In this document: piece by piece, positions 1-64,000 of the stretch | How positions within the stretch are numbered: the first letter of the stretch is position 1 | Layout of the letters: the number at the start of each line of letters is the position of its first letter | Assembly: GCA_023380475.1 (NCBI GenBank) | Contig: JAMCRD010000003.1 | Coordinates: 28,397 to 92,396 of the forward strand | Length of the DNA: 64,000 nt | Direction of reading: 5' to 3' | DNA from: Patescibacteria group bacterium | GTDB taxonomy: Bacteria; Patescibacteriota; Minisyncoccia; UBA6257; Colwellbacteraceae | Notes under the pieces: model-generated | Told to the model about the DNA's origin: nothing | Seen by the model: only the letters and a program-made list of their open reading frames with translations | Database searches by the model: none | Translations under genes and position numbers: made by a program

Positions 1-266
1 AGGTTAGAAAACATCGCCGGTTAGAAGGAACGGTTGTGTCAGACAAGATGTCGAAGACGCGGGTTGTTGAGGTTGTCCGCTCAAAATTCCACCCCAAATA
101 TCGTAAGCACTACACCGTCAGTTCTAAGTTTAAGGCTCATGACGAGAAGAACGTATACAAAGTCGGCGACCATGTTCTTATTGAGGAAACTAGGCCGATT
201 TCACGCGACAAGTATTTCAGGATTATAGGAAAAGTAGGTGAGACCCCAACTAAAGACAGTGAATAA
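1..266 (+). CDS. rpsQ: 30S ribosomal protein S17, 5' end cut by window edge
   Basis: The frame is open from nt 3 (VRKHRRLEGTVVSDKMSKTRVVEV...) and matches the S17 core. The track ORF 36..266 starts at an internal GTG. The gene lies directly upstream of rplN. Confidence 0.9.
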   Translation, partial: VRKHRRLEGTVVSDKMSKTRVVEVVRSKFHPKYRKHYTVSSKFKAHDEKNVYKVGDHVLIEETRPISRDKYFRIIGKVGETPTKDSE

Positions 267-272
267 ATCAAA

Positions 273-638
273 ATGATCCAGGAACGTTCTATCTTAAAAG
301 TTGCTGATAACTCCGGAGCCAAGGTGGTAAGATGCTTCCGTGTTTTGGGCAGCAGTCGTAAGCGTTACGCACGCTTGGGCGAAACCATCATCGCTTCAGT
401 TCAAGTAGCTGAACCGCGCAAGACCATCAAAAAGAAAGATATTGTTCATGCTTTGGTCATAAGAACCACAGCTCCGATTCGCCGGCGTGACGGCAGTTAT
501 GTTCGTTTCGATGAAAACGCGGTTGTTATAGTCGATAAAAACGAGCCGATAGCTACTCGTATTTTCGGTCCTCTGCCTCGCGAGCTTAAAGAGCTTGGCT
601 ATGATAAGGTTATTTCCTTAGCCCAAGAAATAGTTTAA
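273..638 (+). CDS. rplN: 50S ribosomal protein L14
   Basis: 121 aa, MIQERSILKVADNSGAK... is the canonical L14 N-terminus. Order is S17-L14-L24. Confidence 0.97.
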   Translation: MIQERSILKVADNSGAKVVRCFRVLGSSRKRYARLGETIIASVQVAEPRKTIKKKDIVHALVIRTTAPIRRRDGSYVRFDENAVVIVDKNEPIATRIFGPLPRELKELGYDKVISLAQEIV

Positions 639-643
639 TTACA

Positions 644-952
644 ATGAATATAAAGAAAGGCGATCAAGTTAAGATACTGAAGGGCAAGGACCGAGGTAAA
701 TCGGGTAAGGTTATTAAGGTAAACGTTTCGTACGGCCTGGTGACAGTGGAGGGATTGAACATACATCAGAAAAACGTACGAGCTAAAAATGCCGGCGAGA
801 AGGGGCAAGTGGTCAAATTGCCTACCCCTCTACACGTTTCAAATCTAGCTGTAGTTTGTCCGGCTTGCGGCAAGAGTACCAGAATAGGTTACCGTCGTTC
901 GACTGGTGGCAATAAGGAAAGATATTGTAAACAATGCAACGCAACCATTTAG
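644..952 (+). CDS. rplX: 50S ribosomal protein L24 (zinc-ribbon form)
   Basis: KOW motif KKGDQVKILKGKDRGKSGKV. C-terminal CPACGK...CKQC resembles Thermus-type L24. Confidence 0.95.
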   Translation: MNIKKGDQVKILKGKDRGKSGKVIKVNVSYGLVTVEGLNIHQKNVRAKNAGEKGQVVKLPTPLHVSNLAVVCPACGKSTRIGYRRSTGGNKERYCKQCNATI

Positions 953-1413
953 AAAAAATTGTAGTCTCGATAGGCGTAGGTAAGCTTCGCCAAAATCAGC
1001 AGTTTGAAGAGAAGATGCTACCTGCCATAGTAGAAGAGTTGGGGCTTATCACCGGCCAAAAGGCGGCTACACGTTCAGCTAAAAAATCGATAGCGACGTT
1101 TAAGTTGCGTCAAGGCGATATCGTCGGCCTGGTGGCAACGCTTCGCGGTCAGAGAATGGAAGACTTTTTGAAAAGAATGGTTAATGCAGCTCTGCCTCGA
1201 GTACGAGATTTCCGAGGGATAGACCTCAAAAATTTTGACCAGCACGGTAATTTGACAGTAGGCTTCCGCGAGCATACTGTTTTCCCTGAAATAAACGCCG
1301 AGACATCCAAGGTCAACTTTGGATTGGAAGTTACTTTGGTAGCCAATACCAAAAATAAAGAAGAAGGTATATCTTTCTTCCGTAGCTTGGGTCTACCTAT
1401 TAAATCTAACTAA
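934..1413 (+). CDS. rplE: 50S ribosomal protein L5 (N-terminally short)
   Basis: 159 aa with L5 motifs ([19 protein letters not shown]). An in-frame TAA at 928-930 fixes the start. Overlaps rplX by 19 nt. Confidence 0.93.
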
Positions 1414-1418
1414 GTGAA

Positions 1419-1604
1419 ATGGCTAAAACATCAGTGAGAGTCAGAGCAAAGAAGAAACCCAAATATTCCACACGCGTTGTGCGGCGTTGCTGGCGTTGCG
1501 GCCGTAAACGTGGTTATATGCGCGACTTCGGGTTGTGCCGTATATGCTTTAGAGAATTAGCTCAATTGGGTCGCATACCTGGCGTTAAAAAATCTTCTTG
1601 GTAA
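1419..1604 (+). CDS. rpsN: 30S ribosomal protein S14, zinc-binding type Z
   Basis: 61 aa with CWRCGRKRG...CRICFRE, ending KKSSW. Confidence 0.95.
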
Positions 1605-1605
1605 C

Positions 1606-1989
1606 ATGATTTACAACGCACTTTCCAGAATCAATAACGGTCTAGCCAGAAAAGTAAGCAGGGTGAAAATCCCATTCTCTAAAGCCGATATGGCGATGTT
1701 GGAGGCTTTGGTCAAATATGGCTATGTGGCGTCAGTCGAGCGTAAGGGACGAGGGGTGAAGAGAATAATTGACGTTAACCTAAAGTACAATGAGGATGGG
1801 CGTTCGGCCATTAAAGGTATTAAGCTTGTCAGCAGGCCATCGCGCCGCGTTTATATGGGTTATCGCGATATAAAACCGTCCCGGCGCGGAAGAGGTCGTT
1901 ATATCATTTCCACTCCAGTGGGCTTAAAGAGTAATCACGATGCACGAAGGGAAAAACTGGGCGGTGAAGTACTTTTTGAAATTTGGTAA
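1606..1989 (+). CDS. rpsH: 30S ribosomal protein S8
   Basis: 127 aa in the conserved S14-S8-L6 order. The C-terminus GGEVLFEIW is typical of S8. Confidence 0.95.
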   Translation: MIYNALSRINNGLARKVSRVKIPFSKADMAMLEALVKYGYVASVERKGRGVKRIIDVNLKYNEDGRSAIKGIKLVSRPSRRVYMGYRDIKPSRRGRGRYIISTPVGLKSNHDARREKLGGEVLFEIW

Positions 1990-1991
1990 CC

Positions 1992-2555
1992 ATGTCTAAG
2001 ATTGGCAAAAAATTGATAACCATACCCGAGGGGGTCAAGATACAAGTCGTTGACGGCTTGGTTAAGGTTGAAGGATCTAATGGGAACACAGACATGAAAG
2101 TTTTAAAGGGGATTACACTGAAGATTGATGGTAACACTTTGAGTGTGGTGCCTGACAATGAATCCAAGCAAATCCGTAGCAACTGGGGAACCATGCGGGC
2201 TCTTATCCAAAATGCCGTGACTGGTGCCAAAACGGACTTCGGTAAGGAATTAGTTATCGAAGGTATCGGTTTTCGAGCTGAGGTTCAGGGAACTGATTTG
2301 GTATTGAATCTAGGTTTGTCCCACCAGGTTCGTTTCCCAATTCCGATAGGGATAAAGATCGTAACCGAAAAAAATGTCATTAAGATATCCGGTCATGACA
2401 AAGCGCAGGTAGGGGATACCGCCGCCCATATCCGTAAGTTAAAGAAACCAGAACCATATAAAGGCAAGGGTATACACTATGCTAATGAAACAGTACGTCG
2501 CAAGGCTGGTAAGAAAGCAATCAGCACGTCTGGCGGCGGTGCAGCTAAAGGTTAA
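1992..2555 (+). CDS. rplF: 50S ribosomal protein L6
   Basis: MSKIGKKLITIPEGVKI... is an L6 N-terminus. ATG 1992 is preferred over the TTG at 1983, which overlaps the rpsH stop. Confidence 0.93.
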   Translation: MSKIGKKLITIPEGVKIQVVDGLVKVEGSNGNTDMKVLKGITLKIDGNTLSVVPDNESKQIRSNWGTMRALIQNAVTGAKTDFGKELVIEGIGFRAEVQGTDLVLNLGLSHQVRFPIPIGIKIVTEKNVIKISGHDKAQVGDTAAHIRKLKKPEPYKGKGIHYANETVRRKAGKKAISTSGGGAAKG

Positions 2556-2570
2556 TCTATTTACAAAGCA

Positions 2571-2927
2571 ATGAAACAGAAGCAGAAAAACGTTATTCGC
2601 AAGAGAAGAGCCATAAGAACGAGAACTAAAATCGTGGGCACTGGAGAAATCCCAAGGCTTTCGGTGTTTCGTAGCAATCGTCACATCTATTTGCAATTGA
2701 TTGATGATACCAAAGGGGTGACTGTCCTTTCGGCGTCGACTAAAGTATTAAAACCAACTAAAGGATTAAAGAAGACTGATCAAGCTCAGGCGGTCAGTGA
2801 ACTGTTGGCCGAGAAGGCCAAACAAGCCGGTATAAGATCGGTGGCTTTTGATAGAGGCATGTACCGTTATCACGGTCGAATCAAAGCCGTAGCTGATGTT
2901 ATGCGTAAGGAAGGCATAAAAATATAA
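2571..2927 (+). CDS. rplR: 50S ribosomal protein L18
   Basis: 118 aa with RLSVFRSNRHIYLQLIDD and YHGRIKAVAD motifs. Confidence 0.95.
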   Translation: MKQKQKNVIRKRRAIRTRTKIVGTGEIPRLSVFRSNRHIYLQLIDDTKGVTVLSASTKVLKPTKGLKKTDQAQAVSELLAEKAKQAGIRSVAFDRGMYRYHGRIKAVADVMRKEGIKI

Positions 2928-2928
2928 A

Positions 2929-3456
2929 ATGAGAGAACCTAGATTAACGGTAAAAGACGAGTTTAAAGACGAGACATTGGAAACAAGGCGTGTCACAAGG
3001 GTTATGGCTGGTGGGAAACGGTTCCGTTTTCGTTCGACTGTTGTTATCGGTGATATGAAAGGCAGAGTCGGTGTGGGCATTGGTAAAGGAGTCGATCTGC
3101 AGCAGTCCATTCAGAAGGCTAGGCATAATGCCAAGAAGAGCCTTATAAGTGTAGCTCTCAAAGAAAACACTATTCCTCACGAAACTTATGCCAAATTCAG
3201 CGCAGCCCGAGTTATCCTTAAACCCGCTCGTCTGGGGCATGGCTTGATGGCTGGAGGCGCTGTACGTATCGTCCTAAAGTTAGCTGGAATTCGTGATGCT
3301 ACAGCTAAATGTTTGGGTACTACCACTAATAAACTGACGACGGCTATGGCTACCATTAAAGCCCTTGAGTCTCTGAGTCTGCCTTACAGCAAGCTCTCAA
3401 ATGCAAAAGAAGGGTTGGTTGAATCGGCCAGCCAAGGTGATAAAGTGAAGGAATAA
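2929..3456 (+). CDS. rpsE: 30S ribosomal protein S5
   Basis: 175 aa with VTRVMAGGKRFRF..VVIGD and GLMAGGAVR motifs. Confidence 0.95.
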   Translation: MREPRLTVKDEFKDETLETRRVTRVMAGGKRFRFRSTVVIGDMKGRVGVGIGKGVDLQQSIQKARHNAKKSLISVALKENTIPHETYAKFSAARVILKPARLGHGLMAGGAVRIVLKLAGIRDATAKCLGTTTNKLTTAMATIKALESLSLPYSKLSNAKEGLVESASQGDKVKE

Positions 3457-3743
3457 TGCAGCTACATGATTTAAAACCTAGGCATGCCCGTTTTCTCAAG
3501 AAGCGTGTGGGTCGTGGCGGTAAGCGCGGGACTTTTTCTGGCAGAGGGACCAAGGGCCAGCGTGCTAGAGCTGGACATAAGATTCGTCCAGCCGAGCGAG
3601 ACTTTATCCAGCGCTTGCCTAAACTACGTGGTGTTGGCAATAGGACAAATGGTGTGAGCCAAGCCAGAGAGCTAATGCGGCAGCGTGCCAGACACCGTGC
3701 CTTGCGTATGGCTCGTAAGACCCCCCATGGAAAGAATTCTTAA
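3456..3743 (+). CDS. rplO: 50S ribosomal protein L15, truncated (95 aa)
   Basis: N-terminus MQLHDLKP..RVGRGGKRG..GRGTKGQRAR..RLPKLRG matches L15. The C-terminal globular part is missing. TAATG overlap with the rpsE stop. Confidence 0.8.
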   Translation: MQLHDLKPRHARFLKKRVGRGGKRGTFSGRGTKGQRARAGHKIRPAERDFIQRLPKLRGVGNRTNGVSQARELMRQRARHRALRMARKTPHGKNS

Positions 3744-4998
3744 TATATTTAGGATAAAAGACCTGCGCAACAAGGTGCTGATAGTGGCAGGTCTCTTGGT
3801 GTGTTCACGAGTACTGGCAGCAATTCCTCTCCCAGGCATTCAGCAAGCTGCCCTGAAAAATTTGTTAGCCGGGAATCAATTACTTGGTTTTCTGAATATA
3901 TTCTCGGGTGGAGCTTTGTCGACCATGTCCATCGCCATGCTCGGTTTGGGGCCGTATATCACCTCTACCATCATCATGCAACTTCTAACAATGGTTTTCC
4001 CTTCATTGAAAGCCATGTATTACGAAGAGGGTGCAGTAGGTAGGTCTAAATTCAACCGTTATACCCGTTATCTGACGGTACCTCTAGCCGTACTACAGTC
4101 TTACGGTTTTCTGCGTTTGCTGGCTTCCCAAGGCGTGATCACTAATCTTAGCCTTGCTCAGGAGATTATAAACGTGATAGTAGCTACAGCTGGCTCGCTT
4201 GTCCTGGTGTGGTTTGGTGAATTGATAACCGAGCAGAAAATAGGCAACGGTATATCACTGCTTATATTTGCCGGCATAGTCGCTGGTTTACCGACATCTT
4301 TCAGGAATGCCATTCTTACTTACACTCCGGGATCTATGCCGTTCTACATATTATTCTTATTGTTGATACTGGCAGTCACTGCTGCCATGGTGCTGATGAA
4401 CGAAGGGGTACGTAAAGTTGCCGTTTCTTACGCTAAACGCATCCGCGGTAACAGGGTTTACGGCGGCGTGTCGACCTACCTGCCTCTGAAAGTAAACCAG
4501 GCCGGCATGATCCCGATCATATTCGCCATATCAGTACTACTGGTTCCCCAGTTTATAGGACAAGTGCTAGCTGGCTTTTCGACACATTTTGCCACGACGA
4601 TTAACAGCTGGGTCAATAGTTTTATGAACAATCAGCTGCTCTACGGCGTAGTTTATTTCGTTTTGGTATTTGCGTTTACTTACTTTTATACAGCTATCAC
4701 CTTCGATCCGAACGAAATTTCTAAGAACTTGCAACGAAGTGGGGGATTTATCCCTGGGCTGAGGCCTGGTGAACCAACAGCGCAATACCTCAGCAAAGTT
4801 ACGTCTCGGATAACCTTTTTTGGAGCGCTATTTTTGGGATTAGTAGCCATCTTGCCGCTGATTATTCAGGCTTTTACTCACACCCAATCTCTGACGATAA
4901 GTGGTGCAGCCATGCTGATCGTCGTTGCAGTGGCTCTTGAGGTAGCTCAGCAGATTGATTCACAGCTTACAGTTCGCGAATACGAGGGCATAAGGTAA
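3727..4998 (+). CDS. secY: Preprotein translocase subunit SecY
   Basis: About 10 TM segments and a position after rplO. ATG 3727 (MERILNIFRIKDLRNKV) is preferred over the GTG at 3685. Confidence 0.93.
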   Translation: MERILNIFRIKDLRNKVLIVAGLLVCSRVLAAIPLPGIQQAALKNLLAGNQLLGFLNIFSGGALSTMSIAMLGLGPYITSTIIMQLLTMVFPSLKAMYYEEGAVGRSKFNRYTRYLTVPLAVLQSYGFLRLLASQGVITNLSLAQEIINVIVATAGSLVLVWFGELITEQKIGNGISLLIFAGIVAGLPTSFRNAILTYTPGSMPFYILFLLLILAVTAAMVLMNEGVRKVAVSYAKRIRGNRVYGGVSTYLPLKVNQAGMIPIIFAISVLLVPQFIGQVLAGFSTHFATTINSWVNSFMNNQLLYGVVYFVLVFAFTYFYTAITFDPNEISKNLQRSGGFIPGLRPGEPTAQYLSKVTSRITFFGALFLGLVAILPLIIQAFTHTQSLTISGAAMLIVVAVALEVAQQIDSQLTVREYEGIR

Positions 4999-5008
4999 AA
5001 TATTGTTG

Positions 5009-5662
5009 ATGAGAGCTGTCATCATCTTTGGTTCCCCCGGCGCCGGCAAGGGTATGCAGGCCACGTTATTGGAACATGCCTACGGTTTTATACATTTTGA
5101 TACTGGTAAATACATCGAGCGGGAAGTTCATGGCCCTCGTGTATCACAGAGCCATACTCTTCGCCACGAACGTAAGTTGTTCGATAGCGGCTTTCTGAAT
5201 ACCCCGTCATGGGCTTTCGGAATTGTTAAGCGTGAAGTAATCAGGATGTCTGAGGCCAGGGAAGACTTAGTGTTCAGCGGTTCGCCTCGGACGCTATTTG
5301 AGACGGAACATTTGGTGCCTTTGCTCGAGCGGCTCTATGGCCGAAAGAATATCAGTTTCTTTCATTTGTCCGTTCCCAAAGAAACTGCCGTCAAGCGTAA
5401 TCTGGCACGTCGGATATGTTCAGTTTGCGGTGCAGTGATTATAGATCCCCGCACTAGTTTCAAACGCTGCCCCATATGCAGAGGCAGGTTGACCAAGCGG
5501 ACTCTGGATAATAAACAAGCTCTGGTAAGACGTTTTGAGCAGTATGTCGATCGTACCAAACCTATCTTTGAATATCTTAAAGGACGCGGCTATAAGATAA
5601 TTAAGATAGATGGAACACCTTCTCCGGAAATCGTGTTTGCCAAGATAAGCAAGCATATTTAG
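5009..5662 (+). CDS. adk: Adenylate kinase (zinc-lid type)
   Basis: P-loop IIFGSPGAGKG. Lid CSVCG...CPICRG. Follows secY. Confidence 0.9.
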   Translation: MRAVIIFGSPGAGKGMQATLLEHAYGFIHFDTGKYIEREVHGPRVSQSHTLRHERKLFDSGFLNTPSWAFGIVKREVIRMSEAREDLVFSGSPRTLFETEHLVPLLERLYGRKNISFFHLSVPKETAVKRNLARRICSVCGAVIIDPRTSFKRCPICRGRLTKRTLDNKQALVRRFEQYVDRTKPIFEYLKGRGYKIIKIDGTPSPEIVFAKISKHI

Positions 5663-5688
5663 ATTTCTGAGCCATCACGACGTTGCTT

Positions 5689-6450
5689 ATGACATCTTAT
5701 GTAAAAACTGAAGAGGAGATCCAGCGCATTCGGCGATCGGCCAAGATATTGGCCGCCGTTCTTCGTAGACTGACCGCGGTTTCTGCTCCAGGGGTTACCC
5801 TGATCGAATTGGATACGATGGCTAGAGGACTTATTGAGACCGCCGGTGGTAAGCCAGCCTTTTTAAACTATCGTCCTTACGGTGCGAGTAAAGGATTCCC
5901 TTTCACTCTTTGCGCTTCAGTAAACAACGTTATCGTGCACGGTCTGCCGTCAGGTTATGCCTTGAAGTCAGGCGACCTATTGAAGTTGGACCTCGGGGTC
6001 GATTGGGAAGGAGGAATAAGCGATTCAGCCATTACGATACCCATAGGGCGAGTAGACAGCGAGGGACTTCGGCTTACTAAAGTTACCAAACTGGCTCTCC
6101 GGGAAGGGATAAGGGCTGCCAAAGATGGCAATAAAATAGGGGATATAGGATTTGCTATCGAGCGGGCTGCCAGCGCCGCTGGGTTCAAGGTAGCCGAAGG
6201 CCTCACGGGCCACGGCGTAGGGAATGAACTACATGAGGAACCTACTATATATAACTATGGCAAGCCGCACACTGGAGTTCCCCTCAAGAACGGCATGGTT
6301 ATAGCCATAGAACCTATGATTAACATCGGCAGCGCGGCGATAAAACAACTCAAAGATGACAGTTACGTAACCGCTGATGGAAGTCTTTCAGCTCACTTTG
6401 AGCATACCGTCCTGATTACTAGAACGGGAGGTGAAGTGCTCAGCGCTTAG
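5689..6450 (+). CDS. map: Methionine aminopeptidase type I
   Basis: Motifs VIVHG, DLGVDWEG, GHGVG, IAIEP and EHTVLIT. Follows adk. Confidence 0.93.
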   Translation: MTSYVKTEEEIQRIRRSAKILAAVLRRLTAVSAPGVTLIELDTMARGLIETAGGKPAFLNYRPYGASKGFPFTLCASVNNVIVHGLPSGYALKSGDLLKLDLGVDWEGGISDSAITIPIGRVDSEGLRLTKVTKLALREGIRAAKDGNKIGDIGFAIERAASAAGFKVAEGLTGHGVGNELHEEPTIYNYGKPHTGVPLKNGMVIAIEPMINIGSAAIKQLKDDSYVTADGSLSAHFEHTVLITRTGGEVLSA

Positions 6451-7766
6451 TTGGTTATGGTATAGCTGAAAAGTCCTTCTGGAGTAACGTAATAAACGGT
6501 ATCGTTGGCTGCGTTATAGTCAAACTGGCTGACATTGTGCGAAATTATATCGCTGTTTACGGGAGTGCCGGATGCTACTTCGATAAAACTTAAATCACTG
6601 CCCTGCAAGACAAAGAGATGTGAGTTGTCTTTGTACCACTTCAGACTGTTTATGGCCGGACCGGAGTTGATCAAAGTAATGTAACTATCGTTGTTCGTAT
6701 TGTAGACTGACAGTTTACCGTCGTTGTTACCAAAGGCAATGTACTTGGAATCGCCTGAGAAAGCGGTCAAATTGGCGCTGTTGGCAATACCGACGAGACT
6801 ATTGGTACCGGCATCGAACAGGTACAGCTTACCAGTTCTGTTGATAACAGTTATCAAGGATCGCGAAGGGGACTCGTTAAGGCTCACCGGCGAGATAGCG
6901 GTGTCGGTGGCGAACTTTAAGACGGTTGTCGTTGCATTAAGAACTAGGTTATATCTCCACAAACCTGTGTTGTCGGCCCAAATGAGCTGATCGTAACTTG
7001 CAGCGAAATCGGCCACTTTAGTGGCGATCCGGTCAAGCTGCAGGTTAGTTGTATCCATGACATACAGGCCATCTGTGGCGTTTATGATTACGCTAGAGTC
7101 ATCGAAGGGATTAAAAGCTATTTTGCTTATAGCTACTCGTCCCGCTAGATGCAGCTGGGATACTCTAAGTTCCGATAATAACGACGTTAGATTGAGGCTC
7201 GAACTGGCGTTGGATAAATCAACCAGGTGATACGCTGTGCCTGCATTGTTGCTGGTTATAACGCGGCCAGCTTGCGAGGAAGCGACAACCCTGGCCCCCG
7301 GTATTGGGCGGCTATTAAATAAGATTGACCCGTTTTTAATTGTCAGTAGTTGTCCATCGGCTATAGTAAATCCCGTGGCATTCTTACTAATCAACTTGCC
7401 TGAGTTTGTTGTAGGCAGAAGGATTATGTTGTCGAATACAGTTACCTCGCTGGATTTCACCTCAGCTGTTTTCGCCCAAGAAGTGTATCCGTTATCACTG
7501 ATGGTCAGATAGTAACTCCCTGGTACAAGCTCCGAGATCAATGTCCCCGACTGGAGCAGGCCAGACTGGTTCTTGACTGGCTTGCCATCCAAAGTTATGC
7601 TCGCGTCCGAAGGGGTGCTGTTTATATATACGCCTCCAATTACCTGAAACGAACCGGTCTGGAAATCGAAACGCCACCCCTGAGAATATAAGACTATTAT
7701 TGTACCGAGTATCAAAAATACGACTACGAATATATAGAAGAGGAGTCTTCTAGTTCCTAGAGACAT
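6447..7766 (-). CDS. Membrane-anchored PEGA-domain / beta-propeller-like protein
   Basis: N-terminal TM helix, a PEGA-like segment (YINSTPSDASITLDGKPV..GSYYLTISDNGY), then a long beta-rich region. Confidence 0.55.
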   Translation of the reverse strand: MSLGTRRLLFYIFVVVFLILGTIIVLYSQGWRFDFQTGSFQVIGGVYINSTPSDASITLDGKPVKNQSGLLQSGTLISELVPGSYYLTISDNGYTSWAKTAEVKSSEVTVFDNIILLPTTNSGKLISKNATGFTIADGQLLTIKNGSILFNSRPIPGARVVASSQAGRVITSNNAGTAYHLVDLSNASSSLNLTSLLSELRVSQLHLAGRVAISKIAFNPFDDSSVIINATDGLYVMDTTNLQLDRIATKVADFAASYDQLIWADNTGLWRYNLVLNATTTVLKFATDTAISPVSLNESPSRSLITVINRTGKLYLFDAGTNSLVGIANSANLTAFSGDSKYIAFGNNDGKLSVYNTNNDSYITLINSGPAINSLKWYKDNSHLFVLQGSDLSFIEVASGTPVNSDIISHNVSQFDYNAANDTVYYVTPEGLFSYTITN

Positions 7767-7786
7767 TATCCCCTATAATAGGCAAG

Positions 7787-9055
7787 ATGAAATTCGTTGT
7801 AAATGGAGGCAAAGAACTGAACGGCGAGATCGAAGTTCGTGGTTCGAAGAACGCCGCGACCCCCATCATAGCCTCGACCCTTTTGACATCAAGACCCTGC
7901 ATAGTAGAAAACATACCGCTCATAAGCGATGTTTTTACCACTCTCCAGATCCTGGAAAGTATGGGTTCGGAAATAAGCTGGCTAGGCGAAAGAAAAGTAA
8001 GGATAATTAATAGAGACATAGACCCTACCAGAGTTGACCAGCGCTTAGTGCGCAAAATAAGATCTTCCATTCTTATTCTTGGGCCGCTTTTGGCCAGATA
8101 CGGGGAGGTTGTTATAGCCACTCCGGGTGGCTGCCAAATAGGCACACGTTCCATCAGTGCTCACCTTGAAGCCATAAAAGATTTAGGTGGGGTTGTCGCC
8201 TATGATCCTAAAGAGGATCTGTATGAAATAACTAAACCAGTTGGGCAATGGGGTAATGGAGTTGTACTTAAGGAGTTTAGTGTGACGGCCACTGAGAACA
8301 TAATGATGCTGGGAGCGTTGTCTGCCCCACTTAAAATAGAGTTATGCGCCGCTGAGCCTCATGTTCAAGAGTTGGGATATTTTATGAATATTCTAGGGGC
8401 TGACTATCGCGGTCTAGGTACTCACGAGATTGTCATAACCCGCGGCATTGAGAATCGTAACCAAGAAATCAGTCACCGTATCGCAAGCGACTATCTTGAG
8501 GCTGGAACTTTCATGGCTCTGGCGGCGATGATTGGCGACAAGGTCAGGATTAAAAACGTCCCTATCGATTACTTGACCGCTGCTATCCAAAAACTAAGAG
8601 AGTTCGGTGTTTTGCTGAGCATAAGCGGCGACAGTATACTAATCACCGGCGACCGAAAGCGTTTGACAAGCACGAACGTGCAAACCTTGCCGTATCCTGG
8701 CTTCCCAACTGATCTTCAAGCGCAATTTGGAGCCATGGCAACTCAATGTCAGGGTGACAGCCTTATTTTTGACACTCTTTACGAGGGAAGATTAAAATAC
8801 ATTGAAGAGCTAGTTAAAATGGGTGCACGGGCTAAAATTCTTGACCCTCACCGTGCGCTAATATCTGGTCCGACCAAGCTGCACGGAGCCGAAATCGAGA
8901 GCCTCGACCTGCGGGCCGGAGCCACATTGGTTATAGCAGCTTTGGCGGCCAGTGGCGTAAGTTCTTTGGGGGGCATTGAGCAGATTGACCGCGGTTACGA
9001 GCATATTGAAGAACGTTTGAAGTTATTAGGTGCGGAGATAGAAAGAAACAATTAA
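7787..9055 (+). CDS. murA: UDP-N-acetylglucosamine 1-carboxyvinyltransferase
   Basis: 422 aa. N-terminus GEIEVRGSKNAATPIIASTLL, and PGGCQIG with the active-site Cys region. Confidence 0.93.
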   Translation: MKFVVNGGKELNGEIEVRGSKNAATPIIASTLLTSRPCIVENIPLISDVFTTLQILESMGSEISWLGERKVRIINRDIDPTRVDQRLVRKIRSSILILGPLLARYGEVVIATPGGCQIGTRSISAHLEAIKDLGGVVAYDPKEDLYEITKPVGQWGNGVVLKEFSVTATENIMMLGALSAPLKIELCAAEPHVQELGYFMNILGADYRGLGTHEIVITRGIENRNQEISHRIASDYLEAGTFMALAAMIGDKVRIKNVPIDYLTAAIQKLREFGVLLSISGDSILITGDRKRLTSTNVQTLPYPGFPTDLQAQFGAMATQCQGDSLIFDTLYEGRLKYIEELVKMGARAKILDPHRALISGPTKLHGAEIESLDLRAGATLVIAALAASGVSSLGGIEQIDRGYEHIEERLKLLGAEIERNN

Positions 9056-9061
9056 ATTTTT

Positions 9062-10069
9062 ATGTTCACGAATAGGATAGGCATAGATTTAGGTACAACT
9101 AATACGGTTGTTTTTGTGCCCGGACGAGGTTTTGTGGTTAATGAGCCGACCATTGTCGCTCTCAGTCTGCCGGACAACAACGTTATGGCCGTCGGCAGAG
9201 AGGCTAAAGAAATGATCGGCAGAACTCCGGGGGATATAGCTGCCTATCGGCCATTAAAGGACGGTGTGGTTGCTGACTACTATATCACCAGAGCTATGCT
9301 TAAGTATTTCATAAACAAGGCCACGGGGCCTTGGAACTTGGTTAAACCGGATGTTGTCATATCGGTACCGGCAGGGATTACGGCTACAGAGCGACGGGCG
9401 GTTATCAATGCTGCCCAGGAAGCAGGAGCCAAAAACGCCTATGTTGTGCGCGAGCCGCTGCTGGCCGCCCTTGGCGCAGGGATAGCCATTAATTCATCTT
9501 CAGGGAATATGATCATTAATATCGGCGGCGGAACTTCTGAAGTCGCCGTTATTTCCTTGGGAGGGATAGTTTGCTGGTCCAGTATAAGAGTGGCTGGCAA
9601 TAAATTTGACGAGGCCGTCATGGGCTACATTAAGAAGAAATATGGTGTAGCTATAGGAGAACAGAGTGCTGAAGCTATAAAGATATCAGCCGGTTCAGCT
9701 ATGCCTCTTAAGACCAAGCTTGAGGTTAACTTCCGTGGCCGAGATTTGGTGAGTGGCCTACCTAAGGACCTGACGATAAATTCCAACGAGATAGCAGAGG
9801 CTTTAAACCCTTATCTGGCCGATATAGCAGCGGCGGTCCAGGGGGTTTTCAACCAAACCCCTCCGGAACTGGTGGCAGACGTCATGGAAAAGGGGATTAT
9901 TTTGTCAGGCGGAACAGCCAACCTGCGCCACATTGACGGATTCTTCGAACGAATCTTTAACGTGCCAACGTACGTCGCTGAGGATTCAATTTTATGTGTA
10001 GCTAAAGGCTCCGGGATAATCATCGATCACCTTGATGTCTATAAAAGAACGCTCCTCAACAAGAGATAG
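9062..10069 (+). CDS. mreB: Rod shape-determining protein MreB (copy 1)
   Basis: Actin-fold motifs IGIDLGTTNT, NEPTIVA and IINIGGGTSEVAVIS. Confidence 0.92.
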   Translation: MFTNRIGIDLGTTNTVVFVPGRGFVVNEPTIVALSLPDNNVMAVGREAKEMIGRTPGDIAAYRPLKDGVVADYYITRAMLKYFINKATGPWNLVKPDVVISVPAGITATERRAVINAAQEAGAKNAYVVREPLLAALGAGIAINSSSGNMIINIGGGTSEVAVISLGGIVCWSSIRVAGNKFDEAVMGYIKKKYGVAIGEQSAEAIKISAGSAMPLKTKLEVNFRGRDLVSGLPKDLTINSNEIAEALNPYLADIAAAVQGVFNQTPPELVADVMEKGIILSGGTANLRHIDGFFERIFNVPTYVAEDSILCVAKGSGIIIDHLDVYKRTLLNKR

Positions 10070-10082
10070 GGCGCCTAAACCT

Positions 10083-10907
10083 ATGGCAGGTTACGACCGG
10101 CTTTGGGGCACTTTTGTTGAAAAGGCTGACAATCACAGTCTTTTTCACGGTTATATCTTCTTTGGAGAACAGGGGGTCGGCAAGTTCACTTTTGCTAATT
10201 GCTTGGCCAACTATCTTGAGTTCGACCGCATGGATAAACAGGACACGCCTCGCAGCGAAACCTTAATGGTTAGCGTTGGCAATGGGAAAGAAAGTATAGG
10301 CATAGATACGATTCGAGACATAAAATATTTTCTATCTGAGCAGCCATCAGCCTCAGCTTATCGAACGGTACTAATCGACGGGGCTGATAATCTTACCGAC
10401 CAAGCTCAGAATGCTCTATTAAAGGTATCAGAAGAACCCCCGGCGCATGGACTATTGATATTGATTACCAATGATCTCGATAATCTCTTGCCCACCCTTC
10501 AATCGCGCTTCCACAAGATTTACTTCCCAAGGCTCTCTAAAAACGAGATAGCTAAGCATTTAGAATCAATACTGAAATTGGATAAAGAAGCGGCTGAGAA
10601 AATAGCTAAGATTTCTTTTGGCAAAATGGGACGCGCTTTACAGTTGGCTGCAGGTGACGAACTAGATGCAAGACAAAAGGCCAGGAAGGCACTCAAAGAT
10701 CGACTTGCGGCTAGGAAATTGCTGGCTGACGCCGTAGACGATCCAGAGCAGCTTAATGCTATTATTAAAGAGTTACTGGCCGAGTTAGCCTTAAACCCTC
10801 AGCAGAATCTCACAACCATTAAAGAGCTATTGCGTAGGAATACGTTGAACAACTCGCTCAACACCAACAAGAGACTACAATTGGAAGCTGCCCTATGGAC
10901 TATATAA
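10083..10907 (+). CDS. holB: DNA polymerase III delta' subunit
   Basis: AAA+ clamp-loader motifs (FFGEQGVGKFTFA, LIDGADNLT, LPTLQSRF). The ATG at 10083 avoids overlap with mreB. Confidence 0.75.
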   Translation: MAGYDRLWGTFVEKADNHSLFHGYIFFGEQGVGKFTFANCLANYLEFDRMDKQDTPRSETLMVSVGNGKESIGIDTIRDIKYFLSEQPSASAYRTVLIDGADNLTDQAQNALLKVSEEPPAHGLLILITNDLDNLLPTLQSRFHKIYFPRLSKNEIAKHLESILKLDKEAAEKIAKISFGKMGRALQLAAGDELDARQKARKALKDRLAARKLLADAVDDPEQLNAIIKELLAELALNPQQNLTTIKELLRRNTLNNSLNTNKRLQLEAALWTI

Positions 10908-11428
10908 AAGAATTAGAAAAAAAGTTTGCCGCCGCCGCCGCCGAGCTTAAGGAGACGCTGTCGTCTTTTCGAACAAATCGCCCTACGCCTAAGTTGGTGG
11001 AAAACATCAAAGTACCTTATTTAGATCAAACAATGTCGGTTAAGCAATTGGGGTCAATAACAGTTGAACCACCCCGCGATTTAGTTATATCAGTTTGGGA
11101 CAGGAACAGTTTGCCGGCTGTGGCTAAGGCCATCGAATCAGAGAATATAGGACTTAGCGTTGCCCCCCAAGGCAATGTAGTTAGAGTGCGTCTGCCTGAA
11201 CTCACTGAAGAAAGGCGCCACGAGCTGGAAAAGTTGGTAAAATCTTCCATTGAAGAGACTAGGATAAAAATGCGAGTGGAGCGTGACGCAGTCAACAAAA
11301 ATATAAATGCCGAAAGCGATAAGGATACCAAGTTCAGGTCAAAAGAAGAAGTGCAAAAATTGGTTGATAAGTTTAACGGCGTAATTGAAGTAATGCTGAA
11401 GGACAAGCTAAGCGAGATCCTTAGCTAG
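10895..11428 (+). CDS. frr: Ribosome recycling factor
   Basis: 177 aa with FRTNRPTPKLVENIKV, LPELTEERR and KDTKFRSKEEVQKL. Confidence 0.92.
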   Translation: MDYIKELEKKFAAAAAELKETLSSFRTNRPTPKLVENIKVPYLDQTMSVKQLGSITVEPPRDLVISVWDRNSLPAVAKAIESENIGLSVAPQGNVVRVRLPELTEERRHELEKLVKSSIEETRIKMRVERDAVNKNINAESDKDTKFRSKEEVQKLVDKFNGVIEVMLKDKLSEILS

Positions 11429-11429
11429 G

Positions 11430-12473
11430 ATGTTGTCAGCCATAGTAGCGGCGATAGTATTTTTACTTATCTTGGTTATCGGCCACGAGCTTGGTCATTT
11501 TTTGATGGCTAAACTTATGGGAGTTACGGTTTTGGAATTTGGTTTCGGCTTTCCGCCTAAGATAGTTTCCAAGCGCTTTAAGGGAACGGAGTATAGCCTT
11601 AACACCCTGCCGTTCGGAGGATTTGTAAGAATATACGGCGAGAAAGAGGCCTTGAGACCAGAACCAGGCGTAGAGCCAGGCACTACTTTAGTGAGTTTCA
11701 AAGACCTGTCGGCACCCAAGCAGGTATTGATAGCTGTTGCTGGGATAATCATGAACTTGCTGATAGCTTGGGTAGCCTTATCGGTCGTATTTATGATCGG
11801 TACTCCGTCGACAGTGGTAGTAACCGCCGTGGAACCTAATAGCCCAGCCGCAGCAGCGAAGATCATGCCCGGGGACGAGATTCTCAATTTTAACAGCCCC
11901 AATGCTTTCAATACTTTCATAGATAAAAATCTAGGTCATCAAATCTCTTTCGAAGTGAATCGGGACAGCAAGCAGATAGATATCGAGGTATCGCCTCGTT
12001 CCAATCCGCCTGCTGGCGAGGGCCATTTAGGTGTTGTCCTGGCAGGTGCCGGTATAGCCAAAGAAAACGTATTTAGCTCTATAGTGGACGGAGCAAAACT
12101 TACAGCTGAGACAACCGCTTTGGTGGGCATGGCGCTGTGGGAACTGTTGGCAGGCTTAGCCACCGGGCACTGGGGAGTTTTGGCAGGGGTTACCGGTCCA
12201 GTCGGCATAGTATCTATTGTAGGGCAGGCCACAACTCAAGGCATACCTTATCTGCTGTATCTTTTAAGTTTGATATCAGTTAACTTGGCTATCATAAATA
12301 TCGTACCCTTCCCGGCCTTGGATGGAGGCAGAATTATCATGATCGGGATAGAAAAGGTATTCGGCCGCAAAATTGAGCCCAAGATTGAAGCCTGGATCAA
12401 CGGCATAGGCATGCTTCTTTTGCTATTTTTAATGGTCCTGATTACTATAAGAGATATAGGTAGATTGTTATGA
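11430..12473 (+). CDS. rseP: RIP site-2 metalloprotease RseP family
   Basis: HELGHF zinc motif in TM1, a PDZ-like middle, and a C-terminal NLLPFPALDGG-type motif (NIVPFPALDGG). Confidence 0.88.
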   Translation: MLSAIVAAIVFLLILVIGHELGHFLMAKLMGVTVLEFGFGFPPKIVSKRFKGTEYSLNTLPFGGFVRIYGEKEALRPEPGVEPGTTLVSFKDLSAPKQVLIAVAGIIMNLLIAWVALSVVFMIGTPSTVVVTAVEPNSPAAAAKIMPGDEILNFNSPNAFNTFIDKNLGHQISFEVNRDSKQIDIEVSPRSNPPAGEGHLGVVLAGAGIAKENVFSSIVDGAKLTAETTALVGMALWELLAGLATGHWGVLAGVTGPVGIVSIVGQATTQGIPYLLYLLSLISVNLAIINIVPFPALDGGRIIMIGIEKVFGRKIEPKIEAWINGIGMLLLLFLMVLITIRDIGRLL

Positions 12474-13687
12474 AACAGAGTGAATTATTTACTAAGACCT
12501 TGCGAGAAGCGCCAAAGGACGAAGATGCCGTGAACGCTCAGTTGCTTATACGAGCCGGCTTTATAGATAAGTTGATGGCTGGTGTGTACACGATGCTGCC
12601 GCTGGGGCTCATGGTGCGCAATAAGATTGAACAGATTGTCCGTGAAGAGATGGCTAAGATAGGAGGCAACGAGATAGTTATGCCGGTACTGCAGCCTATG
12701 GCCAACTGGGAAAAGACCGGTCGTTGGAATAGTCTAGACGTCCTTTTTAAGTTCACAAGCTACTACACTAAAAACGATTACGCTCTTGGACCGACACATG
12801 AAGAAGTGATCTCGCCTTTGTTAAAGAAGTTCATTCTTTCTTACAAAGATCTGCCTAGATACGTTTTCCAGATCCAGAATAAATTCAGGGATGAACCACG
12901 CTCCAAATCCGGTCTACTGCGAGGCAGAGAATTCTTGATGAAAGATCTATATTCTTTTCACGCCAACCAGAAAGATCTGGATAAATATTATGAGTTGGTA
13001 ATCAAAACTTATATGAAGATGTATAAACGCCTTGGATTGGGGGGTAATACATACGTTACCTTTGCTTCAGGTGGAACTTTTTCCAAGTATTCTCATGAGT
13101 TTCAGACGGTAGCTGATGCTGGCGAAGACACTATATATATATGCGATAAATGTAAGATAGCCGTAAATAAAGAGATAATCAAAGAACAAAAGGTATGTCC
13201 CAAGTGTGGTGGAAGCAAGTTAAGGGAAGCCAGATCGATTGAGGTTGGGAATATATTCAAGCTTAGCAACAAGTTTTCGGCACCATTCGGGCTTTCATAT
13301 CGAGATGAGCGTGGGAATATGAACGACGTAGTAATGGGTTGCTATGGTATGGGGATAAGCCGTCTAGTTGGTACTATCGTGGAAGTCTCTCACGATGACC
13401 GGGGAATTATATGGCCGGAGAGCATTGCCCCATTCCGTTTTCATCTTGTCGAGCTTAGGAAAGGAATAGGGCGTGACCTTTATAGGCGTTTGCAAGCCAA
13501 AGGAGATAATGTACTCTATGACGACAGGGAACTTTCAGCGGGGGAGAAGTTTGCTGATGCGGACCTAATCGGCATCCCTTACAGACTGGTGGTCAGCGAG
13601 AAGACCGGTAAGAAGATTGAGGTCAAGAAAAGGGATAGTAAGAACACAAAATTAGTGGGTTATGGCACTATTTCGAAACTTTCATAA
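12470..13687 (+). CDS. proS: Prolyl-tRNA synthetase, short form without INS editing domain
   Basis: N-terminus QSELFTKTLREAPKD..AQLLIRAGF, class II motifs and an anticodon-binding C-terminus. Only 405 aa, with CDKC...CPKCG in the INS position. Confidence 0.88.
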   Translation: MKQSELFTKTLREAPKDEDAVNAQLLIRAGFIDKLMAGVYTMLPLGLMVRNKIEQIVREEMAKIGGNEIVMPVLQPMANWEKTGRWNSLDVLFKFTSYYTKNDYALGPTHEEVISPLLKKFILSYKDLPRYVFQIQNKFRDEPRSKSGLLRGREFLMKDLYSFHANQKDLDKYYELVIKTYMKMYKRLGLGGNTYVTFASGGTFSKYSHEFQTVADAGEDTIYICDKCKIAVNKEIIKEQKVCPKCGGSKLREARSIEVGNIFKLSNKFSAPFGLSYRDERGNMNDVVMGCYGMGISRLVGTIVEVSHDDRGIIWPESIAPFRFHLVELRKGIGRDLYRRLQAKGDNVLYDDRELSAGEKFADADLIGIPYRLVVSEKTGKKIEVKKRDSKNTKLVGYGTISKLS

Positions 13688-14708
13688 GAACGTAGGTATA
13701 GATCTAGGCACAGCTAACTTCCTTATTTATTTGGGTGGGCAAGGCATTGTGGTTAATGAACCGACTTTGGTTGCTTTGAATAATCGTACCGGTCAAATAC
13801 TGGTGATCGGCAATGAAGCCAAAAAAATGCTGGATCGCTCGCCAGCTCATATTAGTTTGATCAAGCCTCTTATCGGTGGCGTAATATCCGATTTTGAGAT
13901 GACGGAAGCCATAATAAAATACTTCCTAAGGAAAGTCGGTGGAGAGGGATTGTTCACTCGCTACAATCTCGCTGCCATATGTGTTCCAACCAACCTTACC
14001 GAGGTGGAACGTAAATCAGTTGAGGATGCAGCTGTATCCGCCGGGATATCCAAAACGCTGCTAGTCGAAGAACCGATAGCTTCAGCTATTGGCGGTCGGT
14101 TGCCCATCGAAGAGCCTACCGCTAATATGATTGTCGATATCGGCGGAGGTACAAGTGAGATATCCATAATCTCGGCTGGCGGAACAGTCATTTCCAAGAG
14201 CCTTAAGGTAGCTGGTCAAAAGCTTAACGAAGATATAGTTCGCTATATAAGAGATGAATTCAAATTGATGGTTGGTGAACCTACCGCTGAAGAACTTAAG
14301 ATAACTATCGGCTCAGCCATACCTCAAGATGAAAAATTGGAGATGACCATCCGTGGCAGGGACATGTCTACTGGTCTGCCGAAAGAGATAACCGTGAAAA
14401 GCGGCCACGTCCGAGTAGCCATGCAAAAATCGCTGAAAACCATTGTCGAAGCTATACGTGAGATAATCGAGGAGGCCCCACCGGAGCTCGTCGGCGATAC
14501 GTTAAAACGGGGTATTTATCTCTCGGGAGGTGGCAGCTTGCTTATGGGGCTGGACCAATATATTGAGAGGGAAACTACGGTCAAGACCAGGTTGGTGGAC
14601 GATCCTCTGACTTGCGTTGTCCGCGGCTTGGGGATAATCGTTGAAGATTTACCCAAGTATGAAACCATACTATCTAATCAGCCGAAAGCTAAAGTGGTGA
14701 ATATATAA
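13662..14708 (+). CDS. mreB: Rod shape-determining protein MreB (copy 2)
   Basis: VGIDLGTANF, NEPTLVA and VDIGGGTSEISIIS. Heads the mreC-mreD-PBP2 run. Confidence 0.92.
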   Translation: MALFRNFHKNVGIDLGTANFLIYLGGQGIVVNEPTLVALNNRTGQILVIGNEAKKMLDRSPAHISLIKPLIGGVISDFEMTEAIIKYFLRKVGGEGLFTRYNLAAICVPTNLTEVERKSVEDAAVSAGISKTLLVEEPIASAIGGRLPIEEPTANMIVDIGGGTSEISIISAGGTVISKSLKVAGQKLNEDIVRYIRDEFKLMVGEPTAEELKITIGSAIPQDEKLEMTIRGRDMSTGLPKEITVKSGHVRVAMQKSLKTIVEAIREIIEEAPPELVGDTLKRGIYLSGGGSLLMGLDQYIERETTVKTRLVDDPLTCVVRGLGIIVEDLPKYETILSNQPKAKVVNI

Positions 14709-14710
14709 AT

Positions 14711-15385
14711 ATGAGGCGGGCCTTTGCCTTAGTGGTCATTGCTCTGGCGGTAATCGTGTTCATAGTACACAGCCAGTTCGCAACCGAAGGCAAGTCGTTG
14801 GGAACGGCAGCTATAGGGGATATAGCTGCCGTCGTAAGTTCGTCTAACTCTAGCGTGAGTAATGAGTTGACAGCATTGCAACAAGAGAACGCCGCCTTAA
14901 GGGTGCAACTGTTTAACCAAAGCCTGTACAGCCCGACAAATACAGTTGAAGTTTATTCAGACTATCCCTTGAACAGCGAGCAGGAAATAGCTATTGCCGC
15001 TGGCAGTCGGGAAGGGGTTAAAGTCGGGGACATTGTCACGTGGGGGAGCAGCGTTCTGATAGGTAAAGTTACGGCGGTGATGGATGACGCCAGCATTGTC
15101 TCCACGATTTTTGACCCATCTTGGCAAATGGCTGTTAGAATAGGTAACTCGCAAGCAGACGGATTGCTTCAAGGTGGCGTATCGCCAACCGTCACTCTCA
15201 TACCCCAGAATGGGCAGATCAATGTCGGTGATATGGTCATAACAGCCACAACGGGTTTCCCATACGGTTTAGAGGTCGGGGTCGTAAAGACAATCGAAAA
15301 CACTCCGAATAGCGTTTTCCGTCAAGCTACCATTCAGACCGAAATAGACATACCGCATCTGACCAATGTTACGGTTCATTATTAA
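14711..15385 (+). CDS. mreC: Rod shape-determining protein MreC
   Basis: N-terminal TM, a coiled-coil (ELTALQQENAALRVQL) and a beta-rich domain with GDMVITATTGFPYGLEVGVV. Follows mreB. Confidence 0.8.
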   Translation: MRRAFALVVIALAVIVFIVHSQFATEGKSLGTAAIGDIAAVVSSSNSSVSNELTALQQENAALRVQLFNQSLYSPTNTVEVYSDYPLNSEQEIAIAAGSREGVKVGDIVTWGSSVLIGKVTAVMDDASIVSTIFDPSWQMAVRIGNSQADGLLQGGVSPTVTLIPQNGQINVGDMVITATTGFPYGLEVGVVKTIENTPNSVFRQATIQTEIDIPHLTNVTVHY

Positions 15386-15806
15386 TTTGATTCTAATAAT
15401 AGTTGCTGGGTTACTGCAGTCCGCAACATGGTTCACGCTTGCTGGCGTCAAGTCTGATCTGGTCATGGTCCTAGTGCTGGTCATGCTTATGATTGATCAC
15501 GACTGGCTGGATCGTTTGGCTTTGATTCTTTTAGGAGAATTAATGCTCCAGTTTGGTCCTCGTCCCGACATATACAGCATCATCTTTTTAGGTTTAATGG
15601 TAATAAGCGCGCTGGTCATCGACTTGGTTAGTCTGCAACCCTACTTAACTTTGGGATCCGTAGTGGTCGCAGCAACCATCTTGATGAACGTCTACGGTCA
15701 CATACCGTGGAGCATCATCCTGACAGAATCGGCCTACAACCTCGTGCTAGCCATTTTGTTCTACACCGTGTTAAAACGACCTTATGGCCAAAAGATATCT
15801 AAATAA
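15366..15806 (+). CDS. mreD: MreD-like membrane protein
   Basis: 146 aa polytopic membrane protein between mreC and PBP2. Assigned mainly by position. Confidence 0.55.
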   Translation: MLRFIINLILIIVAGLLQSATWFTLAGVKSDLVMVLVLVMLMIDHDWLDRLALILLGELMLQFGPRPDIYSIIFLGLMVISALVIDLVSLQPYLTLGSVVVAATILMNVYGHIPWSIILTESAYNLVLAILFYTVLKRPYGQKISK

Positions 15807-17640
15807 AAATATAGATCTGGACGAGACGGTGGCGGATAGCGCCTTTCAAGGGCTAAACCCGAAAGAACAACCCTTGCACTCGCGTGTCTTCTGGCTATTG
15901 CTTCTACTCGCCCTTATGTTTGCCTTAGCTACCTCGATACGCCTCATCACCATGGGGACTTTGAACTATACCCATTACAGCCTCTTGGCTGAAGAAAATG
16001 CCAACGAGATTACACCCATTGTTGCTCCCCGCGGTGTGATAACCGACCGCTTTGGTACTTCTTTAGCTGAGAACCAGCCGGTTTTCAGCGCTTATTTGAA
16101 TGTAGCCGACATGATTAAGAACAGCCAGAGAGATGCTGTGTTCAACGCTGCTCAAAATATCTTGGGCGTAGATAGCAGTAAACTGTCTTCCGAGGTAGGC
16201 GGGGTCAATTTTGAACAAGGGGGACAAATTCTTCTGTTGCGCGATCTCAGCCGCGAACAGCTAATAGCCTTGCAAAGTTTGAATATCTCCTCAATTAAAA
16301 TCGAGAATGACTATGAACGTCTTTATCCGAATGATTCCCAAGCCTTCTCAACGGTTATTGGCTATGTCGGTCAAACCAGCAGTAGCAATCGGCTCCAAGG
16401 ATTAGCCGGATTAGAAAGCTACTATAACGCCACTCTTCAAGGAACAGATGGTGAAACCGTCACGCCTAGGAATGCCCAAGGTCAGATTGAAGGTCAACCG
16501 ACAACCATAGCGCCTCAAGCTGGGCAGAACCTTCAGACGACCATCGATGGCCCATTTCAAGACTACTTTTATAACCGCATGTTGTCTGGCTTACAGCAGC
16601 TTAACCGCACCAATGGCATCGGTCTAGCTATAAATCCACAAAACGGGCAGGTGTTGGCCATGATAAGTTTCCCAACCTATGATCCTAATAACGTCGCCGC
16701 GGCGCTTAACAACCCCAACCAGCCGTTGTTTAACCGAGCCGTCAGCGGCCAGTACAGTCCCGGTTCGACCATAAAACCGCTGGATGCCGTAGCTGTCTTA
16801 AAAAGCGGCAACATAAGCCCAACCCAACAGATCATGTCGGTAGGCTATATGTACGTGCCCAATCCATATAATCCCTCTAGCCCCAGCAAGTTCATGGATT
16901 GGCGGCCTCAAGGCCTTGTTGACCTCTATTCAGCTATTGCTCGCTCTTGCGATGTTTACTTCTACATCACGGTCGGCGGTTCGCCGGCGCGGACGACGCC
17001 CTTGCTCAACGACCCTAGTGACTATGGCGTCACGGGGATCGGCCCCGGAAGCTTATATGAATGGTGGCAAAAGTTCGGCTTAGGCAAGCCAACTGGCATA
17101 GATATGCCTGGAGAAACGGCCGGCTTTCTGCCTAACCCCACTACCTACGAACAGACCACTGGCCGCCCGTGGTTGTTGGGTGACACCTATAACGTCGCCA
17201 TTGGTCAAGGTGACCTGCAGGTCACGCCCTTACAGCTAATGGACTACATTAGTGCCATTGCCAACAATGGCGTAGCTTATCAGCCGAGCTTATTACTGAA
17301 CGCTACTCCAACCAAGATCTTAGATCTGTCGAGTCTTTCGCCCCAGATCAAACAGGTTCAGCAAGGCATGATCGAAACCGTAGCCAAATCTTATGGGACA
17401 GCTTATCTCCTGCATACCCTGCCATTTTCGGTCGCCGCCAAAACAGGCAGTGCTCAAACTAACAACAACAGCCGAGTCAATGCTATTTTTGTTGGCTATG
17501 CTCCGGCCACCAACCCTCAGATTGAGGTCGTGATTCTGATAGAAAATGGCTATGAAAGTATTTTGAACGCTGTCCCGATAGCTAAGGATGTACTGTCGTG
17601 GTACTATGAAAATCGAATAGCCAAAAACAGCAACAGTTAA
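15784..17640 (+). CDS. mrdA: Penicillin-binding protein 2 (transpeptidase)
   Basis: N-terminal TM, SxxK (GSTIKP) and KTG (AKTGSAQ). Sits in the mreBCD context. Confidence 0.88.
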   Translation: MAKRYLNKNIDLDETVADSAFQGLNPKEQPLHSRVFWLLLLLALMFALATSIRLITMGTLNYTHYSLLAEENANEITPIVAPRGVITDRFGTSLAENQPVFSAYLNVADMIKNSQRDAVFNAAQNILGVDSSKLSSEVGGVNFEQGGQILLLRDLSREQLIALQSLNISSIKIENDYERLYPNDSQAFSTVIGYVGQTSSSNRLQGLAGLESYYNATLQGTDGETVTPRNAQGQIEGQPTTIAPQAGQNLQTTIDGPFQDYFYNRMLSGLQQLNRTNGIGLAINPQNGQVLAMISFPTYDPNNVAAALNNPNQPLFNRAVSGQYSPGSTIKPLDAVAVLKSGNISPTQQIMSVGYMYVPNPYNPSSPSKFMDWRPQGLVDLYSAIARSCDVYFYITVGGSPARTTPLLNDPSDYGVTGIGPGSLYEWWQKFGLGKPTGIDMPGETAGFLPNPTTYEQTTGRPWLLGDTYNVAIGQGDLQVTPLQLMDYISAIANNGVAYQPSLLLNATPTKILDLSSLSPQIKQVQQGMIETVAKSYGTAYLLHTLPFSVAAKTGSAQTNNNSRVNAIFVGYAPATNPQIEVVILIENGYESILNAVPIAKDVLSWYYENRIAKNSNS

Positions 17641-17645
17641 GTTTC

Positions 17646-18629
17646 ATGGCGCAATCGGAGTTAAGACAGGATGTGGTTTCAGGAGATTGGGTTCTGCTGG
17701 CCCCGGCCAGAGGGAGCCGCCCCCATCAGTTGGTAAACAAAACCAAACCCAAGATACCTTCTAAAAAGGGATGTATTTTTGAGAACCCGGAGAAAGCTGG
17801 AGGTTCACCGATAATAGTGAGTTCTCCTAAAAACAGTCCGTGGGTTCAAATCGTACCTAATAAATTTCCGGCTGTTAGTCACAGCAGGATCATGGCAGTT
17901 ATCGCCAAACAGGGGCCATTTTTCGTCCTGCCAGGGGTAGGCCACCACGATCTGGTCGTAACCAGAGATCACCGAAAGAATTTCCCCAAGTTGCCCTTGG
18001 AAGAAGCCAGGCTGCTGGTGCAGATGTTCCAACGCCGCTACAAGACCTTGGCCCAGGATCCTTACGTAGCTTACATATCTGTATTTCATAATTGGGGCAT
18101 ACGAGCCGGAGCGTCCATCTACCATCCTCATTACCAGATAATAACCATGCCGATAATACCCCCTACGGTGGAACATTATCTGGCCGGATCAGCTAAGTAT
18201 TTTCGCGATAACGCCCATTGCGCCTACTGCACGTCGATCAAGTGGGAAAGGAAATATGAGAAGCGGGTTATCTATGAAAACGATGAGGCGATAGCTTTTG
18301 CGCCCTTTGTTTCCAGATATCCTTTTGAGATACAAGTTTTCCCGAAGAAACACCTTCCTTTCTTCGAAGACACAGACGCAGCTACCCTTAACAGCGTGAC
18401 GGAAGTCCTTCATCGGTCGCTGCGAATGATCGAGAGAAAATTTAAACAACCGGATTACAACTTTTTCTTTGATACAGCTCCGACAATAGACAAGAGCAAG
18501 AATAAACACTATCACTGGCATATTGAGATCCGGCCGAAATTCAAAGTCGACGGCGGTTTCGAGTCGGATACCGGCATAGAAATCAATACCGTCGATCCCG
18601 ATCTAGCCGCGAAGTTTCTGAGGAGGTAA
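17646..18629 (+). CDS. galT: GalT-like HIT-family nucleotidyltransferase (galactose-1-phosphate uridylyltransferase family)
   Basis: HxHxQ active-site motif (YHPHYQI) and a duplicated half-barrel architecture, 327 aa. Confidence 0.7.
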   Translation: MAQSELRQDVVSGDWVLLAPARGSRPHQLVNKTKPKIPSKKGCIFENPEKAGGSPIIVSSPKNSPWVQIVPNKFPAVSHSRIMAVIAKQGPFFVLPGVGHHDLVVTRDHRKNFPKLPLEEARLLVQMFQRRYKTLAQDPYVAYISVFHNWGIRAGASIYHPHYQIITMPIIPPTVEHYLAGSAKYFRDNAHCAYCTSIKWERKYEKRVIYENDEAIAFAPFVSRYPFEIQVFPKKHLPFFEDTDAATLNSVTEVLHRSLRMIERKFKQPDYNFFFDTAPTIDKSKNKHYHWHIEIRPKFKVDGGFESDTGIEINTVDPDLAAKFLRR

Positions 18630-18645
18630 AACCATCCGAACGACT

Positions 18646-19254
18646 ATGGGTTTTTCGCTTCTTTCGGAAATATCGGCCTTTATTCTGGCGGTAGTATCCA
18701 GCCTCGGCTACTGGGGAGTATTCATCCTCATGGTTTTTGAAAGTCTGGACATACCTATCCCTTCCGAAGTTGTGCTGCCTTTCGCTGGCTTTCTGGTTTA
18801 CCTAGGCAAGTTTGATATTGTAGCCGTCATTCTAATCGCGGCCACGGGTAATTTGGTCGGCTCATTGATCAACTACTGGCTGGCTTATAGGTATCGAGAC
18901 GGTGCGGCGGCGCTGATTGAAAAGTGGCACCTGGTTGGCGTTAAGGAAATAAACTGGGCTTACCGTTGGTTTGAGACAAGGGGATTGATTGTAGTGTTCC
19001 TGGGACGTTTATTGCCCATAGTAAGAACCTTCATTTCCTTCCCAGCCGGATTCTTTAAGGTCAGCCTGAAGCACTTCGCCTTACTTACTTTCATTGGCTC
19101 GTTTATATGGGGAGCAGCCTTAACATATATAGGCTATGTAGCTGGCTATAACTGGATGACGCTCGAACCATACTTCCGGCAATTCGATTATCTTATATGG
19201 GGCATAATTGCCATTGCTATAATCTGGGAGATAGCGCGGAGGATTCGCAAGTGA
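18646..19254 (+). CDS. dedA: DedA/SNARE-associated family membrane protein
   Basis: 202 aa with ES.D.PIPSEVVLPFAG and R.LP.VRTFIS.PAG motifs. Confidence 0.85.
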   Translation: MGFSLLSEISAFILAVVSSLGYWGVFILMVFESLDIPIPSEVVLPFAGFLVYLGKFDIVAVILIAATGNLVGSLINYWLAYRYRDGAAALIEKWHLVGVKEINWAYRWFETRGLIVVFLGRLLPIVRTFISFPAGFFKVSLKHFALLTFIGSFIWGAALTYIGYVAGYNWMTLEPYFRQFDYLIWGIIAIAIIWEIARRIRK

Positions 19255-19290
19255 GGACTCCGCAATAAAATAGTGCTAAAATTTCTAAAG

Positions 19291-19998
19291 ATGATTAAGT
19301 TACTTGTCGCTAACTGGAAAGCCAACCCCGAGACGTTAACCGAAGCAGTTAGGCTAGCTAAAAATATAGACTACACTGGTGTAGTCATTGCACCTCCCTT
19401 CCCATTTCTAGATGGTGTTAGAAAAGTTATACACAAAGCAAAATTGGCTGCTCAGAATGTGTTTTGGTCTGATGGGCCATACACTGGAGAAGTTTCAGCA
19501 AACCAACTTAAGAAGTTGGGCGTAAGATACGCAATAATCGGCCACTCTGAACGCAGAAGAAATCTGAATGAGATCGATGCGATCATAAATAAGAAAGTTA
19601 CAGCCGCCTTAAACAATAGTATCAAGCCGATATTATGTGTAGGCGAAGGGCCGGAACTCCATAAAAGCGGGGATCACTCGAAAGTCCTAAGGTTTATAGA
19701 CAATCAACTTAAACTTGACTTGCATGGCATACGCAATCCCAGAGGGGTAATAATTGCTTACGAACCAATATGGGCGATTGGTACGGGGAATAGCGACTCG
19801 ACTGAACATGTATCTAAAGTAGTAGCGCTTATTAAAGAAAGATTGGGCAGCGTATCTATTTTATACGGTGGGTCTGTGAATCCAAATAACGCTGACAAAT
19901 TTATGTCTATTGCCGGCATATCAGGCGCGCTGATAGGCGGGGCAAGTTTAAAGTCGAGTGAATTCAAGAAGATTATTTCGATAAGCAAACGCTATTAA
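19291..19998 (+). CDS. tpiA: Triosephosphate isomerase
   Basis: Motifs LVANWKAN, IIGHSERR and YEPIWAIGTG. ATG 19291 lies 8 nt after TGcTAAAAT. The track start at GTG 19273 overlaps that -10 box. Confidence 0.9.
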   Translation: MIKLLVANWKANPETLTEAVRLAKNIDYTGVVIAPPFPFLDGVRKVIHKAKLAAQNVFWSDGPYTGEVSANQLKKLGVRYAIIGHSERRRNLNEIDAIINKKVTAALNNSIKPILCVGEGPELHKSGDHSKVLRFIDNQLKLDLHGIRNPRGVIIAYEPIWAIGTGNSDSTEHVSKVVALIKERLGSVSILYGGSVNPNNADKFMSIAGISGALIGGASLKSSEFKKIISISKRY

Positions 19999-20023
19999 AC
20001 AACAATTGTTGTATAATTAAGCT

Positions 20024-20767
20024 ATGCAAAACAATTTATACCAAGGCGCAAAATTAGTTCTAGTCATAGTAATAATAATCGCAGCCTGTGCGGCAGTGTA
20101 TGGATTGGTAAGTTGGGGAAATTCACTGACTCCAGCTAAAACCATGACCGTCACGGCGGACGCTCAAACCAATGTCTCACCAGATCTAGCAACAGTGTCT
20201 TTCTCTGAAGTGACGATAGGCAGTGACCCTACCAAAATTGAGGCTGCGAATGCAACTCAAATCAACAGCGCTATAAATTTTGTAAAACAGGAGGGTATAA
20301 GCTCTGAAGATATCGCTACCACTAACTATAACTTGTCGCCGAATTATGACTACACTCGCAAAGACGGTAAGGTATCAATAATAAGTTACACGATAACTGA
20401 GACAGAAACGCTTAAAATCAAAGACTTCACTAAGATCGCACCGATATTAGCAGGACTGGTAAACCTCGGCGTAAACCAAATAGGTCAGGTTACATTCAGC
20501 GTCGAAGATCCAGATAGCCAACTAGCCAGCGCGAGAAAAGAAGCCTTCGCCAAAGCTCAGTTAAAGGCTCAACAGATGGCGGTGGATAATGGCGTCAAAT
20601 TAGGGGGGATAATAAGTGTATCAGAGAATACTAATAACATAGGCCCATTACCAATCTATAATACTATGTCGGCCGCCGGCGTCAGTGGTAGAGCCGTTAC
20701 TCCGACCATAGAACCAGGAACCCAGCAACTAACGGACTACGTAAGCATTACTTATGCCATACAATAA
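20024..20767 (+). CDS. SIMPL/DUF541-family exported protein
   Basis: N-terminal TM or signal segment. Repeated alpha/beta halves typical of SIMPL 26-kDa periplasmic proteins (NYNLSPNYDY..., IEPGTQQL). Confidence 0.65.
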   Translation: MQNNLYQGAKLVLVIVIIIAACAAVYGLVSWGNSLTPAKTMTVTADAQTNVSPDLATVSFSEVTIGSDPTKIEAANATQINSAINFVKQEGISSEDIATTNYNLSPNYDYTRKDGKVSIISYTITETETLKIKDFTKIAPILAGLVNLGVNQIGQVTFSVEDPDSQLASARKEAFAKAQLKAQQMAVDNGVKLGGIISVSENTNNIGPLPIYNTMSAAGVSGRAVTPTIEPGTQQLTDYVSITYAIQ

Positions 20768-20780
20768 ACGAGGGATTGAG

Positions 20781-22196
<1,416 letters not shown>

Positions 22197-22301
22197 TGGT
22201 TGCTTATTTCTTAGTTCTGTGTTATATTCTGAATTAGAGTGAGTGGTGAACAGCCCTCGGCGATGATATCGATCGAGGATTGTCCCTTAGCACTGTTTGG
22301 T

Positions 22302-22329
22302 CAAAACCCCTTCTTCGGAGGGGGTTTTG
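22302..22329 (+). terminator. Stem-loop terminator after glycine-rich gene 1
   Basis: CAAAACCCC-ttcttcggag-GGGGTTTTG, followed by T-rich sequence and the pgk -10 box. Confidence 0.55.
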
Positions 22330-22346
22330 GTTGTTATAATAGAAGC

Positions 22347-23408
22347 ATGACTTATTTGCTAAGGGTTAATCTCGACATTGAAGACAAAGATCCAACCGGC
22401 TCGCAGCGCTTTAAAACGGCTGTAAGCACGATAAACTACATTCTTAAAGGCGGGCATAAAGTAGTAATCCTCAGCCATTTTGACCGCCCCTCGAAGTATG
22501 ATCGCAGGCTTAGCTTGTCGCGTTTTCAACCGTTTCTGCAGAAGAAGTTGGGTAAGACGGTGGTTTTCTTTCCGCAGTTTGATTTCCCTAAAATTAGAAG
22601 GAGTATCCTTACTTCCGAAAATCACGTCTTCCTGCTGGATAATCTCCGATTTCTGCTTGGCGAAACTAAAAATGATCCCGCGACCGCATCACAATTGGCC
22701 TCCTTGGGAGACAGGTACATAAACGACGATTTTGCTACTGCTCACCGCGAAGCAGCCTCGACCGTAGCTATAACAAAACTAATGCCCAGTTCTCCCGGAC
22801 CGACGCTTTTAAGTGAAGTAGCCCATCTTACTAAAGTGACAGTTCATCCCCGAAAGCCAGTTACATTAATAATCGGCGGCGAGAAAATGAAAGACAAAAT
22901 AGGCGTGGTACACCACATGCTAAATAAGATAGATCATGTTCTTATTGGCGGAGGACCCGCTAACACATTTCTGTTGGCTGAAGGCAAGAACATTAAGAAG
23001 TCAATCTGCGAACCGGATATGCTAGCGGAAGTTAAAAAACTTATGAAAAATAAGAAAATCGTAACACCAATGGATTCGCGATGGGGTAGCGACAAAATCT
23101 TGGATATCGGTCCGAAAACAGCAAAAGAGTTCTCAAGTATTATCAGAAAATCAGCTACCGTAATCTGGGGCGGGCCCATGGGTTACTTTGAAAATCCGCA
23201 TTTCGCCAAGGGTTCGTACGATATAGCTAGAGCCTTAGCTGCTTCACATTCATTTTCAGTTGTTGGAGGCGAAGAAACAGGGATGGTAATAAATCACCTT
23301 AAACTCAACAACAAGATAAGTTTTCTGTCGACTGGCGGCGGCGCCATGTTGGATCTCTTAGCCGGCGAAAGAATGCCTGGTCTGAATGCGTTAAAGATTA
23401 GGTATTAG
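22347..23408 (+). CDS. pgk: Phosphoglycerate kinase
   Basis: Motifs VILSHFDRP, NDDFATAHR, GGGPANTF and STGGGAMLD. ATG 22347 lies 6 nt after TATAAT. The track start at GTG 22239 would read through the terminator. Confidence 0.9.
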   Translation: MTYLLRVNLDIEDKDPTGSQRFKTAVSTINYILKGGHKVVILSHFDRPSKYDRRLSLSRFQPFLQKKLGKTVVFFPQFDFPKIRRSILTSENHVFLLDNLRFLLGETKNDPATASQLASLGDRYINDDFATAHREAASTVAITKLMPSSPGPTLLSEVAHLTKVTVHPRKPVTLIIGGEKMKDKIGVVHHMLNKIDHVLIGGGPANTFLLAEGKNIKKSICEPDMLAEVKKLMKNKKIVTPMDSRWGSDKILDIGPKTAKEFSSIIRKSATVIWGGPMGYFENPHFAKGSYDIARALAASHSFSVVGGEETGMVINHLKLNNKISFLSTGGGAMLDLLAGERMPGLNALKIRY

Positions 23409-23410
23409 CT

Positions 23411-24220
23411 ATGTCCTCGGAACCGCAAATAGCAGTTTTGTATCACAAAGACTGTTTAGACGGATTCGGTGGCGCTTGGGCTGCCTACAAGAAGTTTGGC
23501 AACAAGGCCAGATATATAGCCGTGGAGCATGGTTTAGCGCCCCCTCCTGGGTTGGATGGCAAGACAGTATACTTAATTGATTTTGCATACTCGCAATTGA
23601 AGACCGACTCAATAGCAAAGAAAGCTAAGAAGTTAATAATATTAGATCATCATATCAGCGCTAAGGATGTCGTAAAAAGTTACGACGGCAGCATATTTTC
23701 TAATAACCGTTCCGGATCGGTTCTCGCTTGGTCTTATTTCCATCGCGGAACCAAAATCCCAAAGCTGCTTTTATACATTCAAGCTATCGACTTATGGCGC
23801 TTTAACTTACCATGCACCAAAGAAATAACCGCTTTCCTGCGTAACATCGACTATACTTTTAAAGTATGGGACCGGTTGGCCGTCAGTTTCGAGAGTAAGA
23901 AAAAGTTCGTGGTGTACGTGCAACGGGGAGAGTTGTTATTGAGTTACGATAATTTGATGATAGGTAACCTTATCGCTGACGGCTATGAAACTAACTTCGA
24001 TGGCCATAGGGCTTTTGTGGTCAACTCCCCCGTTCTTAACTCTGAAATAGGAGCTGCTATAGTCAAGCGCGGATATCCCGTAGCCATGATATGGTGTATT
24101 AAAGGTGGGATTGTCCATGTATCGCTTAGATCATCTGGCAAGGTTGATGTTTCCAAACTTGCGTTAAAGCGAGGCGGAGGCGGACATCGCGCCGCAGCAG
24201 GTTTCGAGGTAATCGTATAA
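23411..24220 (+). CDS. DHH/DHHA1-family phosphoesterase
   Basis: YHKDCLDG near the N-terminus, the DHH motif (ILDHHIS) and C-terminal GGGGHRAAAGF. Confidence 0.75.
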   Translation: MSSEPQIAVLYHKDCLDGFGGAWAAYKKFGNKARYIAVEHGLAPPPGLDGKTVYLIDFAYSQLKTDSIAKKAKKLIILDHHISAKDVVKSYDGSIFSNNRSGSVLAWSYFHRGTKIPKLLLYIQAIDLWRFNLPCTKEITAFLRNIDYTFKVWDRLAVSFESKKKFVVYVQRGELLLSYDNLMIGNLIADGYETNFDGHRAFVVNSPVLNSEIGAAIVKRGYPVAMIWCIKGGIVHVSLRSSGKVDVSKLALKRGGGGHRAAAGFEVIV

Positions 24221-24243
24221 ACCGACTGTAAGTATTCATATTC

Positions 24244-24855
24244 ATGGCTACCAAGAATAACTTCTATGCATATCTTATTCCCGGGGGACCCAAAGGGGTA
24301 ACCGACAAATGGCAGACTTGCGAGAGTATCGTGAAAGGCGTCGAAGGCGCACGCTATAAAGGTTTTAAAAATAAAGAAGAGGCTAGCGACTGGCTAGCCA
24401 GTGGAGCTAGTTATGGATCTAAGACTAAAAAGAAACTTACACCTGGGATATATTTTGATGCAGGGACGGGGAGGGGCAAGGGGGTAGAAATAAGTGTGAC
24501 TGATGAAAGGGGAGTTGATCTGTTATATAAGGGAATGCCTAAGAAAAAGTTAAACCGCTTTGGTAAATACCTCATTAAAGACAAGATGGCAACCAATAAC
24601 TACGGGGAGCTGCTTGCATTGAACTATGCAATTAAGATCGCTGGCAAAAGTAGAACAAGAAATATCTTTGGAGACAGTAGCCTAGTAATAAACTTCTGGT
24701 CCAAGTGGATAATGAAACGGGATTATTTACCGGAAGACACCATAAAACTTGCCAAAGAAGTATCGATGTTGCGCTCAAAGTTCGAGAAGGGAGGTGGATC
24801 AATCAAACATATATCAGGAGACGATAATCCAGCGGATTTGGGATTCCACAAGTAG
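24244..24855 (+). CDS. rnhA: Ribonuclease HI with N-terminal hybrid-binding (RNase H1 N-terminal) domain
   Basis: HBD-like FYAYLIPGG..GV..W..C...V.G..GARYKGFKNKEEA..W. DEDD residues in YFDAG, NNYGELLAL, FGDSSLV and GDDNPADLG. Confidence 0.75.
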   Translation: MATKNNFYAYLIPGGPKGVTDKWQTCESIVKGVEGARYKGFKNKEEASDWLASGASYGSKTKKKLTPGIYFDAGTGRGKGVEISVTDERGVDLLYKGMPKKKLNRFGKYLIKDKMATNNYGELLALNYAIKIAGKSRTRNIFGDSSLVINFWSKWIMKRDYLPEDTIKLAKEVSMLRSKFEKGGGSIKHISGDDNPADLGFHK

Positions 24856-24891
24856 TATAATCAATAAGTAGAAATGCTAACCATTGATTGT

Positions 24892-27800
24892 ATGTCTAAA
24901 GTCAGATTAAGTAGGGCACTAAAGATATTTCTACTAACAGCATCCATAATAATAGCCGCTGGCGTTTTCCCGTCTGCATCTTTTGCTTCTCAAATAATAA
25001 CCGTAGCTTTCAACTATACCGGTACAGTACAGTCGTGGACTGTACCTACTGGCATAACTTCTATTACGATCTCCGCCTCAGGCGCGGGAGGCGGCAGCGG
25101 TGGAGCTGGAGGAACCGCCACGGGGACTTTAACTGTAACTCCAGGGGCTACCTACTACATTCTAGTCGGCGGTGGCGGAGGTAATGTACCTTGGTGCACT
25201 TCCACAGGTGGAGCTGGTGGGTATGGCGGCGGAGGAGCTGGCGGATCTTCTAACTGTAGCCAAGGTTATAGTGCCGGTGGAGGAGGCGGTGGTATGACAT
25301 GGTTCGCCCCGAATAACACATTTAATACGTCATTGGTCATTCTTGTAGCCGGAGGCGGAGGTGGAGGTGCAGGACGCTCTGGGGGAGCGTCCGGTGGTGG
25401 CTCTGGCGGAGGAACGAGCGGTGGCAATGGGGCTAATTATACTGGATTCGTAAACCCTGATGGAATAGGTGGCACACAAACTGCCGGAGGAGCAACTGGA
25501 GGTTCGGCTGGGCAAGGTGGAGCAGGCGGTTCGCTTGGGAACAACGGCAACGGTGGTGGTGGAGGAGGAGGTGGATATTATGGTGGCGGAGGTGGTGTAC
25601 TAAACAATGGTTGGATTATCAACCCTGGTGGAGGAGGTTCATCTTATTTGTCCCCATCCCTTACTTTAGCGACCACAACGGTTGGAACTGGCGTAACTAG
25701 CGGAAACAATGGATATCTAAACATATACTACACTCTATCCTTGCCGACAGTTTCCTCTTTAACAGTTACAAATGCTACCACCTATACCAGTGCTACCTTA
25801 GGCGCCAACGTGACGTCTGACGGTGGTGCTAGTTTGACATCTGTAGGAATATGCTGGGGGCTTTCTTCATCATCTATGTCTAATTGCAGCGCAGATAGCA
25901 GTGCTACTACAACTGGTGCTTATTCAATGAGTATTACTGGTTTGCCAAGCAATACCACCATTTACTTCGAAGGTTATGCTACGAACGCAGTTGGTACGGG
26001 ATACTCCACTTATGGGACGTTCACCACTAATCATATTTTCCTAAACTCGGGCACTTCGTGGACCGTCCCTTCAAACTGGAATAATGCCAGTAATACCATT
26101 GAAGTAATAGGGGCAGGGGGCAACGGAGGTACATCAGGCTACGCATATGGTGGTGGAGGTGGTGGAGGTGCATACTCTAGAGTTACAAACCTGGCTTTAA
26201 CTCCAGGAAATTTGGTCCAGTACAATGTTGGGCAAAATAGCGGAACCAGAGATACGTGGTTTAACGGTACATCGCTATCTTCAGCATCTGTATCTGCTCA
26301 AGGCGCTTCAGACGGTCAGTATTTTGCTAATGGTGGCGGAAGTGGCGGGCAAGCGTCGAGTGGTATAGGTTCAATAAAATACTCTGGCGGTAGCGGAGCA
26401 GCTGGTGGAGGCGGAGGAACGCAATCTGGTGGCGGGGGTGGAGGTACAGCTGGACCAAACGGCCATGGTAATAGCGGGTCTGTCGGTGGTGGTGGATTAG
26501 GAGGAATTGGTGGGTCGGCAGACGCGGGATACGGCGGCGGAGGTGGTAGCGGTGGTATACCAACTGGTGCCGGTGGGAATGGTGCAGAGTACAACTTCTT
26601 CTTTGGCAGCGGAGGAGGCGGTGGAGGAGCCGGTTCGTTAACTAATACCACAAATTCAGGTAGCGGCAGTGGTGGTCTATATGGTGGCGGAGGAGGCGGT
26701 GGAGGTGTAGATGGTGGTCCTTGGTCAGGACAAAACGGGCTAATAGTAATTACTTACTCGCCGCCTCTTCCAGTTCCTACAGTTACAGCTATATCACCGA
26801 ACAATACTCAAAACAATGCGACCACGACAGTATCTTCGGTAACTGGTACGAACTTCCAATCAGGAGCAACTGTCATGCTAACCATGAGCGGCCAGTCTAA
26901 CATAAACTGTACTGGGTTTACTTTCACTAACTCGACTACATTATCAAATGGCACCTGCCCAACCAACGGTGCAGCAGCTGGCAATTGGAATGTTGTCGTT
27001 ACTAACCCTGACACACAGACAGGAACTTTAGCTAATGGTTTTACTGTGTTCGTTTATACTCCCGCTGCTAACGGTTCGCTTGTCTCCAATATCTTCGATA
27101 CCGGTTACTCGAGTGGCGTAGCTTTCAATTCAATAATGTGGCAAGGATCTCTAGGGGTTGGCTCTTCTACAGTGCAGTTTCAATTTGCGGCATCCAACTG
27201 TCAAAATGGAGCGTCGAACTACCCAAGTTGCACTGGTAGTTCCGGCATCATTTCAGGACCAATCGATTCCACCAACTACTGGGGTTGGAATGACACGCTT
27301 GGCTGGCTGAACTTCTCAACCGCCGCCGTGGGATCAAGCCACCTGACAGGCTGGGCCACAGTCCAGTCGAATGGCGACTACATCGCCCTTGATTGCTCGA
27401 CATTGCCACCCAGCAATAGCAACAACTGCTCCGGCACAGGCAATTTCACCGTGTCCGACAATAGCAATAACTTGGCCGGATGGGGCTGGAACGATACCTA
27501 CGGTTGGATCAGCTTCTGCGGCGATTCTTCAGGTAACTATTCCACCTGGAATGGCACCAATTGGGTTTGCCCCTCTAACCCAACGTATGAAGTGACTGTC
27601 AATCCCTCTACGGGGCAGTTCCACGGATTTGCTTGGAATGACATATTAGGCTGGATTTCATTCAACTGCGCGGACGTAAACGGCGGGACATGCAGCCCAA
27701 GTTATTACGTACAAGTCGACAATGCAAGCTCTGTTTGGAGCTTCACCGGCCCAGACGACACGTCTAACACGTATTACACAGCCGGTCCAAACACTCCGAT

Positions 27801-27921
27801 TCCATTAGTTGGGTCGTACTACGATAATAACCGTTACTACCGCTACGAGATATTTATAAACAAGGCAGCTGGGGCTACTACTCCTGTAGTTAATAGCATT
27901 ACGGTCAATTGGAGCCCATAA
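24892..27921 (+). CDS. Large secreted glycine-rich multi-domain protein
   Basis: Signal peptide ending SFA-SQ. Two Gly-rich modules (FNYTGTVQSWTVPTGITSI..GAGGG; GTSWTVPSNW..GAGGNGG), an IPT/TIG-like domain and 3 C-terminal GW.WND..GWI.F repeats. An alternative ATG lies at 24874. Confidence 0.8.
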   Translation: MSKVRLSRALKIFLLTASIIIAAGVFPSASFASQIITVAFNYTGTVQSWTVPTGITSITISASGAGGGSGGAGGTATGTLTVTPGATYYILVGGGGGNVPWCTSTGGAGGYGGGGAGGSSNCSQGYSAGGGGGGMTWFAPNNTFNTSLVILVAGGGGGGAGRSGGASGGGSGGGTSGGNGANYTGFVNPDGIGGTQTAGGATGGSAGQGGAGGSLGNNGNGGGGGGGGYYGGGGGVLNNGWIINPGGGGSSYLSPSLTLATTTVGTGVTSGNNGYLNIYYTLSLPTVSSLTVTNATTYTSATLGANVTSDGGASLTSVGICWGLSSSSMSNCSADSSATTTGAYSMSITGLPSNTTIYFEGYATNAVGTGYSTYGTFTTNHIFLNSGTSWTVPSNWNNASNTIEVIGAGGNGGTSGYAYGGGGGGGAYSRVTNLALTPGNLVQYNVGQNSGTRDTWFNGTSLSSASVSAQGASDGQYFANGGGSGGQASSGIGSIKYSGGSGAAGGGGGTQSGGGGGGTAGPNGHGNSGSVGGGGLGGIGGSADAGYGGGGGSGGIPTGAGGNGAEYNFFFGSGGGGGGAGSLTNTTNSGSGSGGLYGGGGGGGGVDGGPWSGQNGLIVITYSPPLPVPTVTAISPNNTQNNATTTVSSVTGTNFQSGATVMLTMSGQSNINCTGFTFTNSTTLSNGTCPTNGAAAGNWNVVVTNPDTQTGTLANGFTVFVYTPAANGSLVSNIFDTGYSSGVAFNSIMWQGSLGVGSSTVQFQFAASNCQNGASNYPSCTGSSGIISGPIDSTNYWGWNDTLGWLNFSTAAVGSSHLTGWATVQSNGDYIALDCSTLPPSNSNNCSGTGNFTVSDNSNNLAGWGWNDTYGWISFCGDSSGNYSTWNGTNWVCPSNPTYEVTVNPSTGQFHGFAWNDILGWISFNCADVNGGTCSPSYYVQVDNASSVWSFTGPDDTSNTYYTAGPNTPIPLVGSYYDNNRYYRYEIFINKAAGATTPVVNSITVNWSP
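27277..27663 (+). repeat. Three spaced copies of a 13-15 aa GW-WND-GW motif at the C-terminus of the glycine-rich protein
   Basis: YWGWNDTLGWLNF (27277-27315), LAGWGWNDTYGWISF (27472-27516) and FHGFAWNDILGWISF (27619-27663). Confidence 0.85.
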
Positions 27922-27941
27922 ATAAAGGGAATTTTCTTGTA

Positions 27942-27970
27942 TTGACAGTGCCTGTCAAATATGGTATAAC
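27942..27970 (+). promoter_or_regulatory. Sigma70-type promoter with extended -10 and a palindrome over the -35
   Basis: TTGACA (27942-27947), 17 nt spacer, TGgTATAAC (27962-27970). TTGACAG-tgc-CTGTCAA is a palindrome at 27942-27958. Confidence 0.6.
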
Positions 27971-28073
27971 TTACTCAGTCCTTTTAATCATAGGAGAGGG
28001 TAATTCAGCTCAAGGTCGGTATCCTCTCAGTTCAATTAACCGCAACCCCAATTCATAAGGTTGCCGGTCAATT

Positions 28074-28343
28074 ATGAACACTCTCAAGAAATGGTTGTCT
28101 GGTCGCCACACGACAGTGACAATGGCGAAGGTGGGCATCATCGCTTATCTTACGGGAGTATTTACCAAGAATCTCTTGGTTAAATATATTATCGGTTCGA
28201 AAGCGTATGAGGCTGTCTTCGGAAATGGGCACAATCTCGCCATTCTGCTTGTCGCGATAGCGATTACAATCTTCATCGCCCGCAAATGGACGGCCAAGAA
28301 TTCGGACAATCGGAGCATGAGTTTAGCTCCCCACTCTAACTAA
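28074..28343 (+). CDS. Small two-TM membrane protein, unknown function
   Basis: 89 aa with two hydrophobic helices. Has its own promoter, a leader of about 100 nt and a downstream hairpin. Confidence 0.5.
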   Translation: MNTLKKWLSGRHTTVTMAKVGIIAYLTGVFTKNLLVKYIIGSKAYEAVFGNGHNLAILLVAIAITIFIARKWTAKNSDNRSMSLAPHSN

Positions 28344-28359
28344 CAGGGGAGAATATGAA

Positions 28360-28395
28360 AGGGGCAGCCTCACGGGTTTGCCTCTTTTCTTTTAT
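28360..28395 (+). terminator. Putative intrinsic terminator
   Basis: GGGGCA...TGCCTC stem (one G-U pair) followed by TTTTCTTTTATT. Confidence 0.45.
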
Positions 28396-28403
28396 TCAAA
28401 AGT

Positions 28404-28412
28404 TGATATAAT
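28404..28412 (+). promoter_or_regulatory. Extended -10 box (TGaTATAAT) of rnpB
   Basis: It ends 7 nt before G28420, the first base of the P1 pairing of the RNase P RNA. Confidence 0.55.
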
Positions 28413-28417
28413 AATCC

Positions 28418-28826
28418 TCGCCAATCCAGACGGTAGCTCTATCACATCCCACGAGCCCTTATGATAGCTCTTTATATCGGGAATGGATGGAGAGGAAAGT
28501 CCGGACACTCTCTTGCCGCAAGGCGAGATAAAAACTATACGGGCTAACTGCCCGCCGCAGCAATGCGAGAGGTGCGAACAGAAACGTTCCGATCCGAAAG
28601 GACCAGGAGGACCCAATCCCAACGTTGAAGGTCTAGTTCCGTTATAGGGACAAAAAGACGGAAATGAAACGACTAAATCCTTATGGAGTGCAAGGCCGAG
28701 TCCTGAAAGCGTAAAGCCAACAGGAAGTGCCGCTAGATCCTGAGAGCAATCGATGGACCAGACAAATTGCCGTCTCCTCTGGCATAACGTCGGAGCAGAC
28801 AGAATCCGGCTTACGGATTGGCTATT
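28418..28826 (+). ncRNA. rnpB: RNase P RNA (bacterial type A-like)
   Basis: Universal GAGGAAAGTCCGGAC at about 28491-28505 and ACAGAATCCGGCTTA at about 28798-28812. P1 pairing joins GCCAATCC (28420-28427) to GGATTGGC (28815-28822). Confidence 0.9.
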
Positions 28827-28827
28827 C

Positions 28828-28859
28828 AAAATAACCTTGGTTAATACCAAGGTTATTTT
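28828..28859. terminator. Bidirectional intrinsic terminator (13-bp perfect stem)
   Basis: AAAATAACCTTGG-ttaata-CCAAGGTTATTTT between rnpB (+) and the convergent nuclease gene (-). Confidence 0.85.
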
Positions 28860-28877
28860 GAAATCCGACTATGCCAG

Positions 28878-29636
28878 TTAACAGCTTTCCTCTTTCGACC
28901 TGGCCCCCCAGTAAGCACAGTAATCACAATCCTCGGACGAAGTTGGTAAAGTATCTTTCTCCAACACCTTTCGGGCTTCGGCCAGCATACCTTGAATCCA
29001 CGAGTCATCTCCTTCGTACGGGATCAATTTCACATTGAACTCCAATCTGGCATCGAAAGCCTTAGCGTCTGCTTTGCCATTCACGTAGACGAAATAGGCC
29101 GTAGGGGAGACATCAAAATCGTTCTTGCGGAACAGCCACTGATACACTTCTACTTGCCGCTTGTAGCTATTCTGCCAATCCGCGTCCAAGCTTACCTCGC
29201 CGCTCTTAGCGGTAGCCTTATAGTCCACGACTATCAGCTGGCCTTTAGAATTGACCCAGACATCGTCGATGCCTCCGGTAACTCTGAAATTCGTCTCAGG
29301 ATCAATGTATTCAACCCCGCCTCGTCTTGATTCCCGCCAAAGCTCCAGATATTCGTGCCTGAAAGGTACGGCATCTATCCCGTAACTTTTCATCAACGGG
29401 TGCGGGTTGCCTTTAGCTCGATAGGCATCGAATTCCTTTTTAAGTAGGGCGTCCACAGCCGTGTTAAGTGTGAGAGGGTAACCTGGAGGCTGGGCTATAC
29501 CCAAACGCAGGTCCAGATAGAAACAACGCCGGCACTTTATAAATAATTCGATCTTGCTGCGGCTCAATCTGAAAGGCTCACTCGACTGCGGATCAAACAA
29601 CCCTCTTGTTCTTTTGGCGTTATAGTATTCGGACAT
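28878..29636 (-). CDS. PD-(D/E)XK nuclease superfamily protein (Cas4/RecB-like, Cys-containing)
   Basis: GGIDDVW...LIVVDYKAT core motif. N-terminal CRRC and C-terminal CDYC cysteines suggest a metal or Fe-S cluster. Confidence 0.65.
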   Translation of the reverse strand: MSEYYNAKRTRGLFDPQSSEPFRLSRSKIELFIKCRRCFYLDLRLGIAQPPGYPLTLNTAVDALLKKEFDAYRAKGNPHPLMKSYGIDAVPFRHEYLELWRESRRGGVEYIDPETNFRVTGGIDDVWVNSKGQLIVVDYKATAKSGEVSLDADWQNSYKRQVEVYQWLFRKNDFDVSPTAYFVYVNGKADAKAFDARLEFNVKLIPYEGDDSWIQGMLAEARKVLEKDTLPTSSEDCDYCAYWGARSKEESC

Positions 29637-29651
29637 AGGCAGTATGATAAC

Positions 29652-30245
29652 CTAGATGGCGTCTTTAGGTAAGGACCAGATATAAATTCCTATCAGAAGG
29701 CAGATGGCCGCCATAATTATAAACAATACCGGGAATCCCAGCTCTTCAATGATCAATCCTCCGATGAGAGCTGATAAACCAACAGCGATGGAGGTCACAC
29801 CCTCATAGCGGCTCCACTGTTTGAGAGACCGTTCGCTGTCGGTATTCTTGGTATAAAGCGAGTCAAAGGCCGGCGCGCCGACAGCTGCGCCTATACCCCA
29901 CAATAGTTGGGTCACAATAAGCTGAGGGAGATTGGTCATAAAGGCATAACTCACGAATACAGCTCCTCGAATGACATAACCTAGGGCTACCAAGCGTTCC
30001 CTGTGATGAAAAACTCGCAGTCCCCAGTCCGAAAACACCAAGACCAAAACGCCGGATACAATCGAGAACACGCTCCAAGAGATACCAGCGAAGATTACAC
30101 CGCCCCCTATTTTCTCTATGAATAGAGCATAGAATGGCGAAAACAAGCCCGTCGCGAATACAATAAAGGTGTTTACGGTCAGAAGTATCTTTAAACCGCG
30201 GCTAAATATTGACTTGCTGTAGATATGCCCAACTAAATCGTCCAT
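29652..30245 (-). CDS. Six-TM membrane protein, MFS-half-like
   Basis: 197 aa polytopic protein with helix spacing like an MFS half. No specific motif was recognised. Confidence 0.45.
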   Translation of the reverse strand: MDDLVGHIYSKSIFSRGLKILLTVNTFIVFATGLFSPFYALFIEKIGGGVIFAGISWSVFSIVSGVLVLVFSDWGLRVFHHRERLVALGYVIRGAVFVSYAFMTNLPQLIVTQLLWGIGAAVGAPAFDSLYTKNTDSERSLKQWSRYEGVTSIAVGLSALIGGLIIEELGFPVLFIIMAAICLLIGIYIWSLPKDAI

Positions 30246-30392
30246 GATCGTTTATACATTACAGCTTAACATTAATATCTTAGCAAAAAAGTAATTGCCT
30301 GGTCTCCACCGCGATAAACAGAGCATTTACGCAGCAGCGGATATCTGATAATATGGCGTGGGGCCCGAGAGGGCCTTTTAATCTATAAACCT

Positions 30393-32204
30393 ATGGAACT
30401 GCGCAATATAGCCATAATAGCCCACGTTGACCACGGCAAAACCACATTGGTTGATGCCCTATTAAAGCAATCCGCCAGCTTTAAACAGAAGAGTGGAGCA
30501 ATAAACGAGTTGATAATGGACACCAATGAACTAGAGCGGGAACGGGGGATCACCATCTTCTCCAAAAACGCGGCTATTATCTACAACGACATCAAGATAA
30601 ATATAGTCGATACGCCGGGGCACGCGGATTTCGGAGGAGAAGTTGAGCGCATAATGCGTATGGTTGACGGCGCGTTGCTTTTGGTCGATGCCAAAGAAGG
30701 GCCGATGCCTCAGACAAAATTCGTATTGAAAAAAGCTATCCAGGCCGGTCTGAAAATAATCGTAGTCATAAACAAGATCGACAAGCCTGACGCCAGGCCA
30801 ATGTGGGCTTTGGAACGAACCTTCGATCTGTTTGTCGATCTGGGCGCTTCCGAAGAGCAAGCCGACTTCCCGGTTATTTATGCGTCAGGCGTTAACGGCA
30901 AAGCTGGATATAACCACAACCTGAGCGAAATGAAAAATATCAGCCCATTGTTTGATGCCATTATCAAATACATCCCTCCGCCAAAAGTTGACCTTTCTAA
31001 ACCGCTCCAGATGCTGACCTTCAGTCTTTTGCAAGATAACTTCAAAGGGAAAATCGCTGTTGGTCGCATCTATTCCGGAACTTTAAAGAAAGGCATGGAG
31101 GTTGGTTATATCAATAGGGCGGGAGCGCTGAAGAAAGCTTACCTAAGCTCGGTGATGGCTTTTGATGGTCTTAACCGAGTGGAGACCGAAGTAAGTACGC
31201 CCGGTGACATCGTGGCCATAGCCGGTATACCCGATATATCTATCGGTGAAACCATAACTGATTTCAACAATCCACAACCACTGCCGCCGATAAGCATCGA
31301 CGAACCGACGGTAAAAATAAATTTCTTGGTAAACGACTCTCCCTTTGCCGGTAAGGAAGGAACATACTCTACTTCGATCAATCTCCGTGATAGGTTAAAA
31401 CGGGAACTGGATACTGATGTGGCGCTGCGCGTTGAGTCAACTGATTCGCCAGACAGATGGATTGTATCCGGTCGGGGAGAACTGCACTTATCTATACTCA
31501 TCGAGAAGATGCGCCACGAGGGTTATGAGTTCCAAGTGTCACGCCCCCAGGTTATCTTGCATGAAACGGATGGCAAAAAAACTGAACCAATCGAACGTCT
31601 ATCAATCGAAGTGCCGGAAACATACACCGGAACAGTGATCGAGCAGGTTGGCTCGCGCAAGGGTCTTATGGTCGATATGCGGGTCGATAAAGGTACGGCT
31701 TATCTAGAATTCCTCATACCCACCCGGGGCCTTATAGGTTTCCGTAATCAATTCATGACCAGTACCAAGGGACTCGGTATCATGAACTCTATCTTTGAGA
31801 AATACGAGGATTACAAAGGAGACTTCGATTCGAACCCCCATGGCTCGTTGGTGGCCAGCGAAACTGGTGCTACCAGAACCTATGGCCTCCTCAACGCCGA
31901 GGGCAGGGGAGAGCTGTTTGTTGGACCAGGAGTTAAGGTTTACGAAGGCATGATCGTCGGCCAAAACGCTAAAACAAATGACATACGCGTCAACGTCTGC
32001 AAAGAGAAACAGCTATCCAATATGCGAGCCAAATCCGACGGTGCCATGGAGTTCCTAAAAGTTCCCAGAACTTTGACTCTCGAAGAGGCAATTGAATTCA
32101 TCGGCAATGATGAACTGGTTGAAATAACGCCCCAATCGATCAGGCTGCGCAAGTTATGGCTGAAAGAGGGCGATGAAAACCGTTCCAAAAGGGGACTGCT
32201 CTAA
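30393..32204 (+). CDS. typA: Translational GTPase TypA/BipA
   Basis: [32 protein letters not shown] and NKID motifs. 603 aa with a BipA-type C-terminus. Confidence 0.93.
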
Positions 32205-32227
32205 GCACAAAAGGTATAATTACTAGT

Positions 32228-32608
32228 ATGGATGAAAATCAGCCTGTAGCTGTGGCTACCTGCCCAAAGTGTCATCAATCAGTGCTGCCCCAATACTATT
32301 TCTGCCCCAACTGTGGCCAAGCCTTGAGAGAGCCACCACTCCCAACGTCGGCCTTGGCCCAAATCAAGCTCTATGCTTTCACCTTGATTCTCATGCCATT
32401 GACCTGTTATCTCATCTACCGGCGCTGGCTGGGGGTAAAATACCTAAGATCACAGGATCCAAAAGCAAGACAGATAGGCATCGTGTCTATGATCCTTCTT
32501 ATCGTTTCAGTAGCCCTCGTTATATGGCTAATCTGGGCGGCAATTATATGGGCCGAACAGTACGTTCAGGCTCAAGAGAACAGCCTGAACAGTTTGAGCG
32601 GCTTATAA
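32228..32608 (+). CDS. Zinc-ribbon membrane protein
   Basis: CPKCH...CPNCG zinc ribbon followed by two TM helices. TATAAT ends 7 nt before the ATG. Confidence 0.55.
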   Translation: MDENQPVAVATCPKCHQSVLPQYYFCPNCGQALREPPLPTSALAQIKLYAFTLILMPLTCYLIYRRWLGVKYLRSQDPKARQIGIVSMILLIVSVALVIWLIWAAIIWAEQYVQAQENSLNSLSGL

Positions 32609-32623
32609 ACTACAGGTGTACAG

Positions 32624-33301
32624 CTAGCGCAAGAATCTAAACGTACCGACTATATTGTCCAGGACAGAAGTGGCTTGGATCTCGTCAAACGGTTTTAGAT
32701 TGTATGAGGCCGGGTAATTCATTATCTGGCTGGAGTGAAGAGTATATTCAATGGCGAAACACTGATTGTTGTGCACCGCACGATAGCTAGTTGTTTGGTA
32801 ATAATTACCGGCGCCAGCATCGCTGGAATGGAAGACTGTAAATTCAATGCCGTTGACAATAATGCTGCTCGAAGTAGCTGCGGTTGGATTAGTGGGATCC
32901 GGCACCATACACTGAGCCACCGCCGTTCCGTCGTTACTGGCCCCGACTGTCAGGGTCGCATCATCAAAGTTAGTCTGCGGCTCAAACACTCTGGGGATCG
33001 TCAGGGTAAGATATTTTATTCCTTGGGTGCCATTGGAGTTGATACGCCAATCAGTCGAAGGCGTAGCTAGGTAGTTATCGTCAACTTGAAAATCTAGAGG
33101 GTAGGCTATACTAAACGTCCCACCACTGGTATCTGTTTGCCACTCCGCTACATCGCTATAGTAGTTATTTAATGAAGTGGCTTTGCTATTGGTCTTTTGA
33201 CTTTGACCATAATGCTCCCCGATATAAAACCCTGCGACAGCCAAAACGATCATGACGATGACCATTATCAACTTGGCATACCAACCTGACTTATTGTTCA
33301 T
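32624..33301 (-). CDS. Membrane-anchored exported protein, unknown function
   Basis: 225 aa with an N-terminal TM anchor and a beta-rich ectodomain. No recognisable motif. Confidence 0.5.
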   Translation of the reverse strand: MNNKSGWYAKLIMVIVMIVLAVAGFYIGEHYGQSQKTNSKATSLNNYYSDVAEWQTDTSGGTFSIAYPLDFQVDDNYLATPSTDWRINSNGTQGIKYLTLTIPRVFEPQTNFDDATLTVGASNDGTAVAQCMVPDPTNPTAATSSSIIVNGIEFTVFHSSDAGAGNYYQTTSYRAVHNNQCFAIEYTLHSSQIMNYPASYNLKPFDEIQATSVLDNIVGTFRFLR

Positions 33302-33420
33302 TTGTTGTTATAAATATTTTACCTTAGCTTGTGTTACTATATACTATATAACAACTGGTTGTTCTGCGATATTCTCCTGGGACAACAGTGCAATCAACAT
33401 AAAAAAACCAAAACAAACTC

Positions 33421-35865
33421 ATGGAAGCACATAATAACGTCGACCGGCCAAGTCCGGCCGTGGCCCAGTGGGAAATGATTGTTAAGACTGTCTCCAAAGT
33501 AGCGCTTATTTTATTGGGTCTAGTGCCTCTGATAGTAGACGGCTACGTCATCTTCCCTTACATATCCGGGAAGATGATTGCTATCCGCATAGCTGTCACT
33601 CTTGTTTTATTATCAATCTCGCTCGGTCTTATTATTTCAAGACGTTTCAGGCATGAACTGTACGCGCGAGTAAGGAAACTGATCCATAATCCAATATTCT
33701 TAACTGCCAGCGCCTTCATGCTTTCTATAGGCTTAAGCGCTATTTTCGCTGTGGATAAATACCGGGCCTTTTGGGGGAATGTCGAAAGAGCCGAGGGTTT
33801 TGTCGGCATATTCTCTTACTTTATATTCATACCGCTAGCTTACCTCATCTTCAGCCGCAAGGACTGGCTATGGTTTTTCAAAACTAGCTTAGGCGCAGGC
33901 ATAATCCTCTTTATAAACGAGGTCATGTCTTTGCCGACCGATCCGACCGCGGCCAGGCCAGGATCGTTCACCGGAAACCCGTCTTTTTTGGCAGGTTACC
34001 TCCTATTCGTGATCGCCTCAGCGATCATCATCGTCTACAACGCCAAGCGTGAAGACCGCGCCTCCAGCGAATGGTCTGTAATAGCTCTATTAGCTTTGGT
34101 GGGCGTATTTCTAACCACCGGCGCGGTGAGCGGTTGGCTTGGACTGACCCTCACAATCGTTCTCACACCGGCAGCTATTGCTCTCATAGCCGTATATAAC
34201 AAGCGGGTAGAAGGCAAGATATCGAGATTGTTCTGGCAAGCTATCCCTTCTTTAACGATCGCAGCCGCAATAGTAGGCATGTTCTTAACCCAAACCAGAG
34301 GGACTCTCCTAGGGCTGGCTGCGGGTTTCGTCATACTGGCTATCTACTGGGCTATTAAAGGCAAACACATAACTGTATTTCGTAAACTAAGCTTAAGGAG
34401 AGCCGCCATTTTACTCATGGTTATTTTGGTTGCTTTCGCAGCTGTATTTTTCGTAACAAGAAGCGACTCATTCTGGCAAAAGATACCGGGAATGAACAGA
34501 TTCGCCCAACTCAGCCTAGACCATATCATCAATGATCCTACTGTCCAGACAAGGCTGATCTCCGATGGCATAGGGTTGAAAGCCATGAACCCGGTCTCCG
34601 TCGGTTACCTACGGCTAGTATTCGGCTGGGGGCAGGAGAACTTCGGCATAGCCTACAACTCTTACTACAACCCTCGCTACTTCGAATTTGAACAGGAATG
34701 GTTTGATCGAGCTCACGATAAGTTGATGGATGTCTTGGTTATGAACGGGGTCATTGGCCTGATATCATATCTCGCCCTATGGATGTCCTTCATATGGGTA
34801 GGATTCAAGAAAAAAGAGTTCTCCGTTGAGAAAATGGCACTGTTGTTCTTTGGGGTCGCTTTCTTCGTGAATCTTCTGTCGTTGTTCGATCAAGTATCCA
34901 CCTATATACCCTTATTCGCCGCACTCGGCTTAATGGCTTATCTTCGCGACGAAGAACACCATGAGAGCGAAGCCACTCCGCCGCCGCGCGGCAATTCTGT
35001 GTTCTCTTATATTCTGTATACGGTCGTCGGCGTTATTTCCTTGTTCATGCTTTATGTGCTTGTGGTTAGTATGACCGCATACGTCCAAATGCATGAATAC
35101 ATTGGCCTGCTACAAAGTCAGGATCTGGTTCAGATAGAAAATGGTCTAGATGGCGTGACATCCCCTTACAACTATGCCCAGCAGGACATACGAGGAGAAC
35201 TCTTGTCAGCTGTGACCGCGCGATACACGTCTACTAGTGTTTCGTACTTGCAGCCGCTCATGGACAAGGCCATAGGGTTGGAAGAACAAGTTGTAAATAT
35301 GGATCCGTATGACCCAAGACAATCGCTAATTATCGCAACCGCTTACGACACTGAAGGCATTGCCGCCACGAGTACCGCCGCAGCCACAACCTATTACCAA
35401 GAAGCCGAACAGTACTACCGTAGGGCCTATCAACTGGCTCCAGAGAGACAAGATGTAATTCTACCCCTGGTTCAGAATCTGTTCTACCAGCGACAGAACA
35501 GCGAAGCACTGGCTTTGTTGATACAATGTTACCAAGAGGATCCCAATGTCGTGGTGTCCAACTATGAGCTAGGCTATGTTCTTAGTCTGACCAGCAGCAG
35601 CTACTATTCCGAGGCTCTGCCACTGCTGAACTTTACACTTGATCATTACGCCTCAAACCTAAGCCAGCTCGGGAACATAGAAAATGTAATCAAAGTCTAC
35701 GAATCGTTCGTCAGTTACTTCTACAACACTAAGAATGCGGCCGATTTTGCAGAGACAATGCACGGTTTGACCATACTCGAGCCTTATAACTCGGCTAATT
35801 TTAGTGCTGCCGCCACAGCGGCTCAAACAGGGAACTGGTCAGCCATTAACCTAAAATCAATTTAG
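33421..35865 (+). CDS. O-antigen ligase/polymerase-like polytopic membrane protein with C-terminal TPR-like domain
   Basis: More than 10 TM segments, a Wzy_C-like loop (FLTQTRGTLLGLAAG) and a helical-repeat C-terminus (YYQEAEQYYRRAYQLAP). Confidence 0.6.
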   Translation: MEAHNNVDRPSPAVAQWEMIVKTVSKVALILLGLVPLIVDGYVIFPYISGKMIAIRIAVTLVLLSISLGLIISRRFRHELYARVRKLIHNPIFLTASAFMLSIGLSAIFAVDKYRAFWGNVERAEGFVGIFSYFIFIPLAYLIFSRKDWLWFFKTSLGAGIILFINEVMSLPTDPTAARPGSFTGNPSFLAGYLLFVIASAIIIVYNAKREDRASSEWSVIALLALVGVFLTTGAVSGWLGLTLTIVLTPAAIALIAVYNKRVEGKISRLFWQAIPSLTIAAAIVGMFLTQTRGTLLGLAAGFVILAIYWAIKGKHITVFRKLSLRRAAILLMVILVAFAAVFFVTRSDSFWQKIPGMNRFAQLSLDHIINDPTVQTRLISDGIGLKAMNPVSVGYLRLVFGWGQENFGIAYNSYYNPRYFEFEQEWFDRAHDKLMDVLVMNGVIGLISYLALWMSFIWVGFKKKEFSVEKMALLFFGVAFFVNLLSLFDQVSTYIPLFAALGLMAYLRDEEHHESEATPPPRGNSVFSYILYTVVGVISLFMLYVLVVSMTAYVQMHEYIGLLQSQDLVQIENGLDGVTSPYNYAQQDIRGELLSAVTARYTSTSVSYLQPLMDKAIGLEEQVVNMDPYDPRQSLIIATAYDTEGIAATSTAAATTYYQEAEQYYRRAYQLAPERQDVILPLVQNLFYQRQNSEALALLIQCYQEDPNVVVSNYELGYVLSLTSSSYYSEALPLLNFTLDHYASNLSQLGNIENVIKVYESFVSYFYNTKNAADFAETMHGLTILEPYNSANFSAAATAAQTGNWSAINLKSI

Positions 35866-35866
35866 T

Positions 35867-36913
35867 CTATTCGGCAGCGGCTTCCGTTTTATTACCTTCA
35901 AGCATATCGAAAGTCTTGCGGCTCATCACCACGTCCTCAGCCATATTTTTAAGATCTTCTTCGCTCTCGTCCGGATAGCGGAATTTTAGAAGCTCGGTAT
36001 TGGCTTCTATCTCCTGTTGCGTGGCAAAAATATTCTCCGTCTTTTGGATTTCGCTTATCACGAACTGGGCCCGCAATTGATCCTCTGTGAAAACCCGCTC
36101 TTCCTTAGCCAAACTTTCTACCGTCTTTCCGGATTCCTTTAAATATTGCTCCAGCGAGAAACCGGCTGCCTTAATATTGGCATCACGCTGAACCTTAAAT
36201 CTTTCCAGTTCCTGGTCCACCAACAGAGCCGGTACGGTGAGCTTTGCCATTTTGACTATCTCGCGCAGCGTTTCATCCCGCTTGGCTTCGTGCTGCTTAG
36301 CCAGCTTATTCTCACCAAGTTGTTTCTTTAACTCGTCTTTGAATTCAGCAACGTTTTGGAAAGGACCAGCCTTTTTGACGAGATCGTCCGTCAGCTCCGG
36401 CAGGTTATTGGTTGGTTTGCTCTTCTCCTCATCGCTTATCAGCATCCGTTGCACTTGTTCAACGGCCTGCTGCAATTCCTTATCGCTTATCTCGCTGTCT
36501 TCTTTACGTTCAAATATAGCTTTGGCTATTTGCTTGTAATCTGGTAGTACAATCGCTGGGTAAAGAGCCACCTTAACCCTGAATACAATCGGGCTGCCAA
36601 CGGTTATCTTCTCCAGAGAAGCTGCAGGCGAACCAACTACCCGCAACTCGGAATCGATAACGATCTCCCTTATAGCATCATTGAGAGACTGGTTGGCCGC
36701 CTCTTCAAAAAGATGCATCGGATCGACATGCTCCTTCACGATACTTCCCGGTATCTTGCCCTTTCTAAAGCCCGGCAGCTCAAGCGTCGATCCTATCTCA
36801 ACCAACACTCTAGCTGTATTTTCTTCTATCACCTTGAGGGGTATCTCAGCCTCGAATTCCACCTCACTGTCACGCTGCCTGAGTTTCTTGAGCTTAGTAT
36901 ATGATTTATCCAT
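35867..36913 (-). CDS. tig: Trigger factor lacking the PPIase domain
   Basis: N-terminal ribosome-binding signature GFRKGKIP and C-terminal arm regions. At 348 aa it goes almost directly from ..VEQVQRM to LPELTDDL. Confidence 0.8.
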   Translation of the reverse strand: MDKSYTKLKKLRQRDSEVEFEAEIPLKVIEENTARVLVEIGSTLELPGFRKGKIPGSIVKEHVDPMHLFEEAANQSLNDAIREIVIDSELRVVGSPAASLEKITVGSPIVFRVKVALYPAIVLPDYKQIAKAIFERKEDSEISDKELQQAVEQVQRMLISDEEKSKPTNNLPELTDDLVKKAGPFQNVAEFKDELKKQLGENKLAKQHEAKRDETLREIVKMAKLTVPALLVDQELERFKVQRDANIKAAGFSLEQYLKESGKTVESLAKEERVFTEDQLRAQFVISEIQKTENIFATQQEIEANTELLKFRYPDESEEDLKNMAEDVVMSRKTFDMLEGNKTEAAAE

Positions 36914-37000
36914 AAAAGCTACTTAGTTTAGCCGGTGGTAAGTGATATTGCAATTGATTGCTATCTACATGGTTCCAGCTGGTACTTTATGTTATAGTTA

Positions 37001-37273
37001 ATGCAAATGACGGCACTGACTATAGCTGAGACTGTGTTCTACATAGTGGTTTCATTAGCCATAATAGCTTTGGGCGTGTTCTGTTGCGTCGTGACTTACG
37101 AGCTGGTCAAGATAACCAAGAATCTGAGAATCATCTCCGAAAACTTGTCCTCAATGTCAAAAGACACCGAAGAAAAAGTAAAGGAGATGTTAGACAGGCT
37201 ATCTGTTTCGCCAATACTGTCCTTTTTCATGAAAAGGGGCAAAGCATCATCCAAAGGTCGCAGCAGCAAGTAA
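37001..37273 (+). CDS. Small membrane protein, unknown function
   Basis: 90 aa with one N-terminal TM helix and a charged C-terminus. Overlaps an alternative-frame track ORF. Confidence 0.45.
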   Translation: MQMTALTIAETVFYIVVSLAIIALGVFCCVVTYELVKITKNLRIISENLSSMSKDTEEKVKEMLDRLSVSPILSFFMKRGKASSKGRSSK

Positions 37274-37281
37274 TCATATTT

Positions 37282-37629
37282 ATGGCCAAGAAAAAAGTGG
37301 CTAGCAAACACGCTGATTATCTTATGGAGGGCGCTGTGATCGGCGCTGCCCTAGGGATAGCCACAACCCTTTTAGCTGATTCCAAAAGCGGCAAGAAGAT
37401 GGGTCGGAAGGTACGACAAGGAGTGAGACATGAATCTCTAGAGTTCTACCGCTACATCACTCCCAAGATAAAGAAAGCGAAGAGGTTAGGTGAAACCCAG
37501 TACAAGACCATGGTCAAAAAGACGGTAGCGGCCTATGGTCGAGACAGAAAATTATCCGCGAAGGAGATGGCGCTTCTCTTAAAGGAGGCCCAATCGCTCT
37601 GGGCTCATCTGAAAAGGGCAACCAAATAG
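37282..37629 (+). CDS. YtxH-like protein
   Basis: MAKKKVASK..GAVIGAALGIATTLLADSKSGKKMGRKV is a YtxH-type glycine-zipper helix plus a basic region. This is the 3' part of track ORF 37084..37629. Confidence 0.6.
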   Translation: MAKKKVASKHADYLMEGAVIGAALGIATTLLADSKSGKKMGRKVRQGVRHESLEFYRYITPKIKKAKRLGETQYKTMVKKTVAAYGRDRKLSAKEMALLLKEAQSLWAHLKRATK

Positions 37630-37650
37630 AACCCTGGATTCTTTTTTATC

Positions 37651-37677
37651 AAAAAACAGCCTAGATGGCTGTTTTTT
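37651..37677. terminator. Bidirectional intrinsic terminator
   Basis: AAAAAACAGCC-tagat-GGCTGTTTTTT between convergent genes. Confidence 0.8.
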
Positions 37678-37687
37678 GATAAACCAA

Positions 37688-39280
37688 TCAGTACATTCCT
37701 TCCTTCTTGCTACGTAGGAAAGTGTCGAGGTTTTCGATGAACAGCACCAACACTTGAAACGGGACATCAAACAAGGCAAATACTATGACCAGAATTTTTA
37801 TCTTGCTTAGACCGTAAATGGCGAACTTTCCAATGGTAACGAACGGCATGAAGATCAGGTCGCCGAGAAACGACCAAACTGAGGCTTTGGCTGGTTCCAC
37901 GCTTATGTCCTTAGCCCGATTGTTAACTCTAACACCGGTCGCAGCCACTATGGAAGTAAACAGGATTAAGACTATCGAGCTGGCTACAGAGAACTTGAGC
38001 AATTGCAGTAACCGCCACGTTTCCCATAGAACAAAAATGGATACTGCGAAGAATAGGATGTTAACCATGGCCCGGCCGAACCGTTTCTTGCTCTCAGGCA
38101 ACATCATTAGATACTTCTTACGATGTTCATTGTAAACGGCCGCTTTTATCTCAGTTTGGACAAGATCAAGATTGTGCTTGGAAGGCATGCGGATGACAGC
38201 CAGCAAGAACGTCATAAGCAGGGGAGGGAAGATGATACTTGCCACCGTGTTAGCCAAAATAAAAGTATGAAGAGCGTTGTCGAGCGGTATCTCAATAGCC
38301 AAAGCGATTATGACTTTTGTAATAAAAAGCGAGACTACGCTGAAAAAAGCTAGATTCTTGAGACGACTCTTCTGCTGTTCAAAACGTCTGTTGTAAGCCG
38401 AAACTATAGCCGGAATTAGTTTATGCTCATCACTGAAAATTTCCTCTACAGCTTCCGGTGCCTTGCCACCGTCAAAGACAATATCCCCCAATAGTAGGAA
38501 AACGGTATTAAATTGATTGCATAGTTTGAAAAAATAAGACGATAGGGGATTTCTAGCATAACCATCTAACTCCCGCTTCACGGTCAAGAGATTGCTTGCC
38601 AACCATTCGAACCGCTCATCGGTTGGATCGTCCCAGTAAGGGTAGAACTGTTTGAGCAAGCGATAAGCCAGCTGATCCTCGTCAACGCGCAGCAAAGCTC
38701 TCTGGATGGCTATAAACAGCTGTATGTCTCTATCCCGATCATCAACCTTTCCACCCGATATGACCATATTCTCCCGCAGAGCCAAAAACATTGCTCCTGC
38801 CATCGCTCGATCCTTAAACGGCGGGTCTAAAAATTCTTCGATAGCCGATGCTGTGACCGAGATCAGCCAAGAGGCCAGATCATCCTGACGGTAGGTTCTA
38901 TTGTCTTTAGACTTATCTATAAAAAGAGTGAGATTGTTTATCAAACCCTGCACATGAGCCACCTTGGTTTCTGGGATTTGATCGTTAGGGAAATATCCTG
39001 AGCGGATCATTTCCTTTATAAGCACTTCGGCGACGTTGTTCCGACGGTGCAACCGTATATCTATCTTAAGAGCCCGTGAAATGCTGTGCTGGCGAATCAG
39101 GTGTTCCTCGTAATAATCAACTATGCTCCGTATTTGCTCGTAGGCCTTAGCAAACTTGGAAGCTACTTCGTCAACGTGAATGCATACCGTGGTTTCCGAA
39201 GACGGCTTGTTTAAATTAGAGTTATCCTTGTAACTCTTTAAGAGGTAACGAATTGCTTCTGATAGCATAATGGTGGTCAA
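37688..39280 (-). CDS. Large membrane protein of unknown function (helical N-terminal domain plus about 6 TM)
   Basis: 530 aa, with a soluble helical part of about 300 aa followed by hydrophobic helices. No motif recognised. Confidence 0.6.
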   Translation of the reverse strand: MTTIMLSEAIRYLLKSYKDNSNLNKPSSETTVCIHVDEVASKFAKAYEQIRSIVDYYEEHLIRQHSISRALKIDIRLHRRNNVAEVLIKEMIRSGYFPNDQIPETKVAHVQGLINNLTLFIDKSKDNRTYRQDDLASWLISVTASAIEEFLDPPFKDRAMAGAMFLALRENMVISGGKVDDRDRDIQLFIAIQRALLRVDEDQLAYRLLKQFYPYWDDPTDERFEWLASNLLTVKRELDGYARNPLSSYFFKLCNQFNTVFLLLGDIVFDGGKAPEAVEEIFSDEHKLIPAIVSAYNRRFEQQKSRLKNLAFFSVVSLFITKVIIALAIEIPLDNALHTFILANTVASIIFPPLLMTFLLAVIRMPSKHNLDLVQTEIKAAVYNEHRKKYLMMLPESKKRFGRAMVNILFFAVSIFVLWETWRLLQLLKFSVASSIVLILFTSIVAATGVRVNNRAKDISVEPAKASVWSFLGDLIFMPFVTIGKFAIYGLSKIKILVIVFALFDVPFQVLVLFIENLDTFLRSKKEGMY

Positions 39281-39430
39281 TCCCGTATTTACCAGCTGGT
39301 TTCGCTGACTCTAGCTAGCTGGCCGGCAAGGCGGTTTGGGTAGCATTTCAAGCCATATCTCGCCCAATAGACCTTATTAGGTCTACTATAGATAACGCCA
39401 AATATCAAATTGACCGCTGTGGCAGGGGAC

Positions 39431-39458
39431 TTGATACCAGCAGAATTATATGTATACT
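39431..39458 (+). promoter_or_regulatory. Putative csp promoter
   Basis: TTGATA (39431-39436), 16 nt spacer, TATACT (39453-39458). Leader of about 60 nt before the csp ATG. Confidence 0.5.
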
Positions 39459-39521
39459 CATCTGAGTTGAGTTAAAGGAGGAGACTAGGTCGAGTTTTCC
39501 AAAGAAGAAAAAGATAAAATT

Positions 39522-39719
39522 ATGAAAGGAACCATCAAAAAGCTCACGGACAGAGGATTCGGTTTCATCGCTCGCGAAGGCGAGACGAAGGATCTGTTCT
39601 TCCACTCTAAAGAGCTAAAGGGTGTCACGTTCGACGAATTAAAAGTCGGCGACGCTGTCACATTTGATGTGGTCGACACCGATAAAGGTCCGGCCGCTAC
39701 GAACGTAAGCCGCGCTTAG
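39522..39719 (+). CDS. csp: Cold-shock protein (CspA family)
   Basis: 65 aa with the RNP1-like motif RGFGFI and an FFHSKEL motif. Confidence 0.93.
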   Translation: MKGTIKKLTDRGFGFIAREGETKDLFFHSKELKGVTFDELKVGDAVTFDVVDTDKGPAATNVSRA

Positions 39720-39745
39720 AACGAACTCTAAACGTAACTAACTAG

Positions 39746-39775
39746 AAAAACCACCGCTTTAGGGCGGTGGTTTTT
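39746..39775 (+). terminator. Intrinsic terminator after csp
   Basis: AAAAACCACCGC-tttagg-GCGGTGGTTTTT. Confidence 0.85.
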
Positions 39776-39852
39776 CTATCTTCGCTTCAAAAATAAGAAT
39801 TTACGTTGTATAATTTTTATTAGTAAAGAGTCGAAAAACAGCAAACTAACAA

Positions 39853-40014
39853 ATGTGGAAACAATGGGCCAATGCGCTCCTGGGAATCGTCGTAATAGTA
39901 TTTGCTTTTACCGGAGCACACGTCATTAGGTTTGTTATCGCCGGCGCACTAATACTCATCTTGGCCGTTTGGTCGGCATTAGAAAAAAAGCCGACGGCTC
40001 CAACCCAGCAATAA
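39853..40014 (+). CDS. 53-aa two-TM micro-protein (not in ORF track)
   Basis: MWKQWANALLGIVVIVFAFTGAHVIRFVIAGALILILAVWSALEKKPTAPTQQ. Lies downstream of a TTCAAA-17-TATAAT promoter at about 39786-39814. Confidence 0.45.
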   Translation: MWKQWANALLGIVVIVFAFTGAHVIRFVIAGALILILAVWSALEKKPTAPTQQ

Positions 40015-40105
40015 AGTAGTCTAGTAATTAGGTAGTCTATTATAAGTGGCTATAATCCAGTAAAAGCGGCAATAGTCGTAGGCCGTCAGTTGTCACCTAA
40101 AAATC

Positions 40106-40273
40106 ATGACATCATACAAATGTCCACAGTGTGGTGCTGTATCCACACAACCTGGGAATTGTTCCAAATGTAACGTTCCTATGGTGGCGGTAGAAGAGCA
40201 AGTCGGTGCTGACGCGCCGCAGCAAAAAGAGCAAACACCGCAAGAGCCGCAGCCGCAGCAACCCCAGCAGTAA
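40106..40273 (+). CDS. 55-aa zinc-ribbon micro-protein with Q/P-rich tail (not in ORF track)
   Basis: MTSYKCPQCGAVSTQPGNCSKCNVP...QEPQPQQPQQ. A TATAAT lies at about 40051-40056, and a 19-bp terminator stem follows directly. Confidence 0.5.
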   Translation: MTSYKCPQCGAVSTQPGNCSKCNVPMVAVEEQVGADAPQQKEQTPQEPQPQQPQQ

Positions 40274-40284
40274 GCTTGCGCTAC

Positions 40285-40333
40285 AGTAACAAAAACACCT
40301 CGCTTTTAGTTCGAGCGAGGTGTTTTTGTTACT
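40285..40333. terminator. Bidirectional intrinsic terminator (19-bp stem)
   Basis: AGTAACAAAAACACCTCGC-ttttagttcga-GCGAGGTGTTTTTGTTACT between convergent genes. Confidence 0.85.
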
Positions 40334-40335
40334 GC

Positions 40336-41451
40336 TTATTCATACTGGATGAAACTAGGTTGAGGTGAAAGTTTCAGGATTTCTTCCGGCGTCATTAAGG
40401 CACTGCCAGGCTGCAGTACATCATTCTTGTAGAAAAGCTTGAAACCAGTAAATTGAATAGGCTTAGTTGCTACCACACCATCGTAGGTTTTTATCTTCTG
40501 AGCTTGCGTACCAAAACCATCCATATCCATAACAATCTCTACCTGAGGCAATGGTTTAATCTTATCCCAGTTCGTAACCATCTGATTAGTGAATATGTGA
40601 ATAACCAGTATCTTCGGCGGCAAATTATTTTCTTTAACAATCTGCGCTAGATATTGTGCAGCATAATTAATATCTGCAGCATCCATAGTGCCTATCCTTG
40701 TACCTGGATAACCACCATCACGCATAGAGAATTCTGGATCGAGTGCTAGCTCGACTTGAGATAGCTTCAAATATTTTGCAAGTAACGGTAATTCGGTTTC
40801 GACAGCACTTAAACCAATTTGTACGTCCAAGACAACAAGCCCATTGACACTTTCAGCCAAACTTATAGCTTTATCAATCTGGCTCGACGGCATTCGTAGG
40901 CTATACAACCCATCCGACCCAGGGGTATTCTGCGCAGCGACAGCAATATAGTCTATAGCTGGTATAACTGGCGTTGAGGTATCCACCGCTTGCCACTCAT
41001 CGACCGCATTTTTAAGCATGCTAATCATCTGACCGGGGGGATATTCGCCCAATACTCCCATCTGCTTAGAATAGAAATTACCGTAATAAGCAACGATCCT
41101 GCTAAACGGTAAAATGGCACCTCCCAACGGGTATACCGTTTTGACTGGCCAAGAACTCGGCGTCGAGGTTGCTACAAGCTCTGTAGATGTAGTAGAGGAT
41201 ACAGTAGATGAAGCGATCGCAATCCTAACATAGTGAATTGGGATATTAGCTAACTCTTCCAATTTTGCATTATAGGCAGCTATATCTAAAGGTGGATAGG
41301 TAAATGGAATCGAAGTGGCTTGTTTGGGAACATCTTTGCCGTCGCTTAATACAAACATTGGTTGATAGTAGATAAACGTTGCAGCCACGGCTACAAACAA
41401 CAAAATTCCAAAAACAATAAAGGCTTGCCTTACCCTACTTTTACTCTTCAC
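40336..41451 (-). CDS. Membrane-anchored exported protein, possible glycoside-hydrolase-like TIM-barrel fold
   Basis: 371 aa with an N-terminal TM anchor. The alternating beta/alpha pattern (VVLDVQIG, ELALDPEF, VIHIFT, MDMDGFG) is only suggestive. Confidence 0.4.
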   Translation of the reverse strand: MKSKSRVRQAFIVFGILLFVAVAATFIYYQPMFVLSDGKDVPKQATSIPFTYPPLDIAAYNAKLEELANIPIHYVRIAIASSTVSSTTSTELVATSTPSSWPVKTVYPLGGAILPFSRIVAYYGNFYSKQMGVLGEYPPGQMISMLKNAVDEWQAVDTSTPVIPAIDYIAVAAQNTPGSDGLYSLRMPSSQIDKAISLAESVNGLVVLDVQIGLSAVETELPLLAKYLKLSQVELALDPEFSMRDGGYPGTRIGTMDAADINYAAQYLAQIVKENNLPPKILVIHIFTNQMVTNWDKIKPLPQVEIVMDMDGFGTQAQKIKTYDGVVATKPIQFTGFKLFYKNDVLQPGSALMTPEEILKLSPQPSFIQYE

Positions 41452-41509
41452 CTTATTTTCCGAATTATTCTGATCCAGGGGTCTTTAATTTACACAATAA
41501 TTGACCTTG

Positions 41510-41581
41510 CTGCGGGGCTAGGAGTCGAACCTAGAATTCCTGCTCCAAAGGCAGGCGTGTTACCAATTGCACCACCCCGCA
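41510..41581 (-). tRNA. tRNA-Gln (anticodon UUG)
   Basis: Hand-folded cloverleaf. Acceptor TGCGGGG/CCCCGCA has the U1-A72 pair and G73 typical of tRNA-Gln. Anticodon stem CCTGC/GCAGG, loop CTTTGGA. T-arm CTAGG-TTCGACT-CCTAG. No encoded CCA. Confidence 0.88.
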
Positions 41582-41812
41582 ATAACTTAGACTAAACTCT
41601 AACTTAACTTAAAATAATTTGCCACTCCATCGACCCATCCTGCTATCCTTCTGTTTAGGGCGGAACTCGCTTTTACTCTAATTCTCAATAATCCAAAGTA
41701 CGATTTGCCTACATTTTCCCAGTTGTTCGGAAACCAATCTTTATTAAGGTCTCATCCTACTATTGGACGTCTAGACGCCCCAAATATAAAACTGGAGTCG
41801 GGTAGCCACAGA

Positions 41813-42922
41813 CTACTTTTTTAGATTCTCTATTATAGCGATCTCCAAGGGTACAACAGCAAATGGGCTGTAACGCATTTCGCTATACGCTCGGATAAGT
41901 GATTTTATAATCGCGATCAACTTCACATCGTCCTTGATCATAGCTCCATGTTTCTTAATCAAAGATATTTCCTCACCAGTCAACTCGCGCTTGAAGACGT
42001 CCTCAAGATCTGGATCGAACCTGAGCGAGAGAACTCTTCTAAAATAGTGAATCAGGTCGCGAGTAAGCTGGACCAAGTTAAAACCTGCTTCATTGATATC
42101 GGCCAGATAACTCAAGGCGGCTTGCAAATCGCCTGCCAGTATGTAGCCCGCCAGTCCCGAGGTGCGGGTGAGACCTACCTTACCCAACAGTCTCTCGACA
42201 TTCTCCAGCGTCGTCCCGCTCCCCATGGACACAACTTGTTCCAACAGAGATTCGGCGTCCCGGAAACTGCCGTCGGCCGCCGTGGCGATAAGTTCCAGAG
42301 CAGCGCTGTCGATATCAAATTTTTCTTCAAGAACTATCTTGTTCAGTTTTTGCAATATTTCCTGAGTTGGCACGCGGCGGAAATGGAAACGCTGGGTACG
42401 CGAGGTTATGGTTGGCGGGAGTTTATCCACCTCAGTCGTAGCCAAAATGAAGATGGCGTGGGCGGGCGGCTCTTCCAAAGTTTTCAAAAGAGCATTCGCT
42501 GCCTCCTTAGTAAGCTGGTGGGCTTCGTCGATTATAAACACCTTATAGCGATTGGAAGTAGGGGAAAGTTTTATGCCTTCCTTCAAGCTTCTTATCTCAT
42601 CGATTCCTCGGTTAGAGGCGGCATCGATCTCGATCACGTCCAAGGCATGCCCTTCGTCTATCTCTCGGCAAGCGCGGCATTTATTACACGGTTCGCCGGT
42701 CGCCCTGAACTTCGGGTCGCTGGCCCGGGTCTCACAGTTAGCTATCTTGGCAATCAATCTTGCCGCCGTCGTCTTGCCGGTACCCCTCGGGCCATAAAAA
42801 AGGTAAGCATGACTCAACTTGTCCTCGCGGGCTGCATTCTTTATGACCTCAACTACCAGGTTCTGTCCAATCAATTCGGACAGGAGTTTGGGCCGGTATT
42901 TCCTGTATATCGCCAGAGCCAT
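41813..42922 (-). CDS. dnaX: DNA polymerase III gamma/tau subunit, short (clamp-loader core only)
   Basis: MALAIYRKYRPKLLSELIGQ, Walker A GPRGTGKTT, zinc module CNKCRACREI, Walker B IIDEAH, and SRTQRF. The ATG at 42922 lies 7 nt after a TATAAT. Confidence 0.9.
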   Translation of the reverse strand: MALAIYRKYRPKLLSELIGQNLVVEVIKNAAREDKLSHAYLFYGPRGTGKTTAARLIAKIANCETRASDPKFRATGEPCNKCRACREIDEGHALDVIEIDAASNRGIDEIRSLKEGIKLSPTSNRYKVFIIDEAHQLTKEAANALLKTLEEPPAHAIFILATTEVDKLPPTITSRTQRFHFRRVPTQEILQKLNKIVLEEKFDIDSAALELIATAADGSFRDAESLLEQVVSMGSGTTLENVERLLGKVGLTRTSGLAGYILAGDLQAALSYLADINEAGFNLVQLTRDLIHYFRRVLSLRFDPDLEDVFKRELTGEEISLIKKHGAMIKDDVKLIAIIKSLIRAYSEMRYSPFAVVPLEIAIIENLKK

Positions 42923-43020
42923 CGCTTTAATTATATGTGGAAACGACATAAAATGAAGCGTCAAAACATAAACCCTGAGTTACCCCGATAAACAGAAGGG
43001 GAATTGCCCGCCCGCACATC

Positions 43021-43737
43021 ATGAGTGACTACGAACTGAAGCTTCCCGAGTTCCAAGGCCCGATAGACAAGCTGCTTGAGCTGATTGAGGCCAAGCAGCT
43101 TGAGATAAACCGAGTCAGCTTAGCTGAAGTTACAGCTGACTTCATCCAGTACCTGGAAACCATCAAGAACGTTTCAGCTTCGACTTTGGCCGATTTTATC
43201 TCTGTAGCTGCAAAACTGATTCTTATAAAGTCACACACCCTTCTGCCATCTTTGCCAGTAACAGCTGAAGAAGAATCGGAGATGGCCGAGTTGGAGCATC
43301 GGCTGGCTATATACCGTGAACTAAGGAACGCTGAAAGAAACATCCATAAGATTTGGGGTAAGAACGTTGCTCTAAACAGAGAGTTTTTGGCCAACGTGCC
43401 TGAAGGGTTTTACCTAAGCCAGCCTCTCCAGCCCAATGAGCTGTTAGCGGTAATGAATAAGCTGAACCAGGAAGTGACGACTTTCCTGCCGCAGGAAGCC
43501 TCCGAAAAAGTCAAAATTGTAAGTCTGGAAGAAACTATCCGTGGATTGGCTGCAACGATAAACAAGGTTATGTCGACCAGCTTCGACAGATTGACCAAAG
43601 GTAAAGATAAAAAAGAGATAGTGGTTCTTTTCCTAGCTTTGCTGCATTTACTCAAAGACAATATAATCCAAGTGGATCAACCAGGAATATTCGAGAGTAT
43701 AAATATAGTTTTCCAAAACAATGCCAAGCAATCTTAA
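43021..43737 (+). CDS. scpA: Segregation and condensation protein A
   Basis: LPEFQGPIDKLLELIEAKQLEINRVSLAEVTADFIQYL is the ScpA N-terminal signature. Confidence 0.88.
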   Translation: MSDYELKLPEFQGPIDKLLELIEAKQLEINRVSLAEVTADFIQYLETIKNVSASTLADFISVAAKLILIKSHTLLPSLPVTAEEESEMAELEHRLAIYRELRNAERNIHKIWGKNVALNREFLANVPEGFYLSQPLQPNELLAVMNKLNQEVTTFLPQEASEKVKIVSLEETIRGLAATINKVMSTSFDRLTKGKDKKEIVVLFLALLHLLKDNIIQVDQPGIFESINIVFQNNAKQS

Positions 43738-44278
43738 AGCAGCTATCGAGGCTCTTCTCTTCGTATACGGCGAGCCGGTCAAAATAAAGAAACTCGCTCA
43801 GATAAACCAGACTGACGAAGAAACCGTAAACAAAGCCTTGGAAGAAATAAAATCGTCTCTCCAAGCCCAAGAGGGAGGACTAAGTCTGATGGTTTATGAC
43901 GGCGAAGCGGTTCTAACCACCAAGCCGGAACTAGCCAGTCTACTGCAAAATGTGATCAAGGAGGAAATGGATTCAGAGCTGACTCCGGCAAGCCTCGAGA
44001 CCCTAACCATCGCATCTTACTTAGGGCCGTGCAGCCGAGCCGAAATAGACTATGTCCGTGGCGTAAACTCTGCCATCATCTTAAGAAGCTTAAGCGTGCG
44101 GGGACTGGTTACCCGTAAGCCGGATCCTGAAAGAAGCAATAGCTACCTCTATCAAGTGACGGGGGATTTCTTACGCCATATCGGTCTAGGCTCACCAGAA
44201 GATTTGCCCGAATACAGCAAGTACCACGAACTTATCAAAAAACTTCGGGAAATAAATGAGGCTCCCGAAAATAAGTAA
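43721..44278 (+). CDS. scpB: Segregation and condensation protein B
   Basis: AAIEALLFVYGEPV and a tandem winged helix (SRAEIDYVRGVNS..LRSLSVRGLV). Overlaps scpA. Confidence 0.88.
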   Translation: MPSNLKAAIEALLFVYGEPVKIKKLAQINQTDEETVNKALEEIKSSLQAQEGGLSLMVYDGEAVLTTKPELASLLQNVIKEEMDSELTPASLETLTIASYLGPCSRAEIDYVRGVNSAIILRSLSVRGLVTRKPDPERSNSYLYQVTGDFLRHIGLGSPEDLPEYSKYHELIKKLREINEAPENK

Positions 44279-45188
44279 GAGCAGACTGTCGCTCGCCATC
44301 ACTGGGCTGGCAGTGCTAGCTATAGCCGCTGGCTTAGTTATCTCAAGAGAACAATATATTTTCAGCTATCCATCAAATCGTCTGACAACGACCTCTTCAG
44401 AACCAACCAGTGCTTACAGCGACACGGCAACGGCGCTAAAGTCCGTTTCTTCGATCTACCAGTATACCTCGAGCACCGATGCAGCCACGGCGGCTGTCTA
44501 TTCGCTCCAAGACGGTACTGAAATCCTAGGATGGAATGATGGCAAGCAGTGGCCTATAGCTTCCCTGACCAAATTGATGACAGCCTTGGTGACCAGCCGC
44601 CTGCTGCCATCCGATCAGCTGGTAACTGTAAGTTCAACCGACGAACAGTACCTCACCGCAGCCCAAGCTGCACCAACTTTCAAGGTAGGGGATACGCTCA
44701 CTGTCCGAGATCTCATTACCTCAATGATGATTGTTTCTTCAGACGATGCTGCCGAAGCTCTGGCAGATTACTACGGTCGCGATAAATTTCTGCAGGTCAT
44801 GAATGATACTGCAAAGAGTCTCAACATGGACGATACGAGATTCGTGAGTCCTTCTGGCCTCTCACCCCAAAACTTATCAACAACCTCCGACTTGTTCCAG
44901 TTGGTAAAATTCATATGGTCCACTGACCCGAACCTCCTCGCTCTAACCCGCCAAAAACAAGCTAGGGTCACGGTATACGAGGGAGGTGCGGCTACTTTCA
45001 GATATCTCACCAATATCGACCAGTTCGCTGGAGCAGCGAACTTCCTTGGCGGTAAAACAGGAACCTTGCCAGTCAGCGCTCAAAACATCATCTCCATTTT
45101 TGAGAGCGGCGGCGCGGCGAAAGTTATAATTGTTCTTGGATCCACCAATCGCTACGCCGAAGCCACTAAACTACTAACTACACTATGA
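44256..45188 (+). CDS. D-alanyl-D-alanine carboxypeptidase (S11 PBP5-like)
   Basis: SxxK (IASLTKLMT), an SxN-like motif (VSSDDAAEAL) and KTG (GGKTGT). N-terminal TM anchor. Confidence 0.8.
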   Translation: MRLPKISKSRLSLAITGLAVLAIAAGLVISREQYIFSYPSNRLTTTSSEPTSAYSDTATALKSVSSIYQYTSSTDAATAAVYSLQDGTEILGWNDGKQWPIASLTKLMTALVTSRLLPSDQLVTVSSTDEQYLTAAQAAPTFKVGDTLTVRDLITSMMIVSSDDAAEALADYYGRDKFLQVMNDTAKSLNMDDTRFVSPSGLSPQNLSTTSDLFQLVKFIWSTDPNLLALTRQKQARVTVYEGGAATFRYLTNIDQFAGAANFLGGKTGTLPVSAQNIISIFESGGAAKVIIVLGSTNRYAEATKLLTTL

Positions 45189-46234
45189 TAACTACTGTCC
45201 TCCAAGCCATAAGAGTTTTCACTTTTGCAATCGTAGCTTTTTTGCTGGCCTTGTCATTGACGCCAACTCTTTTGGACTTTCTCAAGCGGATAAACGCTCG
45301 GAAACAGATACGCTCCAGCGAGGCCGCCCCGATATATTCCCGACTTCACGCCAACAAGGCTGGCACCCCCACTATGGGTGGCGTCATCATCTGGGGCACA
45401 GTCATCGTCTTGGCCTTGGTATTCGCCATACTTAACCTATTGTTCAACGGTTTCTTTAAATATCTTAACTTTATAGACCGTGCTCAGACCTATCTGCCGC
45501 TAGCCGCACTGCTAATCGCAGCCATTCTAGGATTAGCCGATGACATCGTAGGCATATTGAAAATCGGCCCGAAGGGCGGCGGGCTGACGGTGCAATACAA
45601 ATTACTGGTCTACTTTGTCTTGTCGGCCATCGGTGCTTGGTGGTTCTACTACCGTCTCGGCTGGAACACGCTTTACATTCCATTCGTCGGCAATGTTGCT
45701 ATCGGCCTCTGGTACATACCGATATTCATATTTGTCGTCGTCGCCACCGCTTTCTCGGCTAACGAAACCGATGGTCTAGATGGCCTGCTAGGCGGTGTTT
45801 CTTTGTTCGCCTTCGGGGCATTGACCACTGTAGCTTTTGTGCTGGGGCGTTATGACCTCGCAGTGATGGGTGGAACAATGGGTGGAGCACTGTTGGCTTT
45901 CCTTTGGTTCAACATCCACCCTGCCAAATTATTCATGGGTGACACGGGCAGCATGGCTATCGGCATAACCTTGGGCATCATGGCCTTGCTCACCAACACA
46001 GCACTGTTCCTGCCCTTGTTTGCTTTCATAATGGTCATTGAATCACTGTCGGTAATCATTCAGCTGATCAGCAAGAGGCTTTTTAAGCATAAAATATTCC
46101 TCTCTACGCCAATTCATCACCATTTCGAGGCTCTGGGCTGGCCGGAATACCAGGTTACCATGCGTTTCTGGATAATATCAGTCGTGTTTGCCGGGTTGGG
46201 CCTAATCGTTTTCTTCCTGGCTAGGATCCTGTAA
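45185..46234 (+). CDS. mraY: Phospho-N-acetylmuramoyl-pentapeptide transferase
   Basis: 10-TM protein with KAGTPTMGG, NETDGLDGL, MGDTGS and PIHHHFE motifs. Confidence 0.93.
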   Translation: MITTVLQAIRVFTFAIVAFLLALSLTPTLLDFLKRINARKQIRSSEAAPIYSRLHANKAGTPTMGGVIIWGTVIVLALVFAILNLLFNGFFKYLNFIDRAQTYLPLAALLIAAILGLADDIVGILKIGPKGGGLTVQYKLLVYFVLSAIGAWWFYYRLGWNTLYIPFVGNVAIGLWYIPIFIFVVVATAFSANETDGLDGLLGGVSLFAFGALTTVAFVLGRYDLAVMGGTMGGALLAFLWFNIHPAKLFMGDTGSMAIGITLGIMALLTNTALFLPLFAFIMVIESLSVIIQLISKRLFKHKIFLSTPIHHHFEALGWPEYQVTMRFWIISVVFAGLGLIVFFLARIL

Positions 46235-46292
46235 GGATTCCGGAAACAATAAACGTCTCTCGGGCTAATAGAGAGGTGCTATAATTCAGAGA

Positions 46293-47777
46293 ATGAGCCT
46301 GCTTATAAAAGGCGTCCAAGTGGTGGACGGTGAAGGGAAGCCACCATATTTGGCTGATGTTCTCGTCCAAAAGAATGTGATTGGCGCCATTGGCAACTTT
46401 AAAAACAAACAGACCGATGAAGTCATAGACGGCCTAGGCAACTATCTCATGCCTGGTTTCATAGATGTCGACACCGATTCCGACCACTACCTGGATATAT
46501 TCACTCATCCATCCCAGACCGATTTTACATCTCAAGGAGTAACTACCATTATTGGCGGCCACTGCGGTTCATCGCTGGCACCGCTGCTCTACGGCACGCT
46601 CGAGGGATTGGACAAATGGGCTGACCCATCGACTATCAACGTGAATTGGCACACCATGGCTGAATTCCTATCATCTTTGGACAAACTCAAGCTAGGGGTT
46701 AATTTTGGATCCCTGGTCGGATACTCAACCGTACGTCGAGCTTTAACCGGAGATAACGAACGCGCCCTGACTCACAGCGAGTTGGCCATCTTTAAAGAAG
46801 TTGTCAGTCGGGCTTTACGGGAAGGAGCCTTCGGTCTGTCGACCGGCCTAGGTTACGTCCACGGCCGCACGGCCAAACCGGAGGAGATAAAAGAGCTGGT
46901 CAGCATCCTTAAAAACTTTGACGCTGTGTATGCCACCCATCTGAGAAATCAAACCGATCGTCTTCTGGCCTCAGTTAGAGAAACAATTGACGTTGCTTCA
47001 GCCACCGGCGTCCAGACTCTGATAAGCCACCTCCGCCCCCTGAAAGGGTATGAAGATCAATATATCAAGGCTCTCGAATTGATCGAGCACAGTGCCGCCC
47101 AAGCCAGCATTTTCTTCGATGTCTATCCCCACGACACGAGCATCTACTCGCTGTACTCGCTCCTACCACGCGAAGCCCAGAAGAGGAGCGCCGAAGCAAC
47201 GTTGGAGCACATAGCCAAACCCAAGAACCTCAAGACGATAGAAAAAAATCTGGCCGAACTTGATCCGGATAATATGCAGATTGCCAGCGCCCCTAAATAT
47301 GATCATTTAGTAGGCAAAACTATCCGCAACGTCGCCGAAGACAAAGGCATCACCCCTGCCAAAGCTCTACTGGAACTGATGAGGCTTACCTCACTAAAAG
47401 CCACTGTCTTCTATAAAGACGTTAACCTGGACTTACTAACTCAAGCCATGGTCAGCGACCGTTGTTTCATAGCCTCCAACGGCCACTCGCCGCTCCCTGG
47501 AAAATTTATGAAGCACGAGCGTTCGACCAATACCTTCCCTAAATTCCTGGAGATGGCAAGCAAGCTCAACCTGATGCCGATAGAAAAAGCTGTAAAAAAG
47601 ATAACCTCCTTGCCGGCCAAATATTTCGATCTCAACGACAGGGGAGCGATCAAAGAAGGCAAAATCGCCGACCTGGCCCTGGTCGGCAAGGATGATCTCA
47701 AAGTGAAAGAAGTCGTCGTTGGCGGGGAACGCCGAGGTGCAATCCTTCGCCACCAAAATCACAAAGGCAAGAAGTGA
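46293..47777 (+). CDS. Amidohydrolase-fold protein of the N-acyl-D-amino-acid deacylase family, with divergent metal-site residues
   Basis: Family-like layout (GGHCGSS, ATHLRN, ISHLRP). The usual GFID.H.H is GFIDVDTDSD, and the late catalytic Asp region reads IASNGH. Confidence 0.7.
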   Translation: MSLLIKGVQVVDGEGKPPYLADVLVQKNVIGAIGNFKNKQTDEVIDGLGNYLMPGFIDVDTDSDHYLDIFTHPSQTDFTSQGVTTIIGGHCGSSLAPLLYGTLEGLDKWADPSTINVNWHTMAEFLSSLDKLKLGVNFGSLVGYSTVRRALTGDNERALTHSELAIFKEVVSRALREGAFGLSTGLGYVHGRTAKPEEIKELVSILKNFDAVYATHLRNQTDRLLASVRETIDVASATGVQTLISHLRPLKGYEDQYIKALELIEHSAAQASIFFDVYPHDTSIYSLYSLLPREAQKRSAEATLEHIAKPKNLKTIEKNLAELDPDNMQIASAPKYDHLVGKTIRNVAEDKGITPAKALLELMRLTSLKATVFYKDVNLDLLTQAMVSDRCFIASNGHSPLPGKFMKHERSTNTFPKFLEMASKLNLMPIEKAVKKITSLPAKYFDLNDRGAIKEGKIADLALVGKDDLKVKEVVVGGERRGAILRHQNHKGKK

Positions 47778-48877
47778 TGCGCCAGAGAGGTCATGCCGAC
47801 TACATAATCCTCGTAACGTTTATCATTCTGGTAGCTTTCGGCTTCATGATGCTGGCCTCAGCCTCATCAGACTTAGGGAAGACCAACTTCAACAACCCTT
47901 ATTACTATATTGAACACCAGATAATGTACGGTTTTAGTTTAGGCGTCGTCGGCTTCTTAATCGGATTGCTGGTGCCGTATAAGTTCTACAAGAGATACGC
48001 TCTACTTTTCTTGATAGCCACAATAGCACTACTGGTGATAGTCTTCGTGCCTCATATCGGTGTATCCAGCGGCGGAGCTCAACGCTGGATAAATGTTGGC
48101 CCGTTAACCGTACAACCTGGAGAAGTTACTAAACTGCTTTTTATAATGTATCTGGCTGCGTGGCTGTCGTCGGCGCGCAAAGACAGACGCACTCGAACAG
48201 TAACCGAAGGGCTTATACCTTTTTGGGTCACAACCGGCTTGGTAGCCGTGTTGCTCCTTTTGGAGCATTCCACCAGTTCAGTTTTTATCGTCCTTGCCGG
48301 GGCTTTAACTGTTTACTTCGCAGCCGGTGCCAAGAAATTTTTCTTGTTAGCCACCTTCGTCCTGGGAGGGCTGTTGGTCGGCGCTTTTATCCTTATCACC
48401 CCTTACAGACTGGCTCGCATTGATGCCTACCTCAATCCTTCGGCCCAGAACGTATACGGCTCAGGCTACCAGATTAACCAATCGCTTCTGACCATTGGTT
48501 CCGGCAGTTTGTTTGGGGTAGGTTACGGCAATTCCGTTTCTAAAAGGTATCTACCAGCTAGGCTGGATGACGCCATTTTTGCCATCATCGCCGAGGAGTT
48601 CGGCTTTATAGGTTCTGTGGCCGTGGTTGCTCTTTTCTTTACCTTAGTCGGTCGGGGATTGATCCTAGCCAAGAAAATGTCTGATCCCATGGGTAAGTCA
48701 ATACTGGTCGGCTTCTCAACGATAATCGGCGTCCAGGTTTTCCTGCATATAGGTTCGGTATCCCAGCTGATCCCGCTGACCGGTGTGCCACTGCCTTTCA
48801 TAAGTTACGGTGGTACGGCTTTAGCTGTATTTATGACCATGGTGGGCATAATGTTAAACATAAGCAAGTATGTCTAA
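47774..48877 (+). CDS. ftsW: SEDS-family peptidoglycan polymerase FtsW
   Basis: FtsW/RodA/SpoVE motifs (QPGEVTKL, SGYQINQSL, LPLTGVPLPFISYGGT). Lies between mraY and murG. Confidence 0.88.
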   Translation: MMRQRGHADYIILVTFIILVAFGFMMLASASSDLGKTNFNNPYYYIEHQIMYGFSLGVVGFLIGLLVPYKFYKRYALLFLIATIALLVIVFVPHIGVSSGGAQRWINVGPLTVQPGEVTKLLFIMYLAAWLSSARKDRRTRTVTEGLIPFWVTTGLVAVLLLLEHSTSSVFIVLAGALTVYFAAGAKKFFLLATFVLGGLLVGAFILITPYRLARIDAYLNPSAQNVYGSGYQINQSLLTIGSGSLFGVGYGNSVSKRYLPARLDDAIFAIIAEEFGFIGSVAVVALFFTLVGRGLILAKKMSDPMGKSILVGFSTIIGVQVFLHIGSVSQLIPLTGVPLPFISYGGTALAVFMTMVGIMLNISKYV

Positions 48878-50024
48878 GTTGAGAGTATTGATGACTGGCG
48901 GCGGGACAGGCGGGCATATTTATCCGCTGGTCTCGGTTGCGGCTGAGCTTCAAGTATTGGCCGCCGAGAAGAAAATCAGCTTGGATATCCATTACCTCGG
49001 TGCCTTCGGACCGTTCCAAGAACTGCTCGAGCTAAACGGCTTGAAAGTAGGCCGCATCGCCGATAGCAGACTGAGACGTTATTTTTCGATGCGCAATTTC
49101 ATAGACGTTCCGAAATTTGGCTACAGCTTATTGCAAGCTGCCTTCAAGATGTTTTGGTTCATGCCAGATGTAGTTTTCTCGAAAGGCGGACCCGGAGCGC
49201 TGGCAGTTGTCTTGATTGCTCGCTTCTACCGGATACCGGTAATAATCCATGAGTCCGATTCTGTGCCAGGACTTACTAACCTTATCTCCGGTAAGTATGC
49301 CAATGTAATCGCGACTTCTTTCGAGTCCGCTTCGGTCTATTTCCCAAGCGATAAAATAGTGCTGACCGGCAACCCCATCCGCCGCTATATGCTGGAAGAT
49401 TTTAAAAAGGAATCGGTTAGCCGTAACAAGGGATTCCTCGGCTTCGATCCTTCTTTGCCTCTCATAACCGTGATGGGTGGTTCGCAAGGAGCTGCGGCTC
49501 TAAACGACTTCGTCATCGGACATCTGCGGGAGATATTGAATATAACGCAGGTTTTGCACCAAACAGGAACGGCCAACTACGACGATGTTGTGTCTAAACT
49601 TGAATCAGCCTCGGCGGGAATCGATAACGATCTGCTCAAACGCTACCGTCCCGTCGCTTATCTCAAAAATGATCTACGAGCTGCCTTTATCGCTTCTGAT
49701 TTGGTAGTCAGCCGCGCCAGCGGCGGCGGCATATTTGAACTGGCCGCTTTTGGAAAACCATCTATCCTCATACCACTGCCGTCGGACGTGGCCGCCGGAG
49801 ACCACCAGACCAAGAACGCTGCCGATTACTGCCAGACCGGTGCGGCTGTGATGGTGAAGCAGGACGAAATGCCCAGCCGTCTACTCAAAGAGGTTCAAAG
49901 ACTGCTAGCATCGCCGGCGGAATTAAATCAAATGAGTCAGGCAGCCACACGTTTTTCTAAGCCTGAGGCCGCTTTAAATATAGCCGAAACCGTCCTAAAA
50001 TTAGGAGGTTATGGTGAGAGTTAG
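48870..50024 (+). CDS. murG: UDP-GlcNAc:lipid I N-acetylglucosaminyltransferase MurG
   Basis: N-terminus TGGGTGGHIYP, IHESDSVPG and C-terminal SRASGGGIFELAA. Confidence 0.9.
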   Translation: MSKLRVLMTGGGTGGHIYPLVSVAAELQVLAAEKKISLDIHYLGAFGPFQELLELNGLKVGRIADSRLRRYFSMRNFIDVPKFGYSLLQAAFKMFWFMPDVVFSKGGPGALAVVLIARFYRIPVIIHESDSVPGLTNLISGKYANVIATSFESASVYFPSDKIVLTGNPIRRYMLEDFKKESVSRNKGFLGFDPSLPLITVMGGSQGAAALNDFVIGHLREILNITQVLHQTGTANYDDVVSKLESASAGIDNDLLKRYRPVAYLKNDLRAAFIASDLVVSRASGGGIFELAAFGKPSILIPLPSDVAAGDHQTKNAADYCQTGAAVMVKQDEMPSRLLKEVQRLLASPAELNQMSQAATRFSKPEAALNIAETVLKLGGYGES

Positions 50025-51402
50025 ATTCGCGCCTTCTCCGACAGGTTCATTGCATATCGGAGGAGCGCGCACAGCGCTATTTAACTGGCTGCACGCGAAA
50101 TCGCAGGGCGGTCATTTTATCCTTCGGATTGAAGACACGGACCGCGAGCGGTCCACCCCTGAGTCCGAGGCGGACATTTTGGAGGGGCTGTCTTGGCTAG
50201 GGATAACCTGGGACGAGTTCTACCGCCAGAGCGATCGGATTGGGATCTATCGCGAGTATCTTAAAAAACTTATTGATGACGACAAAGCGTATTACTGCTT
50301 CTGTTCCAAGGAAGACCTGGAGGCTGAACGGCAGGCGTTGGTAGCTCAAGGTTTTCCTCCCAAATATTCCGGCCGATGTCGCGCCCTCTCAAAAGAAGAG
50401 GTAGTCAAACGACTTAACGAAAATAAAGAACACGTCATCCGTTTCAAAGTACCCGAAAGGGAAGTGGTGTTTAAGGACTTAATAAGAGGCCAAGTGAAGT
50501 TCGACGCCTCGCTGTCGGGCGACGTCATAATCGCCAAAAATCTGGACCAGCCACTGTACAACTTTGCGGTAACTGTCGACGACTTTCTGATGGGTATAAC
50601 ACATGTGATCAGGGGAGAGGAGCACCTCTCGAACACGCCTAAACAGATACTGCTGGCTGAGGCTATGGGCATGAACGCACCGCAATTCGCACATCTTCCT
50701 CTCATCTTAAATACTGACCGCAGCAAGATGTCCAAGCGTATGTCTGACGTCGCCTTGCATGACTATCGTAACAAAGGCTATCTACCGCAAGCGATAGTCA
50801 ATTTTATATCCTTCCTAGGATGGCATCCCAGGGAGGACAAAGATATGATGAGTCTCGACCAGATCACATCCGAATTTGAGCTTAACCGCGTTCAGAAAGG
50901 CGGAGCTATATTCAATGTAGATAAATTGGATTGGCTGAACGCTCACTATATCAACAGCCTGACTCCTGAAGAGCTAGCCGGGATGGCTAAGCCCTTCATG
51001 CCTGAAGGGTACGAACTGACAATCGCGATGGCGGCCAGTGTAAAAGGGAGAATAAAAACCTTGGCTGAGATACAAGGCATAGTTGATTTGTTCTTCAAGC
51101 TGCCGGCGTATGATACTGAATTATTAAAATGGAAAGACATGCCGCTTTCACAGGTGACCTCTAACCTGGAGTCAGCTTTAACCGTGCTAAATAAAATAGG
51201 CGAGAGTGACTACAACCAAGCTAATCTCGAGAAGGTTTTATCACCGCTGGCACCGGAAGGGAATAGGGGAGAACTCTTCTGGCCGCTAAGAGTTGCTCTC
51301 TCGGGCAGTAAAGCTTCTCCCGGTCCATTCGAGATAATGGAAGTCTTGGGTAAACAGGAAAGCCTCTCCAGAATAGAGAAAGCCATCACTAAAGCTAGAT
51401 AA
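50011..51402 (+). CDS. gltX: Glutamyl-tRNA synthetase
   Basis: [22 protein letters not shown] (HIGH) and KMSKR (KMSKS) motifs. Confidence 0.93.
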   Translation: [463 protein letters not shown]

Positions 51403-51404
51403 AC

Positions 51405-52682
51405 ATGGTTCGTAAAATCATCCATAGCAGAGAAATGGCCAAGTTCCTGACCGCGACGGTTCTGCTGGTTAATCTCGCTACGCCTTTTACAGCGGCAGCT
51501 CAAACCGTGACGACTCAACCCACAGCTGCCTCCACCGCATCCCTGCAATCCGAGATCGACGCCAACAATCAGGCAATAGCTAACCTAAATGCACAGATAG
51601 CCCAGTATCAAGCTGAGATCCAGCAGGCTGGAGAAAACAAGAAGACTCTTCAGGCAGCCATCAATTCCCTCAACCTGCAACGCAAAAAGATACAAACACA
51701 AATATACGTCACTAAAGCCCAGATTAGTACCACCAACATCCAGATCCAGCAACTCGGCGACAGTATAGCCAGCACTACACAGATAATCGCCTCCGAGCAG
51801 GAAGCACTAGCCGCAGATATGCGTCTCTTAGAACAAGCTGATAATCAGGAACCACTAGCGATAATATTGTCTTCCGGCACTCTAGACCAAGCCTGGACCA
51901 ACGCTAACGCGGCTCTTCAAATTCAGGAAGCGATTCAAGAAAAGATGACTGCACTTAGGGCTCAAGAAGATAGCCTTACGACTTCCCAAACTGCTTCCCA
52001 AGTTAAACAGGCGACGCTTTCTTCACAGCAACAAACCCTGACCAAACAACAGCAGACCCTGACTGATACAGAAAAATCTAAGACTCGGCTGTTGTCCGAA
52101 ACGAACGCGCAAGAGTCCGTGTATGAACAACTCCTTGCCTCAGCCGAAGAGCAACTCAACAGCATTTCAACATTTTCAAAAAACGCTGGGGGATCAGGAA
52201 TCCTAGGAGATCAAACCCGATGCGATGCTTGGGGGTGCTATTATAACCAGCGCGATGCCGCCTGGGGCAGCGATCCGCTGGACGGCACGAGCTATACTCT
52301 CGCCAGCGATGGTTGCCTAGTAACTTCGGTGGCCATGGTCCTGACTCACTACGGCTATCACAATGTCACACCCGTGACTATAAATACCAACCCCAACAAC
52401 TTTGCGCCATACTTCCCAGCTTATTTGCTGACCACCATAAACGTTGATGGGACTACAGTCACCAGAGTCAGAGCGGCGATTGATGCCACACTGGCCACCG
52501 GTAACCCGGTGATAGTTGGCTTGCATGCCTACGGCGGCACCCACTTTGTAGTTTTGGTGAGCGGCAGCAAGGGTAATTACATCATGCGCGACCCATACAT
52601 AGAAAACGGCGACAATATTCTATTTGCAGATCACTATTCCCTAAGGAGCGTCTTTGCGGTAACCAAGGTACAAATAAGCTGA
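51405..52682 (+). CDS. Secreted coiled-coil protein with C-terminal papain-like (C39-like) cysteine peptidase domain, PcsB-like architecture
   Basis: Signal peptide ending FTAAAQ and a Q-rich coiled coil of about 230 aa. The C-terminal domain has candidate Cys (DGCLVTSVAMVL) and His (GGTHFVVLV). Confidence 0.6.
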   Translation: MVRKIIHSREMAKFLTATVLLVNLATPFTAAAQTVTTQPTAASTASLQSEIDANNQAIANLNAQIAQYQAEIQQAGENKKTLQAAINSLNLQRKKIQTQIYVTKAQISTTNIQIQQLGDSIASTTQIIASEQEALAADMRLLEQADNQEPLAIILSSGTLDQAWTNANAALQIQEAIQEKMTALRAQEDSLTTSQTASQVKQATLSSQQQTLTKQQQTLTDTEKSKTRLLSETNAQESVYEQLLASAEEQLNSISTFSKNAGGSGILGDQTRCDAWGCYYNQRDAAWGSDPLDGTSYTLASDGCLVTSVAMVLTHYGYHNVTPVTINTNPNNFAPYFPAYLLTTINVDGTTVTRVRAAIDATLATGNPVIVGLHAYGGTHFVVLVSGSKGNYIMRDPYIENGDNILFADHYSLRSVFAVTKVQIS

Positions 52683-52719
52683 TTTCCCATTTAAGACTAT
52701 ATATGCTATACTCTGTCAA

Positions 52720-52872
52720 ATGGGTTTGCAGACGCTGATAAACAATGTGACATCCACCGCTGCTACCATAATTGGTCCGGCCAAAACTATTCTCGTGTCT
52801 GTAACTCAGATCATCGTACAGATATTGCAATACATTGTTTACCTTCTTAATTTACTGATATCTAAGCTATAG
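52720..52872 (+). CDS. 50-aa hydrophobic micro-ORF (tentative)
   Basis: MGLQTLINNVTSTAATIIGPAKTILVSVTQIIVQILQYIVYLLNLLISKL. TATACT ends 7 nt before the ATG, and a terminator follows at 52892-52920. Confidence 0.3.
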   Translation: MGLQTLINNVTSTAATIIGPAKTILVSVTQIIVQILQYIVYLLNLLISKL

Positions 52873-52891
52873 CAAGATACCTACAAATAAC

Positions 52892-52920
52892 AAAACAGTC
52901 CTCCAAGAGGGGACTGTTTT
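52892..52920 (+). terminator. Intrinsic terminator
   Basis: AAAACAGTCC-tccaagagg-GGACTGTTTT. Confidence 0.75.
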
Positions 52921-52940
52921 TAGTATGGTATGATAAACCA

Positions 52941-53618
52941 ATGTTCACTCCTATAAGGAAAGTAAACGGGATATCTTATGAAAGAATAGCTGTTAAGACA
53001 CATCTGATAAGATTCGGGGAAAATCTTATAGGACTCCTCAAAAAATATGTTTCACCTGTTTTGAAGCCGGGGGATTGGTTAGCACTTTCTGAAAAAGTTG
53101 TGTCGGTAACGCAAAACAATATCCGCCATATTTCGACTGTAAAAGTTAGTTGGCTAGCCAAATTGATTGTGAGGGGAGTGAAGAAATACCCCGATGACAA
53201 AGGATGGGACAATCCTGAGAAAATGCAGGTAGCAATAGAAATGGCTGGTTATCCAAGAGCTATCCTAGCAATGTTGCTCGGCGGCATCGGGAAGGTGTTC
53301 CATATCCGTGGCATCTTCTGGACTGTCTTAGGGCACCGCGCTGGAGAACTTGATGGCTTCAATCCAGTGGTTCTTCAACCGTATCGAGAAAACGTCGCTC
53401 TACCGCCATCGCATCCAAGAGAAATGTGCGAAAGGATTGAACGAGAATTGGGCGCACCGGCAGTGATCATAGACGGCAATAACATCAATGTTAAAGTCAT
53501 CGCGATGAGCCACGGCATGCCAGTAAACACTAAGTTCGCTAGATTGGTGCTCTTGGACAATCCCATGGGGCAGGAAGATGAACTAACCCCCTTCATAATT
53601 GTGCGTAAGAAAGATTAA
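52941..53618 (+). CDS. CofE-like (F420-0:gamma-glutamyl ligase family) protein
   Basis: Family-like pattern: KPGDWLALSEKVVSVTQ, IIDGNN and a C-terminal NPMGQEDELTPFIIVRK (compare ..MGEGG.GIP.VVVRG). Confidence 0.5.
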   Translation: MFTPIRKVNGISYERIAVKTHLIRFGENLIGLLKKYVSPVLKPGDWLALSEKVVSVTQNNIRHISTVKVSWLAKLIVRGVKKYPDDKGWDNPEKMQVAIEMAGYPRAILAMLLGGIGKVFHIRGIFWTVLGHRAGELDGFNPVVLQPYRENVALPPSHPREMCERIERELGAPAVIIDGNNINVKVIAMSHGMPVNTKFARLVLLDNPMGQEDELTPFIIVRKKD

Positions 53619-54226
53619 TGATAATCACCTGGGCCGGCGTAAAGCCTATTTTTGCCATTCTCAGTTTGATCACCACCTTATGGGCTGTACTCCCGTATCT
53701 ACGCGACATATTTCTCAAAAAGACGAAGCCCCATGCTTACACTTGGTTGATCTGGACCATAACCCAAGGCACTGCCGCCGCTGGATTGATATATGGCAAG
53801 GGAGGATGGGGAGGCTTAGAACTGGTTGTTGGTACGGCATTGGTATTCATAATATTTCTTCTGTCTCTAAAATATGGCACACGCAGTATAACTAAAAGTG
53901 ACACCGTGGTGCTCATATTCGCGCTGCTAGCGATTGTAATATGGTGGCAATTACATAACCCGTTCCTTGCCGTGATCATGGTGTCAGCCATAGATTTTGC
54001 CGGCTATATACCAAGTTTCAGAAAAACATTTTATGAACCATGGACCGAGACACCATCTTCTTGGGCAATATTCTCGTTGGGCAATATTTTAAACATACTT
54101 GCTCTCAGCCAATATAATTTCCTGACGCTTACTTATCTTATTACGATTATTATTGCTAACGCAGTACTCTTGGCGGTCTGTCTTATAAGGAGACAAGTTG
54201 TACTCCCTGACGCACCTACTAAATAG
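53618..54226 (+). CDS. Polytopic membrane protein, unknown function
   Basis: 202 aa with about 6-7 TM helices. ATGA overlap with the upstream gene. Confidence 0.55.
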   Translation: MIITWAGVKPIFAILSLITTLWAVLPYLRDIFLKKTKPHAYTWLIWTITQGTAAAGLIYGKGGWGGLELVVGTALVFIIFLLSLKYGTRSITKSDTVVLIFALLAIVIWWQLHNPFLAVIMVSAIDFAGYIPSFRKTFYEPWTETPSSWAIFSLGNILNILALSQYNFLTLTYLITIIIANAVLLAVCLIRRQVVLPDAPTK

Positions 54227-54494
54227 GGGACTTATCTCAACAACCCATTCGGATTTTATATTTACGAAACTCCACGCAGATCTTTTCAGTTCAATTTACT
54301 TTTTCAGAATGTTATGTTGAGCTAACGTTGCTCATCCACATCGGCACGCCTCGCTGACTCTGCTAGAATAGCTACAGGGGAGCAGGTTAAGAACCTAATA
54401 TCAATCGTCGTATAATGGCTTTTATACGGCAAATTGCCCAAAAGAAAGCCACTTCTACTCCCCCCTAGGACAACTTAACACGAATATATGCCAT

Positions 54495-54520
54495 CCCGAC
54501 CTGAAAAGGTCGGGTTTCTT
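54495..54520 (+). terminator. Intrinsic terminator in junction region
   Basis: CCCGACC-tgaaaa-GGTCGGG followed by TTTCTT. A TATAAT lies at 54411-54416, about 80 nt upstream. Confidence 0.7.
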
Positions 54521-54545
54521 GGTTTAGAAAGGAAAAAACAATAAG

Positions 54546-54668
54546 ATGGATCGCAACAAAGTCAAGCAGCTAATCGGAGGGCTTACCTTCCTAGCTGCCT
54601 TTTTAATTCTTTCGTACGGTCTGCTGGTCGAGTTGGCAATTCTTAACGCAAGATGGTCTGTAAGATAA
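54546..54668 (+). CDS. 40-aa single-TM micro-ORF (tentative)
   Basis: MDRNKVKQLIGGLTFLAAFLILSYGLLVELAILNARWSVR. Overlaps the next ORF by 16 nt. Confidence 0.3.
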   Translation: MDRNKVKQLIGGLTFLAAFLILSYGLLVELAILNARWSVR

Positions 54669-54895
54669 AGGAAAAGTCCAACCTGTGCATCCACGGCTAT
54701 ACCTATGGATATTGCCCAGGGGGGTGCACGCAGTTCGTCGATACAAGGGAATATCTCAAAGAAAAGCGCCGAGAGTTCCTGAAGTTATGGGGTCCCAAAG
54801 ACTGGACTGACCCTATGACCAAAAAAACAATTTGTCTCAGATTAGTTAATTACGACAGATTGATCCGGATGGCGCCAGGAGTCGAAGCAAATTAA
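54653..54895 (+). CDS. Phage hypothetical protein, Cys-rich
   Basis: 80 aa, with C..C...C...C in its first 25 residues. No recognisable family. Confidence 0.45.
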   Translation: MVCKIKEKSNLCIHGYTYGYCPGGCTQFVDTREYLKEKRREFLKLWGPKDWTDPMTKKTICLRLVNYDRLIRMAPGVEAN

Positions 54896-54905
54896 CAACG
54901 GTCTC

Positions 54906-55002
54906 AATCGGGAGGGATGCGATCCCCCTCTAAGCGCTTCATAAGAGTGCCGGGAAGACTAGGAAGTTTAATCGGAGACGGTTGGCTTCCTCTCTCCCGA
55001 TT
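54906..55002 (+). promoter_or_regulatory. Operator-like repeated motif AATCGG(G)AG (two direct copies, one inverted)
   Basis: aatcgggaggga at 54906-54917, aatcggagac at 54970-54979, and an inverted copy tctctcccgatt at 54991-55002, just upstream of the ATG at 55020. Confidence 0.3.
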
Positions 55003-55019
55003 ACCAAGATTAAAAGCAA

Positions 55020-56012
55020 ATGAAAACATACACATACGAACCAACAAAACATCCTAGGCTCTTTCGCGTGGTAGACCGCGAGGGGAATTGGGAAAGGTAT
55101 TTCCTGACCGACCTTGTACCTGAAAAGGGCCGAGAAATATCGACCATGGGCGGAGTTTATCTTCGTGGCGTTACTACCATCCTTGATAAGGGATACGCCA
55201 AAGGAGAAGGTCTGTTACGCTTTCTGTCGCAGCATACCGAATCGGAAAGAGATGAGATCCTAAAGTCGGCTGGCGAGAGAGGTGACAAAGTTCACCGCGC
55301 TATTGCCATGCTCAGCGAAGGCTTAGGAACTCTCAACAAAACCGATGGGGTCTATAACCGTGAGATCAAAGAATACGAACCCTTGAGCAATGAGGAATGG
55401 GATTGTCTATTGGCTTTTGAGAGTTTTTGGAGAAGGCACGAACCGATAGTGTTGCAATCAGAAGCACCACTCTATTCGTTGGAAGGAGGGTACGCTGGGA
55501 CAGCCGATAAGATTTGGATCTTAACGAAAGCCTGTGATGTCAAGATGTGCCCTTGCAAGGACTGGATAAACCTCATCGGTCTGAACGATTACAAGACCAG
55601 TTCTGGTATTTACCCGAGCTACTGGGCTCAAGTCGGAGCCTACGCTAAAGCTGAGAACATCAAAGAGTATCTCCCAACGGGCAGAGTGATTGACTACACC
55701 TCGATCCTGCGGCTTGGCACAAACCACAAAACAACGGGAGGTTATGAGTTTCGGGTCAGCAACAGGCTCGGGGCTCAATATGAGTTGTTTGGGGCAGCCA
55801 AGACGATAGCCAACTATGAGAGCAATGAGTTCGATCCCTCCAAAGAGGTTCAAGAAATTCCTGATTCAATCACCATTGAATTGAAAAAGATGCCGGAGTC
55901 CGTCGAAACTCCCAAAGTCGAAAAGAAAAATGGAAAAGGTAAAAGAAATCAACCAAAAGCTGGGCGTAGTGCCAAAGCTAAGGCTGGGCACGCAGCAACC
56001 AGCCAAAAGTAA
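55020..56012 (+). CDS. Phage PD-(D/E)XK (RecB/Cas4-like) exonuclease
   Basis: Motifs GYAGTADKIW, LNDYKTSSG and QVGAYAKA (a QxxxY-type motif). Lys-rich tail. Confidence 0.65.
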   Translation: MKTYTYEPTKHPRLFRVVDREGNWERYFLTDLVPEKGREISTMGGVYLRGVTTILDKGYAKGEGLLRFLSQHTESERDEILKSAGERGDKVHRAIAMLSEGLGTLNKTDGVYNREIKEYEPLSNEEWDCLLAFESFWRRHEPIVLQSEAPLYSLEGGYAGTADKIWILTKACDVKMCPCKDWINLIGLNDYKTSSGIYPSYWAQVGAYAKAENIKEYLPTGRVIDYTSILRLGTNHKTTGGYEFRVSNRLGAQYELFGAAKTIANYESNEFDPSKEVQEIPDSITIELKKMPESVETPKVEKKNGKGKRNQPKAGRSAKAKAGHAATSQK

Positions 56013-56421
56013 GGACGGCAAGATCTACAACGCCATTGTTCCTAATGGTCCGCATCGATTAAAGTTTTTGGACGAACCAGTCGTCATTATAGCTAACATC
56101 AACGGTAAACCTGGGAAGGTCTTGAAATTCACAGTCGAAGAGAACGGCCAGAAGTTTCGTTGGATAGTAAAAATACTAAACGCCGAGGGACAGCCCAATT
56201 ATCTATTGGAACATCTTGAGCCTGTTATGGTCGGCGAGGAAAGAATAGTGGAGATGAAAAACAAGGGCGCTCGCAAGTTCATCGAGATCAGGAAGGTTGG
56301 AGAGGAATCAGCCTCGGAGGATGAAACCGATGAGATAGTCGATTACAAGGAGGATGAGGGATTGTCCGAAGACGAACTCAACGAGATGAGTCGCAGGGCC
56401 AAAGAAGATCTGAAAGAATGA
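55930..56421 (+). CDS. Phage protein with acidic C-terminal tail (possible SSB-like)
   Basis: 163 aa with a beta-rich core and a tail EESASEDETDEIVDYKEDEGLSEDEL. The start is uncertain because of an 83-nt overlap with the upstream ORF. Confidence 0.4.
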   Translation: MEKVKEINQKLGVVPKLRLGTQQPAKSKDGKIYNAIVPNGPHRLKFLDEPVVIIANINGKPGKVLKFTVEENGQKFRWIVKILNAEGQPNYLLEHLEPVMVGEERIVEMKNKGARKFIEIRKVGEESASEDETDEIVDYKEDEGLSEDELNEMSRRAKEDLKE

Positions 56422-56603
56422 AAGCCTATCTCATACAAATTGAAGTGCGTCTTTCCTCCAAATCATATTTTCAGACACTGGGAGAGTCGCGACAGAATTG
56501 CAGCTCAGCGGAGACCGCCTCCAGTAGGGCTTTGAGAGAACTCAGACATGAATTGAAAGGTCGGAGGATAGCCGAGTACAAGATCCATATCACCAAGTGC
56601 TAG
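56418..56603 (+). CDS. Phage hypothetical protein
   Basis: 61 aa with an ATGA-type overlap with the upstream gene. Confidence 0.4.
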   Translation: MKAYLIQIEVRLSSKSYFQTLGESRQNCSSAETASSRALRELRHELKGRRIAEYKIHITKC

Positions 56604-56702
56604 TTATCTGACTGGGGCGTCCGGGCCAGATTAAGATCAACACTCCAAGTATCTCGATCTCATCGGCGTCTTGGTCAAGGAGAATAAGCAAAAGGGGAAG
56701 CG

Positions 56703-57185
56703 ATGTACTACATAAATATATCAAACGGTCTGCTTAAAGATTCCCACCGTACAAGGATGGGAGAGGCTATTTGGGAGTTCATGTGGTTATTGGATCGTAT
56801 GACTAGCGAGAGCGAGGATGGCATAGGGAAAGTCTTGGGGGGCAGGCCGATAAAGATTGATGAAATAGCCTGTGGATTTCCTGTGCATAGGACAACGGTG
56901 ATCCGCAATCTCAAACGCTTGGAGAATGAAGGATACATCAACGTTATTCGGGCTCCTTACGGATTAGTGATAACTGTGAATAAAGCCAAGAAAAAGCTAG
57001 TGAGAGATGTTGCGAGTTTGCACAGAGATATAGCGGATACGCAACATCTAATTAGATATAGCAAAGACGCAACATCTAATAATACTAAACACTACTTAAC
57101 AAAGACTAAACAGTCGGCACGCCCTGCGGGCGTCGATGTTAAACCCCTTGAAGGCGTAAGAGGGGGAGGATTAAGGCATATATGA
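56703..57185 (+). CDS. Winged-helix DNA-binding protein (replication-initiator or regulator-like)
   Basis: The segment IDEIACGFPVHRTTVIRNLKRLENEGYINVIR is a wHTH recognition helix plus wing. Confidence 0.55.
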   Translation: MYYINISNGLLKDSHRTRMGEAIWEFMWLLDRMTSESEDGIGKVLGGRPIKIDEIACGFPVHRTTVIRNLKRLENEGYINVIRAPYGLVITVNKAKKKLVRDVASLHRDIADTQHLIRYSKDATSNNTKHYLTKTKQSARPAGVDVKPLEGVRGGGLRHI

Positions 57186-57279
57186 ACCAAATGCCCGAAA
57201 AATACGTTACGGGCAGTTAACAAAACTCTAGGCGGTTCGTCGATGCCGATTAATCAAGAATCAAAAGTCAAAAAACAAA

Positions 57280-57756
57280 ATGAACAAAAACGACATAAAC
57301 AACAACTGGGTAGAAATAGGATACAAGCAAATCCCCCAAAAGGTTTTCGACAAATACGGAGTCAAGCCGTTCGAGATAATGAAACGGAAGATGCGCAAAA
57401 AAGAGGGTCAAGTCTGGAACCTCATCTCTTACAATGACGCCAAAGAAGAAGCCGAGCGACGGGGCTGCCGTCTTCCCTCCGTTCAGGAGATGCTGGTACT
57501 GCTCGAATGGTACAAGCACGAGAAGGGGAACAAGGCGAATATCAGAGACAATCAATTTCTGGGCATAGAGGAGCTTTCATATAAGGAGTTTGTCTATCTG
57601 GAATGGGTGGAAGGACTAATTCCGTACCTTCGCGGTGGCGATTGGGGTAATGGCTCGGGTGGTGGGCCGTTCACGTTGAACCTGGATTGGGGCGCGGGCA
57701 CTACGAGCACCTATGTGGGTTTCCGCTGTGCCCGCAGCCGTAGAAATCCGAAATAA
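57280..57756 (+). CDS. C-type-lectin-fold (DUF1566 / FGE-sulfatase-like) domain protein
   Basis: SYNDAKEEAERRGCRLPSVQEMLVLL, and a C-terminal RGGDWGNGSGGG...YVGFRCAR resembling CLec-fold ligand-binding ends. Confidence 0.5.
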   Translation: MNKNDINNNWVEIGYKQIPQKVFDKYGVKPFEIMKRKMRKKEGQVWNLISYNDAKEEAERRGCRLPSVQEMLVLLEWYKHEKGNKANIRDNQFLGIEELSYKEFVYLEWVEGLIPYLRGGDWGNGSGGGPFTLNLDWGAGTTSTYVGFRCARSRRNPK

Positions 57757-57763
57757 AACGAAG

Positions 57764-58153
57764 ATGGAGCTTAAATTGACCCAACACGACATAATCAGGA
57801 ACTACCTCGACGGGAAGGGATGGGTGTACGAGTACAAAATCCGAGGGCTGGACACCGAGTGGGGCTTCATCGGGGCCAGAGGGGACAGGGACGTAAGGCA
57901 GATGATAAGGAACGGGGAACTGGAAGCCTCCTTTAACGGCAAATACCGAATAGTCAGATTGAAAAGGTCGCCGAGTCCAAGAGAACTAGCGGATGAACTC
58001 AACCAAGAAATTGAGGAGAAAGGCGGACAGGTTGTGGCAGATAAAATGCCAAGCCCTATCAAAGAGGTGTCTGGTATGCGGACGGCCGACGCAGGTATGC
58101 CATCACTTTTTCCCGAAGAGCATAGCGGCATCTCTTCGCTACGACATTTCTAA
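57764..58153 (+). CDS. Phage hypothetical protein
   Basis: MELKLTQHDIIRNYLDGKGWVYEYKIRG... The last 161 nt overlap the next gene in another frame. Confidence 0.4.
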   Translation: MELKLTQHDIIRNYLDGKGWVYEYKIRGLDTEWGFIGARGDRDVRQMIRNGELEASFNGKYRIVRLKRSPSPRELADELNQEIEEKGGQVVADKMPSPIKEVSGMRTADAGMPSLFPEEHSGISSLRHF

Positions 58154-58370
58154 CGGCGTTCCGTTATGCAACGTTTGCCATTTCAAGCTGCACAACGGAG
58201 ACCCCACCGTGGGGGCGAAGATACTGGAATTGAGGGGAGCAAAATGGCTGGAGGGATTGGAAGAGCGGCGCAAGGGGAAGGTCAGACCGACGGTGGGATA
58301 TTTCGAGAAAGTCATCGCCGACCTGTCTAACGAGACTGACGAGAAACAAAGAAAGGACAAAGAAAAATGA
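57993..58370 (+). CDS. NinG-like / HNH-type zinc-binding protein
   Basis: KKLRRKADRLWQIKC..CLVCGRPTQVCHHFFPKS...NGVPLCNVCHFKLH. Confidence 0.5.
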   Translation: MNSTKKLRRKADRLWQIKCQALSKRCLVCGRPTQVCHHFFPKSIAASLRYDISNGVPLCNVCHFKLHNGDPTVGAKILELRGAKWLEGLEERRKGKVRPTVGYFEKVIADLSNETDEKQRKDKEK

Positions 58371-58522
58371 AACAAAAAATGAAGAGGCTCACGGTGTGGG
58401 TAACGACGGAGAATCTGAAGCAGCTCGCCAAACTCGCCAGGGAGTCCAACAAGTCTCGGGTAATCAGGGGTTTAATCGTAAAGGCCGCAGGTGGGGGTTC
58501 CCAGTCGGAAAAGGTACGGTAA
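58367..58522 (+). CDS. Ribbon-helix-helix (CopG-like) protein, 51 aa (not in ORF track)
   Basis: MKQKMKRLTVWVTTENLKQLAKLARESNKSRVIRGLIVKA shows a beta-strand, helix, helix pattern. ATGA overlap with the upstream stop. Confidence 0.5.
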   Translation: MKQKMKRLTVWVTTENLKQLAKLARESNKSRVIRGLIVKAAGGGSQSEKVR

Positions 58523-58562
58523 AGACAAAAACAAAAGAGATGGACGATAATAAATTAGAAAA

Positions 58563-59009
58563 ATGAGGCAAATTAAATCAGCATTGGGAGAAGTATTGAA
58601 ACTCCTCAACAAGTCCTATAAAGATCAGGAAATCCGTGTTTGCGACAACTGTGGAGTCCCATTGATATGGACTTTTTGTTGGGCGTATCGCGAGAGATAC
58701 TGTCTCAACTGTGGGATAAGTGGCGCAATGCTGGGGACTGGCGAAGATGTGGAATTAACCAGCGAATTGAAGTATGAGGCAAGGGTGATAGATGACATCT
58801 GGAAAGCAATCTACAAAAATCTAGTGCCGCGTTCATCTTACAAACGGAATGGATGTAAGAAGTGTGAGGGAGAAGATCATAACAAACACCTCTCAAGGTC
58901 CGAAATTTTTAGAGATAAAACAGCGACGGAAATTCTCAAAAAATTAGCGGAGGGCTTCACCGTTAAAAGAGAAATTTTAGAAAGAGGATTATATCAGGGA
59001 CAAGTTTAG
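58563..59009 (+). CDS. Phage zinc-finger protein
   Basis: 148 aa with CDNCG...CLNCG and CKKCEGEDH. Confidence 0.45.
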   Translation: MRQIKSALGEVLKLLNKSYKDQEIRVCDNCGVPLIWTFCWAYRERYCLNCGISGAMLGTGEDVELTSELKYEARVIDDIWKAIYKNLVPRSSYKRNGCKKCEGEDHNKHLSRSEIFRDKTATEILKKLAEGFTVKREILERGLYQGQV

Positions 59010-59042
59010 GAACTGTCCGGAAAACATAATTAAGCCGAAAGG

Positions 59043-59249
59043 ATGGTAAAAACCGTTTACGGCATGAAATCTAAAATGACCGACCAAGAGTTCAAGGAAA
59101 AATGTGAGAAACATAGGGAAAAGCTTAAGGTGCTATTGAACTCCGGCTTCTTTGAGCTCAAAAATACCAAGGTCGAGGTGAACTTCGGGCCAAAGGGAGA
59201 GATAGGGGATTGGTCTATTGTCCGGCAGAGTGTGTACAAACGACCATGA
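59043..59249 (+). CDS. Phage hypothetical protein
   Basis: 68 aa ORF. Its 3' end carries a TGTACA-17-TATAAT promoter-like site (59232-59260). Confidence 0.4.
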   Translation: MVKTVYGMKSKMTDQEFKEKCEKHREKLKVLLNSGFFELKNTKVEVNFGPKGEIGDWSIVRQSVYKRP

Positions 59250-59340
59250 ATATGCTATAATACTCAAAACTGAATAAGTAAAAGTCCCAAGCGATAATAA
59301 GCCGGACATCTCGCAATGAGGTGGCCGGTATTTCATTTTT

Positions 59341-59778
59341 ATGGGAGCACCAAAGGGAAATCAATACGCAAAAGGAAATAAGGGAGGGCGCCCTCCGAAA
59401 GTAGAGCCGCAAAATCTTCCCGCGTTCGGTGAAGAACTGGTGTCATGGGCAACTCGGAAATACCAGACGCTTCTTTCGGCGCCCGACAAGGAGGCAAAAA
59501 TGCCCTTCTTCATCAAGACGTTCTGTCGGGAGTATAAAATATCGGAAGACACGCTCCAAGCGTACAGGGAGGCAAATAAAGAGTTTTCCGCCTCGTATAA
59601 GCAGGCAAGACAGATTATTGCTGAAGCACTCATGGTTGGAGCACTCAAGGGATGGTGGCATCCGACCGCTTTTATCTTCATCGCCAAGAATGAAACCGAA
59701 ATGAGAGATAACTCGTCGGTTGATCTCACATCGGGCGGAGAAAAGATTACGGTCAACCTGGTCGAATTCAAAAGATGA
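59341..59778 (+). CDS. Terminase small subunit
   Basis: N-terminus MGAPKGNQYAKGNKGGRPPK is typical of TerS HTH-type proteins. Lies upstream of TerL. Confidence 0.65.
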   Translation: MGAPKGNQYAKGNKGGRPPKVEPQNLPAFGEELVSWATRKYQTLLSAPDKEAKMPFFIKTFCREYKISEDTLQAYREANKEFSASYKQARQIIAEALMVGALKGWWHPTAFIFIAKNETEMRDNSSVDLTSGGEKITVNLVEFKR

Positions 59779-60314
59779 AACTCTCGGTTTTAATCTGTTC
59801 TTTGTCTTCACGAGGCGAGCATCTCGCCAAGTTGCTTTCGATCTTGTTTCCCCAAATTCAGGAGGAGACTGAAATTATCGTTTCCATTGACGACGGAGGA
59901 CAAAAAATAGGTGTCAAACGCAATAGGTTGATGGCATCGGCACTGGGCCAGTATGTCTGTTTTATCGATGACGATGACGAGGTGAGCGACGACTATATTG
60001 CCCAGATTATGACCGGCATCGAATCCGGTGCCGACCACGTGGCAATAGGCGGCATTATGACGACGAATGGCAGAGAACCACACGAATTCAGAAGCTCGAA
60101 GGATTATGTCTGGCATGAAAAAGACGGCGTCTATTATCGCGGCGTCCAGCATCTGGGAGTGATTAAGCGTGATCTGGTACTTCAATGTCCCTTCCCTCCG
60201 ATCAGTTTCGGGGAAGACCGCGAATTCAGCGAGAGGGTAACGCCGCTAATCAAGACAGAGTACCAAATCCAAAAGCCGATTTACTTCTATCGATACCGGA
60301 ACCCGAAATGCTGA
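59775..60314 (+). CDS. Glycosyltransferase family 2 (small, phage-encoded)
   Basis: LSVLICSLSSR.., KRNRLMASALGQYVCFIDDDDEV (DxD) and FGEDREF. ATGA overlap with TerS. Confidence 0.75.
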   Translation: MKLSVLICSLSSRGEHLAKLLSILFPQIQEETEIIVSIDDGGQKIGVKRNRLMASALGQYVCFIDDDDEVSDDYIAQIMTGIESGADHVAIGGIMTTNGREPHEFRSSKDYVWHEKDGVYYRGVQHLGVIKRDLVLQCPFPPISFGEDREFSERVTPLIKTEYQIQKPIYFYRYRNPKC

Positions 60315-60964
60315 GTGTCATAATGCCGGTCTATAATCACGTTCTCTACACCTATCGGGCCGTAGAGTCGCTCCTTGAACACACTGCTGCGCCAGCTAGG
60401 CTCATTATGATTGACGATGGCTCGACCGATGATACGCATGATTACGCTATGGAACTTTCGGATCGGCTGAAAGAGAGATTTTATTATGGCCGAAACCAAA
60501 AGAATGAGGGTGTCCACTACAGCTGGAATGCAGGACTACGCGCCGCTTTCGACCAGAATTCAGATTATATCGCCATTGTGAATAACGATGTCCTCTTCAC
60601 AAAGAACTGGGATTCGCCCCTCATCAATGCCCTAAAAACGAAGAAGCTTGTGAGTCCATATCATACGGATGGCTCATTGCCGGATGATTGGCCGTCCGGG
60701 AGCCGCAGGATTGCGAACCAGGGTAACTTGCCGATTCTGGGCGCTTGTTTCATGGCACAAACGCAGACATTCAGGGATGTGGGCTTTTTCCCCGAACAAA
60801 TGCGGTACTACTTCGGAGACAACTGGCTGGTGCGACAGGTCGGGGAACAGCAATGTACCCAGGTGCCCGAAAGCTACATCCATCACTATTTCTCGAAAAC
60901 AACGAGTGAACTTCAGAATGATTTTTGGTTCAAAAAAGACCAAGAAGAATACTTGCGGCTATGA
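60308..60964 (+). CDS. Glycosyltransferase family 2 (second, phage-encoded)
   Basis: MLSVIMPVYNH..LIMIDDGSTDDT..IAIVNNDV. ATG 60308 overlaps the upstream stop by 7 nt. The track start at 60185 is out of context. Confidence 0.75.
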   Translation: MLSVIMPVYNHVLYTYRAVESLLEHTAAPARLIMIDDGSTDDTHDYAMELSDRLKERFYYGRNQKNEGVHYSWNAGLRAAFDQNSDYIAIVNNDVLFTKNWDSPLINALKTKKLVSPYHTDGSLPDDWPSGSRRIANQGNLPILGACFMAQTQTFRDVGFFPEQMRYYFGDNWLVRQVGEQQCTQVPESYIHHYFSKTTSELQNDFWFKKDQEEYLRL

Positions 60965-62241
60965 CAATTCAATTCCCCACCCAAGAATTTATCGACTCTA
61001 TACGACCTTACCAATCCGAGTACCTTTCGTCTCCCCAGAAGAATAACGTGCTTATGTGGCACAGAGGCAGCCGCAAGACCACGACACTGCTCCAAAAATT
61101 GCTTATTTCAGCGCATCGCGAGGTTGGTCTCTACTGGTATATCGGGCCCTATCTTACCCAGGCGCGATCGACGATATGGACAGACCCAGCAACGCATATT
61201 TTCCGATGGATACCATCGGACTATCTGAAGCGGTTACGCGTCAATAACAGCGAGATGTCGATAACATTCCCGAACGGAAGCGTCTTGCAGGCCAAGGGAA
61301 TGGACAATCCGAATGGACTCCGTGGCCCTAAACCGAAGGGGGTTGTGCTCGACGAATACGGTGAAATGGCGAAGCGGTGGGGCAGCGAACCTCGTGAAGC
61401 CATCATTGAGCCGTCCATGCTCTCGTCGGGGGGCTGGACTGACTACGCGGGGACGCCGAAAGGAAACAATGATCTTGCGCACCTTTTACGGCGGCAGGAT
61501 TATTTCGCGTCTCTCAAAACAGTCGAAGATACGGGTGTGTATTTGCCGGAGCAGATTGAGGAATTGAAGCGGAATGCCGTCAATATAGATTTCTTTTGGC
61601 AAGAATACTACTGCAAAATCATCGAGGGAGCCTCAAGCGTTTTCAAAGACATCGAGAATGCCGTCTCGGGAGAACTGGAGAAGCCGCAGAGTGGCGAGGA
61701 GTATCTTTTTGGAATTGATTTAGCGCGGAGTTTTGACGCGACTGTCCTCGTCGGTTTCAAAATATCCACCAATCATCTCGTGTACTACGAGAGGATAAAA
61801 GATAGAACGTGGGAAGCGCAGAAAAACCTCATCGCCGGTACGCTCGCTTCGTACCATGGCGCGCGGGCTATTGTTGACGCAACGGGTGTGGGCGATAGTT
61901 TCACAGAAGAGTTGATGAGGATGGGACTCAATATCATGCCTCTTAAGATCGCCAATAACCTCATTAAGCGGAATCTGGTCGAAAAACTCGGTTCTTACCT
62001 TGAAAACAGATACATCACCATTCCCAGCATTCAAGAAATGATTGACGAATTGAAAAATTACGAGTATGTGCTTACGGCAAGTAACAATATCGTTTACTCG
62101 GCCCCATCCGGCAAGCACGACGATGTCGTAATGGCGTTGGCGCTGGCAGTTTCAGCTCTCAATCCCACGCCTTTCGTTGTTTCCCAAAATGCTTTTGTTC
62201 CGCCGGTTACTATCGACCCCAGAACGGGTTATATTGTATGA
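60961..62241 (+). CDS. Terminase large subunit
   Basis: Walker A-like HRGSRKTT, Walker B VVLDEYGE, and nuclease motifs GIDLARSFDATV and GKHDDVVMALALA. ATGA overlap with the GT2 gene. Confidence 0.85.
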   Translation: MTIQFPTQEFIDSIRPYQSEYLSSPQKNNVLMWHRGSRKTTTLLQKLLISAHREVGLYWYIGPYLTQARSTIWTDPATHIFRWIPSDYLKRLRVNNSEMSITFPNGSVLQAKGMDNPNGLRGPKPKGVVLDEYGEMAKRWGSEPREAIIEPSMLSSGGWTDYAGTPKGNNDLAHLLRRQDYFASLKTVEDTGVYLPEQIEELKRNAVNIDFFWQEYYCKIIEGASSVFKDIENAVSGELEKPQSGEEYLFGIDLARSFDATVLVGFKISTNHLVYYERIKDRTWEAQKNLIAGTLASYHGARAIVDATGVGDSFTEELMRMGLNIMPLKIANNLIKRNLVEKLGSYLENRYITIPSIQEMIDELKNYEYVLTASNNIVYSAPSGKHDDVVMALALAVSALNPTPFVVSQNAFVPPVTIDPRTGYIV

Positions 62242-62432
62242 ACGAAGAACTACGTTGCAAATTATGCGGTAAATTGTTGGGCAAGGGATTGCAGTTAGGG
62301 GGCATTGTAGCCATCAAGTGCCATCGGTGCGGTACCATCACGGAGTTCGGGAATAAAATCGTCCACTATATCGTTCGTACCGAAGCGGGCGAGGAGTTAG
62401 GGCTCTTGACACTGAAAAATAAAAAGATATAA
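62238..62432 (+). CDS. Com-like zinc-finger protein
   Basis: LRCKLCGKLLGKG...IKCHRCGT resembles the Mu Com pattern RC..C.KLL...I.C.RC. Confidence 0.5.
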   Translation: MNEELRCKLCGKLLGKGLQLGGIVAIKCHRCGTITEFGNKIVHYIVRTEAGEELGLLTLKNKKI

Positions 62433-62468
62433 TGACAATATAAAATAATAAGTTTTGAGTGCCTTTGA

Positions 62469-62491
62469 GCGCCAGAAGTGGCGCTTTTTTT
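62469..62491 (+). terminator. Hairpin plus T-run between the Com-like gene and portal
   Basis: GCGCCA-gaag-TGGCGC followed by TTTTTTT. Confidence 0.7.
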
Positions 62492-62496
62492 GTTGT

Positions 62497-64000
62497 ATGA
62501 AAAAACCATCGGCACAAGAAATACTCAATCAATTTCGCATCGAGAAACAGGCAGCCTCGAAGACTCGGCAGTCGAAGATGTCCCATTGGCTCCAAAATGA
62601 GGAGCTTCACAATGGCGTTATTCAGCGAACTCTTTTGACGAAATCAAATCTTCATGTCCCGAAAGTGTTTGAGGGGGTACAAGATATGGCGTCCCGTCTC
62701 GGGGAGTTACCGACTATCGAATACGACACAAAGCCGGAAGGCGATGAAAATGCAGCAGATCTCATGAAGCATCTGTTCTTGTATGACGGCAGGAAATCAG
62801 ATTTGGAACACTTATGGGAACTGTCAAAAATCGAAGCGGGTCTCTATGGGCGTCCCATTTACAAACTGTTTCCATCACCGAACGGCGTCGCTTTCCAGCT
62901 TATCGATACGATGAGTTTTCTCATTTCTCCGCTTTCGCCGACGATAGATTCCGCGCTTTATTGCGGTCAGCAATTCATCTATAAGACGGCAGCGCAGCTG
63001 ATGGAGGAGGCCGAAGAATACGGTTACGACAAGAAAGAGGTGATGAAGGCTCGCAAAGCCGTGGCCGAAACCATCTCATCGGAAAATCCGGAAGTGAGCC
63101 AGCGCAACCTGCGGCTTGCCTATCTCGGTTTTGACAATGTGAACCTCGCAGGAGCGAAAGTCATCGAACTCACGGAATGGTACACGCATCTTGTGAACGA
63201 AAAGGGGTTGCCGGAAAAATATCTTCTCACCGTCGCGAACGACCAGTTCCTGCTTCGCGCCATTCCGATAACTGAAGCGGGGTTTGAGGATAAATTCCCG
63301 TTTATTTCGCGGGCGCTTTTCCCGCGTCTCGTCTCGTTCTGGGTTCCGTCAGTCGCGGATATCTATCGCGATCCGAACTTGGCGATGGATGTGATTATGA
63401 ATCAGAACATCGACAATAATACCTACCGCAATTTCGGGATGCTCTTTGTCGATTCGGCCAGCGGTCTCAAGCAATCCGCTGTCGTTCCGCGCCCCCTCGG
63501 CGTTGTACCGATCAATGTCGGAGCGAAATCGGTTAAGGACGCCGTGCTGCCATATAATCCGCCGGATATTTCGCAATCTACCGCCTTATCCAGCCAGATT
63601 GAAACGCTCTCTGACAATGCGGCCGGTCTCGGTTTCGTGCTTCCCATGGGACGGGCAAAAATGTCGGTCTCCCAATTAAACCTCGAAATGTCGCTCATTG
63701 AACAGCGATTAAGCACGTCAAAGATGAACCTCATCGCGATGGCAAAGGATATGGGCCAGATGTACGCCGATCTCATCAAGAAGAACCTTACGACTCCCCG
63801 GGCAGTCAAAACCTTCGGCATGAAAGACCTCACTATCTCAGGAGTTACGAAAGCGAACTTTAAGGGCGTTGACTTCATTGCAAAGGCGACTGCGAAGGAG
63901 AATGTCCAGCAAAACAAGGCGCTCTGGCAGAAATCAATTCAGGCTCTCTTCGCGATGTTCAAGGACGACCAGAACATCCCCAATCAGCGCTATCTCCGCG
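62497..64000 (+). CDS. Portal protein, 3' end outside window
   Basis: Frame open from ATG 62497 to the window end, about 500 codons by hand translation (MKKPSAQEILNQFRIEKQAASKTRQSKMSHW...). It lies right after TerL and is absent from the track because it has no stop. Confidence 0.65.
   Translation, partial: MKKPSAQEILNQFRIEKQAASKTRQSKMSHWLQNEELHNGVIQRTLLTKSNLHVPKVFEGVQDMASRLGELPTIEYDTKPEGDENAADLMKHLFLYDGRKSDLEHLWELSKIEAGLYGRPIYKLFPSPNGVAFQLIDTMSFLISPLSPTIDSALYCGQQFIYKTAAQLMEEAEEYGYDKKEVMKARKAVAETISSENPEVSQRNLRLAYLGFDNVNLAGAKVIELTEWYTHLVNEKGLPEKYLLTVANDQFLLRAIPITEAGFEDKFPFISRALFPRLVSFWVPSVADIYRDPNLAMDVIMNQNIDNNTYRNFGMLFVDSASGLKQSAVVPRPLGVVPINVGAKSVKDAVLPYNPPDISQSTALSSQIETLSDNAAGLGFVLPMGRAKMSVSQLNLEMSLIEQRLSTSKMNLIAMAKDMGQMYADLIKKNLTTPRAVKTFGMKDLTISGVTKANFKGVDFIAKATAKENVQQNKALWQKSIQALFAMFKDDQNIPNQRYLR

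Follow-up and report, generated by a model that had tools for sequence, protein, structure and literature searches.

Leaderless mRNAs are a well-known design in other bacteria. We found no description of this design in Saccharibacteria in the literature, and to our knowledge the only Saccharibacteria transcription start site (TSS) set, that of TM7x, was inferred from RNA-seq coverage. The Actinobacteria and Deinococcus-Thermus, among them Mycobacterium tuberculosis and Deinococcus deserti, exemplify the genomes denoted as 'group C' by GeneMarkS-2. In group C, a Pribnow box lies 6–8 nt from the start and transcripts are leaderless in 25–50% of operons (PMC6028130).

The 64,000-nt stretch of DNA analyzed here (the window) resembles group C in that a Pribnow box is positioned 6–8 nt upstream of first-in-operon starts with no Shine-Dalgarno (SD) sequence. 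The box has a fixed position, is enriched over background, is built like a promoter and is conserved in evolution. Several features set the window apart from group C. The host is assigned to the CPR/Saccharibacteria (Candidatus Saccharibacteria, TM7), with mid-GC content and a reduced genome; the boxes are near-consensus TATAAT and often TGn-extended; and internal genes lack an SD, whereas those of group C are modelled with SD-type ribosome-binding sites (RBSs). TSSs were mapped experimentally in the group C taxa and are predicted from sequence here.

Defining a box as at least five of six positions matching TATAAT and ending 6–8 nt before an ATG, we identified boxes at 13 of 66 window genes and at 16 of 1,779 non-start ATGs (0.9%; p = 3e-14). 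In all 13 boxed genes the ATG is the start codon, and none of the 13 has an upstream SD. The same criterion found no box in an E. coli control (0/63). An earlier note on this DNA, which proposed widespread leaderless mRNAs, had asked for positional enrichment over a shuffled background. That enrichment is decisive, as dinucleotide shuffles of the window gave a mean of 1.3 and a maximum of 7 boxes and reached 13 in 0/2000 cases, and exact TATAAT-N6/7-ATG matches (6 observed, 1.23 expected), all six of which are gene starts, reached 6 in 0/100 shuffles. The window enrichment is sharp and confined to gaps 6–8, start-agnostic tests yield the same gap peak, and control offsets have 4–5 times fewer matches. 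In favour of a chance co-occurrence of box and ATG, the intergenic background is A/T-rich and the window has as many as 1327 loose matches to TANNNT-like hexamers; the shuffles, the control offsets and the strong ortholog conservation described below nevertheless refute this explanation, whose probability we regard as practically nil.

Boxes are concentrated at genes heading transcription units (11 of 30 first-in-operon genes vs 2 of 36 internal genes; Fisher p = 0.002). Under the strict criterion they precede about 37% of the window's first-in-operon genes and 15–21% clade-wide, against the 25–50% of operons given for group C; 'widespread' was a fair word. The ten coordinates of the earlier note (nine genes and rnpB) are exact, with gene gaps of 6–8 nt; its nine genes were confirmed and four more cases that it had missed were found (adk, PEGA, PD-(D/E)XK and an 88-aa ORF). 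Its TGn labels also apply to the boxes of pgk and a 50-aa ORF.

The boxed plus-strand genes comprise adk (4996–5011; box TAAAAT 4996–5001, 7-nt gap, ATG 5009), murA (7774–7789; TATAAT 7774–7779, 7-nt gap, ATG 7787), tpiA (19274–19293; extended −10 TGcTAAAAT 19274–19282, 8-nt gap, ATG 19291), a SIMPL gene (20012–20026; TATAAT 20012–20017, 6-nt gap, ATG 20024), pgk (22332–22349; extended −10 TGtTATAAT 22332–22340, 6-nt gap, ATG 22347) and a zinc-ribbon membrane gene (32215–32230; TATAAT 32215–32220, 7-nt gap, ATG 32228). They are followed on that strand by the 88-aa ORF (36990–37009; extended −10 TGtTATAGT 36990–36998, 8-nt gap, ATG 37007), an amidohydrolase gene (46277–46295; extended −10 TGcTATAAT 46277–46285, 7-nt gap, ATG 46293), the 50-aa hydrophobic ORF (52704–52722; extended −10 TGcTATACT 52704–52712, 7-nt gap, ATG 52720) and a cofE-like gene of the F420_ligase family (52926–52943; extended −10 TGgTATGAT 52926–52934, 6-nt gap, ATG 52941). 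On the minus strand are a PEGA/beta-propeller gene (7764–7780; TATTAT 7780–7775, 8-nt gap, ATG 7766), a PD-(D/E)XK nuclease gene (29634–29649; TATCAT 29649–29644, 7-nt gap, ATG 29636) and dnaX (42920–42935; TATAAT 42935–42930, 7-nt gap, ATG 42922).

The spacing depends on the start codons, and the annotated starts are right. Public gene calls of the same organism (GCA_023476555.1) have identical starts for murA, tpiA, SIMPL, pgk, dnaX, the amidohydrolase, the 50-aa ORF and the cofE-like gene, and these calls, profile alignments and conserved N-termini are concordant. The public call for adk is 217 aa from ATG 5009, and that for the 88-aa ORF likewise takes ATG 37007, not the in-frame ATG 37001. 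It is very improbable that translation truly starts downstream and that the annotated N-termini belong to 5′ UTRs. Recurrent upstream motifs can attract Prodigal-type callers, PGK falls about 12 residues short of its profile, and profile matches of the cofE-like and SIMPL proteins start only at residues 18–42. Against misannotation, NCBIfam profiles align from residue 1–4 in murA, tpiA, dnaX, the amidohydrolase and adk (residue 4 in the latter), orthologs share their N-terminal residues but not their upstream DNA, the start-agnostic tests peak at the same gaps, and the ATG is the earliest possible ORF start in six boxed genes, including PEGA (ATG 7766) and the zinc-ribbon gene (ATG 32228). The PGK N-terminus M[T/I]YLLR is shared by all six orthologs from six loci, and the upstream starts 22239 and 22263 are disfavoured because a terminator hairpin falls within that ORF extension.

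The boxes behave as sigma-70 promoters, a conclusion supported by their anatomy. A TGn extension is present in 7 of the 13 boxed window genes and at rnpB; clade-wide, TG occupies −15/−14 in 35% of boxes (5.9% expected), and a −35 TTG (54/54/43%) precedes the box at exactly 17 bp, the canonical spacer, neither feature having been selected for. Support for the −35 element is statistical, because a two-hexamer promoter scan gave no enrichment over shuffles. Extended −10 (TGn) promoters are a known class in E. coli and Gram-positive bacteria. The window boxes resemble that class in often having TG one base upstream of the hexamer and a weak −35, and differ in that the start codon is coupled to +1, which is no feature of the class. 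Promoter regions of the form TTTACA/TTGATA-17-TATAAT drive reporter expression experimentally in Saccharibacteria (PMC10633639 Table S4).

The non-coding gene rnpB (28404–28825, plus strand) has an extended −10, TGaTATAAT, at 28404–28412, and P1 begins at G28420, 7 nt past the box. The gene is real: the RF00010 match spans 28421–28825 (E = 1.3e-27) with 88.9 bits, below the Rfam cut-off of 100. In a related locus (L004), TGtTATTAT ends 7 nt before the same first P1 G. The proposed use of this 7-nt spacing as an internal calibrator of the −10 to TSS distance thus holds in two genomes.

A different reading takes the A/T-rich hexamer as a translation signal on leadered mRNAs, a non-SD RBS or unstructured 'standby' site of the Bacteroidetes type, and no promoter. 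The motif is positioned where an RBS would be, SD sequences are absent, and upstream regions of genes are A/T-rich and G-poor. The window shares with Bacteroidetes-type initiation (GeneMarkS-2 'group B') a very low SD usage despite a canonical anti-SD in 16S rRNA, which is kept in a relative. In group B, however, one A-rich motif precedes all genes, internal ones too, whereas the −10 box here is limited to first genes; a general RBS would be expected at internal genes as well, and only 2/36 have a box. The sequence is moreover the sigma-70 −10 consensus with TGn extension and −35 TTG at 17 bp, the same element and spacing precede rnpB, terminators lie directly upstream of boxes, and the 20-bp murA/PEGA gap would force any upstream promoter into the opposite gene. 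A translation signal is therefore largely refuted, and we consider it quite improbable.

Rarity of AGGAGG-type SD sequences, claimed earlier, is borne out when calibrated: 29% of window genes pair with the anti-SD, vs 92% in the E. coli control. Operon-internal genes have neither box nor SD, and anti-SD pairing at internal window genes is weaker than at a control region. SD use persists on some leadered genes, another difference from group B: first genes show an SD peak clade-wide, and in cultivated Saccharibacteria relatives both tuf and rpsJ are preceded by a long leader that includes a good SD. Two window genes provide a leadered contrast to the boxed genes. At typA/bipA (30349–30395, plus strand), the −10 TAATAT (30349–30354) is followed by the stem-loop GGGGCCCGAGAGGGCC (30360–30375) at the predicted 5′ end, a U-run and ATG 30393, with box (TACTAT) and hairpin both kept in L004; csp (39431–39524, plus strand) has TTGATA-16-TATACT at 39431–39458, a leader of about 57 nt and ATG 39522. 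Low predicted 5′-end structure did not separate the candidates from other genes.

For comparison we used 80 independent related metagenomic loci (822 kb), in which gene and operon calls are crude and clade-wide percentages accordingly rough. Among 878 TATAAT boxes in these loci, 51 are followed at gap 6–8 by an ATG that starts an ORF of 100 aa or more, vs 7.8 expected (Poisson p = 9e-25), and boxes again favour first-in-operon genes (74/436) over internal genes (22/286; p = 3e-4). Orthologs of dnaX and the amidohydrolase are boxed in 27 of 49 cases, vs 9 of 164 for control genes (p = 1e-13). The box at gap 6–8 is present in 10 of 21 dnaX orthologs, with the N-terminus MALAIY conserved, and in 17 of 28 amidohydrolase orthologs, down to ~30% protein identity. 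For tpiA, SIMPL, pgk and PD-(D/E)XK, L004 retains box and spacing amid diverged spacer and flanking sequences: SIMPL has an identical box and gap, PD-(D/E)XK keeps TATCAT at gap 7, and tpiA keeps TGCTAAAAT at gap 8, with GATATACT at gap 8 in L005 and L006. The pgk orthologs have TATAAT at gap 8 (L004) or gap 6 (L008), and in L013 the box of the 50-aa ORF ortholog is TGaTACAAT, also at gap 7. Since exact spacing is conserved, selection appears to act on the box-to-ATG distance itself. A box has also been gained at gltX in relatives where a terminator precedes that gene.

Exact spacing also weighs against mixed expression, in which the boxes are minor internal promoters and most protein comes from read-through polycistronic transcripts translated independently of SD, as at internal genes. 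Internal genes are evidently translated without an SD, and SIMPL, zinc-ribbon, adk and PD-(D/E)XK begin 10–25 nt after the preceding gene, without a terminator. SIMPL read-through is likely because tpiA is only 25 nt upstream; typA ends 23 nt before the zinc-ribbon ATG; and the adk promoter is probably internal, with the secY stop only 10 nt upstream. At these four genes read-through and leaderless transcripts probably coexist, and read-through may provide most of the expression. Elsewhere, pgk, tpiA, the cofE-like gene, the amidohydrolase and rnpB are preceded by plus-strand hairpins, most with T-runs: at pgk a strong terminator (22301–22330, dG −19.9, then a T-run) ends 4 nt before the box, at tpiA a hairpin (19236–19263, dG −14.6) ends the unit of a VTT-domain gene 13 nt before the box, at the cofE-like gene a terminator (52892–52920, dG −16.0, then a T-run) lies 8 nt before the box, at the amidohydrolase a weaker hairpin (46254–46278, dG −7.6) ends 1 nt before the box, and at rnpB a terminator-like hairpin with T-run (28357–28388) lies upstream of the promoter. 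murA, PEGA, dnaX and the 88-aa ORF each have a divergent gene as upstream neighbour, which makes read-through into them impossible. As a general account, mixed expression is unlikely, though the least improbable of the alternatives.

The murA and PEGA boxes form a symmetric bidirectional −10 within a 20-bp intergenic gap. One hexamer had been described as reading TATAAT on one strand and TATTAT on the other; both readings are correct, but the six bases are not the same, being offset by 1 nt (7774–7779 plus, 7775–7780 minus). A7775 and T7779 are −11A and −7T for murA, and −7T and −11A for PEGA. Symmetric bidirectional promoters are described in E. coli and Salmonella, with one arm often antisense or non-coding (Warman et al. 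2021, via PMC10268837). murA/PEGA matches these in its reciprocally base-paired −11A and −7T and in its canonical +1 positions, 7786 and 7768, which are 18 bp apart as in the published geometry; it differs in that both transcripts would be leaderless mRNAs, with start sites read from the DNA.

Leaderless or near-leaderless mRNAs are in our judgment the best explanation and a probable one, TSS and translation mode being what we infer, and the earlier leaderless reading is supported. Because the hexamer ends 6–8 nt before the A of the ATG, transcription is expected to start at or near it: sigma-70-type promoters would rely mainly on the −10, often TGn-extended, with a weak −35 TTG, and RNA polymerase would start at the start codon or 1–2 nt before. 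Gaps of 7–8 nt may give transcripts with 1–2 extra 5′ nucleotides instead of an exact A start. Such an mRNA would leave no room for an RBS, and by analogy with other bacteria the ribosome may bind the 5′-terminal AUG directly by the 70S/IF2/fMet-tRNA route. The design would serve genes heading transcription units, often right after the terminator hairpin of the preceding unit. At murA/PEGA one symmetric −10 would serve two divergent leaderless genes, and with both transcripts leaderless the whole intergenic region can shrink to 20 bp. About a third of transcription units carry a −10 box so near the start codon that transcripts would be expected to begin on the ATG itself.

Nine protein genes of the window had been described in the earlier note as carrying a −10 hexamer that ends 6–8 nt before the ATG (murA, tpiA, SIMPL, pgk, a zinc-ribbon gene, dnaX, an amidohydrolase gene, a 50-aa ORF and a cofE-like gene); their coordinates and those of the box upstream of rnpB are exact in all ten cases. 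We compiled a table of 66 genes in the window from public starts and, where a public call was absent, from our own motif-blind calls, and defined a box as a match to TATAAT in at least 5 of 6 positions, with A2 and T6 fixed, ending 6–8 nt 5′ of the start. Thirteen of the 66 genes have such a box, and the peak is confined to gaps of 6–8 nt. The earlier note did not list adk (TAAAAT, gap 7, ATG 5009), a PEGA gene (TATTAT, gap 8, ATG 7766, minus strand), a PD-(D/E)XK nuclease gene (TATCAT, gap 7, ATG 29636, minus strand) or an 88-aa ORF (TGtTATAGT, gap 8, ATG 37007). The box rate at 1779 non-start ATGs is 0.9% (binomial p = 3e-14 for 13 genes). Positional enrichment over a shuffled background, a check named beforehand, is clearly present in the window: dinucleotide-preserving shuffles of the upstream 60 nt gave 1.3 genes on average and 7 at most, and none of 2000 reached 13. 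Exact TATAAT stands at gaps 6–7 in six genes, and taking all offsets from 0 to 45 adds one (gap 12). A pattern search of the window for TATAAT-N6/7-ATG returned 6 matches (1.23 expected), all 6 of them gene starts, and the same box measure applied to 63 annotated E. coli genes as a control gave 0. The leaderless-type position of the box is real.

Starts in public calls for the same organism agree for murA, tpiA (235 aa), SIMPL (247), pgk (353), dnaX (369), the amidohydrolase (494), the 50-aa ORF, the cofE-like gene (225) and adk (217), and NCBIfam profiles begin at residues 1–4 of murA, tpiA, dnaX, amidohydrolase and adk. PGK is ~12 residues short of its profile, with the N-terminus M[T/I]YLLR in 6 of 6 orthologs. 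Upstream PGK starts at 22239 and 22263 were discarded because they would read through a strong terminator hairpin and because the orthologs share the short N-terminus. The dnaX product (41813–42922, minus strand) consists of ATPase, lid and domain III only, without the tau-specific C-terminal region that most bacteria have. GCA_023476555.1 and two Logan assemblies encode identical murA, amidohydrolase and PGK proteins; the next closest genome, with a PGK identity of 78%, bears the label uncultured Candidatus Saccharibacteria, and on this basis we placed the window in the TM7/Saccharibacteria (CPR, Patescibacteria).

The GC content of the window is 47%, and it is unchanged in the segment 54227–64000 (47.8% vs 47.0%). 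There, public gene calls (covering to ~57.8 kb) list no Pfam family, genes are separated by long gaps of up to ~800 nt, and a leaderless box precedes none of them; the segment may be of mobile or phage origin, with an expression architecture of its own.

An MraY-based metagenome scan yielded a related set of 80 loci (822 kb, MraY identity 53–80%). In the relative L004, whose proteins are 65–78% identical to those of the window, box and gap are retained while spacer and flanks have diverged. The boxes of tpiA (TGCTAAAAT, gap 8), SIMPL (TATAAT, gap 6) and PD-(D/E)XK (TATCAT, gap 7) are identical in L004; tpiA has GATATACT with gap 8 in the relatives L005 and L006, and the gap of 6 after the TATAAT of pgk is 8 in L004 and 6 in L008. 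The pgk −10 region of L005 (~7300–7356) and L006 (~9950–10000), which are more distantly related, is a tandem array of 7–8-nt units (ACATACT..., GATACTA/AATACTA) in which −10-like boxes are repeated, ending just before the ATG. In a start-agnostic test on 878 TATAAT boxes, gaps of 6, 7 and 8 nt yielded 22, 17 and 12 ATGs, respectively, that open an ORF of 100 aa or more, over a background of ~2.6 per gap (Poisson p = 9e-25). A box (at least 5/6, gap 6–8) is kept in 10 of 21 dnaX orthologs and in 17 of 28 amidohydrolase orthologs, in the latter down to ~30% identity, compared with 2/34 for scpA, 2/75 for mraY, 1/26 for ftsW, 3/21 for murG and 1/8 for holB as control genes (combined p = 1e-13).

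The box is a feature of first genes. In the window it precedes 11 of 30 first-in-operon genes vs 2 of 36 internal genes (p = 0.002), and in the clade 74 of 436 first-in-operon ORFs vs 22 of 286 internal ones (p = 3e-4). This distribution differs from that of the non-SD ribosome-binding motif of GeneMarkS-2 group B, where the same motif lies upstream of first and internal genes alike. Clade prevalence amounts to 17–21% of first-in-operon ORFs, or 15% net of control offsets, with at least one leaderless-type case in 40 of 69 related loci; these figures are rough lower bounds, since gene calls on metagenomic loci are crude. The gene gltX, internal and SD-led in the window, has TGCTAAAAT 7–8 nt before its ATG, after a terminator, in two relatives (L056, L074), and in three orthologs of dnaX the box stands 11 nt before the start, with GGAAG between. 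To judge from these gltX and dnaX orthologs, the architecture tracks operon position.

The anatomy of the boxes is that of sigma-70 promoters. We aligned the 74 candidates of the related loci on the box and examined two features that had not been selected for in choosing them: the TG extension, one base before the hexamer, is present in 35% (5.9% expected), and TTG (54/54/43%) lies exactly 17 bp upstream, at the −35 position. The ensemble thus shares with sigma-70 promoters the −10 consensus, an optional TGn and a −35 TTG at a 17-bp spacer. A two-hexamer promoter scan of the window found no excess over shuffles, and individual −35 elements are weak; the promoters are essentially −10-driven, and the signal is the −10 box and its position, not canonical −35/−10 pairs. 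Hairpins end 1–13 nt ahead of five boxes, strong ones, mostly with a T-run, at tpiA, pgk, rnpB and the cofE-like gene and a weaker one at the amidohydrolase; clade-wide, hairpin enrichment upstream of boxes is not significant (27% vs 20%, p = 0.23). Reporter expression in cultivated Saccharibacteria has been driven by promoter regions that read TTTACA-17-TATAAT for tuf and TTGATA-17-TATAAT with TG for rpsJ (PMC10633639 Table S4). The logo, rnpB, the terminators and this experimental use in the phylum identify the boxes as sigma-70-type promoters. We had considered the tuf and rpsJ cassettes as leaderless reporters and discarded them, as they are leadered with an SD (PMC10633639); they validate the promoter type, not leaderless translation.

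The box-to-TSS distance can be calibrated indirectly on rnpB, matched by Rfam RF00010 at 28421–28825 (E = 1.3e-27). As the earlier note had it, TGaTATAAT (28404–28412) ends 7 nt before the first paired base of the RNA, G28420, which opens helix P1 by pairing with the 3′ end; in L004, TGtTATTAT likewise ends 7 nt before the first P1 base. A permissive Rfam scan for further ncRNA calibrators gave only rnpB and one tRNA, and no clear box was found upstream of tRNA-Gln. In both genomes the RNase P RNA has large insertions and some unmatched helices and falls below the Rfam gathering threshold of 100 bits (88.9 in the window; 83.9 in L004, 17658–18066), and it is therefore overlooked by default annotation. 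Around this locus the two assemblies may differ: in L012 (12510–16722), the organism's public assembly, the Cauli_VI-domain gene and an rve-family integrase at the end of the contig have no listed gene between them, and the matching region of the window (24856–29000) has a 1015-aa ORF (24874–27921) and then rnpB.

With a hexamer at −12 to −7, a 6-nt gap would put +1 on the A of the ATG, and with gaps of 7–8 nt transcripts would begin either on the A or with 1–2 nt of leader. Such mRNAs would leave no space for a ribosome-binding site and, by analogy with leaderless mRNAs of other bacteria, would be bound at the 5′-terminal AUG. Leaderless initiation at a 5′-terminal AUG in other bacteria prefers ATG, which is the start codon of all 13 candidate genes. 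The first 30 nt from the ATG are no less structured in the candidates than in other genes (−1.9 vs −1.8 vs −1.7 kcal/mol), so that this measure is uninformative. We consider it likely, with good support, that the boxes are leaderless or near-leaderless promoters.

The 20-bp gap between the divergent murA and PEGA genes had been thought to hold one hexamer shared by both. The readings TATAAT and TATTAT on the two strands stand; they belong, however, to two hexamers offset by 1 nt rather than to a single identical one. A7775 and T7779 serve as −11A and −7T for murA and as −7T and −11A for PEGA, and a distance of 18 bp separates the canonical predicted +1 positions (7786 and 7768). This is the sequence geometry, at 7775/7779, of the symmetric bidirectional promoters described by Warman, which have reciprocal −11A/−7T and divergent TSSs 18 bp apart (PMC10268837); the TSSs here are predicted. 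In a gene-restricted scan of the related loci, 9 of 69 divergent pairs have start-to-start gaps of 10–29 bp, a sample too small and with start assignments too uncertain for a rule; a raw scan for ~20-bp gaps was overwhelmed by antisense ORFs lying within coding sequence. The short-gap pairs (in L013, L028, L033, L039, L041, L053, L056, L074 and L086) are A/T-rich and recall the murA/PEGA gap.

The rarity of AGGAGG-type SD sequences upstream of genes, also remarked on earlier, is borne out: GGAG, GAGG or AGGA at spacers of 5–14 nt was found in none of the window genes, and AGGAGG occurs only upstream of gltX. Anti-SD pairing of at most −4.4 kcal/mol at −20 to −1 is found for 29% of window genes, compared with 53% in a control region a further 40 nt upstream; for E. 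coli, homologous ribosomal protein operons included, the values from this pipeline are 92% vs 32%. Loss of the anti-SD as the reason was discarded for the clade, as the 16S rRNA of the related locus L076 ends in GGATCACCTCCTTTCT, a canonical anti-SD. In the wider clade some first genes have an SD peak at spacers 5–9 and internal genes have none, and tuf and rpsJ of cultivated Saccharibacteria have leaders of ~70–100 nt with a good SD. From these SD and leader data, the genome appears to combine internal genes that lack an SD with first genes of two kinds, leaderless and leadered, some of the latter being SD-led.

Several individual leaders and starts are of note. The operon-internal genes (273–64000; for example rplX 644, rpsH 1606, mreC 14711 and ftsW 47777), eight ribosomal protein genes included, are without SD; their anti-SD pairing at −20 to −1 is weaker than in the control region, the upstream sequence is A/T-rich and G-poor, and most starts either overlap the preceding stop or follow it by no more than ~25 nt. 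At gltX (49995–50016), the only strong SD of the window, AGGAGG precedes ATG 50011 by 2 nt and an in-frame GTG (50014) by 5 nt; the GTG may be the real start. The csp leader (39459–39521) contains AAAGGAGGAG ~35 nt 5′ of the ATG, a distance too great for it to serve as the csp SD, and no alternative start was found after it. The leadered typA/bipA gene (30349–30392; L004 ~19575–19619) has a conserved −10, which reads TAATAT here and TACTAT in L004, and, at its predicted 5′ end, a conserved stem-loop, GGGGCCCGAGA(T)GGGCC, followed by a U-run and then ~17 nt without SD; the stem-loop, for which no Rfam match was found, might stabilise the 5′ end or act as an attenuator.

[quoted passage not shown] The window shares with group C the box 6–8 nt before the start, its peak at these gaps only (13 genes), its confinement to first genes in operons and an AUG-type start with no SD upstream, by a measure validated on E. 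coli. It differs in its internal genes: internal and leadered genes of group C genomes use SD-type RBSs, whereas internal genes here, in window and clade, give no SD signal. The contrast is with typical group C genomes and does not extend to leaderless genes in themselves. A search of full-text literature found no account of leaderless transcription or SD usage in Saccharibacteria or CPR. A study of CPR ribosomes, which does not use the word 'leaderless', reports loss of uL30 and bL9, short bS1, a C-terminally shortened uL15, and anti-SD loss only in some Parcubacteria (PMC9297842). In the window, a 95-aa ORF without Pfam match (3456–3743, between rpsE and secY, overlapping secY by 17 nt) sits at the expected position of uL15 and may be a very short version of it.

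More tentatively, and with the odds somewhat against so broad a reading, Saccharibacteria and possibly other CPR with such reduced ribosomes might translate largely independently of SD sequences, keeping the SD for a few highly expressed leadered genes (tuf, rpsJ). One fifth to one third of transcription units would then be leaderless, and internal cistrons, with SD below background, would rely on termination-reinitiation or 70S-type initiation. If so, leaderless and coupled initiation would be the default mode in a major bacterial radiation despite a canonical anti-SD. For the leaderless reading itself, the practical consequences are that gene-start prediction in CPR MAGs should rely on a leaderless-aware model, SD-based start scoring being uninformative here, and that expression cassettes for Saccharibacteria could be compact: TGnTATAAT, 6–7 nt and ATG directly after a terminator should suffice. 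On that reading, a deeply branching, genome-reduced lineage joins the bacteria that make heavy use of leaderless mRNAs. The design would eliminate 5′ UTRs, placing terminator, promoter and ATG within ~30 nt and letting one 20-bp divergent gap serve two genes. Taken with internal genes that lack an SD, it also poses the testable question of how a pared-down CPR ribosome chooses its start codons.

Follow-up and report, generated by a model that had tools for sequence, protein, structure and literature searches.

A putative modular surface protein of a Patescibacteria bacterium ends in a module from an uncatalogued family associated with type IV pilus operons

Life attached to host cells is the presumed lifestyle of Patescibacteria, and the attachment device with the best support is the type IV pilus. 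The pilus-tip components of this group are known from a single Saccharibacteria model only (PMC11623550). In TM7x, the candidate tip proteins PilX1 and PilX2 are without a predicted PilD (prepilin peptidase) signal and bear a beta-jelly-roll or beta-propeller domain (PMC11623550). Two other pilus systems offer close points of comparison: PilB and PilC of S. sanguinis, which are modular pilins with lectin modules (PMC8179133, PMC9934059), and PilY1, which is located with the minor pilins at the pilus tip (PMC8833165). A further one comes from phage, where a polyglycine-II sandwich in gp38 serves as the receptor-binding scaffold (PMC12032242). Here we describe a gene of a Patescibacteria (CPR) bacterium, located in the 64-kb stretch of DNA that was analysed (the window), whose product is best read as a Sec-exported modular adhesin-type surface protein. 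We tentatively propose that this protein is a modular adhesin that docks via its C-terminal module to a pilus-tip minor pilin, with its glycine-rich domains acting as host-binding surfaces; direct binding of host glycans is an alternative reading.

The gene is a single ORF on the + strand, as are all features described below, that begins at an ATG at 24874 or at an in-frame alternative ATG at 24892 (MSKVRLS...) and ends with the stop codon at 27919-27921, giving a product of 1015 or 1009 aa, respectively. Neither version of the protein has an exact match in the sequence collection searched. Residue numbering throughout starts at the ATG at 24892 (whole ORF 24892..27921, 1009 aa plus stop). A scan for promoters and terminators around the gene detected no signal exceeding shuffled expectation. 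Judged by eye, the N-terminus has the look of a Sec/SPase-I-type signal peptide (aa 1-33, 24892..24990), with a K/R-rich n-region, the h-region IFLLTASIIIAAGVF and the c-region PSASFA↓SQ, and it is without the G↓F/Q-T/S-L-I-E prepilin motif. The protein contains no pilin module and is therefore not a modular type IV pilin, and its sequence shows no LPXTG motif, lipobox or C-terminal TM segment. The signal peptide is followed, as read from the translation, by a glycine-rich domain (GRD-A), an FN3-like domain, a second glycine-rich domain (GRD-B), a TIG/CoaZ Ig-like domain and a C-terminal module of 289 aa. The original prediction, made from the sequence, had described this ORF as a signal peptide, two glycine-rich modules, an IPT/TIG domain and a C-terminal repeat module, and had guessed at a CPR origin; the gene is real, every architectural call that was tested survived, and the origin was correctly guessed.

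GRD-A (aa 36-285, 24997..25746) had been likened to the glycine-rich domains of ALK and LTK, and profile comparisons agree with this assignment. When aa 35-288 are scanned in isolation, PF12810 (ALK_LTK_GRD) scores 39.9 bits against a cut-off of 24.5, whereas on the full-length protein its score is only 22 bits, under the same cut-off, because of bias correction. A profile built from 20 bacterial GRD-A homologs matches the GRD of human LTK (7NX0, E=6.6e-7), aligning over LTK residues 45-294, as well as that of ALK (7NX3, E=1.5e-3). Such a profile was required, as a phmmer search of the PDB with the GRD-A sequence alone returned no match. Poly-Gly runs are visible in the GRD-A sequence, and polyglycine-II lattices are presumed for both glycine-rich domains. 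We know of no ALKAL-type ligand in bacteria.

The region between the two glycine-rich domains had been overlooked in the original list of modules. We find there, by sequence pattern, an FN3-like beta-sandwich (aa 286-380, 25747..26031) that shares 52-54% identity with a tandem pair of copies in the ortholog from a syntenic locus (L006, see below); the assignment is tentative because the region has no Pfam match. GRD-B (aa 382-626, 26035..26769; 35% Gly) is classed as Gly_rich_2 (PF21722)-like on the basis of its homologs, its own Pfam scans having given no match for aa 378-633 at E<=0.1 or for aa 392-628 at E<=10. Its first ~65 residues are 62-65% identical (E about 1e-14) to two segments of the protein P0129, one of which falls inside the PF21722 match of that protein, and this similarity bears out the earlier call of a second glycine-rich module. 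The PF21722 scores of its close homologs are 24.2 bits (P0122) and 26.9 bits (P0129) against a cut-off of 24.3. No similarity between GRD-A and GRD-B is found by BLASTP, and a link between them is visible only by profile-profile comparison, where it is limited to the N-terminal cores (hhalign probability of 95.9%, first ~56 columns only). BLASTP likewise finds no similarity between GRD-B and a second nearby Gly-rich protein that had been pointed out, and which exists as an ORF at 20754-22196 (480 aa, 28% Gly). The Ig-like domain that follows GRD-B (aa 627-720, 26770..27051) scores 32.6 bits with the NCBIfam model CoaZ_rpt_PGGG (NF058597; cut-off of 30) and a borderline 19.9 bits with TIG (PF01833), just under the cut-off of 20.9. 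By these scores the IPT/TIG assignment is borderline; the pilin P0123 carries TIG copies that share ~69% identity with the domain.

The C-terminal module was originally described as three WND repeats matching no domain that could be named. All three motifs are present, at aa 797, 864 and 913 (YWGWNDTLGWLNF, GWGWNDTYGWISF and GFAWNDILGWISF), and within the whole 64-kb window the WND motif is confined to this ORF. Since every motif residue is fully or almost fully conserved in 93 aligned homologs, the repeat is not a chance occurrence. Structure prediction (AF2; pLDDT of 86.7 for the complete module, 85.5 for the isolated barrel) adds a fourth, degenerate hairpin and an overall anatomy to this picture: the module is predicted to be a galactose-binding-like jelly roll with a loop-inserted 8-stranded beta-barrel of four Trp-rich hairpins, comprising the three WND repeats and the degenerate one. 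In this model the repeats lie within the jelly-roll domain, between its first half (aa 721-783, 27052..27240; SNIFDTG...NSIMWQG...VQFQFAASN) and its second half (aa 949-1009, 27736..27918), which ends in the C-terminal NWSP of the family described below. The inserted barrel (aa 784-948, 27241..27735) would consist of hairpin repeat 1 (27250..27324, YWGWNDTLGWLNF), the degenerate repeat 2 (aa 812-836, 27325..27399, LTGWATVQSNGDYIALDC), repeat 3 (27442..27522, FTVSD..LAGWGWNDTYGWISFC) and repeat 4 (27580..27672, YEVTV..FHGFAWNDILGWISFNC).

Neither the C-terminal module nor its repeat core alone has a match in Pfam, NCBIfam or PHROGs, the family profile has 0 matches at E<=1 among PDB sequences, and the best Foldseek match of the two-domain model in the PDB (E=0.06, TM<=0.21) is not significant. 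Thus, profile and structure searches that could have placed the module in a known carbohydrate-binding or anchoring family did not do so. These results also bear on a quite improbable alternative, namely that the module is a cell-envelope anchor that binds the bacterium's own cell wall or S-layer, in the manner of SLH, LysM, GW or choline-binding modules, and presents the domains that precede it. Its Trp-rich hairpin repeats are superficially like choline-binding or GW repeats, and it is always found at the extreme C-terminus, joined to diverse extracellular domains. However, GW, CW_binding, SLH and LysM give no Pfam match even at E<=10, and the predicted fold, with its 8-stranded barrel and jelly roll, is neither a solenoid nor SH3-like. 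Identification of the repeats as Listeria GW or choline-binding repeats was rejected, as there is no HMM match and the predicted fold differs. A general wall anchor would, in addition, leave unexplained both the adjacency to a prepilin-like gene and the fusions to that gene described below.

The module is uncatalogued, yet it is not an orphan. It is paralogous to the members of a large family specific to Patescibacteria, for which an exhaustive profile search recovered 8,778, 4,129 and 477 clusters (50% identity) at E<=1e-3, 1e-10 and 1e-30, respectively, and a word-indexed search 480 clusters at 90% identity. The C-terminal 289 aa of the window protein align with the family member P0001 at 68% identity (E=2.7e-120). 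The family module is located at the extreme C-terminus of its proteins, and the window protein terminates in VNWSP, matching the family ending N[WY]SP; NWSP itself closes 146 of 257 family representatives, and most of the others end in N[WY]Sx. Typical members are secreted proteins of ~300 aa, and the Sec-type signals of these stand-alone members finish directly before a conserved ATNI...WAWND. N-terminal partners of the module in other proteins include F5/8-type-C, DUF2341+fn3 and DUF2341+TIG, as well as an NHL-like propeller in P0243 that was recognized in its sequence. The prepilin motif G↓QS[LIV][LIV]E opens 25 of the 31 family representatives of 471-560 aa, and P0086, P0257 and P0301 are examples of such pilin-fused members.

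A survey of its distribution shows that the repeat module defines a family which is very common in Patescibacteria and linked to type IV pilus operons. The family gene lies inside a pilus operon in all 4 contigs that were examined individually, and a pilus marker is present in 74 of 78 GTDB-species loci, with PilB or PilC found in 50 of the 54 loci that have at least 5 kb upstream. A prepilin-like homolog is immediately upstream (median gap of 137 nt) or fused in 72/78 loci. The upstream gene carries an N_methyl prepilin motif, and the ~500-aa gene downstream of the family member is a PilM-PilN fusion. The gene of a canonical member is part of a type IV pilus operon and immediately follows that of a prepilin-like minor pilin, and in a sizeable minority of lineages the module is fused to that minor pilin. 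Because family members are either operon-encoded after the minor pilin or fused to it, the module is most likely a non-pilin or grafted head component of a pilus-tip complex. The other modules of the window protein are also found on CPR type IV pilins: P0123 is a pilin with 2 TIG domains and GRD-A, P0144 a pilin with GRD-A, and P0143 a pilin with 2 Gly_rich_2 domains.

Fusion to a pilin is equally compatible with an adhesive head and with a docking device. If the former applied, the window protein could be a pilus-independent adhesin or lectin, free or loosely surface-associated, whose C-terminal jelly roll and barrel would be a glycan-binding head borrowed from a minor pilin. The predicted jelly roll does resemble discoidin, CBM32, Eph-LBD and phage receptor-binding domains, the module is distal in the pilin fusions, as is the lectin module of S. 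sanguinis PilC (PMC9934059), and the window gene is not part of a pilus locus. We nevertheless consider this explanation rather unlikely, since a secreted protein of 1,009 aa without LPXTG, lipobox or C-terminal TM would diffuse off the cell, and a constant C-terminus combined with many N-terminal binding domains is what one typically sees with modules for anchoring or docking, not with heads.

The window gene is an out-of-operon paralog of this pilus-operon family. It lies among housekeeping genes (PGK, a DHH-family gene, RNase H, RNase P RNA and TypA), and across the 64-kb window tblastn searches for PilB, PilC, PilM, pilins and pseudopilins, as well as a regex search for prepilin motifs, found none. 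The L006 locus is syntenic with the window (amino-acid identities of 78% for PGK, 69% for RNase H and 83% for TypA), and pilus markers are absent from it too. Its ortholog of the window protein, with a C-terminal module 73% identical to that of the window, contains 2 GRD-A domains, a TIG domain, DUF2341 and 2 FN3-like domains, such that the N-terminal glycine-rich domain and the C-terminal module are kept while the middle domains differ. This exchange of middle modules between orthologs is consistent with a rapidly diversifying host-interaction protein. P0002 and P0003 were considered as pilus-operon copies from the same MAG and rejected, as they come from other assemblies and lie on short contigs.

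The genomic setting also speaks to the origin of the gene. In the PHROGs scan GRD-A matches the phage families phrog_7388, phrog_1589 and phrog_5811, and some homologs come from Caudovirales records (P0183), as might be expected of a phage-derived receptor-binding protein or a prophage remnant. Against such an origin, the flanking genes are housekeeping genes whose synteny with L006 is kept, the scanned surrounding genes contain no phage-specific Pfam family, the C-terminal module has no PHROG match, and the protein carries a Sec signal peptide. A phage or prophage origin is thus highly improbable, and we rejected it on the housekeeping synteny.

Our tentative reading is therefore that of a modular adhesin which docks at the pilus tip. 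In this scheme, the window protein would be exported by Sec and its signal peptide cleaved, after which the C-terminal module would dock non-covalently on the minor-pilin partner of the operon-encoded copy, which would hold the whole protein at the tip of the pilus or on the cell surface. Carried on the FN3 and TIG spacers, the two glycine-rich domains, for which polyglycine-II lattices are presumed, could then serve as variable ligand-binding surfaces toward the host cell. A broader and doubtful extension is that the jelly roll and Trp-hairpin barrel form a universal type IV pilus-tip "plug" in Paceibacteria-type Patescibacteria, binding the prepilin-like minor pilin, with out-of-operon paralogs as interchangeable tip cargoes. 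If so, the window protein and its relatives bearing F5/8C, DUF2341, NHL or TIG domains would be swappable cargoes by which a tiny genome re-arms one pilus with varied host-recognition domains, including bacterial ALK-type polyglycine-II, and episymbionts would in effect possess a modular host-range system.

The family described here is uncatalogued, and across Parcubacteria-type lineages the minor-pilin block of the pilus operon nearly always includes one of its members; it is therefore a concrete candidate for a tip adhesin or adaptor. In the window protein, the same module has been recruited onto bacterial ALK/LTK-type glycine-rich domains; together with the shuffling of middle modules, this recruitment provides testable candidate host-specificity determinants. 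The window protein also offers a bacterial setting for studying the function of the GRD fold.

Several known systems resemble individual parts of this protein. GRD-A has in common with the ALK/LTK GRD (PF12810; 7NX0, 7NWZ, 7N00) a "QsWtVP...I.a.GA.GG...G..LyI.VG" core followed by poly-Gly runs; unlike ALK and LTK, the window protein is bacterial and extracellular, without a receptor kinase and without a TNF-like or EGF-like context. In gp38 of T-even/S16 phages a glycine-rich scaffold, proposed to display variable loops, is likewise distal on a host-recognition appendage, a likeness that carries no claim of a sequence relationship; gp38 sits on a tail fibre, whereas the C-terminal module of the window protein is pilus-related. 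The 8-stranded barrels of HpuA, TbpB, NHBA and hemophilin are similar to the predicted barrel at the fold level only (~10% sequence identity), and they are without the four-fold hairpin repeat and the disulfide-stapled loops. Within the Patescibacteria, PilX1 of Saccharibacteria TM7x, compared here by description only, is a "lectin-like" minor pilin of a pilus locus with a C-terminal beta-jelly-roll that is absent from NCBI CD-Search and, as noted, without a predicted PilD signal; no Trp-hairpin barrel has been described for it, unlike the present family.

The closest parallels are with the S. sanguinis modular pilins and with PilY1. The pilin-fused members P0086, P0257 and P0301 resemble S. 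sanguinis PilB and PilC in that a C-terminal beta-rich, lectin-like module is grafted onto a pilin, but here the grafted module belongs to a different, uncatalogued family, and the window protein has a Sec signal in place of a pilin module. Like PilY1/PilC, family members are Sec-signal proteins encoded amid the minor-pilin genes of the pilus operon, although the window protein is not operon-encoded and family proteins are far smaller than PilY1. The folds are unrelated, a predicted jelly roll with an 8-stranded barrel as opposed to the vWA domain and 7-bladed propeller of PilY1, and no PilY1/PilC-type propeller family is among the Pfam matches of the window protein. By gene position the family may thus be viewed as an analogue of PilY1, and by domain architecture as an analogue of the modular pilins.

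The protein examined here is encoded on the forward strand, from ATG 24874 or ATG 24892 (MSKVRLS...) to the stop codon at 27919-27921; numbering residues from ATG 24892 gives a length of 1009 aa. By eye, a Sec/SPase-I signal peptide is recognisable at the N-terminus from all three of its regions (a K/R-rich stretch, IFLLTASIIIAAGVF and PSASFA|SQ), and all of its cysteines (14/14) fall in short-range pairs, the pattern expected of an extracellular protein. The signal peptide is followed by a glycine-rich domain (module A), an FN3-like domain, a second glycine-rich domain (module B), an Ig-like domain and a C-terminal module.

The ALK/LTK-type identity originally proposed for module A (aa 36-285) stands at the profile level. 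Scanned alone, it scores 39.9 bits against PF12810 (ALK_LTK_GRD; cut-off 24.5) and only 22 bits within the full-length protein, while a profile of 20 bacterial homologs matches the human LTK glycine-rich domain structure 7NX0 (E=6.6e-7, LTK residues 45-294) and ALK (E about 2e-3). The FN3-like domain (aa 286-380), which the original prediction overlooked, has no match in a Pfam scan and shares 52-54% identity with a tandem pair of such domains in the syntenic ortholog described below. Module B (aa 382-626) likewise has no direct Pfam match; it resembles P0129, a homolog matching PF21722 (Gly_rich_2), in that two P0129 segments, one of them inside the PF21722 match, share 62-65% identity with the first ~65 residues of module B. 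Profile-profile comparison relates modules A and B (95.9% probability, E=5.7e-9) over the N-terminal core 'WTVP...I.v.GaGG...PG..y.i.VG' only, and their sequences suggest two subfamilies within a single glycine-rich superfamily. For the Ig-like domain (aa 627-720), predicted to be of IPT/TIG type, the NCBIfam model CoaZ_rpt_PGGG exceeds its cut-off (32.6 versus 30 bits), whereas TIG itself falls slightly short (19.9 versus 20.9).

The C-terminal module (aa 721-1009) was said to match no nameable domain, and this held in scans of Pfam, NCBIfam and PHROGs, as well as in a search of PDB sequences with the family profile (none at E<=1). The three WND repeats claimed for it are present at aa 797, 864 and 913, and the motif occurs nowhere else in the 64-kb window. 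A confident AlphaFold2 model (65-sequence alignment, pLDDT 86.7) predicts a jelly roll with an inserted four-hairpin barrel; Foldseek found nothing significant for this model in the PDB. The repeat region modelled alone (93 sequences) reached pLDDT 85.5 and pTM 0.84. Secondary structure and family consensus reveal four hairpin units, 'y.V.v...G.l.GWAWND.iGWIsF.C', of which unit 2 is degenerate (LTGWATVQSNGDYIALDC), with Cys pairs in three of the post-hairpin loops. In the window protein the barrel is placed within a jelly-roll loop, after ...VQFQFAASN and before WSFTGPD...; most relatives carry it N-terminal to the jelly roll. Both arrangements occur together in 'double' members of ~450 aa (P0002, P0014 and others), which have one Trp-hairpin barrel at the N-terminus and another within the jelly roll, and the barrel is therefore a mobile sub-module within the family.

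A word-indexed search with the C-terminal module returned 480 clusters, nearly all of them unnamed or 'hypothetical' Patescibacteria proteins, and only one (P0054) carries a Pfam domain. Module A also has matches in three phage families (function unknown); a phage origin of the window protein strikes us as very improbable. An exhaustive profile search recovered 8,778, 4,129 and 477 clusters at 50% identity (E<=1e-3, 1e-10 and 1e-30, respectively). The family and its coupling to minor-pilin genes (see below) extend over Colwell-, Wolfe-, Lipton- and Harrisonbacteria, Paceibacterota and Minisyncoccia, as well as many MAGs labelled 'uncultured Candidatus Saccharibacteria'. One contig labelled 'Spirochaetia bacterium' (QYPD01000015.1) carries the family gene with Patescibacteria-typical prepilin-like and PilM-like genes, and is likely a mis-binned CPR contig. 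Most representatives are short (178/257 have at most 360 aa). In the sequences inspected, a Sec-type signal stops just ahead of a conserved ATNI...WAWND, an ATNI-like motif lies near residue 30 in 78 of 175 short Met-starting members, and nearly all members end in N[WY]S-x. Other N-terminal partners include F5/8-type-C, DUF2341 with fn3, DUF2341 with TIG and, as read from the sequence of P0243, an NHL-like propeller.

In Patescibacteria pilus operons the minor-pilin block almost always includes a member of this family, and fusion of the member to a minor pilin is frequent. On each of the four contigs checked individually, the genes run pilB, pilC, pilin, prepilin-like gene, family gene, small genes and pilM/N. 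Among 78 species-level loci from GTDB genomes, 74 have at least one pilus marker, and PilB or PilC is present at 50 of the 54 whose upstream sequence extends for 5 kb or more. At 72/78 loci the family gene either directly follows a homolog of the prepilin-like gene (median gap 137 nt) or is fused to it; this upstream gene carries an N_methyl prepilin motif, and the ~500-aa gene downstream is a PilM-PilN fusion. Among the representatives 471-560 aa long, 25 of 31 start with G|QS[LIV][LIV]E, as do several longer proteins, which identifies them as fusions of the prepilin-like gene to the family module (e.g. P0086, P0257 and P0301). Large Laminin_G_3 proteins, possibly further tip or accessory adhesins, are also encoded in such operons, in one locus between pilB and pilC (L004, 2409-4718) and in another just upstream of the family gene (L005, 5689-6999).

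The 64-kb window itself contains no pilB, pilC or pilin-like genes. Around the gene lie SIMPL, a Gly-rich ORF, PGK, a DHH-family gene, RNase H, RNase P RNA, a PD-(D/E)XK nuclease, a short MFS protein and TypA. The genome is a Patescibacteria MAG; its TypA and PGK either match NCBI proteins named 'Patescibacteria group bacterium' identically or share a 90% cluster with them. A syntenic locus (L006, CAZLHU010000002.1; amino acid identities of 78% for PGK, 64% for DHH, 69% for RNase H, 78% for PD-(D/E)XK and 83% for TypA) encodes a 1527-aa positional ortholog at 6098-10678. It consists of a signal peptide, a pair of PF12810 domains (scoring 42.8 and 38.1 bits), a TIG-like domain (70% identical), DUF2341 (72.7 bits), two FN3-like domains and the family module (73% identical), indicating that both ends are conserved and the middle is shuffled between orthologs. 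The family module was observed together with ALK-type glycine-rich domains in these two proteins only. The closest operon-encoded relative, P0001, shares 68% identity and the inserted-barrel arrangement with the window module and lies in a pilB-pilC-pilin-prepilin-like operon, so the window module looks like a paralog of its own lineage's operon copy. That the module is itself a lectin head, on a protein acting independently of pili, we consider unlikely, though less so than the other alternatives. Bona fide CPR type IV pilins also carry the window protein's N-terminal domain types: P0123 has two TIG domains (about 69% identical to that of the window) and a module A-type domain, P0144 a module A-type domain and P0143 two Gly_rich_2 domains.

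Several neighbouring features merit comment. The second Gly-rich protein noted nearby exists (20754-22196, + strand; 480 aa, 28% Gly, N-terminal hydrophobic segment); it has a phage-tail-fibre-like 'GGTGATT...' stretch, a weak PHROG match (phrog_13336, E=1e-5), no Pfam match, no BLASTP similarity to module B and no tblastn counterpart in the examined part of L006. The PGK ORF (22239-23408, +) has 389 aa from the first GTG and the NCBI cluster representative 353, and its N-terminal ~36 residues are probably untranslated. A full-length bacterial class A RNase P RNA (28421-28825, +; model positions 1-367) scores 88.9 bits against a gathering score of 100 (E=2e-27), so the 152-aa minus-strand ORF at 28392-28850 is probably spurious; L006 retains the region, with a nucleotide identity of about 73%. 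The MFS_1 protein (29652-30245, -; 197 aa) is about half the normal transporter size and, being 67% conserved in L006, may be a genuine half-size gene and not a fragment.

We infer that the family is part of a pilus-tip complex. For the window protein we tentatively favour, with somewhat less than even confidence, a mechanism in which Sec would export it, the C-terminal module would dock onto a prepilin-like partner, and the FN3 and TIG spacers would display the glycine-rich domains as host-binding surfaces. We favour this mechanism because no other anchor is present in the protein, many different binding domains share the module as their constant C-terminal element, and gene fusion argues for contact between module and pilin. 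A further reason is that the ALK/LTK glycine-rich domain binds ALKAL ligands. Another is phage gp38, whose polyglycine-II scaffold serves receptor recognition (PMC12032242). The module might instead anchor the protein in the cell envelope, which we judge rather improbable.

Proteins of this kind, modular extracellular adhesins, are already known, the nearest analogues being pilus-tip accessory proteins and modular pilins; what we did not find in curated resources is the jelly-roll and four-hairpin-barrel family, its abundance and its tight coupling to minor-pilin genes. The family is a concrete, testable candidate for the adhesin or adaptor at the tip of CPR pili, every functional role given here being putative. 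Its operon position resembles that of PilY1, and its pilin-fused members resemble modular pilins from S. sanguinis (PMC8179133, PMC9934059). The TM7x protein PilX1 may also be comparable: it belongs to a pilus locus, contains a beta-jelly-roll domain and has no PilD signal that could be predicted (PMC11623550).

Follow-up and report, generated by a model that had tools for sequence, protein, structure and literature searches.

A conserved ftsW-linked D-aminoacylase homolog with a substituted active site in the cell wall gene cluster of Patescibacteria

The product of a long open reading frame located directly upstream of ftsW in a patescibacterial contig, here denoted X together with its homologs, appears to be a pseudoenzyme or a ligand-binding derivative of the D-aminoacylases whose role in the FtsW/MurG pathway is structural or regulatory. 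We assign to this reading a probability of roughly 0.55, based on comparison of sequences, predicted structure and gene neighborhoods between the 64-kb stretch of DNA analyzed here (the window) and related genomes. The family is large, with thousands of members among database proteins, and Patescibacteria are the only hosts seen so far. Members of this family show all degrees of active site decay and nevertheless evolve under strong purifying selection at a fixed place in the genome.

The assignment of X to the D-aminoacylase family is clear from both sequence and structure comparisons. The best PDB match is the Alcaligenes faecalis D-aminoacylase 1M7J (phmmer, E = 7.3e-45). In Pfam, the C-terminal part only of X is recognized by Amidohydro_3 (38.6 bits, gathering threshold 29.7) and Amidohydro_1 (35.8 bits, gathering threshold 25), and the match to the NCBIfam model NF006560 (PRK09061, amidohydrolase family protein), at 74.8 bits, is far under the 340-bit cutoff. 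The AF2 model of X (pLDDT 88.3, pTM 0.89) has the D-aminoacylase architecture, namely a (beta/alpha)8 barrel, a beta-sandwich and an inserted alpha/beta domain, and Foldseek aligns it with 9G5M, 1M7J, 9KB1 and 3GIP with TM scores of 0.80-0.82. The D-aminoacylase layout claimed in the preliminary description is thus borne out by the 1M7J alignment and by the model, and all the motifs quoted there are found: PGFIDVDTDSDHY (residues 54-66), GGHCGSS (88-94), ATHLRN (214-219), ISHLRP (244-249) and IASNGH (393-398). The model contains neither a signal peptide nor a transmembrane segment, so that X is presumably cytoplasmic.

Pfam and NCBIfam calls agree with the gene order that had been read from the sequence, that is, a D-Ala-D-Ala carboxypeptidase gene (dac), mraY, X, ftsW and murG (Table 1). 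The start codon of ftsW shares four nucleotides (GTGA) with the TGA stop codon of X, which suggests translational coupling of the two genes. The 3' end of the window is a prophage. In the clade to which the window belongs, ftsW is located directly 3' of X in all 84 loci, so that this placement is not confined to the contig in question; the spacing between the two genes is mostly from -4 to +30 nt, and 4-nt overlaps are frequent. Unlike ftsW, mraY is the 5' neighbor of X in only roughly half the loci and is kept in this position only in closer relatives, whereas 26 loci carry genes for ComEC, RseP, a VirD4-like protein, enolase or other proteins upstream, which rules out mraY as a constant partner. 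The invariant neighbor of X is ftsW.

The gene for X is also preceded by a promoter-like element of its own, a TATAAT-type box as had been noted earlier. The distance between TGCTATAAT and the ATG fits a leaderless transcript or one with a very short leader. The window contains 6 copies of the sequence TGNTATAAT, where 2.4 would be expected. Among 78 distinct upstream regions of X orthologs, 47 contain a TANAAT box starting at positions -18 to -12, that is, at the same distance as in the window, and the remainder of the -100 to -6 interval in these 78 regions contains 21 scattered matches. This conservation suggests that TGCTATAAT functions as a promoter.

Table 1. Genes and sequence features around the ftsW-linked D-aminoacylase homolog (X); positions are those of the window.
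Feature	Positions	Strand	Basis or remark
scpA	43021-43737		Pfam/NCBIfam
scpB	43721-44278		Pfam/NCBIfam
S11 D-Ala-D-Ala carboxypeptidase gene	44256-45188		Pfam/NCBIfam
mraY	45185-46234	+	TIGR00445, 207 bits, above cutoff; 5' neighbor of X
Extended -10 promoter-like element TGCTATAAT	46277-46285	+	Ends 7 nt 5' of the X ATG
X	46293-47777	+	ORF list; ATG start, 494 aa
Asp60-Thr61-Asp62 codons	46470-46478	+	1M7J alignment; in place of the alpha-site His-x-His (His67/His69)
Cys91 codon	46563-46565	+	Alignment; retained, metal-bridging Cys96 of D-aminoacylase
Tyr188 codon	46854-46856	+	Alignment; retained, n-site Tyr (Tyr192 in A. faecalis, Tyr188 in K. pneumoniae)
His216 codon	46938-46940	+	Alignment; retained, beta-site ligand His220
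His246 codon	47028-47030	+	Alignment; retained, beta-site ligand His250
Tyr278-Pro279 codons	47124-47129	+	Retained, YPY hinge and c-site Tyr (Tyr283 in A. faecalis, Tyr279 in K. pneumoniae)
Asn396 codon	47478-47480	+	IGSDG vs IASNG; in place of the strand-8 general-base Asp366
Arg410 codon	47520-47522	+	HPR vs HER; retained, c-site Arg (Arg377 in A. faecalis, Arg373 in K. pneumoniae)
ftsW (FtsW/RodA-family SEDS gene)	47774-48877	+	PF01098, 280.7 bits; TIGR02614, 313.6 bits; GTG start
murG	48870-50024	+	Pfam/NCBIfam; 8-nt overlap with ftsW; conserved in block
gltX (glutamyl-tRNA synthetase)	50011-51402	+	Member of the conserved X-ftsW-murG-gltX block

The active site of X is a mixture of retained and replaced residues. 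The preliminary description held that the Cys/His/His metal site is kept, that the N-terminal HxH has become DxD and that the catalytic Asp has become Asn, and all three statements agree with the 1M7J alignment. A register shift as the cause of the missing ligands is ruled out because the flanking motifs (FID..D.Y, G.CG.SLAPL, ATH.R, ISH and I.S.G) align exactly; the ligands are truly substituted rather than displaced by a few residues. Within the clade, position 60 is occupied by N, D or H, position 62 by D, S, N or T, and position 396 by N, H or S, with Asp in only 2 of the 188 sequences collected in a pattern scan. The scan pattern demanded the Cys, so that the invariance of this residue in the 188-sequence set is partly an ascertainment artifact; in many positional orthologs, the position of Cys91 is taken by T, D, A, G, S or E. 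The c-site Arg, which in D-aminoacylase binds the alpha-carboxylate of the substrate, is kept in 160 of the 188 sequences. The third residue of the YPY hinge is His280 in X; the roles of the hinge with the c-site Tyr and of the n-site Tyr have been described for the D-acylases (PMC12149444). Among the Foldseek matches of X is 1RJQ, the engineered D366A mutant of D-aminoacylase. In the original study of that structure, the mutant was reportedly essentially inactive. With Asn in place of the general base, the deacylase activity of X is predicted to be lost or strongly reduced.

The retention of Cys/His/His, Tyr188, Arg218, Tyr278-Pro279 and Arg410 in the X of the window and most of its close relatives indicates that the pocket is still under selection in this sub-clade and would also fit residual or altered catalysis. 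The carboxylates of Asp60 and Asp62 are positioned where the alpha-site histidines contact the hydrolytic water and could in principle substitute for the lost base. X might then still be an active metallohydrolase in which the beta-site metal activates water, Asp60 or Asp62 (or His60/His396 in some relatives) replaces the strand-8 Asp, and D-Glu or another D-amino acid is released from N-acyl-D-amino acids or L-Xaa-D-Xaa fragments, e.g., host-derived L-Ala-D-Glu, feeding the cell wall of a biosynthesis-poor organism. In line with this, positions 60, 62 and 396 often carry acidic residues or His, with His60 and His396 occurring together; murD adjoins the intact homologs, the glutamate theme extends to gltX throughout and to glutamate dehydrogenase in locus L104, and the 64-kb window lacks a glutamate racemase. 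Nevertheless, an active hydrolase seems unlikely. Neither position 60 nor position 62 is fixed, and in several members none of the residues at 60, 62 and 396 is a candidate base (N-N-N or N-T-N); the strand-8 Asp is reported to be fully conserved among the characterized D-acylases (PMC12149444). Furthermore, positional orthologs without any metal ligand keep their ftsW-linked place, so that the function that holds the gene there cannot be metal catalysis.

The extent of the decay is evident from a census of 136 unbiased family representatives: the triad (Cys/His/His) together with the Asp is present in 24, the triad without the Asp in 49, and the triad is lost in the remaining 63, with all three ligands gone in 35 of these. 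The losses are real given that the flanking motifs align perfectly, and about 30 changes of the triad state are implied by a rough NJ/parsimony count on the NJ tree. The pocket residues are kept at about 90% in representatives with the triad and Asp, at 53-78% in those with the triad only and at about 27% in those without the triad. The four degenerate representatives with a readable context (P0122, P0126, P0166 and P0142) are each encoded immediately 5' of ftsW.

Could X then be a functionless relic heading for loss? The repeated loss of active site residues would be expected of such a gene, but this explanation is hardly credible. A pattern scan found relatives of X as full-length, intact ORFs in 415 species-representative genomes, which are small and streamlined, and the position, start-codon context and promoter element are all conserved. 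The dN/dS ratio is 0.057 for the sole unsaturated pair (L013 vs L015), dS being saturated between the X of the window and all relatives compared. Median identities to the ortholog from the window (X, 0.493; FtsW, 0.501; MurG, 0.458) show X to be as conserved as FtsW and better conserved than MurG. Strong conservation in the face of decaying sites points to an undescribed, non-enzymatic role in cell wall synthesis. The lost catalytic residues, the purifying selection and the retained context would jointly characterize X as a pseudoenzyme, and the earlier suggestion of a non-catalytic binder is strengthened by the loss of the triad in nearly half of the representatives with the position kept and under strong constraint.

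A different question is posed by the location of X. The position between mraY and ftsW is that of murD in the Escherichia coli order mraY-murD-ftsW-murG, and to this extent the 'murD slot' of the preliminary description stands; the replacement of murD that the term could be taken to imply does not. In related Patescibacteria, catalytically intact homologs of X adjoin a genuine murD gene, often along with that of the L-to-D epimerase MurL, in the orders mraY-murL-murD-X-ftsW, mraY-X-murD-ftsW, or X followed by a MurL-MurD fusion. The genuine MurD of one such locus scores 324 bits with TIGR01087, above the cutoff, and the MurL of locus L090 was identified with E = 5e-79. X itself cannot be MurL, which is a different protein without sequence similarity to X, and none of the MurL models (NF041275, PF26298 and PF26299) matches X.

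Searches with phmmer of six-frame ORFs from the window and from approximately 1.26 Mb of flanks of the 84 clade loci (+/-10 kb around X), with E. coli MurC, MurD, MurE and MurF and the CPR MurD and MurL as probes, detected MurC and MurE only, with no match for murD or murL. Among the ORFs of the 64-kb window, Pfam and NCBIfam identify murA but neither a Mur ligase nor an Asp/Glu (glutamate) racemase, and database searches with the CPR MurD and MurL returned only relatives of L090. Apart from its position and the absence of murD from these sequences, the idea that X functionally replaces the D-Glu-adding ligase could draw on the fact that the MurD product is chemically an N-acyl-D-glutamate, which is presumably the type of bond recognized by the D-aminoacylase family. 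However, this replacement is very improbable: X has an amidohydrolase fold with no Mur-ligase, ATP-binding or other nucleotide-binding domain (Pfam, NCBIfam), lacks even the hydrolase base, and has homologs that coexist with and adjoin bona fide murD. With the search extending only 10 kb to either side of X, murD may simply lie elsewhere. The arrangement in the window is best read as the ancestral (murL-)murD/X/ftsW neighborhood from which murD was lost or moved. More generally, the MurD2/MurL route is common in Parcubacteria-type CPR, sometimes in the form of a MurL-MurD fusion, and is genomically tied there to a D-aminoacylase homolog.

The substitutions in X are polar, often acidic, rather than random (D, N, H, S or T at 60, 62 and 396), and the neighboring mraY, ftsW and murG all encode proteins with pyrophosphate-bearing substrates. 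Conceivably, the His/His/Asp alpha site could have turned into a hard-ligand Asp/Asp/Asn site for Mg2+ or Mn2+ and the pyrophosphate of UDP-MurNAc-peptide or lipid I/II, in which case precursors linked to a nucleotide or a lipid would serve X as substrates or signals. Such new chemistry is quite doubtful, being deduced purely from these residues and neighbors, given that the DxD...N set is not conserved across the clade and the site is fully decayed in many orthologs.

Under the preferred interpretation of X as a pseudoenzyme, the following scenario can be proposed. The ancestral, intact X would have had ftsW and the genes of the Glu-adding step (murD, often with murL) as its neighbors. In the lineage of the window, the adjacency to murD and murL would have disappeared along with the general-base Asp and both alpha-site histidines, whereas the Cys/His/His metal site was kept, as were Tyr188, Tyr278-Pro279 and Arg410 of the carboxylate/acyl pocket. 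The resulting cytoplasmic pseudoenzyme would no longer be a deacylase but may have retained the binding of a metal and of a ligand resembling an N-acyl-D-amino acid, most obviously the L-Ala-D-Glu amide found in peptidoglycan precursors. The selected function of X would then be structural or regulatory within the lipid II/FtsW (SEDS) machinery, with X at the head of an X-ftsW-murG-gltX unit that probably has its own -10 element and translational coupling to ftsW. The association of X with FtsW is suggested by genomic evidence, namely the adjacency in 84 of 84 loci, the frequent 4-nt overlaps and the shared promoter position; adjacency is no proof of contact.

A more specific version of this scenario can be offered only tentatively and is, in its entirety, rather unlikely. 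In this version, FtsW of Paceibacteria-type Patescibacteria has X as an obligatory partner in the cytoplasm, as MurD/MurL did ancestrally; X is then a former N-acyl-D-Glu deacylase that now serves as an adaptor or regulator without catalysis. By recognizing the L-Ala-D-Glu part of lipid- or UDP-linked precursors, X would couple the precursor supply to glycan polymerization and replace divisome or regulatory components that are missing from the reduced genomes. As a companion reading for the intact relatives, the deacylase, MurD2 and MurL would constitute an undescribed module of three enzymes that handles D-Glu.

Few bacterial gene clusters are as well conserved and as thoroughly studied as the dcw cluster, and yet it harbors an uncharacterized gene that is widespread, being encoded in at least 415 species-level genomes, and under strong constraint. 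In one of the major branches of the Candidate Phyla Radiation, this gene seems to be translationally coupled to ftsW. The literature searched contains no report on the X family, on MurL in CPR or on an FtsW-linked amidohydrolase pseudoenzyme. The positional orthologs preserve all stages from the intact enzyme to the complete loss of the metal site, which makes this family useful for studying how an enzyme gains a structural or regulatory role. The presence of MurL and MurD next to the intact homologs also widens the reach of the MurD2/MurL route, previously reported in Xanthomonas and a few other groups, to the Parcubacteria-type CPR. Should X indeed be a partner of FtsW or the Mur proteins, it would count as a new part of peptidoglycan synthesis, in organisms that are not yet amenable to growth in pure culture.

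Among the known systems, the closest to X in both sequence and structure are the D-aminoacylases of subtype V of the amidohydrolase superfamily (A. faecalis DA1, 1M7J; Klebsiella pneumoniae, 9G5M), which share with X the three-part architecture, the length, the bridging Cys and the two beta-site histidines, the n-site Tyr, the YP hinge with the c-site Tyr, and the c-site Arg. Unlike these enzymes, X contains Asn instead of Asp366 and Asp/Asp instead of His67/His69, is embedded in the dcw cluster with apparent coupling to ftsW, and has orthologs that lost the entire metal site. The N-acyl-D-glutamate deacylase Bb3285 of Bordetella bronchiseptica (3GIP/3GIQ) has the same fold (TM 0.82, E = 9e-37) but, in contrast to X, possesses the catalytic Asp; a deacylase of N-acyl-D-glutamate would suit the surroundings of the intact X homologs, with their murD and murL. 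No signature of D-Glu specificity emerges for X: the candidate position (Arg295 in the Bordetella enzyme, Leu298 in that of A. faecalis) is variable in the X family and would correspond to Arg293 in X, as matched by residue count given that the inserted domain is too divergent to align reliably. The carbohydrate de-N-acetylase OngB (9KB1/9KB3; E = 1e-42, TM 0.82) also shares the fold with X, which indicates that the D-aminoacylase family can be recruited to amino-sugar-acid substrates; OngB has a full catalytic set and is involved in chitin catabolism, neither of which applies to X.

Precedents for the proposed fate of X exist among CRMP/DPYSL proteins and the inactive DHOase-like subunits that scaffold aspartate transcarbamoylase, which are amidohydrolase barrels without metal or catalytic residues kept as binding or scaffolding partners; CRMPs and the Aquifex DHOase-ATCase complex are among the lower Foldseek fold matches of X. 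These pseudoenzymes belong to other sub-families (dihydropyrimidinase and dihydroorotase) and to pathways unrelated to that of X, and we know of no tie between them and peptidoglycan synthesis. The alternative MurD2/MurL pathway of Xanthomonas oryzae (PMC8788868) differs in that X is not a MurL homolog and in that neither murL nor murD is found near X in the lineage of the window. The two systems are alike in the clustering of the genes for the Glu step with an accessory enzyme, as is the case for the intact X of Patescibacteria, which adjoins murL and murD or their fusion.

The open reading frame proposed in the preliminary description is present; the NCBI name of a protein identical to its product, hereafter X, is 'amidohydrolase family protein [Patescibacteria group bacterium]'. 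X shares 4 nt (GTGA) with ftsW, and no second SEDS gene was seen in the window. Elsewhere, the window carries genes for ribosomal proteins, secY, murA, two mreB, mreC, a class B PBP, pgk, tpi and one tRNA, and its gene content looks like that of a small-genome Patescibacterium. Interspersed among the mreB/mreC/PBP cluster are holB, RRF, an M50 protease and a class II aminoacyl-tRNA synthetase gene. A prophage- or mobile-element-like region also contains small Cys-rich and HNH-like ORFs, and AT skew rises markedly at 56-60 kb. In relatives, a DUF4015 gene fills the dnaX-scpA interval.

Features of the window and of related loci carrying X homologues (genes from scpA to the C39-like peptidase, other than X, named by Pfam and NCBIfam matches)
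Feature	Coordinates	Strand	Remarks
mreB paralogues, mreC, class B PBP	9062-10069, 13662-14708, 14711-15385, 15784-17640		cluster
ORFs of 330-1015 aa	20754-22196, 24874-27921, 37688-39280, 40336-41451, 55020-56012		no Pfam or NCBIfam match
scpA	43021-43737
scpB	43721-44278
S11 D-Ala-D-Ala carboxypeptidase	44256-45188
mraY	45185-46234
-10-like element	46277-46285		TGCTATAAT; last base 7 nt before the X ATG
X	46293-47777	+	494 aa
FtsW-family SEDS gene	47774-48877
murG	48870-50024
gltX (glutamyl-tRNA synthetase)	50011-51402		14-nt overlap with murG
C39-like peptidase	51405-52682
Prophage- or mobile-element-like region	57700-63000
Two glycosyltransferase-like ORFs	59775-60964		in prophage-like region
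Large terminase subunit	60925-62241		Terminase_6N/6C; in prophage-like region
murL-murD, locus L090	5019-7728		likewise in L093, L094, L115
MurL-MurD fusion, locus L101	11580-14045		single ORF, 821 aa
MurL-MurD fusion, locus L116	11728-14256		single ORF, 842 aa

The closest solved relative of X is the Alcaligenes faecalis D-aminoacylase (1M7J, E=7e-45), followed by OngB, the Klebsiella D-acylase and the N-acyl-D-Glu deacylase 3GIP, and a confident AlphaFold model built with 38 homologues as input (pLDDT 88.3, pTM 0.89) superposes on these structures with a TM of ~0.8. In a residue-by-residue alignment, Cys96, Tyr192, His220, His250, Tyr283 and Arg377 of the A. faecalis enzyme correspond to Cys91, Tyr188, His216, His246, Tyr278 and Arg410 of X, whereas His67, His69 and Asp366 are replaced by Asp60, Asp62 and Asn396, respectively. 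The D-aminoacylase layout recognized earlier, with Cys/His/His kept, DTD in place of HxH and Asn in place of Asp, is thus borne out; the flanking motifs match those of 1M7J, so that a register shift cannot restore the missing ligands. In D-acylases, the bridging Cys is the defining feature of the metal centre, the n-site consists of the metal, a Tyr and an Asp general base termed fully conserved, and the c-site comprises the YPY-hinge Tyr, a backbone amide and an Arg (2025 review, PMC12149444). Given these roles, X retains the beta metal site (the Cys/His/His triad) and the substrate pocket; both alpha-site His residues and the general base are missing. In one sub-group of the family alignment, His60 co-occurs with His396 (pattern D-H-N ... 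H), which hints at a second site built differently.

A word-indexed database search yielded 2294 relatives of X at E<1e-10, the best 120 of which show 47-100% identity and all come from Patescibacteria wherever the source is named; in a genome scan with a single representative per species, 415 species had relatives, among them Colwell-, Harrison-, Lipton-, Brenner- and Wolfebacteria, Paceibacterota and Minisyncoccia. The placement is not unique to this contig: ftsW lies immediately 3' of X in 84 of 84 loci, mostly at -4 to +30 nt and with many 4-nt overlaps; next comes murG, in most cases with gltX and an M23/C39-type peptidase after it, and murE and/or murC frequently lie farther along. By contrast, mraY precedes X in closer relatives only, the upstream gene at 26 loci being a different one (ComEC with an MBL-fold gene, RseP, VirD4-like, enolase, 2-hydroxyacid dehydrogenase). 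The constant partner of X is therefore ftsW, not mraY. As a conserved member, gltX belongs to the X-ftsW-murG block in the window and at most related loci, and in locus L104 a glutamate dehydrogenase gene follows X-murD; thus, glutamate-handling genes recur around X. With a dN/dS of 0.057 (a single unsaturated pair) and a median identity over 65 genome pairs (0.493) that is on a par with that of FtsW (0.501) and exceeds that of MurG (0.458), X is not a decaying relic.

The TGNTATAAT pattern shows only slight enrichment in the window (6 matches vs 2.4 expected; the others at 19215, 22332, 28404, 59253 (+) and 58988 (-)). Among 78 distinct upstream regions of X orthologues, 47 have a TANAAT hexamer starting at -18 to -12, and 21 matches are dispersed across the other ~80 positions. 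This positional conservation supports a conserved -10 element from which an X-ftsW-murG(-gltX) transcript with no leader or a short one would start, in agreement with the leaderless-type start of its own previously assigned to X.

The 'murD slot' of the preliminary description is not supported in the sense of a replacement. Searches of the 64-kb window and of ~1.26 Mb of flanking sequence from its clade turned up no MurD, MurL or glutamate racemase. The nearest catalytically intact homologues (~35% identity to X; residues xH-C-Y-H-H-Y-D-R) lie in the order dac-mraY-murL-murD-X-ftsW-murG-gltX-M23 (L090, L091, L093, L094), with a genuine murD (TIGR01087, 324 bits, over cutoff) and murL (PF26299/PF26298 and NF041275, E=5e-79). 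Other relatives show mraY-X-murD-ftsW-murG-gltX, mraY-X-murL-murD-murC or mraY-X-ftsW, or X-murD pairs, several of them overlapping by 4 nt, that lie apart from the remaining dcw genes. In L101 and L116, a MurL-MurD fusion of ~830 aa (MurL ~residues 10-413, MurD ~426-820) is encoded directly after the X homologue; that of L101 is canonical throughout, HxH and Asp included. These relatives speak against X as a MurD substitute; X therefore accompanies the Glu-adding step, and the window layout is most simply the ancestral (murL-)murD/X/ftsW neighbourhood after loss or relocation of murD. The alternative D-Glu route, in which MurD2 adds L-Glu that MurL then epimerises, has been published for some Proteobacteria and rare Actinobacteria only (PMC8788868); it is common in Parcubacteria/Nealsonbacteria-type Patescibacteria. 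Database searches gave at least 5647 MurL-like and at least 7979 MurD-like matches, each among 8000 scored candidates.

The apparent Cys invariance across 188 sequences, part of a seemingly invariant Cys/His/His, is partly an ascertainment artefact because the genome scan pattern demanded Cys. An unbiased sample is provided by the 136 full-length sequences within the best 150 of 10,895 matches (E up to 0.001) of an exhaustive HMMER search against 1.84 billion cluster representatives. The triad and Asp are both present in 24 sequences, with Tyr188, Tyr278 and Arg410 ~90% kept; 49 have the triad without Asp (78%, 57% and 53% kept, respectively); 58 have neither (~27%); and five have Asp without the triad (3/5, 2/5 and 2/5). 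Altogether, the triad is lost in 63 sequences, in 35 of these with all three ligands gone, and by a rough count an NJ tree requires ~30 changes of triad state. In the triad-loss members, Cys is replaced by T/D/A/G/S/E, His216 by Y/G/Q/N/D/A and His246 by W/N/Y/G, and the motifs GGxxGxSLAPL, xLR and ISxxxP are in perfect register; the losses are real. All four degenerate members with readable context (P0122, P0126, P0166, P0142) have ftsW directly downstream.

Metal-dependent hydrolysis cannot be the function that holds X upstream of ftsW, as positional orthologues lack the metal site entirely. Judging from sequence, the best description of the family is that of a pseudoenzyme derived from a D-aminoacylase, or of an enzyme in transition, with a putative structural or regulatory role in the cytoplasmic part of peptidoglycan synthesis. 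The X of the window represents an intermediate stage, with the base gone and the metal site and pocket kept, and may still bind a metal as well as a ligand resembling an N-acyl-D-amino acid. The main rival for this sub-clade is residual or altered catalysis, with Asp60/Asp62 as a substitute base. For a binding role, the most plausible ligand would be the precursor stem peptide, given that the L-Ala-D-Glu bond, carried by the product of MurD and by every subsequent precursor, is such an N-acyl-D-amino-acid bond and that intact relatives lie beside murD/murL. In the literature searched, neither the X family nor MurL/MurD2 in Patescibacteria nor an FtsW-linked amidohydrolase pseudoenzyme is described, and the relatives bear generic database names ('amidohydrolase family protein', 'N-acyl-D-amino-acid deacylase'). 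Amidohydrolase-fold pseudoenzymes that partner other proteins include the CRMPs and the inactive DHOase-like subunits of some aspartate transcarbamoylases; structures related to these are among the structure-search matches of the X model, and they provide a precedent for X as an amidohydrolase-fold partner of other proteins.
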